Source: a virus
Taxonomy: Duplodnaviria; Caudoviricetes
Virus record (IMG/VR): IMGVR_UViG_3300044961_000667
Length of the DNA: 64,000 bases
Direction: 5' to 3' (one strand)
Positions within the stretch are counted from its first letter, which is position 1, and each line of letters starts with the position of its first letter. Made by a program: the position numbers and the translations under genes. Below, one piece after another: positions 1 to 64,000 of this stretch. The notes beneath the pieces are model-generated. The model had not been told where the DNA came from and made no database searches. It saw only the letters and a list, made by a program, of their open reading frames with translations.

Positions 1-1240
1 ACCGCGTGTCGAAGAACGGGTCCTTGTAGACCATCCACTTCTTCTGGAGCACGCCGGCCTTCACGATGCCGTAGTTGAACGCGTACTCCTTCGGGTCCTC
101 GCTCACGAACGTGGGCAGAGTCTCCAGGAGGGCCACCACCTCGGGCGAGGTGATCAGGAAGTTGCCCGGCGCACGCAGGGTCTTCTTGTGGATCAGGTTC
201 GACACGGTCGCCAGCGGCGTCACGATGTCGCGCAGGTGGTCCTGCTCGCTGATGCCGGCCGGCACGTTGCGGTCGAACGACGCCACCGAGCCCGTCGAGA
301 CGCTGACGAGGTCGTTGATGATCTCGCGGTCGAGTTCGAGCGCGATCTCCTGGGCGATGCCGCCGACCAGCTCGGTCTCCGCGTCGAGACCGTGGAACGC
401 GCGGAGGTCATCGGCGGCCTCGCTGCTCCACAGCGCCTTCAGCTTGCGGGTCGTGGCGCGGATCTCCTGGAGCTGGATGTCCAGGTTGATCTGGGGCACC
501 GAGCTGTTGTTCTCGGTGTTGTAGGTGTAGTCGATCGTCACCCGCGTGCCGAGGTCAGGGGCGTTGGCCGCCTGGAACGTCACGCTGAAGGCGCCCGACG
601 TGAAGTTGATCGAGCCGGCCGCGATGCCGCCACCGGCCGCGAACGTGCCGTCACCGTCGACGTCAGGGTTGACCGACTTGGCCACGGAGCCCGTGGTCCA
701 GTTCACGACGAGCGTGCCCGACTTGATCGGGAGCCACGAAGCCGTGCCGGTGAAGGGCCCGAGCGACGCGCCGTCGCCGGCCGCGCCGATCGCCTCGGCC
801 GTCACGTTCTCGGACGAGTAGTCGAGGTCGAACTTCTGGACGAGGTTGTCGCCCGCGGTGATGCGGCCCTTCGTCGAGCCGTACTTGTACTCGAAGAAGA
901 AGACCGCGCCGACCGGTGCCGTCATCGGCTGCACCGACACGATGTCGTTGGCGATCAGGTTCGGGAAGACCCGGCGGAGGATCGGGAAGATGAACTTGGT
1001 GAACGGGCCGACGTTGGCCGCACGCGTGTCCTCGGTGAGAGAACGGAGATGCTCCATCTCGTTCTCCAGCAGGATCGCCGTGACCGCGGCACGGTGACGA
1101 CCGGCCTGGGTCTTGGTGTCGATGCCTTCCAGCATCGGACCCCACTTCTTGCTCAGCATGCGGACGTAGCTCTCGTCCGCGATCGTGCGCTTGGCTTCAC
1201 CGTTCTCCATCAGCTGCCGCGCCGTGTTCGGGTTTCCCAT
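1..1240 (-). CDS. Major capsid protein, T4 gp23-like (3' end runs off the window)
   Basis: Missing from the ORF track because it has no stop in the window. Manual translation from ATG 1240 gives MGNPNTARQLMENG...LLENE...ILRRVFPNLIANDIVSVQPMTAPVGAVFF...IRATTRKLKALWSSEAADDLRAFHGLDAETEL...EIALELDREII, the gp23 signature segments. Confidence 0.95.
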   Translation of the reverse strand, partial: MGNPNTARQLMENGEAKRTIADESYVRMLSKKWGPMLEGIDTKTQAGRHRAAVTAILLENEMEHLRSLTEDTRAANVGPFTKFIFPILRRVFPNLIANDIVSVQPMTAPVGAVFFFEYKYGSTKGRITAGDNLVQKFDLDYSSENVTAEAIGAAGDGASLGPFTGTASWLPIKSGTLVVNWTTGSVAKSVNPDVDGDGTFAAGGGIAAGSINFTSGAFSVTFQAANAPDLGTRVTIDYTYNTENNSSVPQINLDIQLQEIRATTRKLKALWSSEAADDLRAFHGLDAETELVGGIAQEIALELDREIINDLVSVSTGSVASFDRNVPAGISEQDHLRDIVTPLATVSNLIHKKTLRAPGNFLITSPEVVALLETLPTFVSEDPKEYAFNYGIVKAGVLQKKWMVYKDPFFDTR

Positions 1241-1334
1241 GGTGTTCCTCGTGCTCCGTGCTTCAGTCTCGGGGCTTCATGCCCTCTGACAGGTTGTTGG
1301 ACTGCGTCAGACTACAGGTTCCTGACTCCCAGCG

Positions 1335-2900
1335 CTACTTCCGCACGCCGGAGAGCGCGAGGATCTCTTCCATCTGCATCTTGCCGCCGAACTCGGGCGG
1401 GAGGTCGCCCAGGAGGGCCGACCCGGCCTGGCGCGAAGGCGCCGAGCCGTTCTTGTTCTCGGTGAGCTGCTCACGCGCACGGCCCAGGCGCTTGCGGATG
1501 CGCTCGGCCTCGTCGTCGCTGCGCGACGCCATGCGGTTGGCGATCGACTCGTACAGCGAATCGACCTCTTCCTTGTTCTGGGGGCGCTTCGACTCGATGA
1601 GCTGCACGATCTCCTTCGCCCGCGCGTGACCACGCGTCTTGCGCTCGACGTAGAGCGCCACGGCGACGTCACGACCGACCTGCAGCGACTCGGAGAGCGA
1701 CTTCTGGAGCTTGGCCTTCTCCTCCTTCAGCTTCTCGACCTCGCCCTTCTGCACGCTCTCGACCTTCACGGCCTTGGCGATCTCCTGCGAGACGGCCTCC
1801 ACCTTCGCGTCGATCGCCTTCACCGACTCGTACTGGCGGACGTCGCCGACCAGCTTCGCGATGGTCTCGGCCTTCGCCTCGCTCTTCAGGCGGCGCTCCA
1901 GGTGCAGCTTGTACGCGGCCTCCTTCGCCACGTCGCACATGCGCCCGAGCTGCTCCTCCAGGCCCTTGATGCGGAGGTTCGCCTCCGACACCTGGGTCTG
2001 GAGCTTGCCGATCTCCTCGTCCTTCTGGGACGCGACCTTCTGCACGTCCTCCGGCAGGGCCACGAGACCGAGGGCCGACTTCACCTGGTCGAGGGCGAGG
2101 CGGGCGCCGGCGATGGTCGGGTCGGACATCACGGCCGCCTTCGCCTCCTCGAACGCCTTCGCCTTCAGGTCGGCGACGGCCTGGACCATCTCCGACTTCA
2201 TCGACGACTTGAGTGCATCCAGCGCGGAGGACTGCTCCGCCTTGACCGCCGAGGCGATGGCCTCGTACGCAGACGGGTTCGCCTTCTTCAGGTCCTCGGC
2301 GGTGATCTTGGTCAGGTCCATGTCGTCGTTCTCCTGCTGCGGGCTGCGCGGGCCGACCGCAGAGCGGCTTTCCGCGTGAATGCTGGGGTACGAGGTCGTG
2401 TTCGCCGGCTCGGCGACAAAATCGAACGTCATCAGCCGGTAGTCTTCCTGGACGACCTCAACTCCATCAGGTCCAGGCGACGTGGTTCCGTAACCGCGGC
2501 TCGACACGCCAACGGCTCCGCCACCCTTCAGGATGGCCTTCAGGTTGCGACCGGCGTCGGTGTCGAGAATCTCGGCCTCGCCGATGACGACGTCGCCTTC
2601 CAGCTCCAGGCTGGTCAGCAGGTGACTCACCCGCGACAGCTTCGTGCGACCATCGTTCGGGTGATCGACCTCGCCGAAGACCTTGCGCTCCGAGAGAGCA
2701 CCCCGGAGCGACTCGATCTCACGCTCCCAGAGCGAGCGCGGGTACATGCGCTTGTTCTCGGTCGCCACGTCGGCGCGAGCGAACTCGCCACGAGCGGTGA
2801 TCTTCTTGCCGTCAGCGGACTCGGTGAGCTGCCACTTGACGAGGCCACCACCCGAGCCGGGGACGTGAATCAGTCTGTCGATGATGAGCTGCTTGTTCAT
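1335..2900 (-). CDS. Prohead protease (gp21-like) fused to a coiled-coil scaffold domain
   Basis: N-terminal ~175 aa contain NKRMYP, FGEVDHP, VSH and GVSSRGYG...FDFVAEPA (gp21 motifs). The C-terminal ~330 aa are Ala/Glu/Lys-rich coiled coil. Lies directly upstream of the capsid gene. Confidence 0.9.
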   Translation of the reverse strand: MNKQLIIDRLIHVPGSGGGLVKWQLTESADGKKITARGEFARADVATENKRMYPRSLWEREIESLRGALSERKVFGEVDHPNDGRTKLSRVSHLLTSLELEGDVVIGEAEILDTDAGRNLKAILKGGGAVGVSSRGYGTTSPGPDGVEVVQEDYRLMTFDFVAEPANTTSYPSIHAESRSAVGPRSPQQENDDMDLTKITAEDLKKANPSAYEAIASAVKAEQSSALDALKSSMKSEMVQAVADLKAKAFEEAKAAVMSDPTIAGARLALDQVKSALGLVALPEDVQKVASQKDEEIGKLQTQVSEANLRIKGLEEQLGRMCDVAKEAAYKLHLERRLKSEAKAETIAKLVGDVRQYESVKAIDAKVEAVSQEIAKAVKVESVQKGEVEKLKEEKAKLQKSLSESLQVGRDVAVALYVERKTRGHARAKEIVQLIESKRPQNKEEVDSLYESIANRMASRSDDEAERIRKRLGRAREQLTENKNGSAPSRQAGSALLGDLPPEFGGKMQMEEILALSGVRK

Positions 2901-3109
2901 CAGAGTCCCAGCTTCGGTGGCGACAACAGCCTCTTCAGTGATGCACCCATCGGCTTCTTCTTGTGCTTCCGGCCGACGATCTTCTTCCTGCCCTGGTACC
3001 CGATGATCTCCTTGCGTCCGCTCGGGTACTTCGACCTTCTCTCACGCGGGTTCTCCGCCAGCTGGGACTTCAGTCCTTCCACCAGCCGGCGGAGATTGGC
3101 CGCGTTCAC
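2900..3109 (-). CDS. Small basic hypothetical protein in head operon
   Basis: 69 aa, Lys/Arg-rich; its stop overlaps the protease start (TGATG). Confidence 0.6.
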   Translation of the reverse strand: MNAANLRRLVEGLKSQLAENPRERRSKYPSGRKEIIGYQGRKKIVGRKHKKKPMGASLKRLLSPPKLGL

Positions 3110-3112
3110 GGA

Positions 3113-4447
3113 TTACCTCCGGACGGCCGTGAACTTCGGCTTCACCGACTCCTGCGTCTTCGAGTAGTCGTCGAGCGCCGCGGTGAGCGCACGCATCATC
3201 TCCTTGATGGTCGCCTCGTCCTCGCCATCGGAGGGCTCATCGCCCTCGTTGCCCATGCCGGGCACCGACGGGGGCGCGACCGGAGTGCCAGGGGCCGCGA
3301 GATCCGCGCCCGGCACCGGGTCCATGCCGTCTTCGTCGGCCATGCCCTCGTCGTCGTCCTCGTCATCCGACGCGAACGGGTTCTCGTCGTCCTCGTCCGT
3401 GGTCTCCGACTCGTCGTCGTCGCCCTCGGCCTCGCCCATGTCTTCCTCGTCATCGGCGTCGCCGTCGTCGTCCTCGCCGACGTAGCCGTCGAGGTCGTCA
3501 CGCAGGTCGGGGTCGATCCAGTCCGGCTCGTCGCCGGTCGGCGTGGGGCCACCAGCCGGCTTGCCCTTGCCGATGTCGCCGGAGGGGTTCTCCAGGTCGA
3601 TGTCCTCGGCCGTCATGTCCTCGGGCGTCGACATGTCCTCGGGGCCGCCGTCGGTGCCGCGGGGAGTCGCCTCGCCCGGACGCTTGCCCTTGCCGATGTC
3701 GCCCGACGGGTTCTCCAGGTCGGTCTCGCCCTCGGCCGACGAGTCGTGCGGGTTCGGGTTGGCGGGGATCGAGCCCTCGTCGCCCGAGCCGTCATCGAGC
3801 GCCCCCGGATCCGGCAGCTCGTACGCGGTGGTCGAGCGGGCGTCCGCGGCCGGAACGTCCTCGGCCAGGCCGAGGTTGCGGAAGTGCTTCACCGCCTCGG
3901 CCTTCATCTTGCGCAGCATGACCGCGATCGACTCGTTCTTCGCGCCACCGCGCTTCTCGTACCGGCGGGCGAGCAGCTCCGACACCTCCGCGACGTTCTT
4001 GAACGCGCGGCGGTACTGCTGGCGCTTCGACTCGCCGAGCTTCCGCCCGTACGCGCCGGCGACCAGCGTCTGGATGTCCTCCACGAGACCGGCGATGCCG
4101 GTCTTCTTCTGGAAGGAGCCCGTCTTGGCCTCGCCGTACATGCGGAGCCACTTGTTGCCGGCGGTGCCCTTCACGCCCTCGCGCAGCTTCGTCTTGTTGC
4201 GGCGCACGGCCTCCATGCGGGCCTTGCGGGCGCGAGCCTCGGCGACGGCCTTCTTGGACGGCTTCGTGTTCGCACGAGCACGGCTCTCGTTGAGCTGTGC
4301 CGCCGTGTGAACGGCGTTGCCCAGAACAGGGGTCACACCCTCGGTGTTCCGGGAGAGATCTCCCATCGAGAGCCCCAGGTCCTGCAGGTCCTCATGGAGA
4401 GACCGGAGCGCGGCCTTCTTCTGCTTGTTGCTCGGGGAGAAACTCAT
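3113..4447 (-). CDS. Putative prohead core/internal protein with acidic, repeat-containing C-terminal half
   Basis: 444 aa with a basic helical N-half and an Asp/Glu-rich low-complexity C-half containing two DLENPSGDIGKGK repeats. Lies between portal and protease. Confidence 0.6.
   Translation of the reverse strand: MSFSPSNKQKKAALRSLHEDLQDLGLSMGDLSRNTEGVTPVLGNAVHTAAQLNESRARANTKPSKKAVAEARARKARMEAVRRNKTKLREGVKGTAGNKWLRMYGEAKTGSFQKKTGIAGLVEDIQTLVAGAYGRKLGESKRQQYRRAFKNVAEVSELLARRYEKRGGAKNESIAVMLRKMKAEAVKHFRNLGLAEDVPAADARSTTAYELPDPGALDDGSGDEGSIPANPNPHDSSAEGETDLENPSGDIGKGKRPGEATPRGTDGGPEDMSTPEDMTAEDIDLENPSGDIGKGKPAGGPTPTGDEPDWIDPDLRDDLDGYVGEDDDGDADDEEDMGEAEGDDDESETTDEDDENPFASDDEDDDEGMADEDGMDPVPGADLAAPGTPVAPPSVPGMGNEGDEPSDGEDEATIKEMMRALTAALDDYSKTQESVKPKFTAVRR
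3560..3722. repeat. Two ~40-bp coding direct repeats (3560-3599 and 3683-3722)
   Basis: cttgcccttgccgatgtcgcc(g/c)ga(g/c)gggttctccaggtcg occurs twice. Confidence 0.9.
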
Positions 4448-4474
4448 CGGTTCTTTCCTCCAGGAACTGCGTCT

Positions 4475-5410
4475 CTATGCGGCCTGTGCCCGCTTCAGCG
4501 TCTTGTTGATGAAGGCGGCCGCCATCTCGAAGTCTTCCATGCGTGCGAGGACCGCGTCGCACGCCATGCCGAGATCGGAAACCGACCCCTCGGACTTGCT
4601 CAGCTCGTCGAGCGCTTCGGACAGGTTCGCCGCTTCTTCGATGAAGTCCTCGGCGAAACGACGAACCGACTCGATCGTGGCCGCGCCCTCAGGAGTACGG
4701 AACTTCGACTCCTGGGTCGCGAACTTCGAGTAGGCGTCGCCCACCTGGGTGGCGATCTGCTCCATCCTCTCGCTCCGCGCACGGAGGCACGACTGGGCGA
4801 GCGGCGCGTACTCCGCCGACTCAGCCTTCGTGGCTCCACTGTACAGCGGGGCGAACTTGTTCGTCTGCTTCGGGAGACGGGCGCGGATGTCGGCCAGGTC
4901 GCTCTCGATGAACTGACGAATCTTCGAGCGGTTCTCCTTGAACATCTTCCGCCAGGGCCGCTCGCTGTTCTCCATCGTGGCGACGATGCGCTTCGCCTGC
5001 TCACGGGGAGAAACGGTGTCGAAGGACACCAGCTCCGCCATCTCGGAGAGCGCACGCATCGACGGCTTCTCGCCGCGCATCAGCGACTCGACGACGGCGT
5101 CGGCCTTCTGATCGATGAGCTTGCCCATGTTGGACTCATCGAAGATCTGCACTGGGTACGACTCGGCCTCGGACAGCGAGACCGCGCCGCTCGACTGCGT
5201 GTTCTCGAACTTGACGCGGAAGAACTTCCCTTCGTCCGTCCCGACCAGCGCGTACCCTGGGAACGTCGCGACCAGGTGCGGAGCGCCGACATTCTCTCCG
5301 AACAGCTTGGAGGTCTTCACCGCTTCGCGCACGCGGCTGATCGTCTGCTCAAGGCTCCCCCGAGTCATCTGCTCGGCGACACTCCTTGGGATCAGCTTTC
5401 GAGTCGACAT
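4475..5410 (-). CDS. Hypothetical head-module protein
   Basis: Start placed at ATG 5410 (MSTRK) after a GGAG Shine-Dalgarno; high GC3; helical C-terminus. Confidence 0.7.
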   Translation of the reverse strand: MSTRKLIPRSVAEQMTRGSLEQTISRVREAVKTSKLFGENVGAPHLVATFPGYALVGTDEGKFFRVKFENTQSSGAVSLSEAESYPVQIFDESNMGKLIDQKADAVVESLMRGEKPSMRALSEMAELVSFDTVSPREQAKRIVATMENSERPWRKMFKENRSKIRQFIESDLADIRARLPKQTNKFAPLYSGATKAESAEYAPLAQSCLRARSERMEQIATQVGDAYSKFATQESKFRTPEGAATIESVRRFAEDFIEEAANLSEALDELSKSEGSVSDLGMACDAVLARMEDFEMAAAFINKTLKRAQAA

Positions 5411-5448
5411 TCGGTTTGTCTCCACCGTCTCACTCAACGGCGCGCGGC

Positions 5449-5477
5449 ATCTTCGGGGCACCACTCCAACGTGTCAA
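5449..5477 (-). promoter_or_regulatory. Possible sigma70-like promoter for head genes
   Basis: TTGACA-17 bp-GAAGAT in the gap between the portal stop and the 5410 start; weak -10. Confidence 0.4.
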
Positions 5478-5502
5478 GAAGCGCTCACGAAGGTATCAGG
5501 GG

Positions 5503-7167
5503 CTACCAGCGACGTGCAACAGCAGAACGAAGGTCGCCCATCAGGCCGTCCAGCTCACCCACTCGCTTCAAAATCTCGGTGTTCGTCCCGAGCAGCGCAT
5601 CGAAGTTGTCCTCGACGAACTTCTCGTGGTCTCGGTTGCCAGCCATCAGCTGACGAACGCGCTCACCCTCCGTCTGTTCTGCCGCCATCTCTTCCGGCGC
5701 AACGCCGAGAGCCGCAGCCTCTTGGGCCTTCTTCTGGCGCTCGAACACCTTCTGCTTCTCGATGATCTGAATCTCCTCGTCTGAGAAGCCCAGAACACGC
5801 GACAGAATCCAGTACTCGGAGACGTACGACTTGATCTTGTCCGCGAAGTCGAGCTTCGCGTTCTTCACCTCGACCTGCGCCAGCTCGAAGATGGCGCTCG
5901 GCACGGTCATCGCCACGTCGTACTCGATCTCCGCGGCATCGATGTTCACGGCGGCCAGGTGAACGCGGGCGATCTTCTTCAGACCGTTCCGAAGCTCACG
6001 CTGCACACGAAGGATCGTGCGGGCGAAGCGAACGTCCTCCTGCGAGAGCGTCCCCTTCGCCTTGCCGGTCTCCTCTTCGTAGCCCAGGTAGGTCTTCGGC
6101 ACTCCGAGCGCGCTGAAGAGCTTGGCGCGGAAGTAGTCGATGTCCTCCATGTGCTGCCAGGCTGGCCCCGTGATCGTGTCGATCTCGGCCGACTTCTTCC
6201 CGTCCCGCACCGGCACGAAGAAGTCCTCGTCGTACGCGAGCGGGTTCCACTTCAGGTTCAGCTTGCCGGTCTGGGGGTCGACGAACTTCTGCTTCTTGAG
6301 CTGGTTCTTGAAGCGATTGACGTGCGACATCGCTTCCTTCGCCGGCAGGTTTCCCACGTCGACGTAGAACGCGTATCGGCTCGGTGCACGCGACAGCCGG
6401 TAGATGAGCGCCGCGTCCTCCATCAGCATCAGTCGCTTCCAGATCCACCGCGCCGATTCGAGCGCACCGAAGCCGTAGATCGACCGACGGTGCTTGCCCC
6501 GCATGCGGAAGTGGGCGACCTCGAAGTCCTCGAACGGGATCGCCGTCATCGTCATGTACTCGGGCGAGTCGGGCGTCATCGACCCTCGCTCGTCGAGGAG
6601 CTTCTGGAAGTCCTCGGGCGTCATCGTGAACTGGGCTCGCAGGTCCTGCACGAAGCCCAGCAGCTCGCCCTTCATCCCCTCCATGCGGCGCACGGTGGGC
6701 GGCGGCATGAAGTTGAGAGCCTGCACTCCGCCTTCGGTGAGAATCAGCTCCTCGAAGTCGTTGCCGTACTTGCAGAGCGTGCGACAGATCTCCCAAACGT
6801 CTTCCTCAATGCGAAGCGTTCGGTCGAACAGATCGGTGAGACGCTCCTTCACGACGACGTCCTTCGACTCGACCCACACCGTCTTGTTCTTCACGGTGTC
6901 CGGCTGCGTCGAGTCGTCAGCGAAGATGTTGAGCGCCGCGGCGATCTCCGGGTACTCGTCCATCTCCTCGTAGTCGACGAACCTGGCCATCAGGTCGTAC
7001 TCGATCTTCATCCAGTCGCTGAGCGCGTCATACCCGAAGGTCGACAGCATGTTGTAGCTGTCGGGCGCGGCGAGCTTGGTGCCCTTCACGAGCGTGTCGC
7101 CACGCCCCTCCTTGTCTCGGGAGAGGATGGACCGAATCCGCTTGGCAACGTTCGAGGCGAAACCCAT
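5503..7167 (-). CDS. Portal protein, T4 gp20-like
   Basis: YPEIAAALNIFADD, RTLCKYG, ARWIWKRLMLMEDAALIYRLSRAPSRYAFYVDVGNLP, EDFFVPVR, DIDYFRAKLFSALGVPK and EDVRFAR are gp20 motifs. Confidence 0.95.
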   Translation of the reverse strand: MGFASNVAKRIRSILSRDKEGRGDTLVKGTKLAAPDSYNMLSTFGYDALSDWMKIEYDLMARFVDYEEMDEYPEIAAALNIFADDSTQPDTVKNKTVWVESKDVVVKERLTDLFDRTLRIEEDVWEICRTLCKYGNDFEELILTEGGVQALNFMPPPTVRRMEGMKGELLGFVQDLRAQFTMTPEDFQKLLDERGSMTPDSPEYMTMTAIPFEDFEVAHFRMRGKHRRSIYGFGALESARWIWKRLMLMEDAALIYRLSRAPSRYAFYVDVGNLPAKEAMSHVNRFKNQLKKQKFVDPQTGKLNLKWNPLAYDEDFFVPVRDGKKSAEIDTITGPAWQHMEDIDYFRAKLFSALGVPKTYLGYEEETGKAKGTLSQEDVRFARTILRVQRELRNGLKKIARVHLAAVNIDAAEIEYDVAMTVPSAIFELAQVEVKNAKLDFADKIKSYVSEYWILSRVLGFSDEEIQIIEKQKVFERQKKAQEAAALGVAPEEMAAEQTEGERVRQLMAGNRDHEKFVEDNFDALLGTNTEILKRVGELDGLMGDLRSAVARRW

Positions 7168-7174
7168 GAGACCT

Positions 7175-7417
7175 CTACCCGCGGAGCTTGGTCAGCGAGA
7201 CGACCGTTCCGCTCTGACGCCGCCTGGTCGCTCGCATGAAGGTGTCGAAATCCATCTCTCTGTGCTCGTCACCTTCTGCGGGCGGCAGAGGCCACATTTC
7301 CGGCTGAGAAACCCGCGCCGGGAGAGGCAACGTCCCCTCCAGCTCATCGTCCTCGTCGGTATAGCCGAGCCTGTCAAGAACCGAAGGGTCGCAAATCACT
7401 CCGCCGCCGCCTCTCAT
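7175..7417 (-). CDS. Small hypothetical protein
   Basis: ATG 7417 overlaps the upstream stop (ATGA coupling); 80 aa ending just before the portal start. Confidence 0.5.
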   Translation of the reverse strand: MRGGGGVICDPSVLDRLGYTDEDDELEGTLPLPARVSQPEMWPLPPAEGDEHREMDFDTFMRATRRRQSGTVVSLTKLRG

Positions 7418-7650
7418 ACGGGCTCCTCCGCCGACACGTCGAGACGCTGCGTTGCAACACTCTGGGGAACCACATCCTCCGGTTCCCGACGACACACCAG
7501 GTTCCCGTCTTCGTCCTTCTCCATGCCGGCTGGGCACGGCGTGACGCCCCACCACACGCCACCATGGCCAACGCTCATGCGATCGGGCGCAGCCTCGACC
7601 ACACGTTCGCTCGAAGACAGCAAGTCTCTGAGGGCCACCCACTGCGTCAT
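7414..7650 (-). CDS. Small hypothetical protein
   Basis: MTQWVALRDLL...; fills the gap after terminase and is coupled to the next gene. Confidence 0.5.
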   Translation of the reverse strand: MTQWVALRDLLSSSERVVEAAPDRMSVGHGGVWWGVTPCPAGMEKDEDGNLVCRREPEDVVPQSVATQRLDVSAEEPV

Positions 7651-7697
7651 GCCGAGCACTCTACCTGACGGCCCCGCCCATCTCTACAGATGCCTGG

Positions 7698-10600
7698 TCA
7701 GCCTTTGACAGGAAGCAGCGGAGCCCAGTTGTCCTTCGCGCCTGGCTCTTCCTTCGGCCGCATGGTCTCGCCCTTCTCGTTCCTCGGGAGAACCCAGTCG
7801 ATGTCCTCGACAGTGGCGTCTCGGTACTCGCTGATGCCAGGGGAGGCAACCAGCGGCTGGGGCGCCAGCCTGGTGGTCAACGACATCGTCACACCGGCGA
7901 GTCCGTCGGCAACGTCTTTCGACCCATCCTGGGGGTGATCGACCTTCTTGCGCTTCGGGTTCCACTCCAGTTGCCGCAACTCCTTCTCCAAGTGCGGGAA
8001 CGGCAAACAGTCGAACCGCTCCTCGTTGATCGCGTTCTTCAGCAGATCGTACGCGTCCGACGAGGAGTCGACCGACAACACCTCCGCCTTGTACCCCTTC
8101 GAGTTCAGGTTCTGCCTCATGTCGGCGCTGTTGTGCGACATGAAACCGTTGGCCAGATAGGACGGATCGTCCTCTACCTCCAAGTCGAAAACATCAGCTT
8201 CACCATCAGCCTCAACGCTCACCACCCTCGCGAAGATTCTTCGTCCGACAACACCAACATGCTTCTCAAGCTCAACCTGCTTGCGGGAGTACGAGAACCC
8301 AATCCTCTCCAGGAACTTCCGCCTGGCGCCACGTACTCCCACCACATACTGGACACCATCCTTGACGTAATCGCCTGGGTGTCCTCGCTCCATGATCACC
8401 AGTTTCGACTCGATGCCAAAGTCACATCGCAGCATCAACCTCACCTGGTCGGCCAGATCCCGATGCTTCGTCGACAACGAAACGTAGCCGTCCAATCGCC
8501 CAACATTTCCGTCGGTCGCGAACAGGCCCCTCAGGAATGACGCCTTCACGGCACGACTACCCCTGAGCACGGCCTCCGGAACAAGAGGTTTTCGCAGGCC
8601 ATTCTGCTCCATCCATCTCACCAGCCACCGAGCACTCACGGACACAGTCCCGAACCCAGCCCCGTCTACACCGCGATACTCTGGCGCCACACCAAACAGC
8701 CTCATGAATACAGCCTGGGCATCGACAGCCTCGTCGTCGGTGACGGTTAGCCTGACGGAGTCTTCGCCGATATTTCCGTCGCCCCAAACGAGACCAAGCC
8801 ATTCGGCCAGGGCCGGTCCCATCCGAACCGGAAGCGACCACTCCGAGAGCACACCTGCGCGAGCAGGACTCCAGCCGAGGTCTCGCTTGTCACCGACCAG
8901 CTCAACATCGGGCGCGTCCATCTCGACAGGCGACGACGCCATCCGCACCACGTCGCCTGCGCGAATCTCGTCCAGCCTACGCCACTCCCAGATTGGTTCG
9001 CGAGTCCAACCAAATTCGGATTCGCTCTCAGGCCCCCATCCAACTTGCACCTCAATCCGGTGTCGCCCGGTGCCGACCAAGCTGTCTCCGTCGGCCGTCG
9101 ACAATTTCAGTACCGGCTGTCGACCAAAGGCCCAAACATTCTTCACTGGTTTTGGCCCTGCGCGCGACTGAACTATGTCGCCAATCAGGACTTCCTCGAT
9201 CGGCAACAAGCCGCGGCTTGTGCTCACTCTCGTTCCAGCAGCCAAGCACTGGTACGTGTCCATCGTCACCAGCCCGATGTGGAAACCGTGCTCGGTCAGC
9301 TCGTAGATGAGGCGCCGCACTTCGGCCATCGGGATCTCCCCCCGGTCCGGCGGAACGATGCGCAGCGCCAAGTCGATCACGATGAACGGAACCATCTCCT
9401 TCGACTTCTTGCCGCTCGACCAGTTCGTCCTCACCACCTCGACCATCTTGGCGACGTGCCCCATCGCGAAGCCGTACGAGTCGTCAGAAAGCGCAGGGTC
9501 GAGATGGATGTGTCGCTGCGCGTCGGGATTGAACCGCGGCTTGTAGCTCAACAACGTCTTCCCGTTGACCGACCGACGCTGACGCTCCACGCACAACGCC
9601 GACCAATCGAGGGCCAGCGGCGTGGTGGGATCCCACTCCAAGCCTCCCGGCCGCGGCATGGGGCGCTTCGACGACAGCGCCTTGATGATCTTCTCCTTGT
9701 TCCTGATGTACGGCCGAATCGAGTCGGTCGCGATGCCGGCGATCTCGCGAAGCGAGCCGTCCAGGTCCTCCTCGAAGTCTGAACGAAAGTCGATCGGCAC
9801 CTCGATGATGCGTTGCTTGCCTTGAGCGACGGTGTCGGGCACCGGCTCCGAATCAGCAAGCACTCGGCTCGACACGTCGTCGGTCCCGATGACGACACGG
9901 AACTTCTGATCGCTGTACTTCTTGACGTCCCACAGCGCGTACTCGCGAACGAAGATGCGCGGGTTGTCGGCCGACTCTCGGATCTTGCGCTCGGTGAAGT
10001 CGGTCGTGCCCTTCTTCGACGAGATCGTCATCAACATGCCTGGCATCTGGCCACCACGCAGGAAGCGGGACTTCATGCGGCGCAAGATGCTGGAGTACAG
10101 CTGCGAGCCCTTGTCGATGTGCCCCCACCGCGCGTGCGACGCCTTCTGCTCGCGGGTGAACGACATGAAGTTCGTCTCGTCGATGGCTGCACCAAAGACG
10201 TTTCGACCGATGACGCTGTTGTCGGCGGACGACGCCGGCACCGCCCAGATGTTCTTCGGAAAGCGAAGCGCCTCCATCGAGCGGTGACACTTGAACTTCT
10301 CGTTGAAGTACGGGCTCACGATCAGCTTCTGCGCGAGGCCCTCCAACAGCGTCGCCATCGCCGTCTTTTCGTTGACGCTGATGCCGGCGAACACGATCTC
10401 AGAACCAGAAGCCAACCCGTACGAACGCTGCGGGTTCCTCAGGCAGCTCATCTCGTAGATCTGCCGAGCGATGACGATCTCGGCGAAGGTCGACTTGCCC
10501 CAGCCGATGGCGCCGCCGAGGACGACCTCGTGGTACGAGCCAGTGAACAGCTCGACGACGTCCTCCTTCAGCTTGGGCCACAGGCCCTTCGCGACTTCCC

Positions 10601-10841
10601 CGAAGTAGTAGTCGTCGTCGAGCCAGGTGCGGACGTCAACAACCTCGCGCTCGTACTCCGCTTCAGAGGCCAGCTTCAGGAGCGTCTTCACCCCATCCTG
10701 GGTTTCCTGCGCCTCGCGAAGAATGGTCTCGACAAAGACCTTCTCCTCCGGAGTCAGATCCTTGTAGTCGCTTTCGAGGAGCTTGATGTCCTCCTGCGGC
10801 GTACGAACGCTGATCTGTCTGCCACCGATGTCGACGATCAT
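7698..10841 (-). CDS. terL: Terminase large subunit, intein-containing
   Basis: Walker A GGAIGWGKS, Walker B FGAAIDE, nuclease motifs HIHLDPALSDD and KKVDHPQDGSKDVADG; upstream of portal. Confidence 0.93.
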   Translation of the reverse strand: MIVDIGGRQISVRTPQEDIKLLESDYKDLTPEEKVFVETILREAQETQDGVKTLLKLASEAEYEREVVDVRTWLDDDYYFGEVAKGLWPKLKEDVVELFTGSYHEVVLGGAIGWGKSTFAEIVIARQIYEMSCLRNPQRSYGLASGSEIVFAGISVNEKTAMATLLEGLAQKLIVSPYFNEKFKCHRSMEALRFPKNIWAVPASSADNSVIGRNVFGAAIDETNFMSFTREQKASHARWGHIDKGSQLYSSILRRMKSRFLRGGQMPGMLMTISSKKGTTDFTERKIRESADNPRIFVREYALWDVKKYSDQKFRVVIGTDDVSSRVLADSEPVPDTVAQGKQRIIEVPIDFRSDFEEDLDGSLREIAGIATDSIRPYIRNKEKIIKALSSKRPMPRPGGLEWDPTTPLALDWSALCVERQRRSVNGKTLLSYKPRFNPDAQRHIHLDPALSDDSYGFAMGHVAKMVEVVRTNWSSGKKSKEMVPFIVIDLALRIVPPDRGEIPMAEVRRLIYELTEHGFHIGLVTMDTYQCLAAGTRVSTSRGLLPIEEVLIGDIVQSRAGPKPVKNVWAFGRQPVLKLSTADGDSLVGTGRHRIEVQVGWGPESESEFGWTREPIWEWRRLDEIRAGDVVRMASSPVEMDAPDVELVGDKRDLGWSPARAGVLSEWSLPVRMGPALAEWLGLVWGDGNIGEDSVRLTVTDDEAVDAQAVFMRLFGVAPEYRGVDGAGFGTVSVSARWLVRWMEQNGLRKPLVPEAVLRGSRAVKASFLRGLFATDGNVGRLDGYVSLSTKHRDLADQVRLMLRCDFGIESKLVIMERGHPGDYVKDGVQYVVGVRGARRKFLERIGFSYSRKQVELEKHVGVVGRRIFARVVSVEADGEADVFDLEVEDDPSYLANGFMSHNSADMRQNLNSKGYKAEVLSVDSSSDAYDLLKNAINEERFDCLPFPHLEKELRQLEWNPKRKKVDHPQDGSKDVADGLAGVTMSLTTRLAPQPLVASPGISEYRDATVEDIDWVLPRNEKGETMRPKEEPGAKDNWAPLLPVKG
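8130..9248 (-). mobile_element. Intein (373 aa) with LAGLIDADG homing endonuclease in terminase
   Basis: Starts CLAAGTRV after TMDTYQ and ends YLANGFMSHN before Ser (+1). Contains WLGLVWGDG and FLRGLFATDG motifs. Visibly more A/T at third codon positions than the flanks. Confidence 0.95.
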
Positions 10842-10844
10842 CGG

Positions 10845-11564
10845 CTACTCCTCGCTCGACTCGTCACCGCCAGCCGCAGGCTCGACCTGCGGATCGTCGA
10901 TGGGCTTCGACTCCGCGTCCACGACCTCTTCCGCAGCCGTCTTGCTGATCCTCATCAGCCGCTCCGCGAAGTTCAGCGCCTTCCGCCGTGAAGCCGGATC
11001 GTTGATGACCTTCGACACCTCCTCGCGGCCGTACCTCGCGCTCAGGTCCGCCGTGAGATGGGTGTCGACGTCGAGCTGACCGATGTGGCGCTTGTCGATA
11101 CCCAGGTCCATCTTCAGCTCGGCGCGGTTCTTCAGAATCCGCATCGCGATGTACATTTCGGCGCCGGTCCCCTTGAAGAGCTTGTTCAGCTTCTTCTCGG
11201 TCGCCATGTCGATCTCGATGCGCTCACACTGCCACTTGTAGAGCTTCTCCAGCTCCGCAAGCTCATCGAGGCCGCTCTCGATCTTGCTCACGGCCTTGTG
11301 CAGCACCTCGGGCATCCGCACCGAAACCAGCTGCCCTGGCGGCAACGACTCGCGGTACGACCCGAGCATCGCCACCATGCGGTCGCGCGTGATGTCGGTG
11401 TACTCCTTGGCGTCCTCCTGGATGTACTTGGCGACAGCAGCGAGGGCCCACCCCGCGAGGATGCGCTTGTGCACCTCCTCGAAGCAGTTCAACCCACGGA
11501 GTCGGACGAACCGCGTGGGGCGGGCGGTCGGTCTGGTGACTGGGCGAAGCCTCTCGGTAGTCAT
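10845..11564 (-). CDS. Probable terminase small subunit
   Basis: Immediately upstream of terL; N-terminal HTH-like segment (ILAGWALAAVAKYIQE) followed by helical coiled coil. Call is mainly positional. Confidence 0.55.
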   Translation of the reverse strand: MTTERLRPVTRPTARPTRFVRLRGLNCFEEVHKRILAGWALAAVAKYIQEDAKEYTDITRDRMVAMLGSYRESLPPGQLVSVRMPEVLHKAVSKIESGLDELAELEKLYKWQCERIEIDMATEKKLNKLFKGTGAEMYIAMRILKNRAELKMDLGIDKRHIGQLDVDTHLTADLSARYGREEVSKVINDPASRRKALNFAERLMRISKTAAEEVVDAESKPIDDPQVEPAAGGDESSEE

Positions 11565-11576
11565 CGACAGCTCTCT

Positions 11577-11594
11577 CGCGCAATCGATTGCGCG
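11577..11594. promoter_or_regulatory. Perfect 18-bp palindrome CGCGCAATCGATTGCGCG (copy 1 of 6)
   Basis: Read directly; 12 nt upstream of the terS start. Confidence 0.85.
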
Positions 11595-11610
11595 TCCTCA
11601 TCAGCCGGAA

Positions 11611-12021
11611 CTACTTCTCGGACAGCCCGAGTTCCTTCAGCGCCTGTTCGAGCGTACCACCGTCCAGCAGCGCAGCCATTCTGGTGGCATCGCCGACCGT
11701 CGGTTCTGCTCCCGGCTTCCTGGGCTTCCAGAACAGCCTGTCGCCGATCTGCACCAGCTCCTGGTGGTGCGTCTTCACGAAGCGCAGGAGGCCGCAGTCG
11801 CACAGCTTGACCTGCTTGTCTGCGTCACCGCCCTTGCCCAGGACCGTGAACGCACCCTTGCCGAAGCACCGTCGACAGCCCTTCTTCGCGGAAAGGGCTA
11901 CCTCCGCCGGCTTGACTGGCTCCAGATCGTTCAGCCCGACTCCCAGGGAGTCTCGGACCTGCTGGTCGAGCTTCTTGTAGGGCTCGGGCACTTCAGGCGC
12001 AGCCTGCTCGGGGGTGTTCAC
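11611..12021 (-). CDS. Small Cys-containing (CRRC...CDC) putative zinc-binding protein
   Basis: GTG 12021 overlaps the ParB stop (GTGA). It is the C-terminal 136 aa of track ORF 11611..12636. Confidence 0.65.
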   Translation of the reverse strand: MNTPEQAAPEVPEPYKKLDQQVRDSLGVGLNDLEPVKPAEVALSAKKGCRRCFGKGAFTVLGKGGDADKQVKLCDCGLLRFVKTHHQELVQIGDRLFWKPRKPGAEPTVGDATRMAALLDGGTLEQALKELGLSEK

Positions 12022-12848
12022 GCCGCCGCCTCCGGGGCCGGCTTCTCTTCCGCGGCAGCCGCCACCGGCTCCTTCGGCAGATCCTCGACGTCCTTCTCCC
12101 AGTCCTTGAGCACGCGGTGCAGGAACTGGTTGATGTCGACCTTCGCCTTCATCGAGCGATCGGCGATCGCCTTCGCCTGCTTGAACGTCTCGGCGTCGCA
12201 CGCGATGTAGAGGTGCTCCTTCGAGCCGTACGTGAACACCATGAAGTTCTGCGTGATGGTGTCGCCGTACTCGTTGAAGAGGTGGTTCAGCACCGCCGAC
12301 AGATCGTCGATGGTCTTCACCTCCTTCTTCATCTCGTCGAACTTCTCCAGCATGTCGCCCGACAGCCCCGTGCTCTCCAGGGCCTCGCGGACTCCGCCGA
12401 CGAGCTTCTTGAAAGCCGCCTCGTCGGTGAAGCCCATCAGGTTCTGCATGGCGTCTTCGCCGTACCGCTGAGCCAGCTCGTTGTAGAGGCCGACCATCCT
12501 CTCGGGATCGAGCTTGCCCTTGATGACGTTGAGGCGGACGGTGACGAACTTCTGAAGGTCCACGTCCTTCCACTTCGTCTCCGACAGGACGGCCACCGGC
12601 ACCTCGGCGATGCCGAGCGACTTCGCTGCTCGCCACCGGTGCTCACCACCGATGATCCTGAGCTTCCCGTTCTCCATCGGGATCGCCTGGATCTGGTCGA
12701 TGAACCCGACGTTCGAGATCTCCTCCGCGAGCCGATTGAACTCGCGGTCGCTCATCTGGTTCGGGTTCCAGGGGTTCGGTTCCAGCTCGTCGACCGGCAC
12801 GAGCTTCGACACGTACACCTGGGGGATGTGGCTGTTCGTCTCGCTCAT
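12018..12848 (-). CDS. ParB/Sulfiredoxin N-terminal domain protein
   Basis: VPVDELEPNPWNPN...IIGGEHRWRAAK...VPV motif; C-terminal half not recognised. Confidence 0.88.
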   Translation of the reverse strand: MSETNSHIPQVYVSKLVPVDELEPNPWNPNQMSDREFNRLAEEISNVGFIDQIQAIPMENGKLRIIGGEHRWRAAKSLGIAEVPVAVLSETKWKDVDLQKFVTVRLNVIKGKLDPERMVGLYNELAQRYGEDAMQNLMGFTDEAAFKKLVGGVREALESTGLSGDMLEKFDEMKKEVKTIDDLSAVLNHLFNEYGDTITQNFMVFTYGSKEHLYIACDAETFKQAKAIADRSMKAKVDINQFLHRVLKDWEKDVEDLPKEPVAAAAEEKPAPEAAA

Positions 12849-12858
12849 CGTTCCTCCG

Positions 12859-14013
12859 TCAGCTGGTTGCGTACTTGCGAATCACTTCGCAGACCTGATC
12901 GGCCTGGCTCTCCAGCATGTGAGGCGACGAGGGGAGCAACACGCCCTTGCGAGCGATCTCCTCGGACACGGAGAACTTCCCGGCCTGCCACTGGTTCCGG
13001 TAGATCGGCAGGCTGGCCATCGGCTCGAAGAACGGGCGCACTTCGATCTTCTTCTCCGACAGCTCCGCGAGGAACTTCGGACGATCGATGGGCCGCTCGA
13101 ACAGCAGCGCGTTGAGCCAGTACACCGGCTTGTTGCCCGCGATGGGCTTCTGCACGGTCACCAGCTTCCGGTTCACGAGATCGGCGAGGCGCACTGCGTA
13201 CCAGTCTGCCACCTGGCGCTTCCTCTTGACCACCTCGGGCAGGATGTCGACCTGCGCAGAGCCGATCGCGCCCATGACGTTGCCCATGTTGTACTGCCAG
13301 GCGATCTCGTCGTGGTAGTAGCGCCGCTTGTCGTCGGGGCGACCGAGGTCTCCGAGCTTCTTGATGCGGTGGTACACCTCGGGGTCGTTGGTCAGCGTCA
13401 TCCCGCCTTCGCCGACGCCGATCATCTTGTCGCCGCGGAAGCTGAAGCTGGATGCGTCGCCGACCGCGCCAACCATCACGCTGTCCATGTCGGTGGCGGA
13501 AGTCGCGTTGGACCGCAGAACGCCGATGCTGGCTCCGTGGGCCTCGGCACAGTCCTCGATGAGGATCACGCCCGTCTGGTCGCACATCTTCCTGAGCTTC
13601 ATCGTGTCGCGAGCCGGGTGCCCGTAGATGTGCACGAGAACGATGGCCGTGACGCCTCCGGCCTCGATCTCCTTCTTGGCCGCCTCGAAGTCCATGCCGA
13701 AAGTCTCTCGCTCCACCTCCACGAGCGTCACGCGAGCGCCGGCGTGCACCACCGCGTTCGGCGTGGCCACGCACGTGTAGTTCGGCACGAGCACGCGACC
13801 GCCAGTGACGCCGCAGCCGGCGAGGGCCAAGGTGATGGCGGTCGTCCCGTTGCAGTTCGCGAACCCATGCTTCACGCCGAGCAGCTCGCAGAACTTCCGC
13901 TCGAACTCGTCGACAAAGCGACCACGAGTGAGCCAGTTCTCCTCGAAGCACTTGGCCACGTTGGCCATCTCGTTGCCGCTCAGAAACGAATCAGTCAATC
14001 GCACGACGGACAT
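12859..14013 (-). CDS. DegT/DnrJ/EryC1/StrS PLP-dependent NDP-sugar aminotransferase (perosamine synthase-like)
   Basis: NGTTAITLAL, TCVATPNAV, IEDCAEAHG, SFRGDKMIGVGEGGM (catalytic Lys kept), QYNMGNVMGAIG, RPFFEP. Confidence 0.93.
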   Translation of the reverse strand: MSVVRLTDSFLSGNEMANVAKCFEENWLTRGRFVDEFERKFCELLGVKHGFANCNGTTAITLALAGCGVTGGRVLVPNYTCVATPNAVVHAGARVTLVEVERETFGMDFEAAKKEIEAGGVTAIVLVHIYGHPARDTMKLRKMCDQTGVILIEDCAEAHGASIGVLRSNATSATDMDSVMVGAVGDASSFSFRGDKMIGVGEGGMTLTNDPEVYHRIKKLGDLGRPDDKRRYYHDEIAWQYNMGNVMGAIGSAQVDILPEVVKRKRQVADWYAVRLADLVNRKLVTVQKPIAGNKPVYWLNALLFERPIDRPKFLAELSEKKIEVRPFFEPMASLPIYRNQWQAGKFSVSEEIARKGVLLPSSPHMLESQADQVCEVIRKYATS

Positions 14014-14026
14014 CTCTACCTCCTGG

Positions 14027-14758
14027 TCAGTTCAGCTTCCGGAAAGCGAAGACCCGATAGCGCGGCTTCAGGAACCACAGCAGCTTCTCCCCCAGCCGGG
14101 TCAGCCAGTAGGAGACAGCGTTCTTCCCCAGCAGGCGGAAGATCGCTCCGTCGACTCGATTGACGACCTCGACTGCATCGAGATCGAAGCCAACCTGGAA
14201 GAAGTTGAACTTCATCTTCGACTCGGTCTCGATGTCCTTGTAGCCGAGCCCCTTCTGGAAGGCCGGCACCAGCGGAGGCGCCCACTCCAGCACCATCGCC
14301 ACCGTCCCCGGCTTGCACTTGGCCAGGTAGCCGAACAACGCCTCGCGGTCGTCGTGCGGCATGAAGTTGTAGACGGTGAGCAGCGTGACGACGTCGGCGA
14401 TCCCGATGTGCGTCTCCACGGCAGCGGACGGCACGGTCCCGGCCTCGAAGAACAGCCGCATGTTGGCGCTCTTCGTTGCCCGCTCGACGAACTCAGCGCG
14501 ATCGAGTCCGACGGTCTTCGTGTTCGCCCCGCCCAGCTCAGACAACAGCTTGGTGAAGGTTCCCACGCCGCAGCCGATGTCGACCACCATCGACGCGCCC
14601 TGGAAATACGACTTGAGCCGGCGCAACGCGGCGCTTCGCACCTCGAACGAGTACCCGTCCTGCCACCTGTTCAGGAAGTGACAGGGGTCTCCGCCCTCGG
14701 CGTTCCGCTTCTCCCAGAACGCATCGATCTCACTCTTTGTCCACATCCTGGTCAGCAT
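14027..14758 (-). CDS. Class I SAM-dependent methyltransferase
   Basis: VVDIGCGVG motif I, VGLD motif II. Confidence 0.88.
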   Translation of the reverse strand: MLTRMWTKSEIDAFWEKRNAEGGDPCHFLNRWQDGYSFEVRSAALRRLKSYFQGASMVVDIGCGVGTFTKLLSELGGANTKTVGLDRAEFVERATKSANMRLFFEAGTVPSAAVETHIGIADVVTLLTVYNFMPHDDREALFGYLAKCKPGTVAMVLEWAPPLVPAFQKGLGYKDIETESKMKFNFFQVGFDLDAVEVVNRVDGAIFRLLGKNAVSYWLTRLGEKLLWFLKPRYRVFAFRKLN

Positions 14759-16187
14759 CTTGGGGCAGCTCGTCTTTGGGCTGAACGCTCTTGGCGGTCA
14801 GGCGTGGGTCTTCACTCTGATGATCGTCGTCGTAGTACCGAAGCGCCGTGTCGTAGAGGCACAGCATCGGGAACGATCCGCGGTTCGACCGCGAAGCGAA
14901 GATCATGTTCTTCGTGTACGCGCGGTTGATGACTTCCTTCTGCAGCTGACTGAAGGTCAGGCTCGTCAACCCTTCCTTCACGCAGCGCTCTACCAGCTCG
15001 GCGAGCCGCTTGGCGGGCTTCCTCGGGTACGAGCGCTCGTTGATCGTGGCCAGCATCCTCGCCATGCCCGTGTCTCGGCTGTAGTGATCGGCCGTCCACT
15101 GCGACACGTCGGCGAGCTTCTCCTTCAGCTCGTCGTGGTGTTCCATCATGTACCGCAGGAGCGTGACTCCCTCCTCGGTGGACTTGAACAGCAGCGGGTA
15201 GCCAGGCTTGAGAATCTTCTTCTCGTGCCCGTAGTCCTGGAACGCGACCATCAGCCCCGCGTACAGCCACTCGTGCGGCGAGCTGGGGAACATCTTCAGT
15301 GACTGGATGAAGATGCCGTAGTGACAGCGCGCCATCTGGCGCCACATGTCGCGCTGCGACAGGCCCGTGTGGATCTCGACAGCGCCCTGGCGACGCCCTT
15401 CCATCACCTTCGTCAGCCGCGGGTTCTCCCGAGCCGTACAGATGATGACCTTCACCTCGCGACCGCTGCGGAACAGGTAGTCGGCCAGCTCGATGGCGCG
15501 TTCTCCGCCCTTCGTGTTGGTGAACCGCCCCGAGAAGAAGAAGGTCGGCACCTTCTCTTTCTCAACGCCTTCGATGGCCGCGGTCACCTCCGCCGGCGAG
15601 AAGGCGATCGGCACCACCTGCAGATTCTTGTCGATGCGGTTGAACCACGACGGCGACATCGTCAGCCTGGCCGCTTCGAGCACCGCCTTCTTCTGGAACT
15701 CGCTGAACAGGAACGTGTGACAGCTGGCGTACCCGGTCTGATGAAACAGCAGGTTCGTCTCTTCGGTCTGCAGCTCATCGCTGCCGACGTACTTGGTCGA
15801 GAAGTCCCAGATGTACACCGGCACGGGGCGATAGCCGCCGCCACCGAACACGTTGAAGAACTCCGCGAGCCGACCACCGATGCCGGCGTTGTTCGTCACG
15901 ACGAAGTCGACAGGCCGAGAGCCCCAGATCGGGTTGTACTTGATCAGCTTGTCGTAGAAGACCATCTCGTGCTCGTCGCGCGTGGCGACGAAGTCGTACG
16001 GGATGGTCTCAACCCCAGGGATGGGCTCCTCTTCCTTGCCCTTCTCCCCGTACCTGTGCGGAACGAACCAGGTCACGAAGTGGCCCTGGCTCGCGAGGAA
16101 CTTGGCGAACGCCTTCGTGAGGATGAACGACGAGTCAGCCCGGTAGTCGGACGGGAACTCGTAGCTCGGGAAGATGAGCGCTCTCAC
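14730..16187 (-). CDS. GT-B fold glycosyltransferase (GT4-like)
   Basis: GHFVTWFVP, FFFSGRFTNTKG and a C-terminal donor-binding region (MFPSSPHEWLYAG...YPLLF); cluster context. Confidence 0.75.
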   Translation of the reverse strand: MRALIFPSYEFPSDYRADSSFILTKAFAKFLASQGHFVTWFVPHRYGEKGKEEEPIPGVETIPYDFVATRDEHEMVFYDKLIKYNPIWGSRPVDFVVTNNAGIGGRLAEFFNVFGGGGYRPVPVYIWDFSTKYVGSDELQTEETNLLFHQTGYASCHTFLFSEFQKKAVLEAARLTMSPSWFNRIDKNLQVVPIAFSPAEVTAAIEGVEKEKVPTFFFSGRFTNTKGGERAIELADYLFRSGREVKVIICTARENPRLTKVMEGRRQGAVEIHTGLSQRDMWRQMARCHYGIFIQSLKMFPSSPHEWLYAGLMVAFQDYGHEKKILKPGYPLLFKSTEEGVTLLRYMMEHHDELKEKLADVSQWTADHYSRDTGMARMLATINERSYPRKPAKRLAELVERCVKEGLTSLTFSQLQKEVINRAYTKNMIFASRSNRGSFPMLCLYDTALRYYDDDHQSEDPRLTAKSVQPKDELPQDADQDVDKE

Positions 16188-17149
16188 TCAAAGCACCAGC
16201 CACCGTTCTGGAGGTACCACTCGACCGTCTTCTTGAGGCCCGACTTGAAGTCGGTGAACGGCCGGTCGACGTACTTCTTCAGCTTCGAGGCGTCAGCCAG
16301 CAAGTGGTTGACGTCGAGCGGACGAATGCGCGACTGGTCGACACGCACCTCGCGGGTGAACTTGACGCCCTTCTCCTGGAGAACGTCCATCGTCCACTGC
16401 GCGATGTCTGACACCTTGTGCGTCTCGCCGGTGCCGATGTTGATGACCTCTCCGAAGATGTCGTCGCGCTGGGCCAGCTCGCAGGCGATCTCGGCCGCAT
16501 CGTCGACGTAGACGAAGTCGCGGAACGAGGCCAGGTTCCCCAGCTTGATGACGTTCTCCTTCACGGCCTGGCGGATGATCTCCGGGATCACGTACGGGTG
16601 CGTCTCGCGCGGCCCGTAGCAGTTGAACTGCCGGAAGATGATCAGCTTCAGCCCGCGCTCGTACTGCCACACCCACGCCAGGCGCTCTTGGGCGAGCTTG
16701 GAAACAGCGTAGGTGGAGTAGGGGTTGAGAGGCGACGTTTCGCTCAGGAAAGTCCCCTTGCCGTCCCCGTACAGCTCACTGGACGAGTACAGGATGACTC
16801 TCGGCTTGTGGTCCGACTTCACCACCGCCTCGTAGAGCGCCATGCTGTCGCCGACGTTCGAGTCGAAGAACACCTTGGGCTGGTCGAACGACTTCGGGAT
16901 GTACGGCTCCGCGGCCAGGTGGAACACCACGTCGATGCCGTGCTGGTCGATGAACTTCGGAAGGACCGAGCCGACCGGCTGAATGCACACCTTCAGCATC
17001 GGGTCTTCCGGCAGGTGCTTCTGCGAACCGGCCCGCATGTCGTCGACCACCACGACACGGCACTCCCGGCTCAGCAGCGAGCGAACCAGGGAGGAGCCGA
17101 TGAAACCCGCACCGCCAGTGACCAACACCGTCTTGCCAGAGAGATTCAT
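16184..17149 (-). CDS. NAD-dependent NDP-sugar epimerase/4,6-dehydratase (extended SDR)
   Basis: LVTGGAGFIGS, FHLAA, SSSELYG, YAVSK (YxxxK), RQFNCYGP, RDFVYVDD. Confidence 0.93.
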   Translation of the reverse strand: MNLSGKTVLVTGGAGFIGSSLVRSLLSRECRVVVVDDMRAGSQKHLPEDPMLKVCIQPVGSVLPKFIDQHGIDVVFHLAAEPYIPKSFDQPKVFFDSNVGDSMALYEAVVKSDHKPRVILYSSSELYGDGKGTFLSETSPLNPYSTYAVSKLAQERLAWVWQYERGLKLIIFRQFNCYGPRETHPYVIPEIIRQAVKENVIKLGNLASFRDFVYVDDAAEIACELAQRDDIFGEVINIGTGETHKVSDIAQWTMDVLQEKGVKFTREVRVDQSRIRPLDVNHLLADASKLKKYVDRPFTDFKSGLKKTVEWYLQNGGWCFE

Positions 17150-17192
17150 TTTCAGTCCGCGTCGTTCAAGAGGTCAGTACTGCCCTCGAACG

Positions 17193-17221
17193 GCCATACC
17201 GTCCATGATCTGCTCTGTCAA
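17193..17221 (-). promoter_or_regulatory. Sigma70-like promoter upstream of the dehydratase
   Basis: TTGACA-17 bp-TATGGC in the 120-bp intergenic gap, just after an imperfect hairpin at ~17235-17263. Confidence 0.5.
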
Positions 17222-17269
17222 CGCACGAGAGCCAGGCAAACCCGAGAGACGCCAGGGGTTTGGCCAGCC

Positions 17270-18712
17270 CTACCCGCGCTTCATGTGGAGCTTGGGCCCG
17301 TCGCACATGTCGACGTACCCGAACGACGTCAGCATCCACTTCATCGCCAACGGCGAGATGTACTTGAAGTCCGCCTGAGCCCTGGATCGAGCGCTCATCG
17401 CCTTGTAGACGACGGAGAGGTCGCTCACCTCGGGCCACTGTTCGGCCTTCACCGCCTCTTCGAGAAGCCCGTACGCAGGACTGATGCGCTGCACAGTCTC
17501 GATGTTCCGCTTGGCGACCGGCTCCATGAACTGCTTCACGGCCGCGTCCCAGGCACGAGCGACATCGATGGTGCCCCACGGCTCGGTGAACTCGATGAGC
17601 TTCTTGCCCCACTGCGCCTTCACCTCATCGAAGTTCTTCGCGACGTACGCCAGCTTCACTCGCAGGTCAGCCATCCCCTTCGCGATGAACGGGTAGTCCT
17701 TCGGCAGGCGGTTCCGAATCCACACAGTGTCGGTCACCACGGGGATCTGCCCCGAGCGAATCGCCTCCATGTAGGCCAGGCCGGTGCCTTCGTAGTCGCA
17801 GGCGCACACCAGCACGTCACCTTCGTGCAGCGACTCGATGTAGCGCCTGTGGCCGACCCCCGTTTCCAGCTGGACCTGCTGCTCACCGAAGGGATTCTCC
17901 TTCGGAGTGTGCTGCGTCTTGAAGACTCCCTGGATCGGGAATCCCTTGCTGGTCAGCTCGTACAACTGCTTGGCCACCTGCTCCAGGTGTCGCTTCCCCT
18001 CCAGTGAGCCACCGTGGAAGACGGCAACCTTCCCCGTCTCCCGCCGGCGAGCCGCACGCTTCTGCTCGAACTCGTCGCGCTGCTTGTCGATGGGCGGGTA
18101 GTCGGCGCACGCGCGAATCACGTACGTCCACTTCATGATCCGGTCGACCATCGACGGCGACATGCAGCGGCGGACGACACGAAACAGTTCGTCACGGTCG
18201 TACTCGTTCATCACGAACACCGGACCGACAGCCGCCGCCGAGGAGATGAGCGCATACCCCGCCTCCTCGCGCATCGTCGGCAGGCGATCGTCCAGGCTGG
18301 ACTCGGTGTAGTACGTCACCACCGGAACCTCGATCTGCTGGTACCACTTCCCCGGCGGCACGGTGAACGCCAGCTTCAGCGCAGCCGAGTGGAAGAACTT
18401 CTGGTTCAGCACGTAGTCGAACAGCACCTTCCCCTTCTTCGGGAGAAGGGGCGTCATCGTCTCCATCGAGATCGGCGGGAAGTCGAACTGGCTGATGAAC
18501 GGGTCGCCCATCGGCAGCGTGTTGATCCACGGCTTCTGGAAGTACGAGTCGTCCCAGTTCAGCTCGTTCTTGTTGGGCGGGACGACCCACTCGCAGTAGT
18601 GCCGCGAGCCGATCGCATCCAGGCCCTCCAGCACCGCCTGCATGTTGTTCATCATGCTGTTGCCGGAGAGATCCTTCGACGTGTACAGCTCGATGAGACT
18701 CAGGAAGCGCAT
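17270..18712 (-). CDS. Second GT-B fold glycosyltransferase
   Basis: Start moved to ATG 18712 (TGATG overlap). VFHGGSLEGKRH and YEGTGLAYMEAIRSGQIPVV match the GT4-type E-x7-E donor-binding motif. Confidence 0.8.
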   Translation of the reverse strand: MRFLSLIELYTSKDLSGNSMMNNMQAVLEGLDAIGSRHYCEWVVPPNKNELNWDDSYFQKPWINTLPMGDPFISQFDFPPISMETMTPLLPKKGKVLFDYVLNQKFFHSAALKLAFTVPPGKWYQQIEVPVVTYYTESSLDDRLPTMREEAGYALISSAAAVGPVFVMNEYDRDELFRVVRRCMSPSMVDRIMKWTYVIRACADYPPIDKQRDEFEQKRAARRRETGKVAVFHGGSLEGKRHLEQVAKQLYELTSKGFPIQGVFKTQHTPKENPFGEQQVQLETGVGHRRYIESLHEGDVLVCACDYEGTGLAYMEAIRSGQIPVVTDTVWIRNRLPKDYPFIAKGMADLRVKLAYVAKNFDEVKAQWGKKLIEFTEPWGTIDVARAWDAAVKQFMEPVAKRNIETVQRISPAYGLLEEAVKAEQWPEVSDLSVVYKAMSARSRAQADFKYISPLAMKWMLTSFGYVDMCDGPKLHMKRG

Positions 18713-19749
18713 CACTTGCTCCAGTCCTTCGCGTTCTTCAGCGACTCCTCGATGTACTTTCTCACGTCGCCCTTCACCTCGTCCCACAGCTTCGCGCCCT
18801 CGTCATCCGTGTTCCAACCGAACTGCTTGGCGCAGATGTCCAGGGCTTCGTTCCTCCACCGAATCGGACGCTCGTTGGGGAGCAGCAGAGCGGACTCGAA
18901 GAAGAACATCAGCATCCCCATCTTGAAGGGGTCGATGTTCCGCTCCGTGCCCACCTTCGAGAGCGCGTTCTTGCCGCGGTAGGTGTGCAGGTCGAGCCCG
19001 TACCAGTCGACCGTGTCGGCCATCTCGATGTCGCCAGGCTCGACAACGATGCCAGGCCACGGAATGGGCTCCTGCTTCGGCTGGTCGATGAGCGCCATGA
19101 CGATGGCGCAGATCAACATCTCCTCGTCGCCCAGCATGCACTTCCGCACGAGCCGCCAGAGGCAGCCCTCGACGATCTGCTGCGTCCAGGGGTTGGTCGC
19201 CTCGGCTCGCGTGGTGATGACCCTCACCAATCCGTGACGAGCCAGGAACTCCTTCGCTCGGTGCGCCGCCATGCAGATGCGAGACGCCTCGATGTAGTCC
19301 TTCGCGTCGAGCGCCTTCTCCAAGCCCGTCACGGAGTACCACTTCGTCGTCTTCAGGTTCTCGTCCGCGATGGTGTAGAGCCAGCCCGCCTCCTTCGACT
19401 TGGGCAACGTCGCCAGGTTCGCGATGAGCGAGTACAGCCCCTTCATCTGCTCGGGACGCATCGGGCCTGCCGTCTTCATCATCGGCCACGTCTTGGCCTC
19501 GGCGTAGACCCGCGGCATGAACTCCCACCCCAGGTCCTCGACGCAGATGATCGGGATGCGCTTGCACAGCGCAATCCGCTCCTCCGTGCCGTGGGACACC
19601 ATGCCGGCGGCCGTGGCCAACGCCTTCTGGACCTCAGTCCGCCGCAGGTGCTTCTGGAAGGCGGACTTCAACTCCGCCGGGTGAACCTTCGACTTCCGTG
19701 GCCCCTCGAAAAGGGCCACCTGGACTGCTGCTTTCTGAGCCACTGACAT
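18712..19749 (-). CDS. RarA/MgsA C-terminal-like domain protein lacking the AAA+ ATPase
   Basis: LKSAFQKHLRR...KRIPIICVEDLG resembles RarA SALHKSIRG...RRLVIIASEDIG; later YGLDLHT. No Walker A. Confidence 0.6.
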   Translation of the reverse strand: MSVAQKAAVQVALFEGPRKSKVHPAELKSAFQKHLRRTEVQKALATAAGMVSHGTEERIALCKRIPIICVEDLGWEFMPRVYAEAKTWPMMKTAGPMRPEQMKGLYSLIANLATLPKSKEAGWLYTIADENLKTTKWYSVTGLEKALDAKDYIEASRICMAAHRAKEFLARHGLVRVITTRAEATNPWTQQIVEGCLWRLVRKCMLGDEEMLICAIVMALIDQPKQEPIPWPGIVVEPGDIEMADTVDWYGLDLHTYRGKNALSKVGTERNIDPFKMGMLMFFFESALLLPNERPIRWRNEALDICAKQFGWNTDDEGAKLWDEVKGDVRKYIEESLKNAKDWSK

Positions 19750-19833
19750 CTCCCTCTGCCCTCAATGGGCGCTTCATCAAAGTCCATGAACCACAGAAGC
19801 CATTGTAGCCAAAAACTGGCTGAAAACAATGGC

Positions 19834-20091
19834 TTAGGGCTCGCCACTCATCGAAATCGCCTGGGCCATCCCCTGCGCCTTGGCGGACAACAGGACCATC
19901 TCTCCAGGGAGTGCCTGGAGCATCGTCCTCACCTCTTCCTCGTCCATCGGCTCATCATCTCGAACGCTCTCGACGAGCTTCACCCAGCGGTCCAGCAACT
20001 CCCTGGCTGAGCGAAGCTCGTCGAGCAACGTCGTCTTGGTGAGCGGATAGAAGTGGCCGAGGGCTGTTGGATCCAGCTTGGGCCGCGGCAT
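19834..20091 (-). CDS. Hypothetical protein
   Basis: 85 aa, normal codon usage, abuts the upstream gene. Confidence 0.6.
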   Translation of the reverse strand: MPRPKLDPTALGHFYPLTKTTLLDELRSARELLDRWVKLVESVRDDEPMDEEEVRTMLQALPGEMVLLSAKAQGMAQAISMSGEP

Positions 20092-20094
20092 CGA

Positions 20095-20994
20095 TCACCC
20101 CGCCGCTTCTTCTTCGCCCTCGTCGAGAGCGCCCAGGCTTCCGGCGACGTCAGCGCCGCAGAGGATCTCCTTCGCCTCGGGGTCGACCGCCACGATGCGA
20201 ATGCCCAGGAGCTTCTCGAACTTGCGCATGAACTTCGACACGTTCGCCTTCTTCGTGCCGCGCATGGCGTCGTTCGTCGCGAGCCAGTCCTGGCAGATCA
20301 GCTCCAGGAGGTAGCCCTTCTTGTCGGAGCCAGCGAGTTCCTTCGCCCGCTCCATGGCCGCGGTGACCGTCTGCAGCTGACCTTCGTAGAGGCCGAACGA
20401 GATGTGCGACAGCTTCTCGATCTTGTCCTTGTCTCCGTCGGAGTCGCTGGAGCCGGCACCGGCCTTGTCAGCAGCCTCCTTCTCCTTCTTCGCCTTGAGC
20501 ACGGCACGAGCCTCGTCGGCGAGCATCGTCGACGACATGTCACGAGCCTTCTCGATCCACTCGTCGGCGTTGGCCGCGCTGACCACGCCGACCAGCTCCT
20601 TCACCTTCGTCCAGCCGAGGGGACGGATCTTCTCGATCACGGTCTCGTCGCCCAGCTCGACGCCGAACCAGCTCCAGATCGAGATCAGGTACTGAGCCTT
20701 GCGGATCGCGAAGTCCAGCTCCTTCTCGACGTACTCGTTCCAGCTGGCGTAGCCCCACTGCAGGTAGAGCGGCTTGCCGTCCTGGCCGCCGTTCCACACC
20801 TTGTAGAGCAGCTGCGCCAGCTCGAAGTACGCGTTGTCGATCGTGTTCTTGAGCGTGACGATCCGACCACGAATCAGCTCGGGGTCTTCAGCCACCTCAC
20901 GCGGAATGCCCGTGGCGCCGTTCAGCACCACCACGTTGTCCTTGCCGAGGACCTCGGCGTCAACCGTCTGCTCTCTCGACTTCTTGCTTCCCAT
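20095..20994 (-). CDS. Hypothetical, probably DNA-binding protein
   Basis: Start MGSKK after AAGGAG. The WGYASWNEYVEKELDFAIRKAQYLI segment resembles phage HTH proteins of the DUF3102 type. Confidence 0.6.
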   Translation of the reverse strand: MGSKKSREQTVDAEVLGKDNVVVLNGATGIPREVAEDPELIRGRIVTLKNTIDNAYFELAQLLYKVWNGGQDGKPLYLQWGYASWNEYVEKELDFAIRKAQYLISIWSWFGVELGDETVIEKIRPLGWTKVKELVGVVSAANADEWIEKARDMSSTMLADEARAVLKAKKEKEAADKAGAGSSDSDGDKDKIEKLSHISFGLYEGQLQTVTAAMERAKELAGSDKKGYLLELICQDWLATNDAMRGTKKANVSKFMRKFEKLLGIRIVAVDPEAKEILCGADVAGSLGALDEGEEEAAG

Positions 20995-21307
20995 TGTGTG
21001 CTCCTTCTCGTTCATCGGTGAAAACCACTTCCTCACAGCGGATCTCCACCAGATCGTTCTGACTCTGGTGACCAGTCCGATTCATCAGCTGCCCGGCGAC
21101 GATCGCGTAGCCGCCCTTCCTCGCTCGATCCCTGCAGATCGAGACAAGCCCTCCATACACGTTCACGCGAACCCAGGTGGCCGCGCGCCCCTTTCCCTCC
21201 ACCGCCAGGAGGAACGAGCACGCCTGCTCTCCTCCGTTGGTCGCGCCGAAGTTGATGCTGCCGCCGATGTTGCCGGCCACGACGACCGAGTTGATCCCTC
21301 TAGCCAC
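20960..21307 (-). CDS. ssb: Bacterial-type OB-fold single-stranded DNA-binding protein without an acidic tail
   Basis: GTG 21307 with AAGGAG. INSVVVAGNIG...ACSFLLAVE...WVRVNVYG...KGGYAIVAGQL...VEIRCEEV follows the SSB pattern. Confidence 0.75.
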   Translation of the reverse strand: MARGINSVVVAGNIGGSINFGATNGGEQACSFLLAVEGKGRAATWVRVNVYGGLVSICRDRARKGGYAIVAGQLMNRTGHQSQNDLVEIRCEEVVFTDEREGAHNGKQEVERADG

Positions 21308-21947
21308 GCTGGTCTCCTTGCGTGCGTCGGACCCACAAGGCCCGCGCCACAACGTACGCATCCATCTGGTCGTCACCGCCTTCTTCCTTCGGCGGGAACG
21401 ACAATCCCCGCGCGAGAAGCTGCTCGCGCACTTGTTCCTTGACCGGCTTCACCTCAGCCCTCTTCGTCTTCTCCCACTTGCCGTCGACCTTCTTCCGAAC
21501 AGACTTCTGCTGGATGACGATCCCCACGTCCTTGCGCGCAGCCTGAGGCGGGATGGGCGTCGCGACGACACCGAGAGCCAAGAACAGCTGACACTTCGTG
21601 AACCCCTGCAGCTCGGCCAGCGGCTCTCGGCCGAACTGCTTGCCGAACGCATAGCCTTCGATGGCCACCTCGGGCTTCCCGAGGTCAGCGTGCTTCTTGA
21701 TCAACCCCAGCACCGAGTTCGCGATGCCGATGACCCGCTCCACGCGCTGCCGCTCGTTCTTCCCCGACAGCTGGTAGCCGAACACCTCGTACTGCTCGGC
21801 CACGCCGTCCGGCCTCAGCACCGCCACCGCGGTGTGGGTGAGCGACATGTCGAGCCCGACGATCTTGGCGGAGAGCGGAGCCGGCTTCGGCTTGAGCGCT
21901 GCCAGGAGATCCTCCTGCTCAGGAGATGGACGAAGATCGTCTCTCAC
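21300..21947 (-). CDS. RuvC-like Holliday junction resolvase
   Basis: IVGLDMSLTHTAV, VAIEGYAF, LAELQG, DQMDAYVVA. Confidence 0.85.
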   Translation of the reverse strand: MRDDLRPSPEQEDLLAALKPKPAPLSAKIVGLDMSLTHTAVAVLRPDGVAEQYEVFGYQLSGKNERQRVERVIGIANSVLGLIKKHADLGKPEVAIEGYAFGKQFGREPLAELQGFTKCQLFLALGVVATPIPPQAARKDVGIVIQQKSVRKKVDGKWEKTKRAEVKPVKEQVREQLLARGLSFPPKEEGGDDQMDAYVVARALWVRRTQGDQRG

Positions 21948-22888
21948 GGGGAGTCACCCAGCTTCGTCTTGCAGCCGAAGCACTTGGTCACGAGCTGACA
22001 CTCCTTGGCCCGGTCCGTCTTGGCGTTGTCGCAGACGGTGAGGCGAGGAGGCAGCTCGACGTCGCCGCCGATCCTGATGCCGCGGCGAATGGTCGTGATC
22101 ATCGACAGGACGTCATCTACCAGCTTCTGGTCGTACTCGACCTCGTAGACGCGCATGGCACGGAACCCGTAGCCACCCTTGTTCTGGTAGACGATGAGGC
22201 CGTCTTTCTGCCGCAGGCCAGTCATCCACATGTACACGTTCGTCTGGATGACGTGCGCGACGTTGGGCGACATGTCGACCTTGTTCTTGAACCCGTCCGG
22301 GTTGATCGACTTGAACTCGACGATGCGCTTGCCGTCTCCGAGGTCCAGGATGCCGTCAGGGTGACCGCGCAGCTTGTACTGCTGGTTCTCGACCTCGATC
22401 TCCCGGTAGAGGAACCACGAGCCACCACAGTCGGTCACCGCGTAGACGCCGGGTTGCTCCTCGATCACCTTCTTGCCGTCGCACAGCTTCGGCCTGCCGA
22501 TCGGCACCGCGTCGGTGCCGTGCATCTTGCCGCAGTCCATGCACTTCCAGAGGCCATAGAGCACTCCATGGGGCCCCAGGAACTCGTTCTGCATCACGAA
22601 GTGCCACCCGGAGCCGATGCCGTAGGTCAGCTGCTCATCCGGCGTGATGATGTCGGACCGACGCACTCCGCAGACACCAGCCAGAACCTCTTCTCTGGCG
22701 CAGAGGTACCCAAGCGACGAGACTCGAAACCACGCATCCGCGGAAGGGGGCTCTGAGTCGCCGGCGTATCGAGCCGTTCGCCTCAAGAACTCCACGAGGG
22801 ACTTGTCTCGAACACCCTCAGCCGGAACTTCGGCGGGCTTCCCGGCCCGCCCATACAGCATCTCGTGAATGAGATCTGCGAACGCCAT
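21944..22888 (-). CDS. Cas4-like PD-(D/E)xK exonuclease
   Basis: SSLGYLCARE, GHPDGIL, IVEFKS, QTNVYM and three C-terminal Cys (1+3 Fe-S pattern); internal CxxC insert. Confidence 0.8.
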   Translation of the reverse strand: MAFADLIHEMLYGRAGKPAEVPAEGVRDKSLVEFLRRTARYAGDSEPPSADAWFRVSSLGYLCAREEVLAGVCGVRRSDIITPDEQLTYGIGSGWHFVMQNEFLGPHGVLYGLWKCMDCGKMHGTDAVPIGRPKLCDGKKVIEEQPGVYAVTDCGGSWFLYREIEVENQQYKLRGHPDGILDLGDGKRIVEFKSINPDGFKNKVDMSPNVAHVIQTNVYMWMTGLRQKDGLIVYQNKGGYGFRAMRVYEVEYDQKLVDDVLSMITTIRRGIRIGGDVELPPRLTVCDNAKTDRAKECQLVTKCFGCKTKLGDSP

Positions 22889-22899
22889 TCACATCTCCT

Positions 22900-22917
22900 C
22901 GCGCAATCGATTGCGCG
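22900..22917. promoter_or_regulatory. Perfect 18-bp palindrome CGCGCAATCGATTGCGCG (copy 2)
   Basis: Abuts the GAGGAG RBS of the Cas4-like gene. Confidence 0.85.
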
Positions 22918-22939
22918 CCCGTCATCAAGGTCCAACCGC

Positions 22940-23311
22940 TCAACGATGAGCGGACTTCACCGACATCGACATCATCTCTTCGATCGTGGGCTCGCCTTCG
23001 ATCACCCCGAAGATCTGGTCTTCGGAAACGACACGCCAGGACCTGCTTGCGCCATCCTGGTGGTAGCTCTTGTCGTTGAACTGGTTGCCCATGTAGCAGT
23101 CGAACGCCACCAGGTCGCCGACCTTCACGTCGTGCACGACCGGAACGTTCTTCTTCGTCAGCCCCTGGCCGAGAGCCACCACTCGACCGAACCTGAGCCG
23201 CGCCTCCTTCTGAACGGGGATCAGGATTCCCGCCGCCGTCTTCGTCTCGGTGGGAAGCGGAATGTCTTCGATCTGAACGAAACCGTGCAGCGGTCTCAGC
23301 TTTGGGGCCAT
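22940..23311 (-). CDS. groES: Co-chaperonin GroES (Cpn10)
   Basis: KLRPLHGFV...TAAGILIP...GRVVALGQG...DVKVGDLV...VVSEDQIFGVIE. Confidence 0.88.
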   Translation of the reverse strand: MAPKLRPLHGFVQIEDIPLPTETKTAAGILIPVQKEARLRFGRVVALGQGLTKKNVPVVHDVKVGDLVAFDCYMGNQFNDKSYHQDGASRSWRVVSEDQIFGVIEGEPTIEEMMSMSVKSAHR

Positions 23312-23381
23312 GAAGAGCGGACTCCGTTGAGGGTCAAAAGCGTCGACTGTCAATCACAGAATCCGCCCTTCGTCCACCGCA

Positions 23382-23768
23382 TCAGACGTCGGCCTGTCGC
23401 GAGGCCGAGGCGTGCAGGGCCTCCGGCGAGAGGACGGCTCCGCGGGAGCCTTTGACCTTCGTCGTCTTGGCGGGCGCCGGCGGCAGCTCCGTGGTGATCT
23501 GCGGCTTCACCTTCGTCCTGCCCTTCTTCGGCTTGGCCGACTCCTTCCGCTTCACGGCGAGGACGCTCCTGGCCTTCGCGATCGACTCACGACGCATCTT
23601 GCGAACGGCCGCGTCCTTGTCGAGGAAGTCGAGGATCCTGCCCTTGATCACTTCGGCAGCCGAGGCCACCGCCTTCTCCCGCGCTTCCGCCGCCAGCTCA
23701 TCGACGGCTGCATCCAGTTTCACCACTGCCTTCGCCTGCAGGGTGGCCACATCGTTCTGCTTCTTCAT
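23382..23768 (-). CDS. Hypothetical protein with basic Lys/Ala/Pro tail
   Basis: ATG 23768 after AAGGAG. Confidence 0.65.
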   Translation of the reverse strand: MKKQNDVATLQAKAVVKLDAAVDELAAEAREKAVASAAEVIKGRILDFLDKDAAVRKMRRESIAKARSVLAVKRKESAKPKKGRTKVKPQITTELPPAPAKTTKVKGSRGAVLSPEALHASASRQADV

Positions 23769-23792
23769 GGTGCTCTCCTTGTGGAACAACGA

Positions 23793-24299
23793 TCACTTCT
23801 CCTGCTTCAGCCGCAGCAGCAATCTCGCTCGTAGCCGCTGCCTCAGCGCCTCCTTTGCCGCTGGTTCTGACTCCTGGTTGAACCTCGTGACCAACATCTG
23901 CGAGTCGGCCGCCCTGAATGCGACCGCCAGATCCACCGGGCTCTTGTCGTCGAGCGGGGCGTTGTAGAGCGCCCAGGCGAGCGGCGTCAGAGGCTTCTCG
24001 ATCCCGTACGACCTCAGAAGATCGAGCGCCTCCCTGATGAACGCGTCGATCTCTCGCATCGCCGAGGAGGCGTCGCTGCTCGACTCCGTCTCGGGGCTGT
24101 GCACCTTCAACCCCAGCCCGCGAACCCGGTCGAAGATCGACGCAGCCTCAGCCTCGATCGCTTCCTGCTTTCGACCTTCCAGGATGTACCCGTCACGCCT
24201 CATCTCGTCGATGATGTGGTCGCGCCACGCGAGCCTTTGCTCGTCGGTCCACTGCGCCATCGGCGCCGACGGCTCCTGGTAGCTACTCGTCTCGCTCAC
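23793..24299 (-). CDS. Hypothetical protein
   Basis: 168 aa, contiguous with neighbours. Confidence 0.65.
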   Translation of the reverse strand: MSETSSYQEPSAPMAQWTDEQRLAWRDHIIDEMRRDGYILEGRKQEAIEAEAASIFDRVRGLGLKVHSPETESSSDASSAMREIDAFIREALDLLRSYGIEKPLTPLAWALYNAPLDDKSPVDLAVAFRAADSQMLVTRFNQESEPAAKEALRQRLRARLLLRLKQEK

Positions 24300-24693
24300 G
24301 CACCGCTCCGAGCATCTCCTGGAACACGCGCATGGGGATCAGTACCCAGTCGCGCTCAACAAGCACTCGACGCTGACCGCCCAGCTTCGACCCACCAACA
24401 GCACCTTCAAGCTCGATGCTCATCGCCGGCGCCTTGTTCTTCGCCTCAGCGATCTGCTCGATCTCCGCCAGCATGTCCGCGGTGACCGAAATGCTCGCGT
24501 GCTTGGTCCGCTTGCAGCTGACCATCAGGTCTGGAGCCGCAACGTCACCTTTCGCCCATGGAAGCGACCCGCTGGCGGGCTGTCTGCTGCCTCCAACTCG
24601 CTCGGCAACTCTCCGCTCTTGGCGTTTCACCGCCCTGGGGTTGTGGGCCGGCTCTTCTCCGAACAGGAAGGTCTGCGGTTTCCTCGACATCAC
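24283..24693 (-). CDS. Hjc-like PD-(D/E)xK nuclease (putative resolvase)
   Basis: QERRVAERVGGSRQPASGS...KGDV...VSCKRT. Confidence 0.65.
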   Translation of the reverse strand: MMSRKPQTFLFGEEPAHNPRAVKRQERRVAERVGGSRQPASGSLPWAKGDVAAPDLMVSCKRTKHASISVTADMLAEIEQIAEAKNKAPAMSIELEGAVGGSKLGGQRRVLVERDWVLIPMRVFQEMLGAVRERDE

Positions 24694-24989
24694 TTCACCC
24701 TTCGCAAGTGCCGCGGACGAACTCCGCGAGCTGGGTGCTCAGGAAGACCGAGCGCGTCCTGCAGCAGCGGGAGCACCTTCCCTTCATCCTGGTAGATGAA
24801 TCGCCCACCGATGGCGTGGATCTCCTCCGCGTAGTGGCCCTTCACGCAGACGCAGACGATCACCGACGGTGTCGGCGCTTCGGGCGGAGGAGGCTGCAGC
24901 AATCGCACGCCGCACCAGGGACACGCTTTCCAGACTCGTCTCCTCCACCACCGGAAGAGACGACCAAAGATCGCGAGCACCCAGTTCAT
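24690..24989 (-). CDS. Small Cys-rich hypothetical protein
   Basis: CPWC...CVCVKGH; overlaps the next gene's start. Confidence 0.55.
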   Translation of the reverse strand: MNWVLAIFGRLFRWWRRRVWKACPWCGVRLLQPPPPEAPTPSVIVCVCVKGHYAEEIHAIGGRFIYQDEGKVLPLLQDALGLPEHPARGVRPRHLRRVK

Positions 24990-26207
24990 TCAGACCGCCA
25001 GGAACACCTTCGACACGGCCTGCTTCGTCTGCTCGAAGAGCGGCCTGTTCTCCATCCACATCTTGACGATCTGGCTCTTCTGCAAGCTCTCGCCGTTGAA
25101 GAGGAACTTGGTCGCCTTCTCGGGGTCGTTCTTCAGCAGGCCGTACTTGAGCCCCATGCCGAACACCGTCTCCTCTTCGACGACCTCGCCCTTCTTGTGG
25201 AACTCCGTGTCGACCAGAGCGACGGTGTACTCGCCCTCCATGCCGGGTCGAGACGTCTTGTTCTTGACGACCTTGAAGTTCTGGATCTGGTAGAGCGGCT
25301 CGCGCATCACGCCGTTCTTCTCGTCGTCTTCGGTGCCGTCGAGGATCACCTTCCCCGACCACGAGCGAATCTCCACCGAGGTGATGAACTCCTGCATCAT
25401 CCCGCCGGGCCGCGTTTCGGGGTTGCCGAACATCACGCCGATCTTCATGCGGACCTGGTTGAGCAGGATCACCGTCGGCGCGGTGTACATCGTGCGTCCG
25501 GTCTCGTTCAGCGCCGAGTTGATCTTGCGGCACATCTTGTTGACCAGGCGAGGCTGAAGGCCCTGCTGCCACTTCTCCGACGACTGCTCGATCTCGTCGA
25601 TCGGAACGAGCGCAGCGATGGAGTCCAACACCATCAAGTCACACGCCTGGGTGCGCAGGATGGCGTCCACGACATCGACGGTCTGCTCCGCCGTCTCCGG
25701 CCGCATGAGATGCAGTTCGTCGGTCCACACGCCGAGGACACGAGCCCATCGGATGTCGAAGGCCCCCTCGGCGTCGACCCACACGCACTTCATCGGGCGG
25801 AACTTGTCCTTGCACGAGAGGCACTTGCCGGAACGCGTGACCTTCACCTCGCCGGTCTTCTCGTCGACCGTCTCCTGGATGTCCCAGATCGCGACCTGGT
25901 TGCAGAGAGCGCACTTGCGCTGAGCCTTGGCAACCGCACGCAGGCTGTTGGTCGTCTTCCCGGAAGACTTCAGGCCGAAGAACATCGTCACGCGACCCCG
26001 AGGGATGCCGCCACCCATCGCCAGGTCGAGCGAGAAGATCCCCGTCTCGATCCGTGGGACGTCGACAGACGACATGTCGTCGGCCACCAACACGGTGTTC
26101 TTGCCGTAGTCCTTGTTGATCTTCTGCATGACGAGCTTCAGCTTTTCCTCGGGCGAGAGATCCTTGCCCTTGTCAGCCTTCTTCTCGTCTTTCTTGGCAG
26201 CACACAT
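24990..26207 (-). CDS. recA: RecA-family recombinase with zinc-ribbon insertion
   Basis: IETGIFSLDLAMGGGIPRGR, Walker A GLKSSGKTT, WVDAE, LMVLDSIAAL, LLNQVRMKIGVMFGNPETRPGG, VVKNK. Confidence 0.92.
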   Translation of the reverse strand: MCAAKKDEKKADKGKDLSPEEKLKLVMQKINKDYGKNTVLVADDMSSVDVPRIETGIFSLDLAMGGGIPRGRVTMFFGLKSSGKTTNSLRAVAKAQRKCALCNQVAIWDIQETVDEKTGEVKVTRSGKCLSCKDKFRPMKCVWVDAEGAFDIRWARVLGVWTDELHLMRPETAEQTVDVVDAILRTQACDLMVLDSIAALVPIDEIEQSSEKWQQGLQPRLVNKMCRKINSALNETGRTMYTAPTVILLNQVRMKIGVMFGNPETRPGGMMQEFITSVEIRSWSGKVILDGTEDDEKNGVMREPLYQIQNFKVVKNKTSRPGMEGEYTVALVDTEFHKKGEVVEEETVFGMGLKYGLLKNDPEKATKFLFNGESLQKSQIVKMWMENRPLFEQTKQAVSKVFLAV

Positions 26208-26233
26208 GGTGACGCACCCCTCGGGCGACTTGG

Positions 26234-26590
26234 TCAGACTCCGGTTTGCTTCTTGATGATGGACATGATCGCGTCACGCTCCTTCGCGATCTTGTCCTCC
26301 GCCCAGGCCATCGCTTCCTTGAAGCACGCCTCTTTCTCTTCGGCGTAGCAGGGAAGCGACAACCCGACGTCGACCTTCACCGAATGGTACTGCTTCGGGG
26401 AGATCGTCATGCCCAGGCCGACGAACACCTTGGCGGGCTCGGTGAGGAACTTGCGAACCTCGATCACCTGCCCATCGATGTCGGCGCCCTGGGTGACGTT
26501 CCCGTCTCCGTCCTTGTAGGTCGACCGCACCCACATCTTGCCTTCTGCGGCGATCAATTCCGCCGGCTTCGGCTTCGTCTCGTCTGCCAT
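26234..26590 (-). CDS. Hypothetical protein
   Basis: 118 aa, good codon usage. Confidence 0.65.
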   Translation of the reverse strand: MADETKPKPAELIAAEGKMWVRSTYKDGDGNVTQGADIDGQVIEVRKFLTEPAKVFVGLGMTISPKQYHSVKVDVGLSLPCYAEEKEACFKEAMAWAEDKIAKERDAIMSIIKKQTGV

Positions 26591-26613
26591 CTCCGTCCTC
26601 GCTTTCAGGGCCC

Positions 26614-26856
26614 TCAGCCCTTCTTCTTCGTCGTCTTGCTGCTCGCCTGCTTCGCTTCCATGAGCGCCTGGCGCTTCTTGCGATTCGCCTTCGCCCTCTC
26701 CAGCGCCCGCGCCCGATAGGCGGGGTCGCTGTTGTACTTCTGCTTCCGCTTCTCCTTCAGCTCAGCCGCCTTCTGCTCGTAGTACTCGGCGTTGTAGCTG
26801 GAGATCTGCTTGCGGTGAGCGTCAGCCCACTTCTTGTTCGACTCTGCTTTGCTCAT
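26614..26856 (-). CDS. Small basic helical protein
   Basis: 80 aa, Lys/Arg-rich; directly downstream of a strong promoter. Confidence 0.6.
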   Translation of the reverse strand: MSKAESNKKWADAHRKQISSYNAEYYEQKAAELKEKRKQKYNSDPAYRARALERAKANRKKRQALMEAKQASSKTTKKKG

Positions 26857-26892
26857 GCGAGTTCCTTCGCCCTCCCATCAAGACCAGCGGCG

Positions 26893-26925
26893 ATGGTACG
26901 GACATCGGCCCCTTTCGTCAAGAGG
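26893..26925 (-). promoter_or_regulatory. CCTC-TTGACG-17-TACCAT promoter
   Basis: -35 at 26916-26921, -10 at 26893-26898. Confidence 0.75.
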
Positions 26926-28429
26926 AGCCTTGGCCGACAGTCCCCTGTCCTCCCTTCCTCAGCACGAAGGGCGTTCCGAACTTCTTGTAGAACTCCTCTC
27001 GGCGGCCCGACATCGCAGCGAAGTCGTCGATCAACTGGTCGATGAAGTCGACGACCAGCGGCTCCTTCTTGCCGTCGAATGGCCGCAAGATGCGCCCCAC
27101 CGCCTGCTCCACATCCGACTTCGGCGAAGCCAGGAACAGCGTGTCCACCCACGGGAGATCAAGTCCCTCCGCGGCCATCTGGTAGGTGCCGAGGATGACA
27201 TCAGCGCGCCCCGCCACCTCAAGCTCTTCCTCGGAGCGCCCGCCGACGTAGAAGTCGGTCCACGCAGAGGCCGGCACCTCCAGGGGACCACGCACCTTCT
27301 CGAACTGAGCCTTGATGCGGTCGAGGTGCTTCAGCTTCTCACTCAAGACCAGCACCTTGCGGCCGGCCTTCACCGCACGCCCCAGCTCTTCGGCGATGAA
27401 CCTGTTCCGCACCTCGTTCGCGCACAGGATCTTCATCTTGGTGGAACGCGTCAGCTGTCCAGGCTCCATCGTCGGCGTCCGGAAGATGTCGAACGACGTG
27501 GTCGCCCGCCGAATCTTCGGGATCAGCCGCCGCTCCGTCGCGGTGAAGCCGATCGTCCCCAAGTGCCAGAAGAACGCGTTCTCGCAGCCGTCCTTTCGTC
27601 TCGGCGTCGCGGTGAGTCCGAGTCGGAACCTGGCGGTGAACAGCGGGCAGACTGGCACCCAGGTCGGCGCACCCATGCGGTGCTCCTCGTCGGCGATGAT
27701 CAGCCCGAACGAGTGCACCATGTCGGGCGGGAACCTGGTCTTCCCCTCCCAGTCCGGCGGACCCTTGCCGACGGTGTAGCCGTGCTTCTTCATCTCGCCA
27801 GCCCACGCGCCCAACGACTGGATCATGCCGATGCAGACGTCAGCGTCCAGCTCGGCCTTCTGCTCCTGGATGAGGCCGATCTTGATGCCCGGCATCACCG
27901 TCTGCAGGCGCTCTCTCCACTGGTTCAGCAGGAACTCCTTGTGGACGAGCACGAGCGTCTTGCGCCGAATCTCCGAGATGACCGACGCAGCCCAGATCGT
28001 CTTGCCCCAGCCGGTGGGAGCCTGGAGGCTCGTCCCCAGTGACGCCGGCGAGGGCTCGAATGTGGCCTTGTACCGGTCGACGACGTGCTGCTTGGCCTTC
28101 AGCTGCTCCTCACGCAGCTTGAACTCCTTCCACACCCCTTCGGGCGAGAGGATGCGCTCGGCCATCTTCGCCCGCTCCGTCGGGATCTCAGCGCCGTCGG
28201 CGACCTCGATCGAGTACGCGTGGTTCTCCCGCCTGTTGGCGAAGAACCATTCGCGCGGGACGCGAAGGAACTCTTCGTCTTCCTCGTACAGCCGAATCGG
28301 CAGCACCATGTCCTGGTGCTCGCTCGTCTTCCGCGGCTGAATCGTCAGCATGTCGCGGATGACGGCAAGTCGTCCGTGGTTCAGGTCGCTCTTCGGCAGA
28401 GCCACCCAACCTGAAATCTTCACTCGCAT
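26918..28429 (-). CDS. SF2 helicase, UvsW/XPB-like
   Basis: APTGWGKT, LVLVHK, DEEH, GLTATPRRKDG, EGLDLP, QAVGRILR. Confidence 0.9.
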   Translation of the reverse strand: MRVKISGWVALPKSDLNHGRLAVIRDMLTIQPRKTSEHQDMVLPIRLYEEDEEFLRVPREWFFANRRENHAYSIEVADGAEIPTERAKMAERILSPEGVWKEFKLREEQLKAKQHVVDRYKATFEPSPASLGTSLQAPTGWGKTIWAASVISEIRRKTLVLVHKEFLLNQWRERLQTVMPGIKIGLIQEQKAELDADVCIGMIQSLGAWAGEMKKHGYTVGKGPPDWEGKTRFPPDMVHSFGLIIADEEHRMGAPTWVPVCPLFTARFRLGLTATPRRKDGCENAFFWHLGTIGFTATERRLIPKIRRATTSFDIFRTPTMEPGQLTRSTKMKILCANEVRNRFIAEELGRAVKAGRKVLVLSEKLKHLDRIKAQFEKVRGPLEVPASAWTDFYVGGRSEEELEVAGRADVILGTYQMAAEGLDLPWVDTLFLASPKSDVEQAVGRILRPFDGKKEPLVVDFIDQLIDDFAAMSGRREEFYKKFGTPFVLRKGGQGTVGQGSS

Positions 28430-28512
28430 TCGTGAGCCTCGGAGAAGACTCGGCCCGCGCCATCATCCGTGGACAGTGGCGCGGGCCGGAGAGATTTGCC
28501 TACTGCGTCAGC

Positions 28513-29253
28513 TCAGAACGGGACGTCTTCGTCCGCCTGGTTGCTGGCGCCGCCGCCACTGCTGCCACCACCACCGCCGTTCTTGATCTGCTCGTACACG
28601 TTGAGCAGCTCCTTGCGGGTGCGGGGCTTGATGGTCTTCGTGAAGTCGAACGGGTCCAGGTTGAACTTCTCGATGAACTCCGACTTCGCGCCCTGCGCCT
28701 TGAAGTGCGACTTGCAGGCGTCGAGCAGCTCGGGGAGCTTCCACTCCTTCACGAACTCCATGTCGTCGCCGGTCGCCGGCGTCTGGTCACCGGAGTCGCG
28801 GGTGAACGCGAACTCGACGCCGATGAGCGAGCCACGCTTCTCCTTGTGACGCTTGATCTTCGCGGCGATCTTGTCCTTCGCCGCGAAGGTCTGCTTCTGG
28901 TACTTGATGATCTTCCCGTCGTCCTTCTTCCACTCCGACAGGTCGAGGATCGAGAACAGGCCGATGAAGTACTTGTTGATCGGCAGCTTCTCGTTGCGCC
29001 CCACGTCGAGCGGGCACGGACCATCGATCATCGAGATGCAGACGTCGTGGTTGCCCCACTGACCGTTGAGCTTGTAGTCGTGCTCCCAGAAGCCGAACGG
29101 ATCGTCCGACAGGAACACGATGTTCTTCGTGTTGAACTGCCCTGGCTTGGGCTTCGGGATGAAGAACCGACGCGGACCGAACTCACGCGCACGCTCTTCC
29201 TTCGCCTTCTCGTAACCGCCGAATCCGGTACCCCACCACTGTCCACTGGTCAT
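28513..29253 (-). CDS. Phage-type ssDNA-binding protein (gp32-like) with acidic DEDVPF tail
   Basis: Aromatic-rich core with H...C...CP (possible Zn site), Gly linker and SSB-type C-terminus; ATG after GGAG. Confidence 0.7.
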   Translation of the reverse strand: MTSGQWWGTGFGGYEKAKEERAREFGPRRFFIPKPKPGQFNTKNIVFLSDDPFGFWEHDYKLNGQWGNHDVCISMIDGPCPLDVGRNEKLPINKYFIGLFSILDLSEWKKDDGKIIKYQKQTFAAKDKIAAKIKRHKEKRGSLIGVEFAFTRDSGDQTPATGDDMEFVKEWKLPELLDACKSHFKAQGAKSEFIEKFNLDPFDFTKTIKPRTRKELLNVYEQIKNGGGGGSSGGGASNQADEDVPF

Positions 29254-29337
29254 TTCGACTCTCCGTGCGGATTTCCCGCTGTTGGTGCCCCATCTAGGGC
29301 CGTTGCCCGGCGACATGCCGGTGACTGCTCTTCTACA

Positions 29338-29691
29338 TCAGGATGCGGCGGTCGAGGAAGTGCTCAACGGCAATTCCCCATCCTTCTGCTTCGACTTCCT
29401 CGGGTTGGCAGGCTGCACCTCCCCGTACCTTCCAGCGATCTCCAACGCCAGGTTCTTCGCGCGCTGCCTGCAGTTCTCGCACAGGTGCTCGAAGACGATC
29501 TGCACGCCGAGGACATCGACGTTCAGCTTGGTGGCGAACTTCTCGGCCTCCTCAGCCTGCAGCTTGTCGAAGTCGCTCACCGGACCGGACTGCTCCGGAC
29601 GCTCCCTCTTCACCCGCTCGTGGACCAGCTGGGCCAGGTCAGTCATCTTGTGACAGCGATCGCATTCTGCCGTTTGCCTCGTGTGAATCAT
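29338..29691 (-). CDS. Zinc-finger protein (CDRC...CENC)
   Basis: Two CxxC pairs. Confidence 0.6.
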   Translation of the reverse strand: MIHTRQTAECDRCHKMTDLAQLVHERVKRERPEQSGPVSDFDKLQAEEAEKFATKLNVDVLGVQIVFEHLCENCRQRAKNLALEIAGRYGEVQPANPRKSKQKDGELPLSTSSTAAS

Positions 29692-30986
29692 CGCGTTCCT
29701 CCGGGTTCCGTCTGAGAGCCAGGATGCACCGTAACACCATCAGCGATTTCGTCAAGAGGAGAGTACGCGGGCTCGTAGTTCACCAGCTTGGCGAACTCCT
29801 CTTTCGACATCTCTCCTGGGTCAAGCCCATTCGGCGGCATCACCACCCTCACCGGCATCACCTGACCCAACGCCTTCTTGATGCGCTCGCCGATCTCGAT
29901 GCCGGGCTGGTCGCCGTCAGGCACGACAATCACCTCGTCGACCCACTGCGACAGCTTCTGCTGATGCACCGGAGACATCGAGCCACCCATGACGGCGAAG
30001 ACGTTGCGGTAGCCCATCCGGTACAGCCCCATCACGTCCGCAAAGCCTTCAACCAAGATGGCTCGGCGCTCCTCCTCCACTCGCTTGTGCTCCCCGTACA
30101 GGAACAGGTTCCTCAGGAACTTCTGCCGGTGGAAGAACTTGCTCGGCTTGGTCCGTCGGCAACTGGGGCACGCGTTCTCCATCTCCTTCTTGCCGTGCTC
30201 TACGCAGTCGCCGCCTGGGAAGAACTTCTTGCACTTGAGGCAGTACGGCTCGAACAGCGAGTAGTCCACCCTGTCTCGGCATGCACACCGTTGGTCGATC
30301 AAACGGCCGCTCCACCCGACGAGGCGCTGCTTGCAGTCACGCACGGGGAAGATCACACGCCACGATCTGAACCACTTCTGCTTCAGGTTCTTGTCGACGT
30401 AGGGCACCTTGTCGACGACTCCCAGCTCCCAGAATCGAGCGTCGGTGAGCGTCAGCTTGCGCTTCTCCAGGAACTCCCGAGCCCACTGCTTCACCTCCGC
30501 GGGCACCGGCTTCTTCCACAGCGCCGCCTCCTCGTCTGGCACCAGCTCGACGCCCTTCTGTAGCTCATCGAGGTTCGTACCCAGGATCTTGCGCGCCTGG
30601 TCCGCGGTGACTCGAACACCACCGATGTCGACCGGCGGGAGGCGCTCGTAGGTGAGCACCTTCTTCCCGACTCGCTGTCGCACGTCGTGCTTCTCGTGCT
30701 CGTAGACGAACCGGATCATCTCCGACATGTCCCGGCCGCTGTGCATCTGGATCGCCCAGACCAGCTCCTTCAGATCGGAGCCCTTCGCGCCGCACGTTGC
30801 CGACATGCAGTAGAAGCCCGAAGGCCCGTCAGGCACGATCTTCACGCCGAAGGACGGGTGCGTGTCGTAGCCCTTCTGGTGCTTCCACTGCGCCAGGGGA
30901 CACGTCGAGTTGACGTAGCTCCTGCTTTGCTTGAACCGCGTTCCGCCGAGCTTCGTCAGAAACTCGACGATGTCTGGGGCCAACAT
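29688..30986 (-). CDS. DNA primase (Zn-binding plus TOPRIM) with extra Cys-rich insertion
   Basis: CP...H...DTHPSF...YCMSATC zinc domain; FPVRD; ILVEGFADV; VPDGDQPG; DPGEM. Confidence 0.9.
   Translation of the reverse strand: MLAPDIVEFLTKLGGTRFKQSRSYVNSTCPLAQWKHQKGYDTHPSFGVKIVPDGPSGFYCMSATCGAKGSDLKELVWAIQMHSGRDMSEMIRFVYEHEKHDVRQRVGKKVLTYERLPPVDIGGVRVTADQARKILGTNLDELQKGVELVPDEEAALWKKPVPAEVKQWAREFLEKRKLTLTDARFWELGVVDKVPYVDKNLKQKWFRSWRVIFPVRDCKQRLVGWSGRLIDQRCACRDRVDYSLFEPYCLKCKKFFPGGDCVEHGKKEMENACPSCRRTKPSKFFHRQKFLRNLFLYGEHKRVEEERRAILVEGFADVMGLYRMGYRNVFAVMGGSMSPVHQQKLSQWVDEVIVVPDGDQPGIEIGERIKKALGQVMPVRVVMPPNGLDPGEMSKEEFAKLVNYEPAYSPLDEIADGVTVHPGSQTEPGGTR
29728..29759 (-). promoter_or_regulatory. 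CCTC-TTGACG-16-TACGGT promoter inside the primase 3' end
   Basis: -35 at 29750-29755; TG extended -10. Confidence 0.6.
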
Positions 30987-31026
30987 CTCCGCACCTCGCT
31001 GTCATCGACATCCATCAGAACTGCAT

Positions 31027-31878
31027 CTACGCCAGCAGCTTCGCCCAGGTGACGGGCCCAACCGCGCCATCCACCTTGAGCCCGTTCGCCTGTTGGAAGC
31101 TGCGCACGATCACGTCCAGCCCGCCTTGCCAGTCTCCGTCGATCTTCCCGACGTTGTAGCCCTTCTTCGCCAGTGCTCGCTGCAGGTCTTCCACCCACGG
31201 GTTCAACATCCCGAAGGTGAGCGTCGGCCGCATGGCCGGTCCCTCGACGGCGAACCGGAACAGATCCTTCGCAGTCCACACCGTCACGCCCACGGTCGGC
31301 AGCTTCTTGAAGTGCGTCTCGACCAGAGACATGAACTTCTTCCAGGGTACGCCATCCCACCCGCCGGCGACGTTCAGGCAGCCGGCAGACCAGTTGCCGA
31401 TCAGCTTCGTGCCGCCCGCGTGCACGTTCACGCCGAACGAGCCAATCGCCACCTTCTCACCGGGCGACGGCACGAAGTTCTTGTCCAGATCGCGCCACAC
31501 ACGGTTGATCTCCTTGAACGCGCGAAGCGCCGGGCGACCACCAGCTGCCGGGTGCAGCCCACGCACGTACAGGTGCTGACCGAAGGTGAGGTGCGCCTGG
31601 CCCAGCGGGTTGTTGAGGTACTGCGGATCAGCACCTGGGTCGACGGTCCCGAGGAAAGCGTGCGCTTCCGAAGCCCCCACTTCCGTCCGGTTCGCGACGA
31701 TGATCGTGTCGTTGTACTCGTTGACCGCGTTGGCGTTCAGCTCCAACGAGCCGTCAGCTCTCGGGTTCGCCCCCTGCACCGCGAGCAGGTTCATCTCTCC
31801 AACGCCGAGGTCGACGCGCACGCGGAGGTACGCAAGGAACTTCGTCACCAAGTCGTAGCTGATGCTCAGCGTGCTCAT
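31027..31878 (-). CDS. Putative endolysin: YkuD-like catalytic domain plus C-terminal peptidoglycan-binding domain
   Basis: VNVHAG...NWSAGC His/Cys motif; LQRALAKKGYNVGKIDG...VRSFQQANGLKVDGAVGPVTW (PG_binding_1). Confidence 0.8.
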   Translation of the reverse strand: MSTLSISYDLVTKFLAYLRVRVDLGVGEMNLLAVQGANPRADGSLELNANAVNEYNDTIIVANRTEVGASEAHAFLGTVDPGADPQYLNNPLGQAHLTFGQHLYVRGLHPAAGGRPALRAFKEINRVWRDLDKNFVPSPGEKVAIGSFGVNVHAGGTKLIGNWSAGCLNVAGGWDGVPWKKFMSLVETHFKKLPTVGVTVWTAKDLFRFAVEGPAMRPTLTFGMLNPWVEDLQRALAKKGYNVGKIDGDWQGGLDVIVRSFQQANGLKVDGAVGPVTWAKLLA

Positions 31879-31879
31879 G

Positions 31880-32263
31880 TCAGTCTCGCTTTCGAGGGGC
31901 CGGTCCAGGGCCGCCCATGCCGGACATGGGAATCCTACTCCTGGTCTGCATGTCCCGTCGCAGCTCTTCCAGCATCTCCGCCTTGTCCACGAGATCGCCG
32001 GTCTTCTTGCTCAGCAGCTTCACCTTCTCGGTGACGATGTCGAACTCCTCCATCGTGAGATCGAACTCGCGAGCGTCGGTCTCGGTCTTCACCCAGTCGG
32101 GACGCACGCACTCTGCGCGCACACGGACCCGCACCATCTTGTCGGCGATCTGCCCGAAGTTCCTCTCGTGGTACACGCCCGAGAGCATCCACACCGCCCC
32201 CAGGATGCAGAAGACGAACGTCGCCTTCAGAGCCACGACCACCGCGGTCCATGCCTTCGCCAT
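31880..32263 (-). CDS. Membrane-anchored coiled-coil protein (possible spanin or holin-associated)
   Basis: N-terminal TM helix followed by coiled coil; adjacent to the endolysin; ATG after AAGGAG. Confidence 0.5.
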   Translation of the reverse strand: MAKAWTAVVVALKATFVFCILGAVWMLSGVYHERNFGQIADKMVRVRVRAECVRPDWVKTETDAREFDLTMEEFDIVTEKVKLLSKKTGDLVDKAEMLEELRRDMQTRSRIPMSGMGGPGPAPRKRD

Positions 32264-32289
32264 GTTGTCTCCTTTGGGGGCCGGCGCCC

Positions 32290-32580
32290 TCAAGCGCTTT
32301 GCTTCGCCAGCCATTCCTTGAAGCGCCGCCCGGCCGGACTCAGCGCCTTCACCGAGATGCCGGCTGTTCCGGCGTTCTCGACAACTTCGACCTGGATGTC
32401 TCGACCGAAGTCGAACTCCGAGTCTTTGAACTGGTCGGCCGCCGTCCTCATCGCCTTCTCGACGTTGGAACGCACCAGCCGCAGCATCGTCTGCGGGCCC
32501 TGGTCCTCACGCACGGCCGACGTCAACAGCTTCTGCTGCTCCACCTGCATCGTCGCCAGAATCTGCTTCACGGTCGGCAT
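32290..32580 (-). CDS. Hypothetical protein
   Basis: 96 aa; TGATG-coupled to the helicase. Confidence 0.6.
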   Translation of the reverse strand: MPTVKQILATMQVEQQKLLTSAVREDQGPQTMLRLVRSNVEKAMRTAADQFKDSEFDFGRDIQVEVVENAGTAGISVKALSPAGRRFKEWLAKQSA

Positions 32581-33911
32581 CAGAAGGTCACCTCGTCATC
32601 ATCGGGCGCACCCTCCTGCGTATGGGTCGGTGCAGTCAACACCTGGGAGGCAGGTCGGAACCCGTCGCTGAAGTCCGAGTCCTGGTACTCAGCCGAGCGT
32701 CCCTCTTCGGTGAAGTCCATCATGTCGAAGTCCCATCGCAGGTGGACGTCGAAGCCTTCTCCTTCGCGGAGCTTCATCGGCTTCACCATCATCTTCTTCT
32801 CCGCCGCCATGTCGTCGGTCTGCACCATGCCGTACAGGTTGTCGGAGTTCTGGTTGATCGCGTCGGTGAAGCCGACGTTGTCCTGCTCGGCCCCTTCCTT
32901 GTCGTTCTTGCTGCCCTTCTTGAACTGCGACGTGAACACGTACGGAATGCCGAATCGTTTCGGCTGCCGCTTGGCCTCGTCCAGCACCTCGGCGACTCGC
33001 GTGTAGCGGTCGTCCTTCTTGCCGCCTCGGGCTCGCTGCTTCATCAGGTAGATGCCGTCGATGAAGACGATCGTCGGCTTCACCTCGCGCACCGCTTCGT
33101 CGACCGCCTCCATCGTCATGTCGAAGTCGCCACCGACGATGTTCAGGTTCGCCTCCTTGATCAGGAGCTTCACCTTCTCCCGCATCGAGTTCTCGACGAA
33201 CTCGCCCAGCTTGCCCTTGCGGAACTGCTTGAACGGCAGCTTCAGGTGCGCGCTGTAGAAGCGCATCGCCATCTTCATCTGGCTCATCTCGGTGGAAACC
33301 ACCAACGGCCTCTCGCCCTGGAGCCACGCCTGCCGCATCATCAGCGTCAGCAGCCACGTCTTGCCGATGCCGGGACGAGCAATCACCCCGACGAGATCCT
33401 CAGGCCAGAAGCCCATCGTCATCTCGTTGATCGACGGCCAGGGAGTCAGGATGCCGTGCGCGCCCGCCTTCATCTTCTCGTAGTGCTCCAGCACCTTCTC
33501 GCCGAGCGCCAGGAGCGACTCGACCTTCGACGCGGTCAACCCCACCTTCCGCGCCGCATCGACGACAGCCAGCATCTCGGTGAAGGCTTCCTGCGGCTTC
33601 CGCTGTTCGAGGCCGACGGTGATCTTCTCCATCCCATCCTGCAGCACGTTGAACAACGCGCGGTTCATCACCTCCTGCTCAAGAAACGGCAGCACCGCGT
33701 CCGACTCGTCGAGGACAATCCCGAGGTTCACCTCGGTCAGCTCCGGGCTCGGCAGCGATCCATGCTCGCCGAGGTACTTCGTCGCCCAGGCGAAGGCCGC
33801 CTTCCCTTCCCCGAAGAGGTGATCCTCGTTGATGCCCACCTTGACGACATGCGCGTACGCCTTGCTGCCGCCCTCCAGCATCTTCCGCACGAACACCTTG
33901 TCGAGGTTCAA
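32580..33911 (-). CDS. dnaB: DnaB-like SF4 replicative helicase
   Basis: IARPGIGKT, VSTEMS, VFIDGIYLM, TSQF, DAINQNSD, KLREG; TTG start. Confidence 0.9.
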   Translation of the reverse strand: MNLDKVFVRKMLEGGSKAYAHVVKVGINEDHLFGEGKAAFAWATKYLGEHGSLPSPELTEVNLGIVLDESDAVLPFLEQEVMNRALFNVLQDGMEKITVGLEQRKPQEAFTEMLAVVDAARKVGLTASKVESLLALGEKVLEHYEKMKAGAHGILTPWPSINEMTMGFWPEDLVGVIARPGIGKTWLLTLMMRQAWLQGERPLVVSTEMSQMKMAMRFYSAHLKLPFKQFRKGKLGEFVENSMREKVKLLIKEANLNIVGGDFDMTMEAVDEAVREVKPTIVFIDGIYLMKQRARGGKKDDRYTRVAEVLDEAKRQPKRFGIPYVFTSQFKKGSKNDKEGAEQDNVGFTDAINQNSDNLYGMVQTDDMAAEKKMMVKPMKLREGEGFDVHLRWDFDMMDFTEEGRSAEYQDSDFSDGFRPASQVLTAPTHTQEGAPDDDEVTF

Positions 33912-34597
33912 GAGTCACCTCCACCCAGCAGCCGCGCCAATCGCTCAGCCTCTCGTTCTCGCAAGTCGCTCCCCGAAACCTTCACCGGCAACACGCTGGC
34001 CGTCAGCACCGCGACCATCGACTCGCGGTAGCCACCCTTCGCCGGCTCTACGAAGTCGTCCTGCGTGAGGTTCGTCGTGAGGATCAGAGCCCGCCGCTCA
34101 GCAGAACGCGTGCGCACCACGTCCTCGTACAGTCTTTCGGCGGTACCCTTCACGTCGGACCCCTCCTTGCCGATGTCGTCGATCACCAGCAGGTCCACCT
34201 CGCCAGCACGCTGCTTGACGGTCACGTAGTCGTCGTACATCGCGCCGCTGAAGACCGCGTCTCGAAAGTCGGCCGCCCTCACGAAGAAGGCGCTCTTGCC
34301 CAGCCGCATCGTCTCCTTCGCGATCACCGCGGCGATCGACGTCTTCCCGACACCGTTCTCGCCCCACAACAGCAGTCCGTAGCCCTGGTCGAGCATCATC
34401 GGCAGCGCTTCGAGGTACTTCTTCACCACATCCCGATGCGGACCAGGCTGAACCTCGTCGAAGGTCGACTGCCAGTAGCGCTTCGGAAGACGCAGACGCT
34501 GCAGGTCCGATGCCTTCAACCGGCGCCGCTCAGCCTGGGCCTTCACCACTTGCGGCGCCGCTTCGCTCTTCACGATCTCGTCTGCCATGGCTCTCAC
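33908..34597 (-). CDS. DnaC/IstB-like AAA+ helicase loader
   Basis: LLLWGENGVGKT, LLVIDDIGKE, ILTTNL; lies between the initiator and the helicase. Confidence 0.88.
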   Translation of the reverse strand: MRAMADEIVKSEAAPQVVKAQAERRRLKASDLQRLRLPKRYWQSTFDEVQPGPHRDVVKKYLEALPMMLDQGYGLLLWGENGVGKTSIAAVIAKETMRLGKSAFFVRAADFRDAVFSGAMYDDYVTVKQRAGEVDLLVIDDIGKEGSDVKGTAERLYEDVVRTRSAERRALILTTNLTQDDFVEPAKGGYRESMVAVLTASVLPVKVSGSDLREREAERLARLLGGGDS

Positions 34598-35721
34598 TTT
34601 CGCTTCGCCCAGCCGATCACCGGCGAGCGTTCAGCGGACTTCTCGTCGAACTCACCCCTCATGCGCCCCGTCTTCTGCTCGGCGCTCTTGTCGCCGAAGC
34701 TGAAGCCCTGGGTCTCGGTGAAGATCGTGTTGCCGAAGCCCATGAGGATCCCGAGCGTCGGGGAACCGGAGACACCCATCCTCGACGAGAGGCTCTCCCA
34801 GTTCTCCACCGCGTACGAGATCCCCTTCTTCACGAGATCGAGCGGGTACTGCTTCAACAGCGTCTTCAGCTGCCCCCGCTCCTTGCCGGTCCACTCGCCG
34901 ATCACCAGCTGCGGGAACTTCGCCTTCAACGCCTGGCGGTAGTGATCCTCGACTTCGATCTCGTCTCGACGCCACGGCTCGACCTCGGCCGGCTTCCCGG
35001 TCTTCTTCCCGCCGCGGGCCTTCTTCGGCTCCGGCTCCGTCCTCGCCCGCTCCAGCAGATCGTGCGCCCCTCTCACGACACGGCGCTCAACCTTGGCCGC
35101 GTGAGCGGCAGCTGTCTGTGCAATCGATTGCGCTTCCGCGGCGCGGAGCCGGGCGTCCCTGTCGTCGGCCGTTGTTGATGCCGAGGGGCCACCGTCACCC
35201 AGGACCTCGGAAGCCAACGGGCCCTGCGAAGCAGGCCCCATTTTCTCTGAGTCTCTTCCCTGATTCTCCTTCAACTGACTCTCTTCCCTTGTCACCCCAT
35301 CCATGAGGTCAGGGTGACCGCGTACGTGCGGTGGGGGTGACCTCACATGTGAGGTGGGGGTGCCATCATCCGTGATGTCAGGGTCCTCCTCGGAAGCTGG
35401 ATCAGCGAACATCCACGGGTGGTCTCGGAACCTGTAGAGACTCGGGAGCCCAGCAGCCTGCCGAAGCTCGACCTGGATCAGTCCGTGGTCCCTCAACTCG
35501 GCGACGTACCTCTGAGCCTGCGCCTCGCTGATCGCCAGCTCACGAGCCAGCGTCTTCATCTTCGGGAACGCCACGCCCTTCCGCCCAGCGAACTGGCACA
35601 GCCTCGCATAGGCCAGCTTCGCTCCAGCCTGGATCTCAGGCCGGCAAAGCAGCCAGTTCGGCACGAACGCGCCGATGAACTGGTTCCACGGGTTGATCAG
35701 TCGTTCCCCATCATTCGCCAT
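34594..35721 (-). CDS. Replication initiator (lambda O-like, N-terminal HTH)
   Basis: AKLAYARLCQFAGRKGVAFPKMKTLARELAISEAQAQRYVAELRDHGLI wHTH; internal iterons; upstream of loader and helicase. Confidence 0.85.
   Translation of the reverse strand: MANDGERLINPWNQFIGAFVPNWLLCRPEIQAGAKLAYARLCQFAGRKGVAFPKMKTLARELAISEAQAQRYVAELRDHGLIQVELRQAAGLPSLYRFRDHPWMFADPASEEDPDITDDGTPTSHVRSPPPHVRGHPDLMDGVTREESQLKENQGRDSEKMGPASQGPLASEVLGDGGPSASTTADDRDARLRAAEAQSIAQTAAAHAAKVERRVVRGAHDLLERARTEPEPKKARGGKKTGKPAEVEPWRRDEIEVEDHYRQALKAKFPQLVIGEWTGKERGQLKTLLKQYPLDLVKKGISYAVENWESLSSRMGVSGSPTLGILMGFGNTIFTETQGFSFGDKSAEQKTGRMRGEFDEKSAERSPVIGWAKRK
35118..35133. promoter_or_regulatory. GTGCAATCGATTGCGC palindrome (copy 3, intragenic)
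   Basis: Encodes AQSIA within the initiator gene. Confidence 0.75.
35302..35393. repeat. Four iteron-like repeats with exact 23-bp period (putative origin)
   Basis: catgaggtcagggtgac / cgtgcggtgggggtgac / tgtgaggtgggggtgcc / cgtgatgtcagggtcct start at 35302, 35325, 35348 and 35371. Confidence 0.8.
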
Positions 35722-35819
35722 GGCCACCTCAGCGCCAGAGTCCCCCTCCGGCAAAGACGGCACCAACCGCTGGCAGCCATCGCTGCCTCAGCCAGCAGGA
35801 AGTGTCGGGAATGAGTCGG

Positions 35820-35852
35820 CAAGTACCTCACGCCTCAGAGATCGTCAAGAGG
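35820..35852 (-). promoter_or_regulatory. CCTC-TTGACG-17-TACTTG promoter upstream of the initiator
   Basis: -35 at 35843-35848. Confidence 0.6.
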
Positions 35853-35870
35853 ATCATGCGGTAAGGCGGA

Positions 35871-36359
35871 TCACTGCTGCGAAACTGCCTCGAAGCCCAG
35901 CTTCACCGCGGTGCCCGACTTGGTGTGCACGAAGCCTTCGCCGTCGCGCCACTGCAGCCCGACGTCTTCACCCAACGTCTTCTGCACCATCGCTCGGGCC
36001 AGCACCGTCACTCGGTGCTTCACCTGCTCGGACTTGTTCGGGTCCTGGTCGCGATGCAGGCTCAGCAGCACGTCCATCTTGTACGGGTGGCTGGATCCCG
36101 CCTTCTTCTCGAACTTCACCGCCACCGCCCATCGACATCTCTCGGGATCGGACGCGTCGAACCTCGGGTCCTTCATGCCCAGCTTCCGCGCCCGCCTCAG
36201 CGTGAACGGCAAGTGCCTCATCACCAACGTGATCCCCGACGGAGCCACGTTGGCCACCGCGGACGGCGGCGGCGCCAGTTCCAGGATGGCCGGGTGCTGT
36301 GCGCCCGCCTTCGCGAACTTCTCGATCAACACCGCCATCAGACTCGCCGACTGGCCCAT
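35871..36359 (-). CDS. Hypothetical protein
   Basis: 162 aa, typical codon usage. Confidence 0.6.
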   Translation of the reverse strand: MGQSASLMAVLIEKFAKAGAQHPAILELAPPPSAVANVAPSGITLVMRHLPFTLRRARKLGMKDPRFDASDPERCRWAVAVKFEKKAGSSHPYKMDVLLSLHRDQDPNKSEQVKHRVTVLARAMVQKTLGEDVGLQWRDGEGFVHTKSGTAVKLGFEAVSQQ

Positions 36360-37080
36360 TCGCCTTCTCCCTCTGTTTCGCGCGCCAACGGCGCTTCTCG
36401 ATGTTCGCCTTGTCTCGGAAGACCGGGTCCTCTCGGCGACGTCGCTTCTTGTACTCGTTCTCGCGCTTCCGGTTGTCGCGCGCCCACTTCGCGTCCCGTT
36501 CGCGCTTCTTCTTCACCAGCGCGACCACCCGCGGATCATCGGGCTTCTCTCGCCTCAGCTTCGCCAGCTCCTGACTGCGGCGACGGCCCTGGCACTTCAT
36601 GCACTCGCCACGCGACGCGTGACGCTGGTTCGGAGCCGTGCCGTTGGTGCCGCACACCACGCAGCGATCGTGGTACCGCGACCACCGCACCGTCGGCTGC
36701 CCGTACCTGGACAGGAACACCAGGTCCCGGCCCTCCTGCAGGAAGTCGACAATCTCCTCGAACTGCTCGTCCGAGATGACGTACCGCGTGCCGCCCTTCC
36801 CATCAGCGCGCACCTTCCGCGACTTCGCACGGCGCCACTTCTGGCCCAGCGCCAGCCGCGCTCGCTTCACCTGCTTCCAGTTGTACCCGGTCTCCTTGAT
36901 GATCCGGGCCATCGTCCACGTGCCCTGCCACACGTCGATCCCCAGCGTTCTGCTGCGCGACTTGATGGCCTTCCAGCTTCTCCCAGGCAGCAGCTGCAGC
37001 AGGCGATCTCTCGTCGCACCGCCGGCGTAGTTGAAGAGCAGGTTGTCTTCGGCCTTCGTCCATGACGGCGACTTCGGCAT
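35968..37080 (-). CDS. Myb/SANT-like HTH protein with Cys-rich and basic domains
   Basis: WTKAEDNLL...LPGRSWKAIKSRSRTLG; CVVC...H...CMKC. The last ~130 codons overlap the next gene and look non-native. Confidence 0.6.
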   Translation of the reverse strand: MPKSPSWTKAEDNLLFNYAGGATRDRLLQLLPGRSWKAIKSRSRTLGIDVWQGTWTMARIIKETGYNWKQVKRARLALGQKWRRAKSRKVRADGKGGTRYVISDEQFEEIVDFLQEGRDLVFLSRYGQPTVRWSRYHDRCVVCGTNGTAPNQRHASRGECMKCQGRRRSQELAKLRREKPDDPRVVALVKKKRERDAKWARDNRKRENEYKKRRRREDPVFRDKANIEKRRWRAKQREKANGPVGESDGGVDREVREGGRTAPGHPGTGAAAVRGGQRGSVGDHVGDEALAVHAEAGAEAGHEGPEVRRVRSREMSMGGGGEVREEGGIQPPVQDGRAAEPASRPGPEQVRAGEAPSDGAGPSDGAEDVG

Positions 37081-37083
37081 CGG

Positions 37084-37377
37084 CTACCCCCGAATCACTC
37101 GAATCCTTCCGCAGGAGCACAGCATCCGCACCGAGCCGTCTTCCTGTACCTCGGCGTGCTCAAGAGGCTCACCGCAGCGATCGCATCGGTCCGGCAGGGG
37201 CACCCGCTTCCTCTTCACTTCGAGCGGCCAGAAGAACACGACCTGCACGAAGGCCAGGAAGTGATCTCCAGCGTGACGGGCCACGCTGGAGATCCGCCCC
37301 AGAAAGAACAGCCAGTACACGAAGCCACGGGTGACGTAGAGCACCACGAAGACTCCGAGCGCGATCTTCCAGGCCAT
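37084..37377 (-). CDS. Small membrane protein with C-terminal zinc ribbon
   Basis: Hydrophobic N-terminus; CDRC...CSC. Confidence 0.6.
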   Translation of the reverse strand: MAWKIALGVFVVLYVTRGFVYWLFFLGRISSVARHAGDHFLAFVQVVFFWPLEVKRKRVPLPDRCDRCGEPLEHAEVQEDGSVRMLCSCGRIRVIRG

Positions 37378-37421
37378 TCTGAAAGCTACAGCCGGTTTCT
37401 CAGTCGTTGTCTACAGCCGGC

Positions 37422-38210
37422 TCAGAAAGCCTTGTTGCCGTGCTTGAAGCCGCGCGCCCGGTTCTTCTCCAGCTTGGCCGCCACGATGCTCCACATGCGG
37501 TTGGCCGGGTCGAGCTTGTCGCACAGCGCCTCGCAGTCGACGATCAGCCGACCGAACTCTCGCTGCATCTCCTGCGCGTTCGGCGTCTCCGGCTTCCGGT
37601 ACGCCTCCATCAGCCGGAACGACGGCATCACCACCAGCCGCATCACCTGGGCGTAGAAGTGCTCCATCGAGAAGAGCCGCAGGTCGCGCTCCACCTTGTG
37701 CACCCCGACTCGCGTCAGCCCCGTGATGTTGTAGTACGCCAGCTGCGGATTCATCTCCAGCTTCCGCATCAGGTGCAGCACCCGAATCACCACGTCGGCG
37801 AACTCGATCTGCATCCGCTTCACCCACTCCGCCGTCGGCACCGGCTCACCATTCTCGCCGACCTGGCCGACCTCGAACTCCTCGCACGCTTCCGACGCCT
37901 CGCTGGCGCACAGGGCGAACTTCATCCCCAGCTCCAGCTTGTTGCTGAGATCGATGGTCCACCCGTTCATCTCGTTCACTTCCGTCACTTCGTTCGCGAT
38001 CTCGACGAGATTCACGCCAACGGTCGATTCGTTCTGCACTGGCACCTCCAGAGGATGTTGGACTTCCCACGGGAAACAACGAGCCAGCTGCGGGAAGGTC
38101 AGCCGGCTCAACATCTCGTTCTGTTGAGCCCTGCTGCTCCGCGAGTACAGGAGCTTCAGCTGCTCATCCGAGACTGCGCTCAGGTCCTGGGAAGCGTCTT
38201 CTTGGCCCAT
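37422..38210 (-). CDS. MazG-like (all-alpha) nucleotide pyrophosphohydrolase
   Basis: ALCASEASEACEE...IEFADVVIRVLHL...AAKLEKNRARGFKHG. Confidence 0.75.
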   Translation of the reverse strand: MGQEDASQDLSAVSDEQLKLLYSRSSRAQQNEMLSRLTFPQLARCFPWEVQHPLEVPVQNESTVGVNLVEIANEVTEVNEMNGWTIDLSNKLELGMKFALCASEASEACEEFEVGQVGENGEPVPTAEWVKRMQIEFADVVIRVLHLMRKLEMNPQLAYYNITGLTRVGVHKVERDLRLFSMEHFYAQVMRLVVMPSFRLMEAYRKPETPNAQEMQREFGRLIVDCEALCDKLDPANRMWSIVAAKLEKNRARGFKHGNKAF

Positions 38211-41080
38211 GGCCCGTTGACGACTACGGAATCCTCCGCGCTGTCAACGTCCTCGGGAGCCTCCGCATCAGCCATCTGCTCGTGCAGCTGGCCGAGGACT
38301 TCCGGGTCGAACGCCTCCGCGAGGAAGCGCGAGGGCTCGATGAAGCGACCGAACTTCTCCTGCACATGGGACAGGTGGACCTTGTCCTTCGCCCGCGTGA
38401 TGGCCACGTAGGCCAGCCGCCTCTCTTCCTGAATCTTGTCGGCCGCCATCGACTTGATGTGCGGCAGCATCCCTTCGCCCCAGCCCACGCCGAACACCCA
38501 CGTGAACTCCAGGCCCTTGGAGCGGTGGATCGTCATCAGCTTCACGGTGTCGCTGGAGAGCTGCGCCTCCTTGTCCTTCACCGTGCTCGCCTCGGCGATG
38601 AACTCCATGAACTCCTCGTACGTCCCGTACTGGCGAGCGATCTCAATCAGCTCCCGCACGTTCTCCGCCCGGTCGCTCACCACCTCGCCGCCCCGTTCCT
38701 CCGGCCGCTCGTAGTGCTGCTGCAGCGTCTGGTCGGGGTGCACCGTGCCGCGAACGTCCAGGATGTCCTCGATGATCTCCACCGGCGTCATCGCCTTCAA
38801 CGAGCGCAGGTGGGCGATGTCGTTCGCCAACGACCTGGCGCCACGCTCCATGTACGGCCGGCTGAAGCGACCGTTCAGCGTGCGCAGGGCATCACCGGTG
38901 CGCCCCTTCGCCGCCCGGTACTCGTTCCACCACGCCTTCCCGAGGTACCGCGGCGGCGTGTTGTACGCCCGCTCCAGCGCATCGTCGTCGTTCGGGTCGC
39001 CGATGAGCTTCAGGTACGCCACCACGTCCATGATCTCCGCCCGCCCGAAGAACGGCGCCGAGCCGTAGATGATGTACGGGATCCCCGTCTTCCGGAGCGC
39101 ATCCTCCACCGGCGCCGACTGGTAGTTGCTGCGGTACAGCACCGCGAAGTCCTTCGGCTTCATCCCGGCGTCGAGGCCAGCCTTGATCTGGTCCTTCACC
39201 CACTGCGCCTCAGCCCCGGTGTCTCGGTGAGACACGATCACCGGCTGCACGCCCTCCTCCCGCTGGGTGAACAGCTCCTTCGGGATGCGCTCGGTGTTCT
39301 TCTCGATCAGCCGATTGGCAGCCCGAACGATGACGTTCACCGAGCGGTAGTTCCTCGCGAGGAACAGCTTCTCGACGTTGGGCCGCTCCGCGAACTCCAG
39401 CATGAACTGCGGGACCGCGCCGCGCCAGGCGTAGATGCCCTGGCAGTTGTGCGTCACAATGCCGTCGGCCACGTAGGTGTGATCATTCTCAACCGTCAAC
39501 GAGTACACCGGGCCGCTGTACGACTCGTGCCTGATGACGAACGGAACGTACAAACTTCCGGTCACCCTGCTTCCATCCACCGACACCGCTTTCGACAGCG
39601 GCAACATCTCCATCCCGTCGAACAAGTTAACAGCCCGAACCACAGTGGGTCGGCGCGTCTGCAGATAGGCTTCGCCTTTCTGCCAGAGCGGATAGTTCAC
39701 ATCCTTGCGGTGGGCCGTCAACGCAGCCGCCGCTGCGTTCCGGTTGCTGCCCAGTTTCGACCAGAAGGCATCAAGCTGATCTTGGCTCAGTCGCAGATCG
39801 TTGGTGCTCGCCCTGAAGCACAAAGTCGGAACACCGAACGACCACGCTGTAACCATCTCGGCGAGAGCCGCCTGGTCTCTCGTGTCGTGAACGCTGAGAA
39901 TCCAAACCGCATCAGCCTTTTCCTGGTTGGCCCGGAGAACCACTCCAATGCGCTTGTGCTGGCTGGCCATTCGACCACTGGTGATGCCGATCCGGTAGTC
40001 GTCGCCGCGCCGCATCATGTAGACAACGTGTTTCTTCAACAGCTCGTCGCCAAACCGAACAACGCAGTGATGGTTCGGCGTGTACCGAGACTCCAACCCG
40101 TCCGGCGTACGAACAACAACCAACTCGCCGACGTGAGGCTTCACCATCACCCTCGACACCACGGAACCAGTTCTACGCAGATGGCTGTGCGCCATATCGT
40201 AGCTCACTACAACGTCTCCCTCGCGCACCTGCTCGATTGGCACCTGCTTCATCTCCGTTGGAACACCTTGCTTTCCCCGTCCCAGCGACTTGTACCGCTG
40301 CGTCACCACCGTCACCATCGTCCCCGGCGGCTGGCAGTCGTCGCCGATCATCATCAGGTTGCCGTCCTTCGTCGCCACCAGCTGAGCCAGCTCGATCTGC
40401 GCCTTGTTGTTGTCCTGGCACTCGTCGACCATCACGTAGCGGTAGCGCTCACGGACCTCCGCCCGCAGCCGCTCGTTCGACGAGAGCAGCTTCCACGCGT
40501 AGTAGAGCATGTCGTCGAAATCGAGCACCCGCTCTTCGTTCTTCCGCTTCTCGTACAGCGAGTAGAAGTCCGACATCGACGTCGCCTGGTGGTCGGACAG
40601 CAGCTGCTGCCGCATCTCCTCCGGGCCCATCAGCGAGTTCTTCGCCTTCGCGATGGCGATGATCACGTCCTCCGGCAGCCACTCCTCCGTGCGGTAGCCG
40701 AGGTCCTTGATGACGTTGATGATCATCGTCTTCTTGTTCTTCAGCACCGTGTAGCCGCCGTACCCGTTGTTCCGCAGCAGCGAGAAGCCGAAGCTGTGGA
40801 ACGTCGAGATCGTCGGCCGGCGCCCTCTCACGCCGAGGTTCTCCATCAGGTCGTCGAGGCGACCGTTCATCTCCTCCGCGGCGTTCTTGGTGAACGTCAC
40901 GGCGAGAATCTGGCTGTCGGGGATGCCGCGGGCGAGGAGAGCCACCACGCGGTGGATCAAGCACCTCGTCTTCCCCGCGCCTGGGCCGGCAATCACCAGG
41001 CACGGTCCATCGAAGTGCTCCGCCACCTTCTGTTGGGCCTCGTCGAGACCCGACAGAACCTTCTGCAGATCGTTGCTCAT
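38180..41080 (-). CDS. uvrD: UvrD/PcrA SF1 helicase, intein-containing
   Basis: AGPGAGKT, VTFTKNAA, STFHS, VDECQD, GDD[intein]CQGIYAWRGA, NYRS, TIHRSKGLEF, EERRLAYVAITRAK. Start MSNDLQ after GGAG. Confidence 0.93.
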   Translation of the reverse strand: MSNDLQKVLSGLDEAQQKVAEHFDGPCLVIAGPGAGKTRCLIHRVVALLARGIPDSQILAVTFTKNAAEEMNGRLDDLMENLGVRGRRPTISTFHSFGFSLLRNNGYGGYTVLKNKKTMIINVIKDLGYRTEEWLPEDVIIAIAKAKNSLMGPEEMRQQLLSDHQATSMSDFYSLYEKRKNEERVLDFDDMLYYAWKLLSSNERLRAEVRERYRYVMVDECQDNNKAQIELAQLVATKDGNLMMIGDDCQPPGTMVTVVTQRYKSLGRGKQGVPTEMKQVPIEQVREGDVVVSYDMAHSHLRRTGSVVSRVMVKPHVGELVVVRTPDGLESRYTPNHHCVVRFGDELLKKHVVYMMRRGDDYRIGITSGRMASQHKRIGVVLRANQEKADAVWILSVHDTRDQAALAEMVTAWSFGVPTLCFRASTNDLRLSQDQLDAFWSKLGSNRNAAAAALTAHRKDVNYPLWQKGEAYLQTRRPTVVRAVNLFDGMEMLPLSKAVSVDGSRVTGSLYVPFVIRHESYSGPVYSLTVENDHTYVADGIVTHNCQGIYAWRGAVPQFMLEFAERPNVEKLFLARNYRSVNVIVRAANRLIEKNTERIPKELFTQREEGVQPVIVSHRDTGAEAQWVKDQIKAGLDAGMKPKDFAVLYRSNYQSAPVEDALRKTGIPYIIYGSAPFFGRAEIMDVVAYLKLIGDPNDDDALERAYNTPPRYLGKAWWNEYRAAKGRTGDALRTLNGRFSRPYMERGARSLANDIAHLRSLKAMTPVEIIEDILDVRGTVHPDQTLQQHYERPEERGGEVVSDRAENVRELIEIARQYGTYEEFMEFIAEASTVKDKEAQLSSDTVKLMTIHRSKGLEFTWVFGVGWGEGMLPHIKSMAADKIQEERRLAYVAITRAKDKVHLSHVQEKFGRFIEPSRFLAEAFDPEVLGQLHEQMADAEAPEDVDSAEDSVVVNGPWAKKTLPRT
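39446..40336 (-). mobile_element. Intein (297 aa) in UvrD motif III with a GIY-YIG-like central domain
   Basis: Starts CQPPGTMV and ends DGIVTHN before Cys (+1). Central VYMMRRGDDYRIGIT...QAALAE; no LAGLIDADG motif seen. Confidence 0.9.
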
Positions 41081-41137
41081 TTGCTCTCCCTTGGTGCCAC
41101 CTGTTGCCCGTTGAGTGTCGGGGTCACCACCAAGCAG

Positions 41138-41171
41138 ATGAAACCACCGTTTCTCCTGCTTTGTCAAGAGG
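41138..41171 (-). promoter_or_regulatory. CCTC-TTGACA-18-TTTCAT promoter upstream of uvrD
   Basis: -35 at 41162-41167. Confidence 0.55.
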
Positions 41172-42027
41172 AAGGCGGCTCCGGCGGCTTGTAGTTCAGC
41201 ACCACGATCTCCTCGACATCTCCGCGCTTCTCGTAGTGCGTGTTGATCGACCGCGGCGCCGTCACCGTCCGCACCTCGAACTTCGAGTACAGCGCCTTCA
41301 CCTTCGGGTGACTGCTGTTCGACAGCATCACCTTGACGCCGCGGTCCGTCAGGCGGGAGTACGTCTCCGCCAGCTTCTTGTGGTCGAGCAGCGAGAACTC
41401 ACCCGCGGTGTACGCCGTGAAGCTCGACGTCTTCGACACCGGAAGGTACGGCGGGTCCATGTAGACGAAGTCGCCTTCCTCCGCGTGCGTCAGCACCGCC
41501 TGGTAGGTCACCACGTCCAGCATCGTCCCCCGCAGAGCCTCGGAGCACGCCCGCAGGTTGTCGCGATCGCACACGGTCGGACGGTTCTTGAACTTGCCAG
41601 GCGGGACGTTGAAGCGGCCCTTGTCGTTGACCCGGTACAGGCCGTTGTAGCCCGTCTTGTTCAGGAAGATCATCCGCGCCGCACGCTGCTCTTCGGTCAA
41701 CGACCGCGGCATCTGCTCGCGCACCGAGTAGTAGTACTCGTCCCCGCCGGCAGTCCACGCCTGGTCGTGCTCGTCGAGCCGCTTCACCACGTCCTCGACC
41801 CGGTCTCGCACCATCTTGTACGACCAGATCAGCTCCTCGTTGACGTCGGAGAGCACCACCCGCTTGGCCGCCTTGAGCTTCCCGGCCGCAGCCAGCGAGT
41901 AGAACATCGCCCCTCCGCCGAGGAACGGCTCCATGTACGTGCCGAACTCGGCAGGTAGCATCCCGGCCAGGGTCTCCAACAACGCACCCTTGCCACCAAC
42001 CCACTTCAGAAACGGTCTCGCGCTCAA
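41164..42027 (-). CDS. dam: Dam-family DNA adenine methyltransferase
   Basis: FLKWVGGK, YMEPFLGGGA, SDVN, NKTGYNGLYRVN...FNVP, YMDPPY, VMLSNS. Confidence 0.93.
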   Translation of the reverse strand: MSARPFLKWVGGKGALLETLAGMLPAEFGTYMEPFLGGGAMFYSLAAAGKLKAAKRVVLSDVNEELIWSYKMVRDRVEDVVKRLDEHDQAWTAGGDEYYYSVREQMPRSLTEEQRAARMIFLNKTGYNGLYRVNDKGRFNVPPGKFKNRPTVCDRDNLRACSEALRGTMLDVVTYQAVLTHAEEGDFVYMDPPYLPVSKTSSFTAYTAGEFSLLDHKKLAETYSRLTDRGVKVMLSNSSHPKVKALYSKFEVRTVTAPRSINTHYEKRGDVEEIVVLNYKPPEPPSS

Positions 42028-42566
42028 GCTGGAATTCCTCCTTCGGCAGCTCTGTACCCCTCTCGCACCTTCGTCAAGATGTCAGGCTCCAATCGCCACA
42101 ACTTTTGGTAGCCGCGACACTTCACCGGCTCGATGGGACGCAGATCGGTCAACAGCCACCCGAACGGACCCACGAACCACTCCAGATCCATCTCCGTCGG
42201 CTTGAAGCCCTCCAGCAGCTTCACCTCCATGACGGTCTCGTCCTCGCTGACCCAGCGCTTCGTGTTGTCCAGCATGTCGGGCGAGTCCACCTCCGTCACG
42301 CAGCCCACGAGACGGCCAACGCCGATGATCGCCGAGTCGACGTGCGTCGCGTCCCTCCGCAGGATGTCTCGATGGGGCCCATTCGCGACAAACTGCTCCG
42401 CGTCAGGGTCCCACGCCTTCCCCGCGTGAATCGCGATGTGCTTCCCGTACATCCAGGATGGCGGCGTCCACGGCCTGTTCTCGATGCGCTTGAAACCCTG
42501 GGCCACCCAATGCGCCCAGGGCCGCCACAGCGTGAGGCCCATGATCGACGGATACAGAACGCTCAT
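42024..42566 (-). CDS. ASCH-domain protein
   Basis: GLTLWRPWAHWVAQGFKRIENRPW...IAIHAGK, GPFGWLL, CRGYQKLW; ATGA-coupled. Confidence 0.85.
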   Translation of the reverse strand: MSVLYPSIMGLTLWRPWAHWVAQGFKRIENRPWTPPSWMYGKHIAIHAGKAWDPDAEQFVANGPHRDILRRDATHVDSAIIGVGRLVGCVTEVDSPDMLDNTKRWVSEDETVMEVKLLEGFKPTEMDLEWFVGPFGWLLTDLRPIEPVKCRGYQKLWRLEPDILTKVREGYRAAEGGIPA

Positions 42567-43600
42567 CGCGGGAACTCCTGGATCTGAAGCTCGGCCGGCC
42601 ACTCAGCCGGAACGGCACCGTGGTGCTCCTTGAAGAGCACCGAGAAGTACGTCGGCTGGTCCTTCAACGCCTTGCCGTGCATCGGGCCCATGCGCCCGCA
42701 CAGATCGGAGTCGACGTTGCTGATCGGGTTGTCGCCCATCTGCTTCACGAAGGGCGTCACCTTCGCGGCCCTGCACTGCTCGACGATGGAGCGCGCCCAC
42801 GAGAGATCGAACGCTCTCGCCTTCGAGCCGCTCTCGCCACCGACGATGACCCAGTGCAGGCCCTGGCCCATCTTCACGTTCGGCACGAACTGGGCGGTCT
42901 TGTCCGCGCACGACGCGCAGAAGCTCTCGCTCTGCTTCGCCGTGGTGTTCGCCGCCTTCCAGTCGTACGCGCACTTCGAGCACTTCCACAGCTGCCCGAG
43001 CCACTTCGACAGGTCCAGCGGTCCCAGCAAGGGCTCGCACGACAGGAACCGCACCGCCGCGGGGACCGACAGCAGCAGCGGGATCCGGACGTCGGCAGCC
43101 TCCTGGTTCTCCACCGTCGTCCCGAGCCACACGTTGGGCGGCGGCGTTCCATCGACCCACGCCTGCAGCCAGTCGACGGTCTCCATCGGCACATCAGGAG
43201 TCCTGACGAACGCGTCGATCGCAGCCGACAGGTGGCGCTTGATGTTCTGCGGCCTCTTCGTCAACAAGAGCCAGTCCAGGTTGGGCGTGCTCCTGATCAG
43301 GTGGAACAGCTCCAGCCTCCACACGTCGGAGACTTCCTCGTCGAACACGTCGGAGAGGGACGAGCAGAAGACCCTGGGCCTCGTGCCGGCGAGCTTCGCC
43401 TTGCGATCCCACGACAACGGCTTCCGCCAGTTCGACGCGACCGTCCTTCTCCGCGGCGCTCCCTTGCCCCAGTTGCCGCCGTCGAACCGCTTGTTCCGCG
43501 TCTCGGCGTAGCAGTTCGTGCACCCGGCCGAGACCTTCGTGCACCCCTCCCATCCGTTGAACGTGGCATCGCACCAACTGATCGCAGTCGTGTCACCCAT
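42563..43600 (-). CDS. Phage Gp37/Gp68 family (DUF5131, radical-SAM-like) protein
   Basis: ISWCDATFNGWEGCTKVSAGCTNCYAE, VFCSSLSD, LLLTKRP, NVWLGTTVENQ, RFLSCEPLLG, WVIVGGESG. Confidence 0.9.
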   Translation of the reverse strand: MGDTTAISWCDATFNGWEGCTKVSAGCTNCYAETRNKRFDGGNWGKGAPRRRTVASNWRKPLSWDRKAKLAGTRPRVFCSSLSDVFDEEVSDVWRLELFHLIRSTPNLDWLLLTKRPQNIKRHLSAAIDAFVRTPDVPMETVDWLQAWVDGTPPPNVWLGTTVENQEAADVRIPLLLSVPAAVRFLSCEPLLGPLDLSKWLGQLWKCSKCAYDWKAANTTAKQSESFCASCADKTAQFVPNVKMGQGLHWVIVGGESGSKARAFDLSWARSIVEQCRAAKVTPFVKQMGDNPISNVDSDLCGRMGPMHGKALKDQPTYFSVLFKEHHGAVPAEWPAELQIQEFPR

Positions 43601-44984
43601 GCAGTTTCTCCATCCTGGTTTTCAAGTCCTCGTACCGCGCCATCCATCGGGCTCGCGTTTGCCGCCAGTCGGGCCACTCCGAGACATCCAGGCCGGGCAC
43701 CTGCTGACCGGTGCCCTGCCACTTCTCGGGACGCTCCTCGATCGGGAACATCACCGTCGCCTCGGTGCCGAACACGTCCATGTCGGCCGTCTTCACGACG
43801 CCATTCATCGGCCATCGGAAGCGGAACTGCTGCGCCAGCGCGTTCATCAGCTTGTCTTCGAGCGGCGCGTACAGCGGCTTGAGCAACATCTTCACCGGAC
43901 TCGGGATGTCCTTCAGCCCGAGCCCCTCGGAGGCGTCGTGGAAGAGGCCGTCCCACGCGCACAGAAGACGCTCCACCTCATCCTTGCCGGCGAGCTGCTC
44001 CGCCCACAGGCTGACGTTGATCGAATGCTGCGCCACTGAGTTGTGGGCCCCGAACCCATCGGCGAAATACGTCCTCGTTGACGTCTCCATTGCGACTACC
44101 GGACCTGGCGAAAGCTCCTCCGCCGCCACAACCTCTAACGTCTCGATGCTCGGAAACTCAAAGGGCGCCGACCCGGCCTTCAGCGCCGTCTGCAACTTCT
44201 GCATGAGACGCACCGGCTTGATGGTCCCAAACAGCCGAAAGACCTCACGCCACCCGCCAAGGACTCGCAGATTCATCACACCAGTCTTCTTGGACTTCGG
44301 GTCGATGCGACAAGCAAATCCGGCCTGTCGAAGAAGACCGCTGGCCGCGTCGAGAACAACACCCGGCTTCTGAGCAAATCCAGTTGTCGTGCCACGCGAC
44401 CTGGACCCGGTCGTAACATGACCCTCCCCGTCAAAGATTCCAGCAAGGTATCCGGTCTCGTAGGTACGAACCGTCTTCCATGGAGTAGCAAATCTCAGCA
44501 TGTGAACCCGAAGCCCACCAAGCACAGCGTCGGCTATCTGCCTGGCCGTTCTCCACCTTTGGTTTCTCGACTGCCGCATGGCGATAAGCCATGGGTGCTC
44601 CACCGACGTCGTAAGACTCGCTCCATCAGACAGCCACAGCCTCACCCTCGGTCGGATGATGATCTCGTGACGGAGAACGTTCGCCAAACGAAGACGACGA
44701 CGCGGCTTTGGTCCTCTTCGTTTCGTCGGGAACTCATCGAAAGCAATCAGCCCAGCCCCTGTAGACAGGTCTCCAGCTGGAACCCACCCGAAATCAGAAG
44801 TCAGAACCAACGACTCCGGAGACACACAGTACGGGTACGGCGCCTGCCCTCCGTACCGGGGCTCGATCGACAACCCGTGAGCGATCTGCTCCGCAGTGAA
44901 CTCCCCCGGCCTCGGGTCCGCGGGGAAGAACATCCCCGAGTTGAGCAACTGGCACCACGGACCTCTCGAACCCTGAAGCGGCAT
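43593..44984 (-). CDS. HD-domain (YfbR-like) nucleotide phosphohydrolase, intein-containing
   Basis: Spliced form reads IAHGLSIEPRYGGQAPYPY|SVAQHS...LFHDASE...DIPSPVK...AD. Confidence 0.88.
   Translation of the reverse strand: MPLQGSRGPWCQLLNSGMFFPADPRPGEFTAEQIAHGLSIEPRYGGQAPYPYCVSPESLVLTSDFGWVPAGDLSTGAGLIAFDEFPTKRRGPKPRRRLRLANVLRHEIIIRPRVRLWLSDGASLTTSVEHPWLIAMRQSRNQRWRTARQIADAVLGGLRVHMLRFATPWKTVRTYETGYLAGIFDGEGHVTTGSRSRGTTTGFAQKPGVVLDAASGLLRQAGFACRIDPKSKKTGVMNLRVLGGWREVFRLFGTIKPVRLMQKLQTALKAGSAPFEFPSIETLEVVAAEELSPGPVVAMETSTRTYFADGFGAHNSVAQHSINVSLWAEQLAGKDEVERLLCAWDGLFHDASEGLGLKDIPSPVKMLLKPLYAPLEDKLMNALAQQFRFRWPMNGVVKTADMDVFGTEATVMFPIEERPEKWQGTGQQVPGLDVSEWPDWRQTRARWMARYEDLKTRMEKLHG
44040..44828 (-). 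mobile_element. Intein (263 aa) with a single LAGLIDADG motif in the HD protein
   Basis: Starts CVSPESLV (residue 53) and ends FADGFGAHN before Ser (+1). Contains GYLAGIFDGEG; lower GC than the flanks. Confidence 0.92.
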
Positions 44985-45013
44985 CAGATCTCCCTCTCAG
45001 CTATGGTCGACCC

Positions 45014-45571
45014 ATGCGAGTCGCCGTCTACGACAAGAACCCCGGTGCAGGCTTCTCTCAGCGCTTCCTGGCCTTCACCTGGCTGGTTGGCTGCTTCCTT
45101 CACAAGCTGTTCGGCAAGCTCGACGACTACAAAGCCTGCTCGTCCTGGGACGAGGCCATCGGCTGGCTGCTCTCCCGCGAGGGAACCCTCACCTCGATCC
45201 AGTTCTGGGGGCACGGAAGCCCCGGCGCCCTCTGGAACAACGGCAAGGCCGCCTACGAGAGCACCTTCCTCAAGCTGAAGCCCAAGGTCACCCGTGAGTC
45301 GATCATCTGGTTCCGCGCCTGCAGCGTCTTCCAGGGCCAACGAGGCTGGGACTTCTCGCGTACTCTGGCCAACGGCCTCGGCTGCACCGTCGCCGGGCAC
45401 ACCCGCATCATCGGCCTTCTCCAAGGCGGGCTTCACACCCGCCAGCCCAACCAGTCTCCGATCTGGCCCATCACCGAGGGCGAGCTGTCGGGTCCGCTCG
45501 CCAAGAGCGGCATGGCGTTCGGCAACAAGACGATCTTCTGCCTCCGCGCCACCGTGCCTCCCGGCTGGTAA
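45014..45571 (+). CDS. Sole plus-strand gene; DUF4347/caspase-fold-like protein
   Basis: High GC3 in this frame; IQFWGHGSPG and IWFRACSV motifs. The opposing minus ORF reads as a shadow. Confidence 0.7.
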   Translation: MRVAVYDKNPGAGFSQRFLAFTWLVGCFLHKLFGKLDDYKACSSWDEAIGWLLSREGTLTSIQFWGHGSPGALWNNGKAAYESTFLKLKPKVTRESIIWFRACSVFQGQRGWDFSRTLANGLGCTVAGHTRIIGLLQGGLHTRQPNQSPIWPITEGELSGPLAKSGMAFGNKTIFCLRATVPPGW

Positions 45572-45579
45572 CTGCCTCG

Positions 45580-47374
45580 TCAGGCCCTACGCCCTTCTCC
45601 TGGGAACAGGATGTCGCTGGCCCTCATGGTGGCGTGGTGCTCTTCATCGATGAGGCCAGCGCGGCGGAGTGACGACAGGTAGTCGGCGAACGTTCCACCC
45701 GACACCTCCATCTCAACCATCTCGGCGAGTTCCTCTCGCGTCATCCAGCTCGGGTACGACGCGACCAGCACGTTCAGCATCTTCCTCGCGCCAGCCTTCA
45801 GGTTCCGGCTCCACATGCTCACCAGCTCGTGAGTCGAGGCCGGCGCCGATCGGGCCGCGGGTCCCAGGAACTGCATCCCGGACGCGGAGATCTTCAGCGA
45901 CTGAGCGTTCTCCTCCACCAACCCAGCCCGACGGAGCGCCGAGAGGTAGTCGGCGAACGTCCCGCCCGACACCGCCATGCCAACCAGGGTGGCCAGCTGC
46001 GGCCTGGTGGTCCACGCGCCCGGTCGCGCCGAGAGAGCGATCAACATCTCCTTCGCCCCCTTCTTGATCGTCACGTCGCCGATCGCCTGCGGTCCCGGCC
46101 GCGCGTACTGCGCGAGAGCCTTCTTCACCGACTCCGGCAATAGACGAGGCTCCGGTGCGCGGGGGCATCGGGTTGTGCGGCGGGTAGAGCCCCGGTCCGA
46201 TCACCTCATGGGGGTTGAAGGCCGGCATCGCCGGTTCGACGTGAGGGCGACCGATTGAACGTGCAATCGATTGCGCAGCATCCTTCGTGTCGGCAGCCGC
46301 ACCGGCCAGCTTCTCCGCCGCCTTCTCCAGACGCTTCAGCTGCTTTTCGGTCAACACCGGAACCTCCTTCACGACTTCCTTGATCTGCACCTTCGTTTCG
46401 GTCGGCCGACTCTTCAGCTCGCCTTCCAGCTGAAGAATGCGACGCTTCAGGAAGTCGGGGTCTGCCTTCTCGGCGTCCTCCACCATCGACTTCAACGACT
46501 CACGCAGCTTGGCGACGTCCACCGCGGCCAGCCTCTTCGGCTCGACGAACTCCTCGCCGAACTCCGGCGTGGCCGACGAGTCGAACGTCAGCTTCCGGTT
46601 CACCTTCACCGTCCGCGACACCTTCAGAAACGACGGGCTCCACAGGTGCGCCATCCCCGTGTCGAGCCCTGGCAGGGTGTCAACCAGACTCAGTTCTTCC
46701 GCCTTCGTCACCTTGTCGCTGACCCACGCGATGATCGCCTTCTTCTCGTGGCTGCCGATCGTGCGGTGAGCGAGCACTGTCCCTGCCTGGTTCAACACCC
46801 GCTTGTGCACCGCCTGCGGCTGCTGAGTGATCAAGGACCAGCCGACGCCGTAGTTGCGCCCGAGCTTCAACAGCCGCTCAACTCGGTTGAGCATGACGCC
46901 TTCGTCCTTCTCGGGCGTCTGAGGGGCGAACGTCTGCGCTTCCTCCCAGAAGACGTGCACCGGCGACTTCGACTTCTTCTTGGCCTGGAAGAACGCCTCG
47001 GCGAAGTCTCGAACGAACCGCTTCGTCTCCGCCGTGGTGAACTCCGACACGTCGAGCACCGCGGAGATCTGCTTCTCCACGAGCACGCTGGCCATCAGCC
47101 CGCCCTACTCTGGCGTGAGCGGCAGATCGCCATGCTCCCCGCCAAAGACTGTGATCGCGAACCCATCCTTCTTGCCGTCCGCAGAGCTTCGCAGCCCCCA
47201 CCAGACGCCCACGGGATCAAGAGCGCCAACCTGCGCCCCGACCTCCAGCATCAGCTCGGCCAACTTGGTCGCGGAGTACGTCTTGCCGCCGCCGCTTTGC
47301 CCCAGGAAGGCGAACTTCTGCGTCACAGCTGCCAGCGGCAGCCCCAACCCATCTGCAAACGCGAGCGTCTTCAT
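45580..47374 (-). pseudogene. HerA/DUF87-like ATPase with tandem wHTH C-terminus, interrupted by an in-frame TAG (47105-47107) and a frameshift (~46140-46200)
   Basis: GQSGGGKT ORF and WEEAQTFAPQ/LITQQPQ ORF are in one frame separated by a single TAG. The GGTFADYL..LRRAGL repeats are in another frame. Confidence 0.7.
46261..46276. promoter_or_regulatory. GTGCAATCGATTGCGC palindrome (copy 4, intragenic)
   Basis: Encodes AQSIA within the ATPase gene. Confidence 0.75.
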
Positions 47375-47380
47375 CGAACC

Positions 47381-47584
47381 TCAGGTGGCGCCGTTCTCGT
47401 AGTAGCAGCCTTGGCCCTTCGACCACGTCCTGTTGAGCCCGGCCTCGGCGAGGATCCTCTTGACACAACTCGGCGAGAGACGGAATCGCTCAGCGAGCCT
47501 CGACACTGACAGCTCCTCGTCCTTGCTTGCGACCATGACGATCCTGTCGACCAAAAGCTCCCTCTCTGCCTTGCGAAGACCCAT
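47381..47584 (-). CDS. Small HTH protein
   Basis: LSVSRLAERFRLSPSCVKRILAEAG. Confidence 0.7.
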   Translation of the reverse strand: MGLRKAERELLVDRIVMVASKDEELSVSRLAERFRLSPSCVKRILAEAGLNRTWSKGQGCYYENGAT

Positions 47585-47619
47585 GCGTTGAACCCTCCGT
47601 GCGCGGCGCGCGTCACGGA

Positions 47620-47652
47620 GAGGACAACGGAACTAACTACTTTGTCAAGAGG
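47620..47652 (-). promoter_or_regulatory. CCTC-TTGACA promoter (poor -10)
   Basis: -35 at 47643-47648 in an AT-enriched intergenic gap. Confidence 0.5.
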
Positions 47653-47681
47653 AGCACACACAGTCTCCTGACAAAACAGCC

Positions 47682-49043
47682 TCAGTTGAGGATGTCGGAG
47701 AGCCGGGCGGCGGGCGGCGTGGTGCCGCGCTCCACCAGCGACATCACGATCGTCGACCACATCTCCTCGATCACCTTCTGGTGCTCGATCGTGGCGTCGC
47801 CAGACTTGCTGCGCTCGTGAGCCATCTCGTGAACGAGCGTCTCCAGCGTGTCCTTCACGGTCTTCAGCATCTGACGACCGACCAGGATGTGCTCGTTCTC
47901 GCGCAGCCCGTGCAGCGACGGGTCCTTGAACTCCGCGATGCGGAACCGGCTGAGCGGCACGTCCGGCGCCCCGAGCGAGGCGAGAGCGAACGCCTTGAGG
48001 AACACATCGCTTTCCTCGGTCGTCAGGTCGCTGACGCCGAAGGTCGCCGAGATCAGGTTCTTCGAGTCCGACTTCACCGTGTTGATGGTGCCGGTCTCCT
48101 CCTTGAGCACCTCCAACATGGCCTCAGGGACGACGATGCCGCGCTTCCCGTAGAATGCAGCCTCCTCCATCTCCTGCGGCTGACGGACCGGGATCGCGTT
48201 CTCACCGAACGTCTCCCGGAAGCGGGCGGCCATCTTCTCGCGGAGCTTGTTGCCGGTGTTCCACGTGTACCGGAGGTGCTCGACGTCGGGCTTGTTCTCG
48301 CGCATCAGGCGGTCGACCATCTCGATCAGATCCGGCCGCAAATCGACGGCCTCGTTCCAGATGGTCGCGGTCACGTTCGAGAGATCCCAGCCGTCGATGA
48401 GCCGGCGGTCGCGGTCGATCTTCGCCACGTTGGGCGGCAGGTCGTAGCCGCAGACGTAGTTGCCCACCTGCTGGACGAAGATGCCGCCCACGTAGATGTG
48501 CCCACGCTTCGACTCGTCGAAGATCACCGCGCCCTTGCTCGTGGCCACCGTGTCAGTCGCCGCCAGCAGGAACAGCAGCTTCCGCTGCAGCGACTCCCAG
48601 TCGGCCGGCTCGACGTCAGCCACCTCGATCTCGATGGCGTTGCGCTCCTTCACGACGCCCTTCTGCACGTCGATGACGAGCACCATCTCGCCGCCGAACT
48701 TCTCCGAAGGGGCGACCTCGGGCACCCACTTGTCGGCGCCAGTGCGGATCACCGTGCGATGCCCACTGTTCACCAGCGCCAGCAACGCCAGCTTGTAGCC
48801 CTCGCCGAAGCGGCCGAGCTGGTCGGTGCGACCCCGCTTGGACGTGTACCCGACGAGCAACGTCCGCGGCTCCAGCGTGGCCCCCTTGGTCACCAAGCGG
48901 ACCATCTTGTCCTTCTCGACGTAGGTGACGGAGAACTCGTGCCCGTCCTTCTTGGCATCGAGGCCGTTCTGCATCAGCTCGCGGATCGCCTCCCAAAGGG
49001 ACCAATCAACGTAGTTCTTGCCAATGGTCATTTCGATTTTCAT
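47682..49043 (-). CDS. GHKL (HSP90/MORC-like) ATPase with C-terminal HExxH motif
   Basis: AIRELMQNGLDA, GRFGEGYK, C-terminal TLVHEMAH. Start MKIEM overlaps the upstream stop (ATGA). Confidence 0.8.
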   Translation of the reverse strand: MKIEMTIGKNYVDWSLWEAIRELMQNGLDAKKDGHEFSVTYVEKDKMVRLVTKGATLEPRTLLVGYTSKRGRTDQLGRFGEGYKLALLALVNSGHRTVIRTGADKWVPEVAPSEKFGGEMVLVIDVQKGVVKERNAIEIEVADVEPADWESLQRKLLFLLAATDTVATSKGAVIFDESKRGHIYVGGIFVQQVGNYVCGYDLPPNVAKIDRDRRLIDGWDLSNVTATIWNEAVDLRPDLIEMVDRLMRENKPDVEHLRYTWNTGNKLREKMAARFRETFGENAIPVRQPQEMEEAAFYGKRGIVVPEAMLEVLKEETGTINTVKSDSKNLISATFGVSDLTTEESDVFLKAFALASLGAPDVPLSRFRIAEFKDPSLHGLRENEHILVGRQMLKTVKDTLETLVHEMAHERSKSGDATIEHQKVIEEMWSTIVMSLVERGTTPPAARLSDILN

Positions 49044-49651
49044 CTTCGTCCTCTCTTGTTCAGCCCGCGCACGCGAGCCATCAGGTCCTTCACTTGAAGC
49101 CGCAACAACGGAACACCATCTTCGAGACGAGTCCGACAGAACCCAAGAACGATGCTGGCAACATCTCGCTTCACCACCAACAGATTGCCTACCGCCGACA
49201 AGAATCCACCAACCTCCTGCGCCGTGTGGAGCTGCCAAACGAAGCAGTCTCGTTGCTTCTTCTTCTTGTTGGGCCTGAACCCGATCGTCCCGACACCCAC
49301 AAGGGCGACTAGCTCCTCCTGCATACATCTTGTGGCGCTCGCCACGCTGACCCTCGGATTGACCCAGCGCTCGCCGTGCTTACCCAGTCCGACGTATCCC
49401 TCCCCGTCCACGATTCCGGCCACCCACCCGAGCTTCTCTTTCGGAAGCCCACGCAAGCGACTTTCAAGTTCGGCCCAAGCGCGCTGTCGAACTCCGTTCC
49501 GAAGTCCTCTGACGATGAGCCAGAAAGCGCTCTCGCTGCACTTGAACCGTGAAACGATCTCGCCGTGATGGACGCCAGACTCGTAGAGCCGTCGGATTTC
49601 TGACTTCTGCTCCTCCGTCAGCCTGGTCTGGAAACCTTTGCTGTTTCCCAT
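49040..49651 (-). mobile_element. Free-standing LAGLIDADG homing endonuclease with N-terminal HTH
   Basis: WVAGIVDGEG; low GC relative to neighbours. Confidence 0.85.
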
Positions 49652-49812
49652 GTCTCAGACTAGCACAAAAGTCAACAGATTCAATTGCTTGCGCCCTCCC
49701 ACAGGCCCCAGTCCACGTAGTTCTTCGCCACCGACAACTCGATCTTCGCCATCTTCGTCTCCTCCTCACATCGCGTTTCAATCGTTCACCGGCGGGAACC
49801 GCCAGCGGTACT

Positions 49813-50853
49813 TCAGAAGGGAATCTCCTCCTCCGACATCTGGCTCAACGTCGCCGCCGCTTCCTCCCGCGGCTTGCTCTCAACCGGCTTGACCGGCGCC
49901 GCCTGGGCAACCAGCCCCAGCCGCTTGAAGATGTCCTCGATGATCTCGACCTGCCGCGCCGTCAGCGGCTTCGACTGGGTCTTGAACTCCTGGAGCATGT
50001 CCTTCTGCTTCACCGAGAGCCGCCCGCTGCCGAGCAGCGCCACCAACTTCTCCTTCGGGCCCGCCACCTGCGCCACCGCCGCCGTCGGCTTGGCTCCGAG
50101 GTAACGCTGCTCCAGCTCGGTCACGATCTCCAACTGCTTCGGAGAGAGGCTGCCACGGTCACCCAGCTGAACTGCGAAGCTCTCCACCATGTCGGCTGCC
50201 TTCGCCGTCATCTTCCCCGTGGCCTGGAGAAGCGCATTCATCCGATTGAGGAGATCCGGACCCGACTCGTCCATGTCCCGCTCTTCCTTCGAGAGAACTC
50301 GTTCGGCGATGGGCGCCTTCTTCGTCGCCTCCGCCTCCAAGGCATCCCAGTCGGTTTCGGCAATCATCCCCGTCGCCACCTCGATCTGCTTCACGGTGAG
50401 CCGGCGACCCTGCTTCAGCTGGGCCAGGATGGAACTGGCGAACCGATGCCACGGCCGAAGAGTGACGTACCGTTCGAGCATCGTCGGGAGCGTCTTCTTC
50501 GCCTCCTCCTGCTGCCTGGCGATGAAGTCCTTCGCCATGCGCTTCCACTCTGCCTTCGAGGTCTCCTTCTTCTTCGACTCGATCTCCGCCGCCGTCATCT
50601 GACGACCGAGCTGGCGCTCGAAGTCCGCCTGCATCTGCGTCCAGTACGCCTCCGACCAGCTGGCCTGCACCAGCGTTGGTCCGCAGGTGCTGCCGACCGG
50701 GCGCGTCGCCTCCCGATCGTCCAGCGGGTGCACGTGGTACTCGTACCTGAGAGGGGAGCCGCAGATGCTGCACCGACCGCTCATGCTGCCGAGGTCAGTG
50801 ACTGATTCGATCGTCCAGCGCCCCTGCTTCGCCAGCTTGCTGATTGCGTCCAT
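49813..50853 (-). CDS. Hypothetical protein with N-terminal zinc finger, L(S/T)xxQ repeats and EEIPF tail
   Basis: CSIC...H...C; repeated LTVKQ/LSPKQ/LSVKQ/LTARQ. Confidence 0.7.
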   Translation of the reverse strand: MDAISKLAKQGRWTIESVTDLGSMSGRCSICGSPLRYEYHVHPLDDREATRPVGSTCGPTLVQASWSEAYWTQMQADFERQLGRQMTAAEIESKKKETSKAEWKRMAKDFIARQQEEAKKTLPTMLERYVTLRPWHRFASSILAQLKQGRRLTVKQIEVATGMIAETDWDALEAEATKKAPIAERVLSKEERDMDESGPDLLNRMNALLQATGKMTAKAADMVESFAVQLGDRGSLSPKQLEIVTELEQRYLGAKPTAAVAQVAGPKEKLVALLGSGRLSVKQKDMLQEFKTQSKPLTARQVEIIEDIFKRLGLVAQAAPVKPVESKPREEAAATLSQMSEEEIPF

Positions 50854-50904
50854 CGTTCCTCTCCTTGGTCCCCCTGGGTTGGGGGAGGCGGTTGGTGTGA
50901 TTCT

Positions 50905-50937
50905 AGAGTGACACCGGTCTTAGGTTTCGTCAAGAGG
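50905..50937 (-). promoter_or_regulatory. CCTC-TTGACG-17-CACTCT promoter
   Basis: -35 at 50928-50933. Confidence 0.6.
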
Positions 50938-50970
50938 CGTGCGACGGGCCATGTCTTTTTCGTTGGAATC

Positions 50971-50999
50971 TTGACAAAGCACACAATGACGGGGACTCT
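50971..50999 (+). promoter_or_regulatory. Divergent TTGACA-17-GACTCT promoter
   Basis: Back-to-back with the minus-strand promoter; no plus-strand CDS follows. Confidence 0.4.
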
Positions 51000-51043
51000 T
51001 GCTTCGTGGACCAAGGGGTCCCCCCCTCCCCTCCTTGGTTGAC

Positions 51044-51070
51044 AGAAGGGCCCCGCGTTGGGGCCCTTCT
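51044..51070. terminator. Perfect 11-bp stem hairpin (agaagggcccc-gcgtt-ggggcccttct)
   Basis: Just downstream of the polX stop; lacks a clear U-tract. Confidence 0.55.
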
Positions 51071-51078
51071 CATTTCCA

Positions 51079-51582
51079 TCACCTGTCGGTCGGCTCCACC
51101 CACGCCATGCCGATCGCGTCCAACACCTCCCGCTCCGTCTTCGACGCGACGAGACGATCGCCCTCGAAGAGGCCGTGCTGACTCAGCTGGAGTCCGCGAG
51201 CGATCGCAGCCTGCCGGCACTTGATGTTGAACAGCTTGCTTCCGGTGCAGTGCAGCATCGCCGACCCGAGCTGATGCGGCTCGACCAGGGTGATGTCCAC
51301 CTGAACGCCGTCGTGCAGCAGCTGCATCTTCGGCTTGCCGTTCTTGGCGCTCCCGCAGCGATCACGGAGCCACTGTTCCGTGTCCATCACCTGCTTCAGA
51401 TCCGCCATGGACACCACGACAACGAGATCGACGTCGCCGCAGGTCGGCTGCAGGCGCCGAATACTCCCGGCGACGTGCACCGACACTCCCAGCTTCTGCT
51501 CCATCTCGCCGCGAATCGCCTCTGCGATCTGAGACGCGTCGTGATTGCTGACACGACGTCCACCCAGCGACTTGCCTCCCAT
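51079..51582 (-). CDS. Minimal family X DNA polymerase (palm and thumb only)
   Basis: VAGSIRR...CGDVDLVV, QVDI, LHCTGSKLFNIKCR, GLQLSQHGLF, EREV...IGMAWVEPTDR; 167 aa. Confidence 0.88.
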   Translation of the reverse strand: MGGKSLGGRRVSNHDASQIAEAIRGEMEQKLGVSVHVAGSIRRLQPTCGDVDLVVVVSMADLKQVMDTEQWLRDRCGSAKNGKPKMQLLHDGVQVDITLVEPHQLGSAMLHCTGSKLFNIKCRQAAIARGLQLSQHGLFEGDRLVASKTEREVLDAIGMAWVEPTDR

Positions 51583-51629
51583 ATCCGCTCCGTTCTCCCG
51601 GCCACTGGCCGGGCGTTGGTGAGGATGGA

Positions 51630-51662
51630 AAGCTACCAGCTTACGCTAGTTTCGTCAAGAGG
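51630..51662 (-). promoter_or_regulatory. CCTC-TTGACG-17-TAGCTT promoter upstream of polX
   Basis: -35 at 51653-51658, -10 at 51630-51635. Confidence 0.75.
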
Positions 51663-52318
51663 AAGGCATCGAGAACGCGCGAGTGCACGTCGTCGAACTC
51701 TCCCATCGCGTTGACGACAGTCCACTTCGTATTCACCTCGATGCCGCCCAGCTGAGACTCCATCTTGAACAGCGCGAGGTAGTTCTCCCTCACGCGCTCC
51801 AGCAGGCCAGGCTGCTTCTCGTACCTGTCTCGTCGCTCCGGACGGCGACGCACCGACTCTGCCGGCGGGATGTCCATCAGAACGACGAAGTCGGGCTCGG
51901 GCAGGAGATCGTGGATCTGCCTGAGCCACTTCGCGTCAATCCCGTCGGCCGCCCCGTAGGCAAACCCCGACGGCCAATACCGATCGAGCACCACGTCGTG
52001 GTCCTCCATCAGCGCCTTGTAGATCTTGTGGACCGCCTCGAAGCGATTCACCGTCATCATGCACTGGAACATGAGCGGGTCGAGCTTCGACGGGTACTGC
52101 GGCGCTCCCTCTTCGTTGGTCGAGAACGCCTTCCACTGCTGCGTCAGGTGCTGCTTGATCGCCTGGCCGAGGGGCGTCTCGTAGTCGGGGAAGCTGAAGA
52201 GCTGCACCTTGCGGCCCCGCATCTTCAGATCCTCGACGAACTTCTTCGAGTGACTGTTCTTGCCCGACGCGTCGATGCCCTCGAACACGTACATCCGGCC
52301 TCTGCGATCTTCGCTCAT
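51641..52318 (-). CDS. tmk: Thymidylate (dNMP) kinase
   Basis: VFEGIDASGK, FPDYETPLG, VVLDRYWPSGFAY, PDFVVLMD, RYEK. Confidence 0.92.
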   Translation of the reverse strand: MSEDRRGRMYVFEGIDASGKNSHSKKFVEDLKMRGRKVQLFSFPDYETPLGQAIKQHLTQQWKAFSTNEEGAPQYPSKLDPLMFQCMMTVNRFEAVHKIYKALMEDHDVVLDRYWPSGFAYGAADGIDAKWLRQIHDLLPEPDFVVLMDIPPAESVRRRPERRDRYEKQPGLLERVRENYLALFKMESQLGGIEVNTKWTVVNAMGEFDDVHSRVLDAFLLTKLA

Positions 52319-52327
52319 CCGGACTTC

Positions 52328-52343
52328 GTGCAATCGATTGCGC
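52328..52343. promoter_or_regulatory. GTGCAATCGATTGCGC palindrome (copy 5)
   Basis: Intergenic, 9 nt upstream of the tmk start. Confidence 0.8.
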
Positions 52344-52354
52344 CCTCCGTCAAG

Positions 52355-52561
52355 CTACAGCTTCTCGGCTTCGGCGAGATCGTGGAGCGCCTTCGCGGCG
52401 TCCATGAACTCCTGCATCGACGACTGGATGAGCCCGGCTTCCGCCGTTTCGTCATCCAGGATGTCCTCGACGAACTCCACCAGCAGCCTGCACTCCGACT
52501 GCCCAGACTGACGCAGCTCCTCCAGCTTCTTCTCGAACGCCGCGGTCGACTTGATTGCCAT
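52355..52561 (-). CDS. Small acidic hypothetical protein
   Basis: TGATG-coupled start MAIKST. Confidence 0.6.
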   Translation of the reverse strand: MAIKSTAAFEKKLEELRQSGQSECRLLVEFVEDILDDETAEAGLIQSSMQEFMDAAKALHDLAEAEKL

Positions 52562-52782
52562 CACTGTCCTCTCTGTTCCGGCATCGGCCATTCGATGCCC
52601 ATCTTCGCCAGCTCTTCGCGCGCCTCCGGACTGCCGTTCAGAAAGTCGGTCAGCGCCTGGATGGCCGTGGTGCTCTTGTCCGCGGGCCGCCCAGGAAGTC
52701 GGCGCGTCGGCGCGGGTGGGTCGTACCGGTGCTTCTGCACCAACGCGTTACCCAGCATCATCATCGTCTTCTTCAGATCCAT
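52561..52782 (-). CDS. Small hypothetical protein
   Basis: MDLKK start after GAGG. Confidence 0.55.
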   Translation of the reverse strand: MDLKKTMMMLGNALVQKHRYDPPAPTRRLPGRPADKSTTAIQALTDFLNGSPEAREELAKMGIEWPMPEQRGQ

Positions 52783-53137
52783 CTTCGTCCTCTCTCGGTA
52801 CGGGCTGCTCGTCCTTGCCCAACAGGAAGCGCAGGAACCCGGTCGTCGACAGCACCTTGTTGATGTTCTCGACGGGGTACGCACGCGGGAAGTCGACCAC
52901 GCACAGGTTCTTCGCCCAGTCGGCGAGACCGGCCTTCAGCATCTTCTGCCGCTCTTCCTTCGCCCAGGCGTGCACGCGCTCGGGGCTCCCGTGCTTCCGC
53001 ATCGAGTACGACTCGGCGTCGTAGGCCACGGAGACCGTGTCGCACATGTACAGGGTCTCCAACCGCTCCCCAGTCTCGTAGTTCACCTCGACGAGGTAGT
53101 ACGAGCCGTGCTCGAAGACGTACTGGTTCTCTCGCAT
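52748..53137 (-). CDS. Hypothetical protein
   Basis: 129 aa, typical codon usage. Confidence 0.65.
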   Translation of the reverse strand: MRENQYVFEHGSYYLVEVNYETGERLETLYMCDTVSVAYDAESYSMRKHGSPERVHAWAKEERQKMLKAGLADWAKNLCVVDFPRAYPVENINKVLSTTGFLRFLLGKDEQPVPREDEDGSEEDDDDAG

Positions 53138-53139
53138 CG

Positions 53140-54993
53140 TCAGTCCGCTGCCTCTTTCAGCTTGCTGAGCTTCTTCAGCAGCAGCTGCAGTTCGTTCTGC
53201 TGCGGCTTTGCGGCAGCCGGCGGCTTGCGTGGAACCATCTTGATCGGCTGCGGAACAACCTTCGGTGCAGGCGCCGCCATGCCGCGCTGCTTCAGGTACG
53301 CCTCCGCGAGCTTCTTGATGTTGTTCTCACCGACGTCCAACTGCTCGATCAACGCCCCCGCGGGGTCGCGCATGCCTTCGATCTGCTGACGCTTCAACCC
53401 CAGGACGTCCGCGACCACCGGATCCGAGCCACTGTCGGACACCAGGAAGTACGCTACGCACGGTTCATCCTGCCCATCACGGTGGACGCGACCGATGCAC
53501 TGCTCGTGGACGCCTGGACTCCAGTCGAGTTCGCCGAACACCACCGTCCGCGCATGGCCCTGGAGGCCATCCAGGCCAGCGCCGGCTCGAAGCGACATCA
53601 TCAACACCTGCGAGTCGCCCTTGGTGAACCTCTCGACAGCTTCGAGCTTCTGCTTCACCGACTCGGAGCCCGTGTACATCACCGGGTTGAACTCCTTCAG
53701 CCGCTCGTGCCAGATGCTGTACACCTCTCGGTGCCACCCGTAGAGCACCACCTTCTCGCCGTTGCCGACCAGCAGCCGGACGAATTCAGCCACGTACGGC
53801 GCCTTCGCGATGCCCGTGGCCTGGCGCAACATCCACGACAGCTCTTCCGCGGCCCGGAGCTTCTCACCCCGCTTCTGCCCACCCTGCTGCAGGATGATCT
53901 GCGCCAGCTCGATCGCCTTCCCGCCGACCCTTTCCAGGGCCTCCATGTCGGCATCGACGTGATGCGGAACCCTGGTGAGCGCAGGCAGCTCTCGACCAAC
54001 GTCTTTCCGCGTCCGGCGCAACATCAGCCCGGCCTCGCGCATGTACAAGCCGAACGCCTTCGGGTCCTTGATGCTGTGCTGCTCGTTCCCGCCCATCGAG
54101 GCCGCGTTGCACCACTCTCGAACAAACTCATCGTAGGTGCCAAGCGCGAGCGGCTTCAGCACCGTCAGCACGTTGTAGATCTCGGACCCGTAGTTGAAGA
54201 TCGGGGTCGCCGACAGCCCCATCTTGAAGTCGGCGCCGTTCGCGATGTGTTTCGCACCCGCGTACTTCGCCGTCCCTCCATGGCGTAGCTCCTGGATCTC
54301 GTCGAACACCACGGTTCTCACCTTGCCGGCGAGCACGTCAGCCCACCCCGCCAGCTTGTGGTAGTTCGTGACGATCACATCAGGGAACGGCACGTCGACC
54401 TCTCTGCGCCCACGCTTCTCCACCGTGAGCGGGTACGGCGTTCCCTTCTTCACGATGTGAACCCGCGTCTCCGGGATGAACTTCTGGATCTCGCGCTTCC
54501 ACTGCTCAGGCAGAGACGTCAGCGTCACGACCAGCGCGGGCAGCGCCATCTTCTCCGTGAAGAGGCAGATCGCCGAGGCGGTCTTGCCCAAGCCCAGGTC
54601 GTCAGCCAGGAGAAGCGCCCCACCCTGAAGCGTCGCCTCCGCGGCGAGCGCCTGGTACGAGCGCGGCGGCAGCGCCATCTTGAACTCTCGGGCCTGGAAC
54701 TTGCCCTCGATGATGTCGCTCAGGCGCTCGGAGTGATCGATGTACTCCTGCGAGCGCCGGTCGAGGTACGCCCTGTCGTCGGGCGACATCTCCAGCGGAT
54801 AGCGATCGATGAACCACTTCAGCTCCCGGCAGTTCTCCGTGGTGTCGCTCAGGATCACCAAGTCGTGCTGCCGCGTGTCGATCTTCTGAAAGAAGCGCTT
54901 CAACCGGATCATCACGTGGGGCTCGCACTCGATGCCCCAGATCCGGTTCGAGCGCCGCACGCGCCCGAATGTCCTCACAACATCGACTCCCAC
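53140..54993 (-). CDS. SNF2-family helicase/ATPase
   Basis: LADDLGLGKT, TNYHK, FDEIQ, LSATPIFN, AGAGLDGLQ, WSPGVHEQCIGRVHRDGQ. Confidence 0.92.
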   Translation of the reverse strand: MGVDVVRTFGRVRRSNRIWGIECEPHVMIRLKRFFQKIDTRQHDLVILSDTTENCRELKWFIDRYPLEMSPDDRAYLDRRSQEYIDHSERLSDIIEGKFQAREFKMALPPRSYQALAAEATLQGGALLLADDLGLGKTASAICLFTEKMALPALVVTLTSLPEQWKREIQKFIPETRVHIVKKGTPYPLTVEKRGRREVDVPFPDVIVTNYHKLAGWADVLAGKVRTVVFDEIQELRHGGTAKYAGAKHIANGADFKMGLSATPIFNYGSEIYNVLTVLKPLALGTYDEFVREWCNAASMGGNEQHSIKDPKAFGLYMREAGLMLRRTRKDVGRELPALTRVPHHVDADMEALERVGGKAIELAQIILQQGGQKRGEKLRAAEELSWMLRQATGIAKAPYVAEFVRLLVGNGEKVVLYGWHREVYSIWHERLKEFNPVMYTGSESVKQKLEAVERFTKGDSQVLMMSLRAGAGLDGLQGHARTVVFGELDWSPGVHEQCIGRVHRDGQDEPCVAYFLVSDSGSDPVVADVLGLKRQQIEGMRDPAGALIEQLDVGENNIKKLAEAYLKQRGMAAPAPKVVPQPIKMVPRKPPAAAKPQQNELQLLLKKLSKLKEAAD

Positions 54994-55349
54994 AGAACGA
55001 CAGCCCGCACGGGCTTTCCGCTCATCTCGTTCGGCAAGTTGGTCAACCTCATTCTCGTCGCGACCAGCAGCACGCCAGTGACGCTCGGATGCTGCAGGTA
55101 CCGATGGATCTGCCTCGTCTCCTTCGACAGCGATCCACCAATCTTCACCTCGATCACCGTTCCCCCAACCATGAAGTCGGCGATGTCGGTGGCGCTCAGG
55201 TACACCTCGCGCTGGAAGTCGATGCCGCGGACCAGCTTCGCTGCCAGCAGCACCTGCTCGATGCCAGCCTGCAGCTCCTTCTCGTTCACGTAGGAGTACC
55301 GGTGCGAGCGAATCAGCTCGGCCAGCGCCCCGAGATCCAGGCCGCTCAT
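54975..55349 (-). CDS. Small PD-(D/E)xK nuclease (GxxExxY-like)
   Basis: EKELQ...FQREV...IADFMV...VIEVK...QIHRYL...GVLLV. Confidence 0.6.
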   Translation of the reverse strand: MSGLDLGALAELIRSHRYSYVNEKELQAGIEQVLLAAKLVRGIDFQREVYLSATDIADFMVGGTVIEVKIGGSLSKETRQIHRYLQHPSVTGVLLVATRMRLTNLPNEMSGKPVRAVVLWESML

Positions 55350-55359
55350 CGCAGTTTCA

Positions 55360-55719
55360 CTACCAGCACTTGTACTCGGAGTACACGGCCACCATACCGC
55401 CCGGCAGGAACTTGTGCGACACGATCGAGTCGCCTCCATGGAAGAACTCGCACCAGTAGAAGGCGTCCATCATCAACTCCTTCGACACGAGAAACTCCAG
55501 GCTCTTGTACTGGCGCGACGTCCTGCCGAACGTCTCGCTCACCGCCACGAAGTGACGAAACGGAGCCCCATCAACCGGCGCCTGCGCCTGCTGCTCGCGC
55601 ATCATCCGGTGAAACTCCTCCTCCGTGAGCTTCTTGGCCGGCGGTCGCGTCGGCTCCGAAACCGAGATCGCCACCTTCTGGCCGCCATCCATCTCAAGCA
55701 CTCCGAGCTGCTTCATCAC
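55360..55719 (-). CDS. Hypothetical protein
   Basis: 119 aa, coupled to neighbours. Confidence 0.6.
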   Translation of the reverse strand: MMKQLGVLEMDGGQKVAISVSEPTRPPAKKLTEEEFHRMMREQQAQAPVDGAPFRHFVAVSETFGRTSRQYKSLEFLVSKELMMDAFYWCEFFHGGDSIVSHKFLPGGMVAVYSEYKCW

Positions 55720-56062
55720 GTGACTCCTCCTTCGGCCAGAAGTCGCTGCAGAGCGGCGTGCACACGTGCCCCTTGTCGAGAACGTACAGCCTGGCCCTGC
55801 GGTTCTTGAAGTTCGACTCGATGCCGTACAGGCCGTACGGCGCCATCTCGTTGCTGATCGCGATAGCGCTCACCTTCGGGAGCCTCAGCTCGCGAATGCA
55901 CTCCTTGATGTTCTCTCCCGGCATCATCCCGACCACCAGCGCCTTTTCATCTGGGCCAGGGATTCTCTGCCACTCCATCGCCTCGATGGCCTTGAGCACC
56001 TCCGCGCGCTGCTTCTCAGTCGCCGTGTGCTCCGCCCCGACCTTCATCCACGTCCGCTGCAT
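55694..56062 (-). CDS. Hypothetical protein
   Basis: 122 aa. Confidence 0.6.
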   Translation of the reverse strand: MQRTWMKVGAEHTATEKQRAEVLKAIEAMEWQRIPGPDEKALVVGMMPGENIKECIRELRLPKVSAIAISNEMAPYGLYGIESNFKNRRARLYVLDKGHVCTPLCSDFWPKEESRDEAARSA

Positions 56063-56063
56063 C

Positions 56064-56435
56064 TCACTCTCCGTTCAGTCTGCGGTACTCGGCGTTGATC
56101 GCGTTCAACAGTCGCTTGAACCGGATCATCAGCCCCATCGCCTGGATCCTGCTGGCGTCGTCCTTCAGCAACGACGAGATCTCCAGGATCTTGCACATCG
56201 TGTCGATCTCTCCGAACGAGAGCCGATGATCGAAGTCCGGCACGTTCGCGACGCAGCCGCTGATCTGGAACAGGAAGCCGCCCTCCTGGCCGGCCGCCTT
56301 GCACTTCCAGTCGTAGTGCACCGACGACAGGTGCAGGAGCAGCGCGATCTCCGGCTGCTCGAACCGCTCCCGCACCCTCACTTCGTAGTCGAACTGGACC
56401 GGCTTGAAGCCGAGGCGCTTCTCCTCCGCGGGCAT
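56064..56435 (-). CDS. Hypothetical protein
   Basis: 123 aa. Confidence 0.6.
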   Translation of the reverse strand: MPAEEKRLGFKPVQFDYEVRVRERFEQPEIALLLHLSSVHYDWKCKAAGQEGGFLFQISGCVANVPDFDHRLSFGEIDTMCKILEISSLLKDDASRIQAMGLMIRFKRLLNAINAEYRRLNGE

Positions 56436-56438
56436 CCA

Positions 56439-57089
56439 TCAGTAGCCCCACCCGCTCCGGCGCTCTCGATCCCGACGGTACCGCAGGGTCTCCTCTTCCC
56501 AGCAGCCCATCCACGGCTTCAAGCCCTCGCCCTTGTTCAGGCGGTGCGTGAAGACACGCTTCAGCTTCGACATCTGTTCGAGGTTGTCCTCGCAGACGGT
56601 CGGCCAGATGTCGAAGTACGCCGAGTCGTACTTCGTGGTGGTCGGCGGCTTCCAGGTGAGGATGTCCTCACACACCACCTTCAGCTTGGCTGCCTCCGGC
56701 AGCGTCGCCTGGAGCGATGGCAGCACCACGTCGATGACGTCCTGGTACTTCTCGACGACGGTGACCGACTTCACGTCGGGCTTCTGCAACACCGGGATCA
56801 ACACCATCCCGATGCCGAGACCGCCGATGAGCGCGTCGCCCTTGAGCTGGCGGACCGCGAAGCTGTTCGACCGCCACTCGAACTGAGTGTCCGTCATCAT
56901 CAGGACACCGTTCACCGAAAGCCGGGCGTATGTCCCAGGCTCGACGAAGTCGTTGGGGTGGCCGAACGACGCACGCAGCCTCGTCCGGTCAGAGTCCTGC
57001 TTGGTGACCTCGAAGTGCTCGACCTTCGCGCTGCCCTTCTGTCCGGGCATCACGTACTTCGCCACGCTGGGCTTTTCGATTCGCATCAT
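56439..57089 (-). CDS. Spermidine-synthase-like SAM-binding fold protein
   Basis: MMTDTQFE, DALIGGLGIGM, VTVVEKYQDVID, YDSAYFDIW. Confidence 0.75.
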   Translation of the reverse strand: MMRIEKPSVAKYVMPGQKGSAKVEHFEVTKQDSDRTRLRASFGHPNDFVEPGTYARLSVNGVLMMTDTQFEWRSNSFAVRQLKGDALIGGLGIGMVLIPVLQKPDVKSVTVVEKYQDVIDVVLPSLQATLPEAAKLKVVCEDILTWKPPTTTKYDSAYFDIWPTVCEDNLEQMSKLKRVFTHRLNKGEGLKPWMGCWEEETLRYRRDRERRSGWGY

Positions 57090-57127
57090 CCGCTCCTTGT
57101 TGGCCCCATGGGGTTGGGGATTCTGTG

Positions 57128-57160
57128 AAGCTACCTCACTGAATCTGTTTCGTCAAGAGG
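57128..57160 (-). promoter_or_regulatory. CCTC-TTGACG-17-TAGCTT promoter
   Basis: -35 at 57151-57156, -10 at 57128-57133. Confidence 0.75.
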
Positions 57161-57161
57161 C

Positions 57162-57572
57162 TTAGTCTTCTTCCGGCAGCATCAGCGTCACCGCCGGCTC
57201 GCCGCGATCGTCTGGCCCCACATGCAGCTTGAACACGAACTTCTTCTGCCGCCCGACGCCGGCGATCAGCACCTCGAAGAACCGAGCGTCAGGACCGGCA
57301 TCCATGCCTCGGAGCCGCACGGGCATCGCCCGCGCCATCCACAGCATGTCGTGAACGACGCCGTCGACGCTGTTCATCGCCCGCTTGTTGGCGACCGCCT
57401 TCTCGATGATCGACCACACGGCCGAAGTACACACCACGCTCCGGCCAGGGTGATGCTGGCGGCACACGTCAGGCGCCAGAGCCACGAGATCGACGAGGTG
57501 GCCGTCTTCGATGGCCTGCGCTCGCGTGTACACGCTGATCGGCTTTCCGAACACCTCTTCGAGACTTCCCAT
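57162..57572 (-). CDS. Conserved hypothetical protein (DUF6573-like)
   Basis: ISVYTRAQAIEDGHLVD...TSAVW...HDMLWM...GPDDRGEPAVTLMLPEED. Confidence 0.7.
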   Translation of the reverse strand: MGSLEEVFGKPISVYTRAQAIEDGHLVDLVALAPDVCRQHHPGRSVVCTSAVWSIIEKAVANKRAMNSVDGVVHDMLWMARAMPVRLRGMDAGPDARFFEVLIAGVGRQKKFVFKLHVGPDDRGEPAVTLMLPEED

Positions 57573-57891
57573 CTTCGTCCGTCCTTTCATCGAAAACGCC
57601 TGGCAGGAGAGTCCATCTCGTCCCGCCCTTGAGTACCTGCGCCGGCTCGTACAGCGCGAACAGCGTCACCTCTCCATCGAAGCTCTCCGGCAGCTCAAAC
57701 CCGGCCTTCAACGCCTCAGCCCTGGCGAACTGCCTCTTCGATGTCACCTTGGCCTGCTGCTGCTGCGACAACGCCTTCCACGCGCGACGGACTGCGGCTC
57801 TGCCGCGACGAATCTCTCGCTCGGAGACGTTCAACCACGCGTTGGAGAGCCACTCCCCTCCAACGGATCTGAATCGCACCTGCAAGGCCAT
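57469..57891 (-). CDS. Hypothetical protein
   Basis: TGATG-coupled start MALQV; 3' end overlaps the next gene. Confidence 0.5.
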   Translation of the reverse strand: MALQVRFRSVGGEWLSNAWLNVSEREIRRGRAAVRRAWKALSQQQQAKVTSKRQFARAEALKAGFELPESFDGEVTLFALYEPAQVLKGGTRWTLLPGVFDERTDEDGKSRRGVRKADQRVHASAGHRRRPPRRSRGSGA

Positions 57892-58358
57892 CAGCTGACG
57901 CGAGCCTCCCACTTCATCTCTTCCTCGGCTTCCTTGGCGAGCACCGCCGCGCACGCCGAGCAGACGTTGGTGCCCGTCCGCCCCTCCATCAGGCACTTCA
58001 GCTTGGCGCCGTGCCCGTCAGTGCGCCCCTCGGGAGCGACCTTCGCCTCGAACGCCTTCAACTCCTCTTCAGTGGCGACAGCGACCAGGCCAGGAGAGAC
58101 GCGCCAGCCGCCGGGGAAGCCCTTCACGTCGACCGTCACCGTCTTCGTGTTGACCGACTTCACCTTGCCAACGAGGCTCTGCCCGCGGCCCTTGAACTTC
58201 ACCGCCTGCCCAGGAAGAAGGCGCTTCTCCGCCATCAGCTCCTGCGCCGCTGTCGCGCTCACCTGATTCCACCGCTGACGAAGAGCGTCGCTCACGCGCT
58301 TCAGATCTTCGTGGGTGCTGATCTTCGCCAGTGCATCAATCGCCTCTCGAACCGACAT
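57891..58358 (-). CDS. Hypothetical protein with SH3/KOW-like segment
   Basis: GQAVKF...GKVKSVNTKTVTV...WRVSP. Confidence 0.65.
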   Translation of the reverse strand: MSVREAIDALAKISTHEDLKRVSDALRQRWNQVSATAAQELMAEKRLLPGQAVKFKGRGQSLVGKVKSVNTKTVTVDVKGFPGGWRVSPGLVAVATEEELKAFEAKVAPEGRTDGHGAKLKCLMEGRTGTNVCSACAAVLAKEAEEEMKWEARVS

Positions 58359-58376
58359 CTCCGTCTCCTTCGGGGA

Positions 58377-58784
58377 TCAACCCCACGTGATGACTCCGTC
58401 GCCAGCCTTCTCGGCCAGCTCCAACAACTGCTTCGTCTTCTGTCGCAGGTAGCCGGGAGGACGGCCGCCGAAGATGACTCGCGGGCCGGGCTCGCCAGCA
58501 ACCAGGCGCTGGGAACCATCCGGCTCAATCACGAAGAGTCGATTCTCTCCGCTGTCAGTCGCTGCCAGCCCTTCGTCGTGATTCTGAGGGATGTCCCACA
58601 AGCGCCGGCGACACCGAGCAGCAAGCTCTCGGGCGCTGATGCTGCCGAGCAGTCCATCAGGTCCATCCAGCGGGATGTCGAGCCAGCGAAGGATGTCGCA
58701 GGCATTCACGTTGCTGACGTTGATCTGCCCCTCCCCGGTTTCAACGTCCGATGGGATGCTGGGGCTCTCGAAGGTGACCGACAT
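58377..58784 (-). CDS. Hypothetical protein
   Basis: 135 aa with AGGAGG RBS. Confidence 0.7.
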   Translation of the reverse strand: MSVTFESPSIPSDVETGEGQINVSNVNACDILRWLDIPLDGPDGLLGSISARELAARCRRRLWDIPQNHDEGLAATDSGENRLFVIEPDGSQRLVAGEPGPRVIFGGRPPGYLRQKTKQLLELAEKAGDGVITWG

Positions 58785-58834
58785 TCACTTCCTCCTGGTT
58801 CCCGCCTGGGTTGGCGGAGGTGGATTGTCAGAAC

Positions 58835-58867
58835 ATCATGCCAGACGATGCGTGTTTCGTCAAGAGG
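58835..58867 (-). promoter_or_regulatory. CCTC-TTGACG-17-CATGAT promoter
   Basis: -35 at 58858-58863. Confidence 0.75.
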
Positions 58868-58873
58868 CCGCGC

Positions 58874-59086
58874 TCACTCCCACTGAATGTCGCCCGGCTC
58901 AACCTTCACCGACCCGCCCTGCTGGCAGTGCCTGCAGAGGAAGTCGACGATGAACGGCGCTTCGTCGGCCTGCGTGGCCGACGTTGGATCTGCCTCGTGC
59001 TTCCCGTCGACTGCGACCTGGCAGTGCTCGTAGCAGGGAGGGGACTTCTTGCAGACCTTGCACTTCGCCTCGCTCTTCTTGCCCAT
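58874..59086 (-). CDS. Small zinc-finger protein
   Basis: CKVC...C..HC...CRHC. Confidence 0.6.
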   Translation of the reverse strand: MGKKSEAKCKVCKKSPPCYEHCQVAVDGKHEADPTSATQADEAPFIVDFLCRHCQQGGSVKVEPGDIQWE

Positions 59087-59096
59087 GGTCGTTTCT

Positions 59097-59162
59097 CCGG
59101 GTGTAGCGGTATTCAGGCTCGGACGTTCGCTCGTGGGCGGCTCTGTGCGGCAACGTCGCGCA
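59097..59162. repeat. ~66-bp dispersed repeat, copy A
   Basis: First 20 bp (ccgggtgtagcggtattcag) identical to 62532-62551; similarity continues to cgtcgcgca. Confidence 0.85.
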
Positions 59163-59165
59163 ACC

Positions 59166-59181
59166 GTGCAATCGATTGCGC
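59166..59181. promoter_or_regulatory. GTGCAATCGATTGCGC palindrome (copy 6)
   Basis: Intergenic, 4 bp from parS. Confidence 0.8.
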
Positions 59182-59185
59182 GACT

Positions 59186-59201
59186 CGTTCCACGTGGAAC
59201 A
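59186..59201. other. parS centromere-like site (TGTTCCACGTGGAACG on the minus strand)
   Basis: Perfect 14-bp palindrome GTTCCACGTGGAAC matching the bacterial parS consensus family; intergenic. Confidence 0.8.
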
Positions 59202-59204
59202 GCC

Positions 59205-59591
59205 TCAGTTGAAGTAGTCGCCGCCGGTCGCGAGCTTCATCTTCTCGGCGGCCTTGGACAGGACCCCGCTCAGCTCCGAGAAGACAGTCTCGTACTCGTC
59301 GCCGTAGATGACAGCGACGGCCGAGCCGTCGTTCGGCCCGATAGACGGCGCCGTACAGTACTCGCTGCCGCTCAGCTGCCCTTCGGCGTCCGCGTACTGG
59401 TCCGGCGTGACGAGGAAGCTGCCACACGCCCCGCGGTGCCAGAGATCCGAGCCCACCGTGCCGCTCGACATGCCGTAGGCGTTGAGGAACGCCTGCACGT
59501 CGGGATCCTGGAGCACCTCTTTCGGGAACCAGTGGATCACGCTGCTGCTGTTGGTGATGAAGCCCACGTTCACAACAAGTCGCATCTGCAT
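59205..59591 (-). CDS. Conserved hypothetical protein with N-terminal GFITNSSS motif
   Basis: MQMRLVVNVGFITNSSSV resembles the K(I/V)RxxFV(S/T)NSSS phage protein family; adjacent to the radical SAM gene. Confidence 0.65.
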   Translation of the reverse strand: MQMRLVVNVGFITNSSSVIHWFPKEVLQDPDVQAFLNAYGMSSGTVGSDLWHRGACGSFLVTPDQYADAEGQLSGSEYCTAPSIGPNDGSAVAVIYGDEYETVFSELSGVLSKAAEKMKLATGGDYFN

Positions 59592-59593
59592 CG

Positions 59594-60958
59594 TCAGTCC
59601 TCTCTCTCCGTCCTCATCACGAGAGCGAATCTCTCGCTGAACGGCTTGTTCTCTTCCTCGGTCAGCTTGCGGCCGAGCTTCTTCTCCAGATCCGTCATCT
59701 CCTTGATGACCTGGCGCATCTCCACGTCACGCTTGGCATCGGCCGTCAACGGCGGCTGGCCTCCGTTGTGCTCCGCGAAAGCGCAGGCGAAGTAGTGGTG
59801 CTTGCTCGGCGTCGCACACCGGTTGCGTTCGGCGCAGTCGTAGCACCGGCCTCCGTGTGCCTCTCCAGTGCGGAACCCGAAGCCCTTGTTCCAGACAGCC
59901 TGCAGCGACTCTCCTTCGAGCACCGACTTCGGGAGGAAGCGGCGCTCCTCCGGCGTGTCGTCAGGCTGCGGCTTGGCCGGCGGGTCGAACGAGCTGTGAC
60001 TCATCCGCCCACGCGGGTCGACGTACGCCGAGAACAGGCCCTCCGAGCGCGAAGCGAAGGTGGTGCTCACACCAATCTCCGGGCGGCTGATGAAGTACGG
60101 CAACAGCCCTTCGGAGAACGCGATCCGCATCTTCGCGTCGATCGCCCTCTTGAGCGCGTCCGGCAGCAACTTGCCGTACACCTCCTTCGACATGATGCGG
60201 CTCAGCGTGCCTCGCCCGACGTCGGGGTAGTACGCAAGCAACACCACGTTCAGCAGGCCGACCTTCTTCTGGAGGTCGACCAGGAGGTCGATGTTCTTCG
60301 CGACATCGCAGTCGGCGATCACGTGGACGTTGACCTGCACCCGAAGCGCCTTCCGCAGACGCGCGTAGTGCTCCTCGAACCAGGCGATGCCGCGGTGCGC
60401 ATGGAACGTCATCGCGATGCCGCCGCACACCTCGTTCGTGGCGTCGATCACGTCCTGGCGGAACAGGTGCCCCGCCGTCGTGTAGTTCGGGACCGTCCCC
60501 AACTCGCGAGCGCGGAAGAGCATCTCCGGGAGATCCGGGTGAGCCGTCGGCTCTCCACCGCCGATGGCGATCTGGTAGGGCGCGTGGGCGAACGACTTCA
60601 GCACGGTCTCGATGATCGACTTGGGCGCGTGCTTCTGGCGAGCCGTCGAGTCCTGGTAGCAGTACGTGCAGCCGAAGTCGCACCAGTCGGTGATGCTGAT
60701 GTCCAGGGTCTCAGGCGAGGGCGAAAACGCTTCCTCTCTCCACCCGAACTTGGCCTCCCACGCCTTCCGCAGACCCTCGTCGTACTCGCGACCGCCGAGC
60801 TTCCGGAACAGCTCGCTCCTCATCGTGTCGCCGTACGAGCGCCTGGTCTTCGGCTGGGCGAAACTCCGCACCAGCGTCCCCGTCGAGGGATCGAACGTCG
60901 ACTGGTAGAACACGACGCCCCGGAACTCGTTCTTCATCGACCGCAGCTTCGACATCAC
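59594..60958 (-). CDS. Radical SAM enzyme with SPASM/twitch-like C-terminal Cys cluster
   Basis: CDFGCTYC (CxxxCxxC), GGGEPTAHPD, C-terminal CYDC...C...C. Confidence 0.9.
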   Translation of the reverse strand: MMSKLRSMKNEFRGVVFYQSTFDPSTGTLVRSFAQPKTRRSYGDTMRSELFRKLGGREYDEGLRKAWEAKFGWREEAFSPSPETLDISITDWCDFGCTYCYQDSTARQKHAPKSIIETVLKSFAHAPYQIAIGGGEPTAHPDLPEMLFRARELGTVPNYTTAGHLFRQDVIDATNEVCGGIAMTFHAHRGIAWFEEHYARLRKALRVQVNVHVIADCDVAKNIDLLVDLQKKVGLLNVVLLAYYPDVGRGTLSRIMSKEVYGKLLPDALKRAIDAKMRIAFSEGLLPYFISRPEIGVSTTFASRSEGLFSAYVDPRGRMSHSSFDPPAKPQPDDTPEERRFLPKSVLEGESLQAVWNKGFGFRTGEAHGGRCYDCAERNRCATPSKHHYFACAFAEHNGGQPPLTADAKRDVEMRQVIKEMTDLEKKLGRKLTEEENKPFSERFALVMRTERED

Positions 60959-61158
60959 TTCCTCCGTTCCACTTCCTCGACAGCCGACGTGAGAAACGCG
61001 AAGCAGGCGTGCTCCGGCCGCACGTAGAACATCGCGTACAGCTTCCTCACGTTCACCAGCACGTCAGACGATCCGCCGTGCTTCTCCACCAACGCCTTGA
61101 CCCTCACGACCAACGCGTCGACTTCCTCCTGACGTACGATCTGAGGGACGAAGTCCAT
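60955..61158 (-). CDS. Small hypothetical protein
   Basis: 67 aa, coupled on both sides. Confidence 0.55.
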   Translation of the reverse strand: MDFVPQIVRQEEVDALVVRVKALVEKHGGSSDVLVNVRKLYAMFYVRPEHACFAFLTSAVEEVERRK

Positions 61159-61598
61159 CAGCCGACCTCGAACGAGACCGTCTCCTCGCCGTCAGGCGGC
61201 TCCATCATCGAGCCCCCGGTCTGCCAGGAGTCGATGGTGAAGGTGCCAGCTCTACCGTCCGTCGTAGAGCACCTCACTGAGAGCTTGAACGACGAGCCGC
61301 GGAACGACGTGGAGTACTGGCAGTCCTTCACCTCCAGGACCTGCAGCGGCGTCGGCAACTGCTCGACGTCAGGATCTGCCTCGTTCCAGTCCTTCACCGC
61401 CCTCACCACCTCCTGCAACGCGACATCGGGCTGACGAAGCCTCTCCTGCTCCTGGACGCGGTCCTTCTCCATCTCGTCCATGAAGTCGCCCATCAGCTCC
61501 CCACCGGATCGGCCTTGGCCCTCCTTCTCGGCCTCAGCAGCCCAGAACTCGGCGGTCGTCATCACCTTGCATCCCGTCACTGGATCGATCTTCGGCAT
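61158..61598 (-). CDS. Hypothetical protein
   Basis: 146 aa. Confidence 0.65.
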   Translation of the reverse strand: MPKIDPVTGCKVMTTAEFWAAEAEKEGQGRSGGELMGDFMDEMEKDRVQEQERLRQPDVALQEVVRAVKDWNEADPDVEQLPTPLQVLEVKDCQYSTSFRGSSFKLSVRCSTTDGRAGTFTIDSWQTGGSMMEPPDGEETVSFEVG

Positions 61599-61607
61599 CG
61601 TCTCTCC

Positions 61608-62213
61608 TCAGTCGTCGTCTTCTTCGCGCTCGCGGTCGCCGTACCAGTGGTTCTCGCGGATGTACTTCACCGCCGCCTCCGCCGAGGTGAAGGTCTTCAC
61701 CTCGTTCTCGCGCTTCGTCAGCACCAGCTCGGACAAGTCGGGCTTCGCCCGCAGCTCGAACGAGCCGAACCGCGAGAGCGAGTTCTCGAAGATGGCGAAC
61801 CACACATACCCGTCTTCGTGCGGCGTCATCAGCGGCGCGAAGTGCTTCACGCCGGCGAGGTTCATCTGCTCGCTCTTGTCCGTGCGCTCGACCTTGAGCT
61901 TGACCGACGCCTCCATCGTGTCGGACCAGTAGCCTGAGTGCCACATGTCGAACTCCTCGCGGAGCCGCTTCTCGAAGTGGCGGTACAGCAGCATCGACCC
62001 GCCGCCACCCTCCGCCAACTCCTTCAGCATCGTCTTCCAGTCGGGCCCGCTGCCATCGGCCAGGCGCAGCTGATCGCGCCGCTCCTCCAGCTTCCGGATC
62101 TCGTCGTAGAGCACCACAGCCTTGTCCTGTAGCGGCTTCATCTGCTCGAAGAGCGCGTTGCGTTCCTCGGACAGCTTCTTCATCTGCTGTTCGACCTGCT
62201 CGGCCTCGTTCAA
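61608..62213 (-). CDS. Hypothetical protein with N-terminal coiled coil
   Basis: TTG start after AGGAG; 201 aa. Confidence 0.65.
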   Translation of the reverse strand: MNEAEQVEQQMKKLSEERNALFEQMKPLQDKAVVLYDEIRKLEERRDQLRLADGSGPDWKTMLKELAEGGGGSMLLYRHFEKRLREEFDMWHSGYWSDTMEASVKLKVERTDKSEQMNLAGVKHFAPLMTPHEDGYVWFAIFENSLSRFGSFELRAKPDLSELVLTKRENEVKTFTSAEAAVKYIRENHWYGDREREEDDD

Positions 62214-62267
62214 ATTCGTCTCCTGGCAAAGGCCAGGGGGAGAGATCCCCCCGGCCTCGCCGAGTCG

Positions 62268-62387
62268 TCAGCGGGTGGTGACAGCGAAGAGCTGCCCCAG
62301 CACCAGCTCTCTCACGAGGTGGGCTGCGGGGCGTCCCGCGTTCTGCTCACGGAAGCCCTCCGGGTCTGCTTCAAAGATGGCTGACAT
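62268..62387 (-). CDS. 39-aa ORF, possibly a truncated gene remnant
   Basis: AAGGAG RBS, promoter upstream; MSAIFEADPEGFREQNAGRPAAHLVRELVLGQLFAVTTR. Below the track's size cutoff. Confidence 0.45.
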   Translation of the reverse strand: MSAIFEADPEGFREQNAGRPAAHLVRELVLGQLFAVTTR

Positions 62388-62462
62388 CAATCGCTCCTTG
62401 GTTGGGGAACATGCGCTTCCTCCTTCGTCTCCTCCATGGATTTGGGGGGAGGGGAGATTCTT

Positions 62463-62494
62463 AATCTACCAGACTGGCAGAGTTTGTCAAGAGG
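62463..62494 (-). promoter_or_regulatory. CCTC-TTGACA-16-TAGATT promoter
   Basis: -35 at 62485-62490. Confidence 0.7.
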
Positions 62495-62531
62495 AAAGAG
62501 CGTCGACACGCCTCTGGTGGCAGAGCGTTTG

Positions 62532-62598
62532 CCGGGTGTAGCGGTATTCAGCTCGTGTCTTTCGCTCGTAGGCGCTCAAATGCGAACGCCGTCGCGCA
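62532..62598. repeat. ~66-bp dispersed repeat, copy B
   Basis: Aligns with 59097-59162. Confidence 0.85.
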
Positions 62599-62605
62599 GC
62601 TCGCG

Positions 62606-63130
62606 TCACCGATACGTCTTCCCCGACAGCACGTCGCTGACCACCGACTGACTGACCCCGAACCTGTCGGCTAGCTCCCGCTGCAGAACGTCTCCGGCTC
62701 CATACAGCCGCCGGATGTTTGCGACGTCGTCAAACGACAACTTCGACTCGTAGTGCTCATGCCCACGAGAGGCCGACATCAGTCTCACGGCGGTCAGCGC
62801 GTCGCCTCTTGCTTGTCGCCCCTTCGACACCATGTCACGAACATTGTCAGCTTGGGTTCCGTCGAAGAGGTGCCTGACGCAAAGCGGACGATCACAGGAG
62901 TGAAGAATCTGAACGCCACGCCCGATCGGACCGTGCTCTAGCTCCCAGGCGAACCGGTGAGCGTAGACGTGATCCTTTCCGTCCCAGAACATCCCGTACT
63001 TCAGAGAACTGCCACCAACCGATTTTGCGATCCAAAGCCAACACGACGACCCAAGCACCGGATGAACCGGTCCATTCTTGTCGACCTTCGACCAGAACCT
63101 TTCTCGTGGGTCTTTCGGTTTCGGAGCCAC
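62606..63130 (-). mobile_element. HNH homing endonuclease with C-terminal HTH
   Basis: CWLW...YG...AHRFAWE...ILHSCDRPLCVRHL...DNVRDM..KGR; lower GC. Confidence 0.9.
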
Positions 63131-64000
63131 TCACACCCTCATCGGCATCACTATATAACACATGTCGCCCGACTTCATCCTCGCCGGGGCGTGTTCGTCG
63201 TCGACGGCCAAGGAGATCTCGTCGCCTTCGGCTGACTTCGGCAGGTGCTTGCAGGCATCGAGCAGGTACATGACGTTGAAGCCAGCGGTCACCTCCGTCG
63301 ATCCATCGATCTTCTTCCGGATGGAGGCATCGACCTCCTGGCTCACCTCTCCGATGTCGGGGTCGTTGGTGTCGAGACGCAGCGCGCCGTTGATGCACAC
63401 CTTCACCCCGTGCGTCTTCGTCATCGACGCCGCCAACTTCAGCGCCTTCTCGAAGCGCTTCCTGTCGACCTGGACGACGAACTCGTCCCGATCGTCCTTC
63501 GGCACCACCTGCTGGTACTCCGGGAACTGCCCGTCGATGCACCGGAACGTCAGCCGCGCAGGCCCCACCCGGAACTTGCCGAGCATCGGACCAGGTTCCG
63601 GCTTCCGCTTGCCGTCCCCGCGTCCATCGTCGAAGCCGGCGCTGATCGTGCGCTTGGGGAACTTCTTCTCCATCTCGCTCAGCACGATCGCCGCCTTCGT
63701 CGGCATGACGATGTGCGTCTCCTTCGGAACGCTGCCCACGTACAGCTCCGGCGTCGGAATCACCGCGAGCCGGTGCCCGTCGGTCGTCACCAGCCGCGTC
63801 GCATCGGCACCGCGGTCGTACAGCACGCCGTTCAGCACGAACCTGGTCTCGTCGGTCGACGCAGCGAACATGACGGCCCGCATCGCTCGAACGAAGCCAG
63901 CCGTCGTGTCCTTCACCTCGATCATCCGCATCGGCACCGGCATGTCGGCGACGTTGCCTGGGGTCTGGAACTTGGCTGGACCGACCGAGACCTTCCCCTT
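63131..64000 (-). CDS. dnaN: DNA polymerase III beta sliding clamp (5' part beyond the window)
   Basis: FAASTDETRFVLNGV, VTTDGHRL, IDGQFPEYQQVVP, GFNVMYLLDA, YIVMPMRV; frame stays open to base 64000. Confidence 0.92.
   Translation of the reverse strand, partial: KGKVSVGPAKFQTPGNVADMPVPMRMIEVKDTTAGFVRAMRAVMFAASTDETRFVLNGVLYDRGADATRLVTTDGHRLAVIPTPELYVGSVPKETHIVMPTKAAIVLSEMEKKFPKRTISAGFDDGRGDGKRKPEPGPMLGKFRVGPARLTFRCIDGQFPEYQQVVPKDDRDEFVVQVDRKRFEKALKLAASMTKTHGVKVCINGALRLDTNDPDIGEVSQEVDASIRKKIDGSTEVTAGFNVMYLLDACKHLPKSAEGDEISLAVDDEHAPARMKSGDMCYIVMPMRV

Follow-up and report, generated by a model that had tools for sequence, protein, structure and literature searches.

A dispersed, evenly spaced palindrome that changes between lineages of large T4-like phages suggests an array of docking sites for a phage-encoded DNA-binding protein

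We found that a 16-bp palindrome is dispersed in six copies, more evenly than random, over a 64-kb stretch of DNA (hereafter the window) from a large uncultured T4-like phage with a genome of ~200 kb. The same dyad-symmetric word is conserved in distant relatives, and other lineages of this phage group carry a different palindrome in its place. Since the relatives each have their own version, the most likely reading of the copies is as sites where a phage protein docks. We propose, tentatively and with somewhat less than even confidence in the explanation as a whole, that the six palindromes are part of a genome-wide docking array on double-stranded DNA, and that they would be bound by a phage-encoded, two-fold symmetric protein for which the 313-aa product of 20095-21036 is the leading candidate.

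In the window the exact core GCAATCGATTGC and the 16-mer form GYGCAATCGATTGCGC are each present six times, with starts of the 12-bp core at 11580, 22903, 35120, 46263, 52330 and 59168, and all copies listed in a preliminary description of this DNA were recovered at their positions. Rescanning the window for the core with ≤1 mismatch or the 16-mer with ≤3 mismatches gave no seventh copy. Copies 1 and 2 extend to perfect 18-mers (CGCGCAATCGATTGCGCG), as described before, and copies 3-6 read GTGCAATCGATTGCGC on the plus strand. The palindrome is the most repeated 12-, 14- and 16-mer of the window, the G+C content of which is 63% and not the ~67% first estimated. The enrichment persisted when the background was modelled at higher order, as Markov orders 0-5 with the sites masked gave 0.0002-0.004 expected copies of the core against 6 observed, and six copies were reached in 0/100 dinucleotide shuffles.

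All genes of the window are carried by the minus strand, and the placement of the sites relative to them is mixed, with 2/6 intragenic and the remainder between genes. Copy 1 (11578-11593, GCGCAATCGATTGCGC, a perfect 18-mer with its flanks) ends 13 nt before the ATG of a 239-aa gene (10845-11564, minus strand) upstream of the terminase-like ORF. Copy 2 (22901-22916, likewise a perfect 18-mer) has the stop of a GroES-like gene on one side and the GAGGAG ribosome-binding site of a PD-(D/E)XK/Cas4-like gene (21944-22888, minus strand) on the other, 12 nt from the ATG, and copy 5 (52328-52343) fills the short gap between the stop of a 78-aa gene and the ATG of the thymidylate kinase gene tmk (51641-52318, minus strand), which is 9 nt away. 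These distances, counted from the end of the 16-mer, agree with the earlier observation of three copies near start codons. The name 'terS', used for the 239-aa gene, is a positional label only, because its sole family match is a PHROG of unknown function. Copy 6 (59166-59181) is intergenic, 23 nt past the stop of 59205-59591 and 79 nt ahead of the next start. Copy 3 (35118-35133) lies within a replication-initiator-like gene (34594-35766, HTH_36) and copy 4 (46261-46276) in the linker of a HerA/FtsK-like ATPase ORF; both encode A-Q-S-I-A and, as noted previously, both use locally rare codons (in the window CAA makes up 6.6% of Gln, ATT 9.9% of Ile and GCA 5.0% of Ala codons). No copy overlaps any of the ten sigma-70-like promoters of the window. 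The general idea put forward in the preliminary description, that the DNA itself is selected as a protein-binding site, appears to hold.

Relatives were pulled from IMG/VR by an exact-word scan, and the motif proved to be present in distant relatives of the window phage, with protein identities to the window of 28-45% and G+C contents ranging from 44 to 63%. Their general word is RYGCAA-YYRR-TTGCRY, in 2 to ~70 copies each. Allowing ≤1 mismatch, 17 copies were counted in G001, 6 in G002, 8 in G004, 59 in G006 and 13 in G007, as compared to 0-1 matches in the same five genomes for a control word, the motif read backwards. The arms GCAA/TTGC are invariant and nearly all variation falls in the central YYRR; no compensatory changes in the arms were seen. 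The position matrix is symmetric, the flanks vary alike on both sides (left GC 27, GT 12; right GC 30, GT 13) and the centre variants are balanced by strand (TTGA 6 vs TCAA 5; TCGG 5 vs CCGA 5), with the TCAA and TTGA orientations about equal in G006. The sites occur within genes and between them, and about half of them fall in coding sequence. At one gene position common to three relatives the DNA motif is kept while the peptide reads CNQLH, RNRLR or CNRLH. A mild excess of sites was found just ahead of starts (18 vs 10.9 expected, P 0.02), and conserved placement ahead of particular genes was not found among the relatives. In G001, G002, G005 and L042 the window-type motif stands at one place downstream of the candidate gene, and G010 has its own motif at the matching place, 157 nt downstream of that gene.

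The window-type motif was absent from ten large relatives found via the portal protein, including those with the closest portals. These motif-free relatives carry dispersed palindromes of their own, such as CGCAAG..CTTGCG, CGAACC..GGTTCG, ACGAATTCGAATTCGT and others: CGCAAG-YR-CTTGCG is the palindrome of G012 and G010, GCGAACC-YR-GGTTCGC that of G014 (30 copies), and G011, G013 and G015 have one further palindrome each. When the T, G and C motif types were cross-counted in every genome, co-occurrence was never seen. With each lineage having its own palindrome, the protein and its sites therefore seem to evolve together, forming a recognition code private to the lineage. Spacing was more even than random in all five genomes tabulated, with a coefficient of variation (CV) of 0.30 in the window (P 0.011), 0.59 in G006 (P <5e-5), 0.56 in G014 (P 0.0006), 0.58 in G012 (P 0.009) and 0.18 in G013 (P 0.0013).

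Taken together, the motif anatomy, its distribution and the lineage switching point to double-stranded DNA sites of a symmetric phage dimer whose specificity changes between lineages. Going by the motif anatomy, the half-site would be RYGCAA(Y), with half-site centres about one helical turn apart and a flexible pyrimidine-purine step between them. The sites are evenly spread, coding and non-coding alike, strand-blind and shifting between relatives, and a whole-chromosome role is therefore most likely; the array does not resemble a gene-by-gene switch. We infer that protein is bound at the sites and that the most likely task of the array is to mark or organise the phage chromosome as a whole; it might be used for compaction, for discrimination of own from host or rival DNA, or for recruitment of the neighbouring packaging genes. 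Copies right before ribosome-binding sites could have an additional local role. The evidence speaks against a role as regulon operator, promoter or RNA hairpin, and of the options offered by the preliminary description it is its last, a nucleoid protein, that comes closest to what is supported.

The best candidate binder, with moderate support, is the product of 20095-21036 (minus strand; phrog_17202, weak DUF3102, function not assigned), and that it is indeed the binder we hold to be possible, at a little under an even chance. In its AlphaFold model (pLDDT 82) residues 1-50 are disordered and are followed directly by a helical domain, without an N-terminal CTPase domain, and the fold predicted for residues ~62-185 resembles the ParB/Spo0J/Noc helix-turn-helix DNA-binding domain. 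In VIA-align the top 12 rows for the model were all ParB/Spo0J/Noc DNA-binding domains, among them 4umk_B (Z 8.4, rmsd 2.3 Å, 95 residues) and 6y93_A (Z 7.9, 101/105 residues). A Foldseek-independent search ranked ParB-parS (6s6h) first (Z 6.8); the match is modest, since Z 6.8-8.4 is a range where a generic helical arrangement is possible. At sequence level the candidate matched neither ParB nor any PDB chain nor the ParB-like protein of the window, and Pfam gave no ParB_N and only sub-threshold matches to DUF3102.

A homologue of the candidate is present in 13/13 array-bearing genomes and was not found in three low-GC array-free genomes; G018, a 60-kb fragment, has the gene and no detectable array. 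Most of the nine window-type members retain the stretch RKAQYL[IV]SI...GWTK, in which G004, G006, G007 and P0134 have substitutions, and in all other motif types it is different. In the helix-turn-helix, same-type pairs had an identity of 0.49 and different-type pairs one of 0.36 (permutation P 0.009), a covariation with few independent switches behind it, and the corresponding same-type excess for the portal was +0.04 (P 0.12). Compared with the window, G010 has 0.54 identity in the portal and 0.27 in the helix-turn-helix, and G006 has 0.39 and 0.51, respectively. UvsX is also somewhat closer among same-type genomes (+0.08, P 0.05), so shared ancestry accounts for part of the signal. Motif type is followed just as well by the C-terminal part of the candidate as by its helix-turn-helix, the two G-type genomes have a helix-turn-helix identity of only 0.29, and there is no drop in helix-turn-helix identity between G001 and G014.

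Lineage-specific switching and symmetry demand a phage factor without naming which. It is possible, though less likely, that a different phage protein binds the array, with multiple origins, packaging-recognition sites or translocase guidance as its purpose. Candidates are the HTH_36 initiator-like protein, the TerS-like 239-aa protein, the HerA/FtsK-like ATPase, which has two C-terminal winged-helix repeats, and a product encoded outside the window, where the binder gene could lie given that 64 kb of ~200 kb were studied. The mid-gene position of copy 3 in the initiator recalls the origin of lambda, which lies in gene O, and in G001 a variant copy stands at the contig start beside an initiator fragment. 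However, no homologue of the initiator or of the HerA-like ORF was detected in the motif-bearing G006 or G007, and a density of one site per 3 kb is too high for these to be origins. The TerS-like protein has a weak same-type excess (+0.06, P 0.064) and is unusually diverged between the sisters G001 and G014 (0.28 vs ~0.47 for the portal), but its putative N-terminal DNA-binding helix is conserved across motif types and shows no co-variation.

The resemblance to LacI/GalR operators pointed out earlier is real. A 16-bp even palindrome with central CG fits the pattern of this family, to which the Bacteroidota hexuronate regulators UxaR/UxuR/KdgR belong (PMC4052901), and the exact 16-mer is a LacI-family operator in bacteria. 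In bacterial genomes it was found ~20 nt upstream of altronate dehydratase (uxaA-like) genes at 17 loci and upstream of LacI-family regulator genes at 11, and it also precedes PfkB kinase (kdgK-like) and KDPG aldolase (eda-like) genes. Through such sites the phage might sense host sugar-acid metabolism or titrate the repressor, a reading that fits poorly and that we consider improbable. LacI operators are typically non-coding and 30-140 bp upstream of the regulated gene start, with <1% of sites in coding sequence (PMC4052901), whereas the copies in the window stand 9-13 nt from starts or within genes and about half of the array sites are coding. Copy number and even spacing also differ from LacI/GalR operators, and even spacing is unexpected for a regulon. 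Central CG is found in 6/6 copies of the window, but the centre is not conserved in relatives: it is kept in only ~5/71 sites of G006, and the centres of G006 and G014 are mostly CA/TG. Moreover, sister phages use words off the LacI pattern (CGAACC-YR-GGTTCG, a TA-centred 22-mer, CTGCTGGCGCCAGCAG), and the 44-63% span in G+C of the motif-bearing phages implies varied hosts. No LacI-type phage gene was seen: PF00356 had no match in G001, G002, G004, G006 or G007, and a custom LacI profile gave no match in either the window or its relatives. Against the regulon operator suggested in the preliminary description, gene placement is not conserved in relatives and the copies do not overlap the sigma-70-like promoters of the window.

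The ends of 3/6 copies 9-13 nt before start codons, together with the pre-start excess in relatives (18 vs 10.9, P 0.02), would suit a motif that works on the RNA or transcription of single genes, either as a ribosome-binding-site hairpin (translational operator, processing site) or as a new late promoter. We find such a role very improbable. The variation spectrum is identical on both strands, the arms show no compensatory changes, the flanks would form a C.A mismatch on the coding strand, and many sites lie deep within genes. For a promoter, the gap from motif to ribosome-binding site is too short to fit a -10 element plus a start site, and the palindrome is directionless, yet one strand carries all genes. 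A fixed 16-mer is simply easier to fit between the genes of a compact genome.

Least probable of all, and hardly credible as a general explanation, is that the annotated ParB-like protein (12018-12848, minus strand; ParB_N plus a helical domain), whose model resembles Noc, ParB and KorB across ~200 residues, whose gene has copy 1 430 bp downstream in the window and the motif directly ahead of the parB ribosome-binding site in G001, G002, G005, L041 and L042, loads at the copies as a parS-like array: G006 (59 sites) and G007 (13 sites, terminal repeats) bear the motif without a ParB_N gene, which largely refutes it as the general binder and led us to reject it, the gene is absent from G014 and not at the syntenic place in G004, a Pfam scan of ~50 window ORFs had no match to a ParA/CbiA-type ATPase, and variant strains do not retain the sole canonical parS-like word, at 59187. 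The phage ParB proposed in the preliminary description is thus not required, although it may cooperate where present.

Several known systems share features with the docking array that we favour. In Cluster A mycobacteriophages, stoperators are the sites of a lysogenic repressor; they are asymmetric and follow the direction of transcription. Like the sites described here they are short, present in many copies through a phage genome and often found in small intergenic gaps, and they are bound by a phage protein, as we propose for the array. Unlike stoperators, our sites are symmetric and unoriented with strand-symmetric variants, and neither a repressor nor an integrase turned up in the window. 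The ParB-family proteins Noc and KorB, with NBS and OB sites, respectively (structures 6y93, 7ol9, 8qa8, 1r71), have dispersed palindromes of 13-16 bp, similar in length to ours and likewise scattered over a replicon. Their binder is a dimer with a ParB-type helix-turn-helix, the kind of domain to which the predicted model of the candidate aligns best. An N-terminal CTP-binding domain makes Noc, KorB and ParB into clamps, whereas the candidate is without this ParB/Srx domain and shows no sequence-level homology; here the replicon is a lytic-type phage genome and the role of the binder is predicted.

A dispersed dyad array is a kind already known from other phages, and the known case most similar to ours is the 17-bp dyad repeat TGTTCGG-N3-CCGAACA of the Cluster O mycobacteriophages Corndog and Ryadel, for which the authors predict a dimeric DNA-binding protein and leave the function of the repeat unassigned (PMC4351075, PMC6439249). 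Several features of that case recur here: dozens of copies of one dyad-symmetric word genome-wide, invariant arms with a variable centre, an orientation unrelated to transcription, and intergenic as well as intragenic sites with no tie to promoters. Cluster O phages are mycobacterial siphoviruses, whereas the present phages form a large T4-like group of 130-230 kb from environmental samples, and their palindrome has an even length of 16 bp around a pyrimidine-purine centre. Further differences from the Cluster O case are the change of the word from lineage to lineage within one phage group, the even spacing, established here statistically, and a proposed candidate for the binder.

The palindrome array is real and strongly non-random. 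Its 12-bp core, GCAATCGATTGC, has exactly six matches in the window (starts 11580, 22903, 35120, 46263, 52330 and 59168), GYGCAATCGATTGCGC is common to all six copies and two of them are perfect 18-mers. No further copy was found in the window at up to one mismatch in the core or up to three in the 16-mer. With the sites masked, 0.0002-0.004 copies of the core are expected from Markov backgrounds of order 0 to 5, far below the six that the preliminary description had reported and that are all present; the G+C content it had put at ~67% was measured at 63%. The word is also the top-repeated 12-, 14- and 16-mer of the window. The overall number of palindromes is normal (21 vs. ~24 expected), and the oddity is that six of them are one identical word. 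Every gene in the window lies on the minus strand. Three copies stop short of an ATG by 13, 12 and 9 nt, in front of the gene upstream of the terminase-like ORF (the terS position), the Cas4-like nuclease gene and tmk, respectively. One further copy is intergenic and two are intragenic, in the initiator-like gene and the HerA-like ORF, both encoding A-Q-S-I-A by rare codons; the placement before starts and the shared peptide were thus correctly described from the outset. A second perfect 16-bp palindrome, ACCTCACATGTGAGGT (35340-35355), is present as a single copy in the same initiator-like gene as copy 3, 210 nt away from that copy, and is a possible origin element.

The phage is large, its portal, protease and major head proteins are of T4 type, and its contig encoding the ParB-like protein (12018-12848) is 200 kb. 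It was found in runs from hot springs and mats, bioreactors, wastewater, sludge and soil, and as contigs in RNA runs. Megablast gave no close relatives among isolated phages, and single-protein IMG/VR scans with Tmk and the Cas4-like protein gave no relatives. Several features mark the surrounding sequence. The terminase-like ORF (1047 aa, 7698-10841) carries an in-frame insertion of ~373 codons at 8127-9247, which looks like an intein because it is absent from an IMG/VR contig that is 99.8% identical (L001); the UvrD-like helicase (38180-41167) has an intein-splicing match too. The HerA/FtsK-like ATPase ORF (45580-47374) changes frame near a C5 run at ~46161-46170, where variant strains are one base shorter and a pair of winged-helix repeats in tandem (GGTFADYLSxLRRAGL) is fused to the ATPase; an assembly error or a genuine frameshift variant would explain the difference. 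Contigs of other strains skip 44038-44828 (789 bases) and 48983-49692 (708 bases), two stretches that look like mobile endonuclease cassettes, with a LAGLIDADG match in 43593-44984. A D12-class N6-adenine DNA methyltransferase gene lies at 41164-42027 and has a homologue in G006, a 232-kb relative.

Scanning IMG/VR with the exact 16-mer gave mainly single matches expected by chance, plus nine loci that are distant relatives. At up to one mismatch there were 17 sites in G001 (54 kb, 56% G+C), 6 in G002 (22 kb, 53%), 8 in G004 (17 kb, 55%), 59 in G006 (44% G+C) and 13 in G007 (IMG/VR 3300014204_000124; 130 kb with terminal repeats, 53%), and the motif read backwards, used as control word, matched 0-1 times in each of these genomes. 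Protein identity to the window is ~24-45% for G001-G005 and 24-39% for G006 and G007. The consensus, RYGCAA-YYRR-TTGCRY, has fixed arms and a variable centre, flank and centre variants occur at the same frequency in either orientation to the coding strand, and no compensatory arm changes were seen among the motif copies. At one gene position common to G001, G004 and G005 the sites encode CNQLH, RNRLR and CNRLH, residues that track the degeneracy of the DNA word. Fixed arms, strand symmetry, the lack of compensatory changes and a peptide that follows the DNA point to duplex DNA that would be recognised by a symmetric dimer, and this anatomy makes an RNA hairpin or a promoter less likely. No analogous motif was detectable in two 20-kb loci (L074 and L075), which is uninformative at one site per 6-28 kb.

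A scan with a portal profile identified ten large relatives, including some whose portals come closest to that of the window (50% identity). GCAAYYRRTTGC was missing from all ten, and a de novo palindrome search showed that most of them bear a dispersed palindrome of their own. CGCAAG-YR-CTTGCG occurs in G012 (17-24 copies, spacing P 0.009) and in G010 (7-11 copies, spacing not significant, P 0.13), GCGAACC-YR-GGTTCGC in G014 (30 copies, P 0.0006), a TA-centred 22-mer in G011 (8 copies, spacing not significant, P 0.20), CTGCTGGCGCCAGCAG in G013 (6 copies, spacing CV 0.18, P 0.0013) and ACGAATTCGAATTCGT in G015 (20-23 copies, P 0.03). The low-GC genomes G016, G017 and G019 gave no array. When the window-type word and those of G012/G010 and G014 were cross-counted in each genome, there was no co-occurrence. 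Sister lineages thus swap the word and retain its length, symmetry and even spacing, so that the phenomenon looks general and selected. In G010 a copy of that genome's word is found 157 nt downstream from its homologue of the 313-aa protein encoded at 20095-21036 (-), and window-type relatives have the window-type word at the same spot. Sites are therefore rewritten when the lineage changes, which requires a phage-encoded reader that changes alongside them.

The sites are spaced more evenly than random in the window (CV 0.30, P 0.011) and in G006 (CV 0.59, P<5e-5). Positions are only partly kept among relatives; sites are seen before parB, in the gap between the terminase-like gene and portal, before the TerS-like gene and within genes. 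In relatives two crude ORF-based measures gave no excess at gene borders, and a third gave a mild one just before starts (18 vs. 10.9 expected). The frequent placement between a stop codon and the next ribosome-binding site can be explained by a fixed 16-mer fitting most easily there in a compact genome. Ten sigma-70-like promoters (CCTCTTGACGAAA-N14-TAnnnT) were located on the minus strand of the window, with -35 boxes near 62483, 58856, 57149, 51651, 50926, 47641, 41160, 35841, 29748 and 26914, and none of them overlaps a palindrome. Their distance to the early and replication genes downstream is 55-70 nt, and the structural-gene end of the window has none. In G007 a non-palindromic word, GATTATGCTGTAA, is present in 12-13 copies and may be a promoter-like repeat.

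Taken together, a phage-encoded symmetric reader of the genome-wide array is likely. That this reader is the 20095-21036 protein is a tentative proposal, to which we give slightly less than even chances. The protein belongs to phrog_17202, with sub-threshold DUF3102 matches, and its family has a member in each of the 13 array-bearing genomes and was not found in the three array-less ones. In its predicted model (pLDDT 82), residues 62-185 align best with ParB/Spo0J/Noc DNA-binding domains (4umk_B, Z 8.4, rmsd 2.3 A over 95 residues; 6y93_A, Z 7.9, 101 of 105 residues), and a Foldseek-independent search placed ParB-parS first (Z 6.8) and KorB and SopB lower, all at modest Z scores. No sequence homology was found to ParB, to the window's ParB-like protein (hhalign) or to any solved chain. 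Most of the nine window-type members conserve the stretch RKAQYL[IV]SI...GWTK; substitutions occur in G004, G006, G007 and one further member (P0134), and all other motif types differ from it. Across 12 genomes with few independent switches, helix-turn-helix identity was 0.49 within and 0.36 between motif types (P 0.009); the same-type excess of the portal was just +0.04 (P 0.12), and UvsX showed some excess as well. The window and G010 share 0.54 identity in portal vs. 0.27 in the helix-turn-helix, and the window and G006 0.39 vs. 0.51. The proteins of G012 and G010, which share a word, are 0.29 identical in the helix-turn-helix region. In a gene-content comparison seen from G007, no core protein was strongly associated with the motif.

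The annotated ParB-like protein at 12018-12848 (-) was among the binders first suggested; ~200 residues of its model are similar to Noc, ParB and KorB, and several relatives have the motif right before parB. It was rejected as the general binder, as a ParB_N gene is missing from both G006 and G007 and the protein is absent at the syntenic place in G004 and G014. Between its gene and the candidate-reader region lies an amino-sugar/glycosyltransferase block (12859-19749; DegT aminotransferase, methyltransferase, glycosyltransferase and epimerase/dehydratase), which is missing there in G001, G002 and G005; the loci L076 and L338 have different sugar genes at this position. The fit to LacI/GalR operators noted in the preliminary description holds for the word itself. 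In bacterial genomes the exact 16-mer is found at 17 loci ~20 nt ahead of altronate dehydratase genes, and it also precedes genes for LacI-family regulators (11 loci), PfkB kinase and KDPG aldolase, in agreement with hexuronate regulons of LacI-family factors (PMC4052901). A LacI-type repressor acting on the phage array is counted against by the central CG being mainly lost in G006, by about half of the sites lying in coding DNA and by sister phages having other words, and a LacI-type domain is present in none of the group's phages. The array does not represent an ordinary regulon operator, which had been one of the first suggestions, and no relevant context for the 12-mer was found in the published literature. 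A perfect chromosomal-type parS word, GTTCCACGTGGAAC (59187-59200, 5 bp from copy 6), is single, not found in relatives and disrupted by small deletions in variant strains, and is probably there by chance. Restriction avoidance does not account for the non-CG centre in G006, where TCGA and ATCGAT are not depleted.

As to what a phage-encoded reader would do, one rather unlikely scheme is a private and rapidly evolving code, in which each lineage has its own evenly spaced 16-bp palindrome, read by a clamp-less ParB/Noc-like protein for discrimination of its own DNA. The reader would be encoded beside the packaging genes, and the array would let the phage separate its DNA from that of the host and of co-infecting relatives, which would serve packaging, protection or compaction. 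If so, it would be to these phages what species-specific uptake sequences are to bacteria, and would define a new type of genome-marking system in phages, one that could help to sort metagenomic phages into lineages and to engineer orthogonal DNA-binding pairs. The lineages themselves provide a natural set of matched protein/site variants.

The window array is a further well-documented member of an unexplained class, the genome-wide palindrome arrays of phages; what is new is the switch of word between sister lineages and a named, testable candidate reader. The closest described case is the dyad repeat of Cluster O mycobacteriophages, 17 bp long (TGTTCGG-N3-CCGAACA) and present in >30 copies; its arms are constant and its centre varies, and it shows neither orientation nor association with promoters. 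The authors who described it predicted that a dimer binds it, and the repeat has been unexplained since 2015 (PMC4351075, PMC6439249). Stoperators differ in being asymmetric and oriented, whereas the array here is palindromic. The closest mechanistic models are Noc/NBS and KorB/OB, and the present group shows the same kind of array as Cluster O in unrelated, large environmental T4-like phages.

Follow-up and report, generated by a model that had tools for sequence, protein, structure and literature searches.

The locus raises the question of why a virus of the Caudoviricetes encodes sugar-making enzymes and two glycosyltransferases (GTs) next to its terminase genes, and to which acceptor the sugar would be attached. 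It was analyzed within a window of 64,000 nucleotides, i.e. the whole stretch of DNA under study, from the IMG/VR record IMGVR_UViG_3300044961_000667.

Organisation of the gene block

From position 18712 to 11611 the minus strand encodes, in the order of transcription, GT1, an SDR enzyme, GT2, a SAM methyltransferase, a DegT aminotransferase, a ParB-N protein and a protein with four cysteines, followed by the terS-like gene and then by terL, which contains an intein. The co-directional run of GT, dehydratase, GT, methyltransferase, DegT, ParB and Zn-finger genes described in the initial annotation is borne out and its enzyme assignments hold in family scans; all seven genes lie on the minus strand and show a high GC3. 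The preceding gene (18712..19749, minus strand) codes for a 345-aa protein the stop codon of which overlaps the start of GT1 by 1 nt, with the true ATG of GT1 sharing the letters TGATG with this stop. A gap of 120 nt separates GT1 (17270..18712) from the SDR gene (16184..17149) that overlaps GT2 (14730..16187) by 4 nt. GT2 overlaps the methyltransferase gene (14027..14758) by 29 nt, gaps of 13 and 10 nt precede the aminotransferase gene (12859..14013) and the ParB-N gene (12018..12848), respectively, and the stop of the latter overlaps by 4 nt the gene of the 136-aa protein p136 (11611..12021). This last protein shows the motif CxxC...CxC, has no hydrophobic segment in its sequence and is not conserved in related cassettes. 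The 345-aa protein has no match in Pfam, PHROG or NCBIfam but finds a structure match in the Atlas (TM 0.69) to a viral cluster containing MgsA_C, and it belongs to a viral family whose fold resembles the C-terminal part of MgsA/RarA.

That this run leads into terS and terL is correct for the gene order, with the terS-like gene (10845..11564, minus strand) and the large terminase gene with its Hint/LAGLIDADG intein (7698..10841, minus strand) coming next, but the transition is not seamless: a 46-bp spacer with the palindrome GCAATCGATTGC (11580..11591) intervenes. This palindrome occurs in six copies in the window versus 0.21 expected. A further copy (22903..22914) lies where the block begins upstream, immediately ahead of the gene for the Cas4-like exonuclease; it could be the boundary of a unit or a promoter-associated site. 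The identity of terS is supported by similarity to the gene found after ParB in phages DLP5 and KarBoss, which is weak (E ~5e-5), and otherwise by position alone. The terL gene was assigned by homology and its product is 32-35% identical to those of DLP5, KarBoss, PG28, TM16, JP1 and RcDurkin. Within the window the cassette is flanked by genes of a Cas4-like exonuclease and a RuvC-like resolvase on one side and by the terminase on the other side. The window does not include the gene for the major capsid protein.

Sugar-making enzymes and glycosyltransferases

The SDR protein resembles extended-SDR NDP-sugar 4,6-dehydratases (GDP_Man_Dehyd 2e-51, Epimerase 3e-50). It shows the GxxGxxG motif, retains the YxxxK motif and the catalytic Glu within SSSELYG, and its best solved-structure match is RmlB; judging from these matches, the sugar may be GDP- or dTDP-linked. 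The PLP-dependent DegT/DnrJ/EryC1 sugar aminotransferase (281 bits) retains the PLP lysine and is nearest to the C4 enzymes GDP-perosamine synthase, LegC and PseC. With these motifs and affinities the earlier proposal of a 4-amino-4,6-dideoxyhexose as product is reasonable. In the proposed pathway the SDR enzyme would oxidize and dehydrate a host NDP-hexose to an NDP-4-keto-6-deoxyhexose, the DegT enzyme would then add an amino group at C4, and finally the putative sugar methyltransferase, a class I SAM-dependent enzyme recognized in family scans, would methylate the sugar at N, O or C.

Judged by profiles and models, GT1 and GT2 are paralogues in one rare family in which a predicted GT-B fold is followed by a C-terminal winged helix. 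This family has 241 representatives at E<=1e-3 among 1.84 billion, nearly all of them 450-510 aa long. GT2 is assigned as a retaining-type GT-B by Pfam (Glycos_transf_1, 27.6 bits), PHROG (phrog_30253, 3e-29) and predicted structure; its GT-B domain spans residues 1 to ~385, its winged helix residues ~386-470, and R221, K226, H289 and E306 are retained. The AF2 model shows the GT-B fold with a pLDDT of 91.7. Folded separately (pLDDT 83), the C-terminal 100 aa match exclusively winged-helix domains (F93, FoxO1, kleisin WHD, cullin WHB, MCM, H1, Fur and DpnI) with middling Z-scores of 5-7; winged helices can serve as protein-binding modules too. The diverged GT1 (480 aa) reaches only 18.8 bits against Glycos_transf_1, below the cut-off of 26.4, yet hhalign identifies it as a paralogue of the GT2 family over its whole length (prob 99.75%, E 2.6e-27). 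It retains the EX7E pair, D94 and the Y-P motif, while Ser stands in place of the near-invariant donor-phosphate Arg and Asp in place of His289.

The top 50 structural matches of the GT are GT4/GT5 enzymes acting on small molecules, lipids and glycans, with WaaG, PimA and PglA among the closest folds and T4 beta-GT absent. Grouping with O-antigen enzymes had been suggested as a sign of host surface conversion; the comparison yielded a generic GT4-like fold that does not discriminate between the target classes. The genes gp108-110 of phage Che8, which we take to be experimentally validated virion glycosyltransferases, are not detected by the GT family profile even at E<=1.

The ParB partner and its distribution among phages

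The ParB-N (CTPase-fold) protein matches PF02195 (7e-11) and, over its full length, phrog_26387 (2.7e-65). Its box II reads GGEHRWRAA and an HTH is undetectable. For each GT-family member with a full neighbourhood, from 10 cultured phage lineages and 10 metagenomic loci, a ParB homologue is found at most a few kb away. The GT directly adjoins ParB in the window, in the Logan contig L001, in contig L023, in all 8 of 8 IMG/VR loci and in the phages DLP5, DLP3, KarBoss, TM16, RcDurkin, RcZahn, JP1, PG28 and KellEzio; profile searches (E 1e-41 to 1e-121) identified the ParB-adjacent GT as a full-length family member in DLP5, KarBoss, RcDurkin, TM16, PG28, JP1 and KellEzio. Phages of Agrobacterium and Arthrobacter carry only this GT–ParB core. 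As far as gene content tells, the sugar-tailoring genes vary among phages around a fixed core of GT and ParB. The link with ParB is much stronger than could be told from the sequence of the window alone: phages that otherwise differ greatly retain the pair.

Cassettes with deacetylase, SDR, aminotransferase, methyltransferase, GT, ParB, terS and terL genes, all of them uncharacterized, occur in cultured phages of Stenotrophomonas (DLP5 and DLP3), Rhodobacter (RcZahn), Rhizobium (RHph_TM16) and Vibrio (KarBoss), so that calling such a system unusual for a bacteriophage was overstated. They share with the window the GT, ParB and terL families and the position between recombination and packaging genes, and in most of them also a sugar dehydratase, an aminotransferase and a methyltransferase are present. 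In contrast, their tailoring enzymes are just 20-27% identical to those of the window and the gene order is different; further peculiarities of the window phage are its two GT paralogues, the lack of a PIG-L deacetylase, a T4-like head module and a genome of ~200 kb. In some related cassettes there is an EamA-like gene or genes for small membrane proteins, which counts against DNA as the target.

It could be argued that ParB belongs to a packaging module only (ParB–terS–terL), that its vicinity to the GT is gene order inherited within one broad phage lineage, and that the sugar genes are independent cargo, possibly for a small-molecule glycoside of the BshA/BshB, MshA/MshB or aminoglycoside type. 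ParB, the terS-like gene and terL are indeed homologous and syntenic in the window, DLP5 and KarBoss, and the combination of GT4 enzyme, PIG-L deacetylase and DegT aminotransferase is known from the bacillithiol, mycothiol and aminoglycoside pathways. Moreover, replication and packaging genes are common to all carriers checked, which means that the examples are not phylogenetically independent. We nevertheless regard this explanation as rather improbable. ParB keeps company with the GTs despite a changed gene order in contig L012, where it lies upstream of them and the sugar genes stand between ParB and terL, and the pair is kept in L001, L013, L015 and L018 where the stretch of flank covered shows no terL match after ParB. 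No full-length ParB homologue without a GT was found among those inspected, and inteins, typical of conserved core genes, occur in GT-family members and in the adjoining ParB of other contigs.

The authors describing DLP5 and DLP3 proposed a modification of membrane or LPS (PMC5834331, PMC7326821). Addition of the amino-sugar to LPS, teichoic acid, capsule or another surface glycoconjugate of the host, during infection or lysogeny, would lead to superinfection exclusion or keep the progeny from being trapped on debris. The related cassettes with their small transmembrane proteins, a rhomboid protein, a small EamA-like gene and PIG-L or GDSL tailoring enzymes fit such a role, as do the folds of WaaG, PimA and PglA. 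Against it, family scans of the window cassette revealed no flippase, polyprenyl-phosphate transferase, Wzx/Wzy or other membrane-protein family; the cassette resides in a block for DNA processing and packaging and not near lysogeny genes, it is also found in phages described as lytic (PG28, V-YDF132), and both the ParB partner and the winged helix would be left unexplained. A host-envelope target is hence distinctly unlikely.

DNA and virion proteins as candidate acceptors

Two precedents were counted in favour of DNA as acceptor. Phage DNA thymine dioxygenases are activated by HTH-less ParB homologues: in 5mYOX176/ParB176 (O'Toole et al., PNAS 2026, PMC13229309) the modification enzyme needs a cognate co-encoded ParB homologue with an N-terminal NTP-binding domain and no obvious HTH, and GT and terminase genes are often near clusters of this type. 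The partner there is an Fe/2OG dioxygenase, whereas here it is a GT-B and no dioxygenase is present. Secondly, phage DNA GT-B enzymes resemble BshA, MshA and PglH and occur near ParB and terminase genes (Pyle et al., bioRxiv 10.1101/2023.12.21.572611). Known phage DNA GT pathways (T4 alpha/beta-GT, the TET- and ThyS-associated GT-A/GT-B clusters of the same preprint, arabinosyl-5hoC, PMC13326640) would have in common with the cassette a late sugar transfer before packaging, paired or sequential GTs and sugar-tailoring enzymes. In contrast, they start from a base hydroxylated by a ThyA homologue or TET, and T4 beta-GT is no close structural match to the cassette GT. The search for a 5hmC- or 5hmU-forming enzyme that had been recommended gave a negative result, as neither ThyA-like nor TET nor hmU-kinase enzymes were found among the window ORFs scanned, and neither a ThyA-type hydroxymethylase nor a 5hoC synthase in 7 complete and 5 partial relatives; for TET/JBP and hmU-kinase the relatives gave no match, with the controls for both searches likewise silent. 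In the literature searched no report of a DegT-type amino-sugar on DNA was found.

Six palindromic hexamers have 0 copies in the window versus 10-47 expected. In DLP5 and DLP3 palindrome avoidance is extreme, the first 50 kb of DLP3 containing no site for 11 of 15 enzymes, which indicates that the DNA of these phages is exposed to type II restriction. DNA of DLP3 and DLP5 was published as restriction-resistant (PMC7326821, PMC5834331); this resistance is mostly site avoidance, so the published support for modified DNA is removed. Strong palindrome avoidance and the failure to find a gene for making hydroxylated bases together count against blanket DNA modification. We tentatively consider DNA the most likely target, with a modification probably at limited or sequence-specific sites and not at every base. 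GT2 would transfer the sugar, GT1 possibly being a second-step or auxiliary enzyme, and the role envisaged for the ParB-like protein is to bring the transferase onto DNA, or to activate it there, just ahead of packaging; such a dependence of the GT on ParB is suggested by the gene pairing.

Alternatively, the amino-sugar could be O-linked by the GTs to a protein of the phage, in the capsid, the tail or elsewhere, ParB being an unrelated packaging neighbour. Protein acceptors are common for GT-B enzymes, and contig L022 encodes a Zn-ribbon protein with a Thr/Gly-rich tail after the GT. Glycosylation of mycobacteriophage capsid and tail tube by phage-encoded GTs (among them Che8 gp108-110) is established (Freeman et al. 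2023, cited in PMC12619734), and giant viruses such as Megavirinae, also with GTs of their own, produce fibril glycans from viosamine- or bacillosamine-type sugars via their own 4,6-dehydratase and aminotransferase (PMC10117803). The Che8 GT genes, too, lie at the genome end beside packaging genes. They show, however, no homology to the cassette GTs detectable by the family profile, and neither Che8 nor the giant-virus systems have a ParB partner or a winged-helix extension. Furthermore, ParB adjacency is seen at each locus with enough flank and outlasts rearrangement. DnaB, primase, SF2 helicase, RecA and terL are homologous between the window and DLP5 while portal and head genes are unrelated, and carriers include siphoviruses whereas the window phage has a T4-like portal. 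By these comparisons the GT–ParB pair is co-inherited with replication and terL genes and not with head genes, and its persistence across unrelated portal and head modules makes a virion protein an unlikely acceptor. The locus may thus represent a phage glycosylation cassette with a GT and a dedicated HTH-less ParB-like NTPase as its core, for which replicated phage DNA, or something on it, is the acceptor that we would cautiously put first.

Genomic setting and layout of the sugar cassette

The window has a G+C content of 63%, corresponds to positions 96001-160000 of a phage contig of about 200 kb and carries all its convincing genes on the minus strand. First in transcription order are the replication genes for a pol III beta clamp, SNF2 helicase, UvrD helicase with an intein, DnaB, primase, SF2 helicase and RecA. 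They are followed by a Cas4-like exonuclease, a RuvC-like resolvase and three unknown genes, then by the sugar cluster, and after it by ParB, a 4-Cys protein, a terS-like gene, an intein-bearing terL, a T4-type portal and a prohead protease of T4 gp21 type. No nucleotide-level relative of the region was found by megablast among 50,697 phage records, and scans of IMG/VR with two single proteins of the cassette (GT2 and DegT, see below) gave no match; neither did two metagenome scans, with an exact 32-mer and with the GT2 protein. Near-identical DNA is present in metagenomes of at least 11 independent studies that covered bioreactors, wastewater, soil, biofilm and hot-spring mats.

The cassette (11611-18712, minus strand) is real, and each enzyme named in the initial annotation is present at essentially the position assigned to it. 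The order is glycosyltransferase GT1 (17270-18712), a short-chain dehydrogenase/reductase-type protein (SDR, 16184-17149), glycosyltransferase GT2 (14730-16187), a methyltransferase (14027-14758), a DegT aminotransferase (12859-14013), a ParB_N-domain protein (12018-12848) and a 136-residue protein with four cysteines (11611-12021). These genes indeed form a co-directional, mostly overlapping run, and those that do not overlap follow each other within 13 nt with the sole exception of a 120-nt gap after GT1. The proposal that this run leads into terS/terL holds for adjacency and fails for translational coupling because a 46-bp spacer with a palindrome precedes the terS-like gene (10845-11564). 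This palindrome, GCAATCGATTGC, occurs six times in the window (at 11580, 22903, 35120, 46263, 52330 and 59168) versus 0.21 copies expected. The copies at 22903 and 11580 bracket the cassette block, the latter within the spacer, and the two copies examined are both intergenic and directly upstream of gene starts; the palindrome may be a promoter or regulator site of the phage.

Several further genes of the window deserve mention. The terL gene (7698-10841, minus strand) contains a Hint/LAGLIDADG intein at about residues 532-901, and an intein-free allele (99.6% identical, 674 aa) is found at 7872-9896 of L003, which is a JGI contig from the same phage; the intein is thus polymorphic in nature. 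A second intein (Intein_splicing, residues 306-574) resides in the UvrD-family helicase (38180-41167, minus strand). Also on the minus strand are a GroES-like Cpn10 (22940-23353), a small protein resembling the palm and thumb of DNA polymerase beta (51079-51582), a thymidylate kinase (51641-52333) and, between 37422 and 43600, a run of genes for a MazG-like pyrophosphatase, an N6-adenine methyltransferase of Dam type and proteins assigned to phrog_3193 and DUF5131 (Gp37/Gp68). Outside this run, 56439-57089 encodes a second methyltransferase and 59594-60958 a radical-SAM enzyme. Coupled to GT1 is the gene of a 345-aa protein (18712-19749, minus strand) that belongs to a virus-rich family with giant-virus members and is predicted to have a fold similar to the C-terminal MgsA/RarA domain.

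The claim that the cassette directs amino-sugar biosynthesis proved sound, and it is founded on the motifs of the SDR protein together with the PLP lysine and the C4-type relatives of the DegT enzyme. In the SDR sequence, aligned to RmlB (1bxk), the motifs GGAGFIGS (GxxGxxG NAD site), YAVSK (Tyr-xxx-Lys) and SSSELYG can be read; the catalytic Glu of 4,6-dehydratases is kept and the Asp of the RmlB TDE triad is replaced by Ser, as in GMD and UXS. Among solved structures RmlB matches it best (1e-34), and among the NCBIfam models RmlB and LegB do, both far below their equivalog cut-offs (TIGR01181 RmlB 165 bits with cut-off 365, LegB 160 with 475); GMD also stays below (70 with 415). Since epimerases score nearly as well, the dehydratase activity is deduced from the motifs in combination with the DegT partner. 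The aminotransferase matches PF01041 with 281 bits (cut-off 19.8), and the Lys of its SFRGDKMIG motif aligns with the PLP lysine in FSFFGNKII of GDP-perosamine synthase (3bn1). Its nearest relatives are GDP-perosamine synthase (1e-51), LegC and PseC, and the product models all remain below their cut-offs (LegC 265 with 420, PseC 188 with 423.5, DesI 138.5 with 650); we infer C4 regiochemistry from these nearest relatives only. The methyltransferase belongs to the generic class I type, and its PDB matches are weak and generic too. No nucleotidyltransferase is found in the cassette, which makes a host NDP-hexose the likely precursor, and it is reasonable to infer from these sequences that the product would be a methylated 4-amino-4,6-dideoxyhexose.

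A glycosyltransferase family with a conserved ParB neighbour

GT2 scores just over the gathering threshold of Glycos_transf_1 (PF00534; 27.6 versus 26.4 bits) and GT1 stays under it (18.8 bits). A single homologue of GT2 with 38% identity was found in a cluster database of 5.8 billion proteins, and at E≤1e-3 the family counts 241 representatives out of 1.84 billion, nearly all with a length of 450-510 aa. The AlphaFold (AF2) model of GT2 (pLDDT 91.7) has the GT-B fold with two Rossmann domains. Its closest Foldseek matches (E 1e-10 to 1e-13) are glycogen synthase, SPS, BshA, MshA, PimA and PglA, with LmbT also among the nearest; T4 beta-GT is not among the best 50 structural matches. The C-terminal 100 residues are arranged alpha-beta-alpha-alpha-beta-beta, reach a pLDDT of 83 when folded alone and match winged-helix domains only, and these weakly (Foldseek E 0.07-0.6, VIA Z 5-7). 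This predicted domain is a candidate DNA-binding element. GT2 keeps the near-invariant residues R221, K226, H289 and E306, and the first Glu of its EX7E motif is changed to Lys (E298, 65% conserved in the family). GT1, which aligns as a paralogue to the GT2 family over its full length (hhalign 99.75%, E 2.6e-27), keeps both EX7E glutamates; a 97%-conserved Arg is replaced by Ser and a His by Asp, and with these substitutions it may depend on a different donor or have an auxiliary role.

The ParB protein is covered from end to end by its match to phrog_26387, scores 42.4 bits against PF02195, which is above the cut-off, and has a box II that reads GGEHRWRAA, with His in place of the first Arg of GERRxRA. 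It reaches 28 bits against the canonical ParB model TIGR00180 (cut-off 58.45). An HTH motif was not detected, PDB and Pfam matches end at about residue 130, and no ParA partner is encoded among the window genes scanned. Weak matches to SerK and SbnI raised the possibility that ParB is the missing sugar-activating enzyme, which we judge unlikely because Rhodobacter phage RcDurkin and phage JP1 carry the glycosyltransferase and ParB without sugar-synthesis genes.

The suggested link between ParB and the sugar genes was confirmed as a conserved feature of the glycosyltransferase family, in cultured phages as well as in IMG/VR. Full-length homologues of this ParB (tblastn, 29-40% identity) are present in phages of Arthrobacter, Stenotrophomonas, Rhodobacter, Rhizobium, Agrobacterium and Vibrio, and in every such phage inspected a glycosyltransferase of 480-530 aa lies directly upstream of ParB. 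The family profile matches the glycosyltransferases of these cultured carriers over their full length (E 1e-41 to 1e-121). In Stenotrophomonas phages DLP5 and DLP3 the order is PIG-L deacetylase, SDR, aminotransferase, methyltransferase, glycosyltransferase, ParB, terS-like gene and terL, and the unannotated record of Vibrio phage KarBoss agrees with DLP5 in gene sizes and order. Rhizobium phage RHph_TM16 has SDR, aminotransferase, glycosyltransferase, ParB and terL. In Rhodobacter phage RcZahn the deacetylase, SDR, aminotransferase, methyltransferase and glycosyltransferase stand at the right end and ParB is gene 1 of the permuted genome. Vibrio phage PG28 runs from a deacetylase to glycosyltransferase, ParB and terL; RcDurkin and JP1 possess glycosyltransferase and ParB only, and Arthrobacter phage KellEzio has ParB with two glycosyltransferase paralogues. 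Among the eight IMG/VR loci of the family, retrieved with a 22-sequence alignment subset, ParB within 4 kb and SDR are found in all, the aminotransferase in seven and a GT1-like paralogue in four. More distant members have as neighbours genes for a GDSL esterase, a flavoprotein, PIG-L, AdoMet decarboxylase and a small EamA-like protein. A tblastn search with the RcDurkin glycosyltransferase returned close relatives only, so that co-occurrence of the pair cannot be counted by BLAST. The small proteins that flank the pair in different phages are mutually unrelated, and there is thus no conserved third component.

Two observations concern these loci in general. In other metagenomic contigs, inteins or LAGLIDADG elements interrupt some members of the glycosyltransferase family, one neighbouring ParB gene and one neighbouring methyltransferase (P0075, P0135; L023, 7508-9475, and L022, 269-2119). 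A pyruvate-phosphate-dikinase-like gene of 645-700 aa is common to the carriers DLP5 (L004/L008), RHph_TM16 (L010) and PG28 (L019). In RHph_TM16 and PG28 it has tyrosine-phosphatase-like genes next to it, downstream of terL, and a gene of this kind is reported for DLP5 too. Both kinds of gene could belong to the same pathway as the pair.

The genes that accompany the pair were compared as well. For DnaB, primase, SF2 helicase, RecA and terL, the window and DLP5 have homologous genes in the same order; similarity of the window portal to the portals of DLP5, RcDurkin and JP1 is not detectable and the window prohead protease is of T4 gp21 type. The pair therefore goes with DNA-handling genes and with no particular virion architecture. 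In the Logan contig L001 glycosyltransferase, methyltransferase, DegT and ParB are located beside SSB and nuclease genes, and no terminase was recognised in the 4 kb downstream. That the adjacency of ParB is inherited synteny and nothing more we consider doubtful; this reading overlaps with the others. Neither the pairing of this glycosyltransferase with ParB nor an amino-sugar on phage DNA is described in any paper of the literature searched, and the glycosyltransferase family with its conserved ParB neighbour is previously undescribed.

The acceptor of the sugar

We tentatively regard DNA as the acceptor, at a confidence somewhat short of even. To our knowledge, the characterised partners of ParB-fold proteins almost all act on DNA. 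In favour of a DNA target we further count that HTH-less ParB homologues activate phage thymine dioxygenases (PMC13229309) and that DNA glycosyltransferases of GT-B type resemble BshA, MshA and PglH and are encoded near ParB and terminase genes (Pyle et al., bioRxiv 10.1101/2023.12.21.572611). Against it counts that, according to one account (PMC13326640), known phage DNA glycosylation always starts from a base hydroxylated via a ThyA homologue or a TET enzyme. No base-hydroxylating enzyme (ThyA homologue or TET/JBP) that could form 5hmC or 5hmU is found among the scanned genes of the window, which covers 64 kb of the roughly 200-kb contig. ThyA (PF00303) has no match in 12 related records (7 complete, 5 partial), and searches of relatives for TET and hmU kinase (PF12851, PF18723) were negative with the controls silent too. 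Genes that are present in the window encode Dam, the second methyltransferase, the MazG-like pyrophosphatase, thymidylate kinase, DUF5131 and the radical-SAM enzyme.

Restriction data from the relatives were considered as well. Reportedly, none of 15 restriction enzymes cut the DNA of DLP3 and only 4 of 36 cut that of DLP5, which has been read as heavy modification (PMC7326821, PMC5834331). As support for DNA modification we rejected these data after counting the sites, which are mostly missing. For 11 of the 15 enzymes a site is completely missing from the first 50 kb of DLP3, and sites exist only for EcoRI (6), SmaI (40), ClaI (9) and NdeI (1). DLP5 lacks 18 palindromic hexamers that are each expected in 8-55 copies, and its observed/expected ratio is below 0.3 in half of the palindromic hexamers versus 0.4% of the non-palindromic ones (records L007, L008 and L027 for DLP5 and DLP3). 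In the window the pattern is similar but less extreme: AAGCTT, AGGCCT, CCCGGG, CTCGAG, GAGCTC and TTCGAA are absent versus 10-47 expected copies, and the ratio is below 0.3 in 17.5% of palindromic versus 0.38% of non-palindromic hexamers. Avoidance of palindromes implies that the DNA can be cut by host type II enzymes and thus counts against a protective hypermodification of the blanket type; marks that are sparse or sequence-selective would still be compatible with it. The published resistance of DLP3 and DLP5 is largely site avoidance, and the published inference is corrected accordingly.

It was further proposed to compare both glycosyltransferases with those acting on DNA, protein or LPS. 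Homology and fold searches were performed, and the fold search with GT2 gave no preference for DNA, protein or lipid as the acceptor. That the sugar is transferred to the host envelope appears quite improbable to us. Transfer to a virion protein or another phage protein is less remote, yet still unlikely. In contig L022 the gene after the glycosyltransferase (3945-4244) codes for a Zn-ribbon protein of 99 aa that has a long tail rich in Thr and Gly and looks like a potential O-glycosylation acceptor. On the other hand, the validated virion glycosyltransferases of mycobacteriophage Che8 (gp108-110) have no detectable homology to the family described here: its profile has no match at E≤1 anywhere in the Che8 genome, whereas KellEzio and JP1 are matched at 1e-60 to 1e-121. 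In this respect the cassette differs from virion glycosylation of the mycobacteriophage type.

Within the DNA reading a more specific mechanism can be formulated, although we rate it as a long shot. The GT-B enzyme with its predicted winged helix and the HTH-less ParB would constitute a clamp-guided DNA glycosyltransferase that places a cationic methylated amino-sugar onto DNA without a hydroxymethylated or otherwise hydroxylated pyrimidine. This would be a new acceptor chemistry, probably sequence-selective and exerted just before packaging, and swappable tailoring genes would diversify the mark between phages.

Meaning for phage biology

The core pair is found in at least 10 cultured phages, including Stenotrophomonas and Vibrio phages studied for therapy, and the question of its target is directly testable. 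Should DNA be the target, the pair would represent a widespread route of phage DNA glycosylation without a thymidylate-synthase homologue or TET enzyme, amino-sugars would join the known DNA modifications, and a second enzyme class would depend on a ParB-like partner. With proteins or the host surface as targets, the pair would nonetheless define a conserved and diversifying glycan system in phages of pseudomonadotal and actinomycetotal hosts.

Follow-up and report, generated by a model that had tools for sequence, protein, structure and literature searches.

What is a parS site of the bacterial chromosomal type doing in the genome of a large phage? Such a site might recruit the ParB of the host, serve a DNA-binding protein of the phage itself, act at the RNA level, or have arisen by chance. 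The question is raised by a 16-bp sequence found in 64,000 nucleotides of DNA from a virus of the Caudoviricetes (IMG/VR record IMGVR_UViG_3300044961_000667), a stretch that is called the window throughout. The DnaN protein of this phage was located on a contig of 200,091 bp, and the window covers about 96–160 kb of the genome of about 200 kb.

The sequence itself is an exact chromosomal-type parS. Read on the minus strand, which is the orientation of all confident neighbouring genes, it agrees at 16 of 16 positions with the parS consensus of Myxococcus xanthus, TGTTCCACGTGGAACG; a 50-bp probe with this consensus was shifted by ParB in EMSA (PMC3899335). With parS2/3 of Pseudomonas aeruginosa, TGTTCCACGTGGAACA (PMC4368675), it agrees at 15 of 16 positions, the one difference being a single flanking base. 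The 16-bp inverted repeat fits the chromosomal-type pattern TGTTNCACGTGNAACA and matches a perfect palindrome at 15 of 16 positions, and within it the 14-bp core GTTCCACGTGGAAC (59187–59200) is perfectly palindromic and occurs only once in the window. The site begins 3 nt past the TGA of the gene for a 128-aa protein, its other end is 99 nt away from the ATG of the gene for a 70-aa protein, and a palindrome of 16 bp that recurs in dispersed copies has one of them 4 nt from the site (Table 1). Thus, the preliminary description, which had called this a canonical chromosomal-type parS lying between genes on the minus strand and had named the variant as that of M. xanthus, is borne out on both counts, the published consensus being identical.

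No clustering of sites and no linkage to parAB or to an origin are seen in the window, which holds this single copy and one weak near-match. The near-match, whose core starts at 48258, is the sole further core match at up to two mismatches in the window, where 0.09–0.22 are expected, and it is probably due to chance. GC skew is monotonic over the window. According to the title of a study in P. aeruginosa, one parS suffices for chromosome segregation in that organism (PMC4368675).

Table 1. Features of the window that bear on the parS site (positions are those of the window).
Feature	Position	Strand	Sequence or description
Orphan ParB/Srx-fold protein P0003 (phrog_26387)	12018–12848	minus	upstream of terS/terL
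Weak parS-like near-match	48257–48272		TGTTCCACGTGTACCG; intragenic, two core mismatches
Hypervariable patch with parS	about 58857–59305 (approximate boundaries)	minus	about 450 bp
70-aa Cys-rich (zinc-ribbon-like) protein	58874–59086	minus	first gene downstream of parS
Inverted repeat with 12-bp arms, predicted strong RNA hairpin	59155–59184	minus	overlaps the dispersed palindrome
Copy of the dispersed palindrome	59166–59181		GYGCAATCGATTGCGC, 16 bp; retained in the parS-less allele (L005)
Host-type parS	59186–59201	minus	TGTTCCACGTGGAACG (plus strand CGTTCCACGTGGAACA); intergenic
128-aa protein P0001, GF[IV]TNSSS family	59205–59591	minus	downstream of a radical SAM gene

The phage has a GC content of 63% and encodes a T4-like portal protein, a bacterial-type DnaN and a radical SAM protein. 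It is present in hot-spring/microbial-mat, bioreactor, wastewater and biofilm data sets from 13 studies. A nucleotide search of the phage collection returned no cultured relative, and the portal is at most 35–37% identical to those of cultured phages (Microcystis and Flavobacterium phages). Inteins, recognized by matches to Intein_splicing and LAGLIDADG_3, are found in its large terminase (7698–10841) and in a UvrD-like helicase (38180–41167).

From the site alone, a myxobacterial host and possibly a plasmid-like state had been suggested at the outset, and neither suggestion is supported. A search of species genomes found the exact 16-mer in at least 120 stretches from many phyla, which among the matches listed include Bacteroidota, Acidobacteriota, Myxococcota, Planctomycetota, Proteobacteria, Actinomycetota and others; calling a host from the parS variant was therefore rejected. 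Loci of Myxococcus sp. Y35 and Corallococcus terminator carry 5–7 copies of the 16-mer clustered within 8 kb. The best cellular matches of the phage DnaN are just 32–34% identical to it, and several of them come from Myxococcaceae MAGs that stand barely above other taxa; host inference from the DnaN sequence is weak. As for a plasmid-like state, no ParA-type (deviant) Walker A motif is found in the window, no integrase is noted in a model-made annotation of the whole genome (78 notes), and the portal is T4-like.

How readily would such a site appear by chance? The exact core is expected 2.3–2.9 × 10⁻⁴ times per window under iid and first-order Markov models, or about 10⁻³ times per genome. Palindromy alone is unremarkable here, since seven perfect 14-bp palindromes are counted in the window against about six expected from base-composition arithmetic. 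The half-site GTTCCAC occurs 18 times against 8.8 expected under the Markov model, and this enrichment is gone when codon usage is preserved by codon shuffling (15 against 11.6 ± 3.5). The central CACGTG is depleted about two-fold in the coding sequences of the window, with 9 copies observed against 18 ± 4.2 after codon shuffling; restriction-site avoidance could explain this depletion. A perfect 16-bp palindrome, GTTCCTCGCGAGGAAC, lies at 39350–39365 within the UvrD-like helicase gene and has GTTCC/GGAAC arms like those of parS around another centre. Because about 3 × 10⁻⁴ per window, taken over about 250,000 windows, yields chance singletons, the chance statistic alone cannot decide on function.

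Strains and relatives of the phage show how the site is distributed. The parS-bearing allele is found in four independent samples, represented by L001, L002 and L004, which are identical to the window, and by L003, which is 99.2% identical. These strains are 99–100% identical to one another, so that retention of the site among them is uninformative on selection. A contig of 124 kb from another sample, L005, lacks parS despite an identity of 98.4% across the surrounding 12.6 kb: its gap is 12 nt shorter, and the dispersed palindrome, the hairpin and the downstream gene are all retained. The same parS-less allele is present in contigs of two runs from other studies (X7 and X8), which makes three data sets in total.

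Farther relatives also lack the site. In the next relative, L053 (66% protein identity), no parS follows the 128-aa gene, and exact GTTNCACGTGNAAC is absent from eight IMG/VR contigs with the 128-aa family (130–437 kb, 2.48 Mb together); when one mismatch is allowed, these eight contigs give two parS matches against nine for a reversed control. Another 44 loci, which amount to about 0.56 Mb, gave none either, and all wider relatives scanned come to about 3 Mb. Conservation of parS among related phages is thus not observed in L005, X7, X8, L053, the eight contigs or the 44 loci. Of the two outcomes that the preliminary description had named as refuting its proposal, no binding by ParB and absence from the corresponding gap in related phages, the second is observed, the site being missing from L005, X7, X8 and L053. 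Since a sister lineage circulates without it, parS is dispensable, and its solitary, strain-variable and non-conserved character speaks against a role that is important or ancient. A 23-mer made of the site and its flanks, searched for in 185,579 species genomes as a test of a host-derived patch, has no match there.

The site lies within a hypervariable patch that spans the 3′ end of the 128-aa gene, the 118-bp gap and the entire 70-aa gene. Identity to L005 in 50-nt bins is 54–86% over 58857–59255, and rises to 94% in the edge bin 59256–59305. Identity between the two strain versions of the 70-aa protein is only 46%, and six Cys and two His do not vary; the protein has no match in Pfam, PHROG or NCBIfam. 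A search for its homologs, aimed at a cassette of parS plus gene, brought up no sequence beyond this protein and its L005 counterpart. The pattern of the 70-aa gene suggests a role in an arms race or in host interaction, with exchange through recombination. On the other side of the site, the P0001 family is characterized by an invariant Cys and YGDE, and its homologs are found in IMG/VR contigs of 130–437 kb; the radical SAM protein, used as a query against IMG/VR, gave no relatives. The radical SAM gene and the gene of the 128-aa GF[IV]TNSSS protein (59205–60958) are kept as a pair in L006 and L007, the two large-phage contigs (179 and 161 kb) whose gene maps were examined for it.

A different picture is obtained when viral contigs at large are considered. 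The exact 16-mer is found in at least 117 IMG/VR stretches (L174–L290), which among the matches listed fall into 81 flank clusters. Two composition-matched controls (L291–L310) are far rarer: the mirror-image sequence is found in 8 stretches, and an arm-swapped one that keeps CACGTG in 12. The C-type 16-mer is therefore over-represented in viral contigs at least 7–10 times relative to these controls, on an IMG/VR count that is possibly inflated by redundancy and by misclassified or host-derived DNA. Among the matches listed, 50 parS-bearing records were checked; a provirus flag is carried by only one of them, ParB_N is encoded by only one (49 of 50 lack it), and the domain is missing from all 15 records with a completeness of at least 90%. 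By crude ORF calls, 22% of the IMG/VR parS sites are located outside ORFs, against a background of 13%. A host-type parS is therefore common, far above chance, among viral genomes that lack ParB, and this base rate argues against chance as the origin of the typical occurrence.

If the site is read by a ParB, whose ParB would it be? No element-encoded pair of ParA and ParB is found beside parS; the sole ParB-fold gene, P0003, lies 46 kb off, by the terminase genes. P0003 matches phrog_26387, a “ParB-like partition nuclease,” over its full length (E 2.7e-65), and its Pfam content is ParB_N alone; against TIGR00180 it scores 28 bits, where the cut-off is 58.45 bits. A profile built from 52 members of its family aligns to Noc through the helix-turn-helix region, in which the canonical signature is not conserved. 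An AF2 model of P0003 (pLDDT 86) is loosely like ParB, Noc and KorB (TM 0.3–0.44), aligns with them over 190–230 columns including the helical middle region, and matches the KorB structures 8qa8 and 8qa9. P0003 thus belongs to the orphan ParB/Srx-fold proteins, a kind that has been treated in a recent survey of mobile elements (PMC12704722). P0003 is probably not the reader of the parS, and because it is without the canonical parS-reading helix-turn-helix, the most likely reader, if any, is the ParB of the host. Loading of a phage ParB on the site, which had been considered beside that of the host protein, is accordingly disfavoured by what P0003 turns out to be, an orphan ParB_N protein.

A better candidate target for P0003, if it binds DNA at all, is the dispersed palindrome GYGCAATCGATTGCGC. 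Six copies are present in the window, at 11578, 22901, 35118, 46261, 52328 and 59166, where 0.07 would be expected. Two of them are located 12–13 nt ahead of a start codon, a third overlaps the start of the longest ORF of tmk, and the first (11578) lies 424 nt downstream of the P0003 gene itself. By analogy, P0003 and these copies may be paired in the manner of KorB and OB; alternatively, the copies may act as RNA hairpins at ribosome-binding sites.

We lean, tentatively, towards the explanation that the site is an accessory, strain-variable parS which recruits host ParB, and which is carried by one lineage of a virulent-type myovirus of about 200 kb. Canonical ParB in the host is an assumption of this explanation. 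In such a host, ParB dimers would read the 16-bp palindrome via the helix-turn-helix, and the parS-bound ParB would take up CTP, close to clamps and slide onto the adjoining phage DNA. The phage genome might thereby be marked as “chromosome-like” for ParA and/or SMC; alternatively, ParB might be soaked up during replication of the phage genome. These steps of CTP-dependent loading and sliding, engagement of ParA/SMC, or titration of ParB are drawn from the established biology of ParB. The contribution of the phage would be the cis site alone, P0003 being devoid of the canonical parS-reading module, and the site would be part of a fast-evolving cassette, immediately upstream of the hypervariable zinc-ribbon gene. 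Loading of host ParB was also the proposal of the preliminary description; the shift of the M. xanthus probe, the case of phi29 and the viral base rate make it plausible, and the absence of the site from the closest relatives counts against it.

Recruitment of ParB has to be weighed against a neutral origin, in which a non-coding stretch drifted into parS or acquired it with a 12-nt indel, and ParB would then bind incidentally without benefit. The local evidence sits well with this: the site falls within the 450 bp where the region is most divergent, a sister allele does without it, no relative scanned has one, some 6–7 perfect 14-bp palindromes per window are expected regardless, the half-sites are not enriched under codon shuffling, and by arithmetic dozens of singletons should arise over all windows. 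The expectation of only about 10⁻³ per genome weighs in the other direction, as does the depletion of CACGTG, which shows that local composition does not favour the core motif. Likewise, the excess of the 16-mer in viral contigs indicates that most viral occurrences are not due to chance. We regard a neutral origin of this particular site as a serious possibility, if on the whole a doubtful one.

Two further readings assign the site to the phage's own gene expression. KorB-type ParB proteins are transcriptional regulators. The site could accordingly be an operator for P0003 or for another DNA-binding regulator of the phage and control the 70-aa gene together with the adjacent palindrome, an arrangement to which its position ahead of that gene, the few nucleotides between it and a regulatory-looking repeat, the regulatory role of KorB-type proteins and the long structural alignment of P0003 with ParB, Noc and KorB all lend themselves. 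Yet an operator in a single copy, missing from a sister strain that retains both the 70-aa gene and the dispersed palindrome, speaks against such control; P0003 falls far under the ParB family cut-off and does not conserve the canonical helix-turn-helix, and the six-copy palindrome would be the better candidate for any target of this protein. We thus consider an operator improbable. A terminator or a processing hairpin at the end of the 128-aa gene, for which the palindromic sequence directly behind the stop codon might speak, is very improbable indeed. No terminator-like site was found and no T-run follows the palindrome, and the neighbouring hairpin with 12-bp arms dominates the minimum-free-energy fold predicted for the gap. 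In this fold parS forms no self-hairpin, and the one that it could form by itself has just 5 bp and a 4-nt loop; the RNA-level reading was rejected on the predicted fold and the lack of a terminator-like site.

Recruitment of host ParB, if it is the correct explanation for this locus, may have a more general side. It is possible, and we say so with reserve, that borrowing of host ParB by means of a parS is not confined to phi29-like phages of Firmicutes and is a widespread accessory strategy, gained and lost by large virulent-type phages of non-Firmicute hosts; the viral excess, the lack of ParB in nearly all of the records checked, and the existence of a near-isogenic pair of lineages fit this reading. 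If true, 16 bp would connect a large virulent-type phage to the ParB-CTP/SMC machinery of a non-sporulating host, probably a Gram-negative or high-GC one, and the principle of phi29 would reach beyond entrapment in the spore, for example to inheritance in a carrier state. Other uses would be to compact phage DNA once it is replicated, or to titrate ParB off the host origin. The co-circulating lineages with and without parS, which are distinguished in this region by some 450 bp of variable patch, would then amount to a natural experiment. Of wider reach is the lead given by the over-representation among viral contigs; the finding at the single locus is modest.

Comparison with known systems places the site closest to phi29, and host-type parS on a phage is, indeed, already known from there. 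A literature search on host ParB with bacteriophage found no report. For phi29, five parS sites are described, and host Spo0J is implicated in the sorting of the genome to the prespore (Meijer et al. 2005, as summarised in PMC2731898). phi29 (and Nf/B103) resembles the present phage in being a lytic-type phage without canonical ParB that carries exact copies of a host-chromosome parS, with host Spo0J/ParB as the proposed reader; the same combination of a host-consensus parS and no canonical phage ParB is found here. The two differ in that phi29 has five T-type (Firmicute) sites in a genome of 19 kb and a function linked to sporulation, whereas here one C-type site is present in about 200 kb and is polymorphic among near-identical strains.

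The chromosomal systems of M. xanthus and P. aeruginosa share the sequence with the phage, the 16-mer being the M. xanthus consensus itself, but chromosomal parS sites cluster near oriC and parAB, while the phage site is solitary and has no ParA/ParB operon. Plasmid prophages such as P1, N15 and the cluster A mycobacteriophages have their own ParA and ParB, element-specific parS repeats and a plasmid lifestyle. They are alike in carrying a centromere-like site on a phage genome; in contrast to them, the present phage shows neither a ParA motif nor a canonical ParB, nor any sign of lysogeny. The KorB-OB system of RK2, in which a ParB-family CTP clamp is combined with dispersed palindromic operators, offers a candidate likeness to P0003 and the dispersed 16-bp palindrome, and this likeness involves GYGCAATCGATTGCGC, some copies of which are near gene starts, and not parS. 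Set beside these systems, what is new here is the virulent-type context of 200 kb, the C-type variant, the paired lineages and the measured over-representation in IMG/VR.
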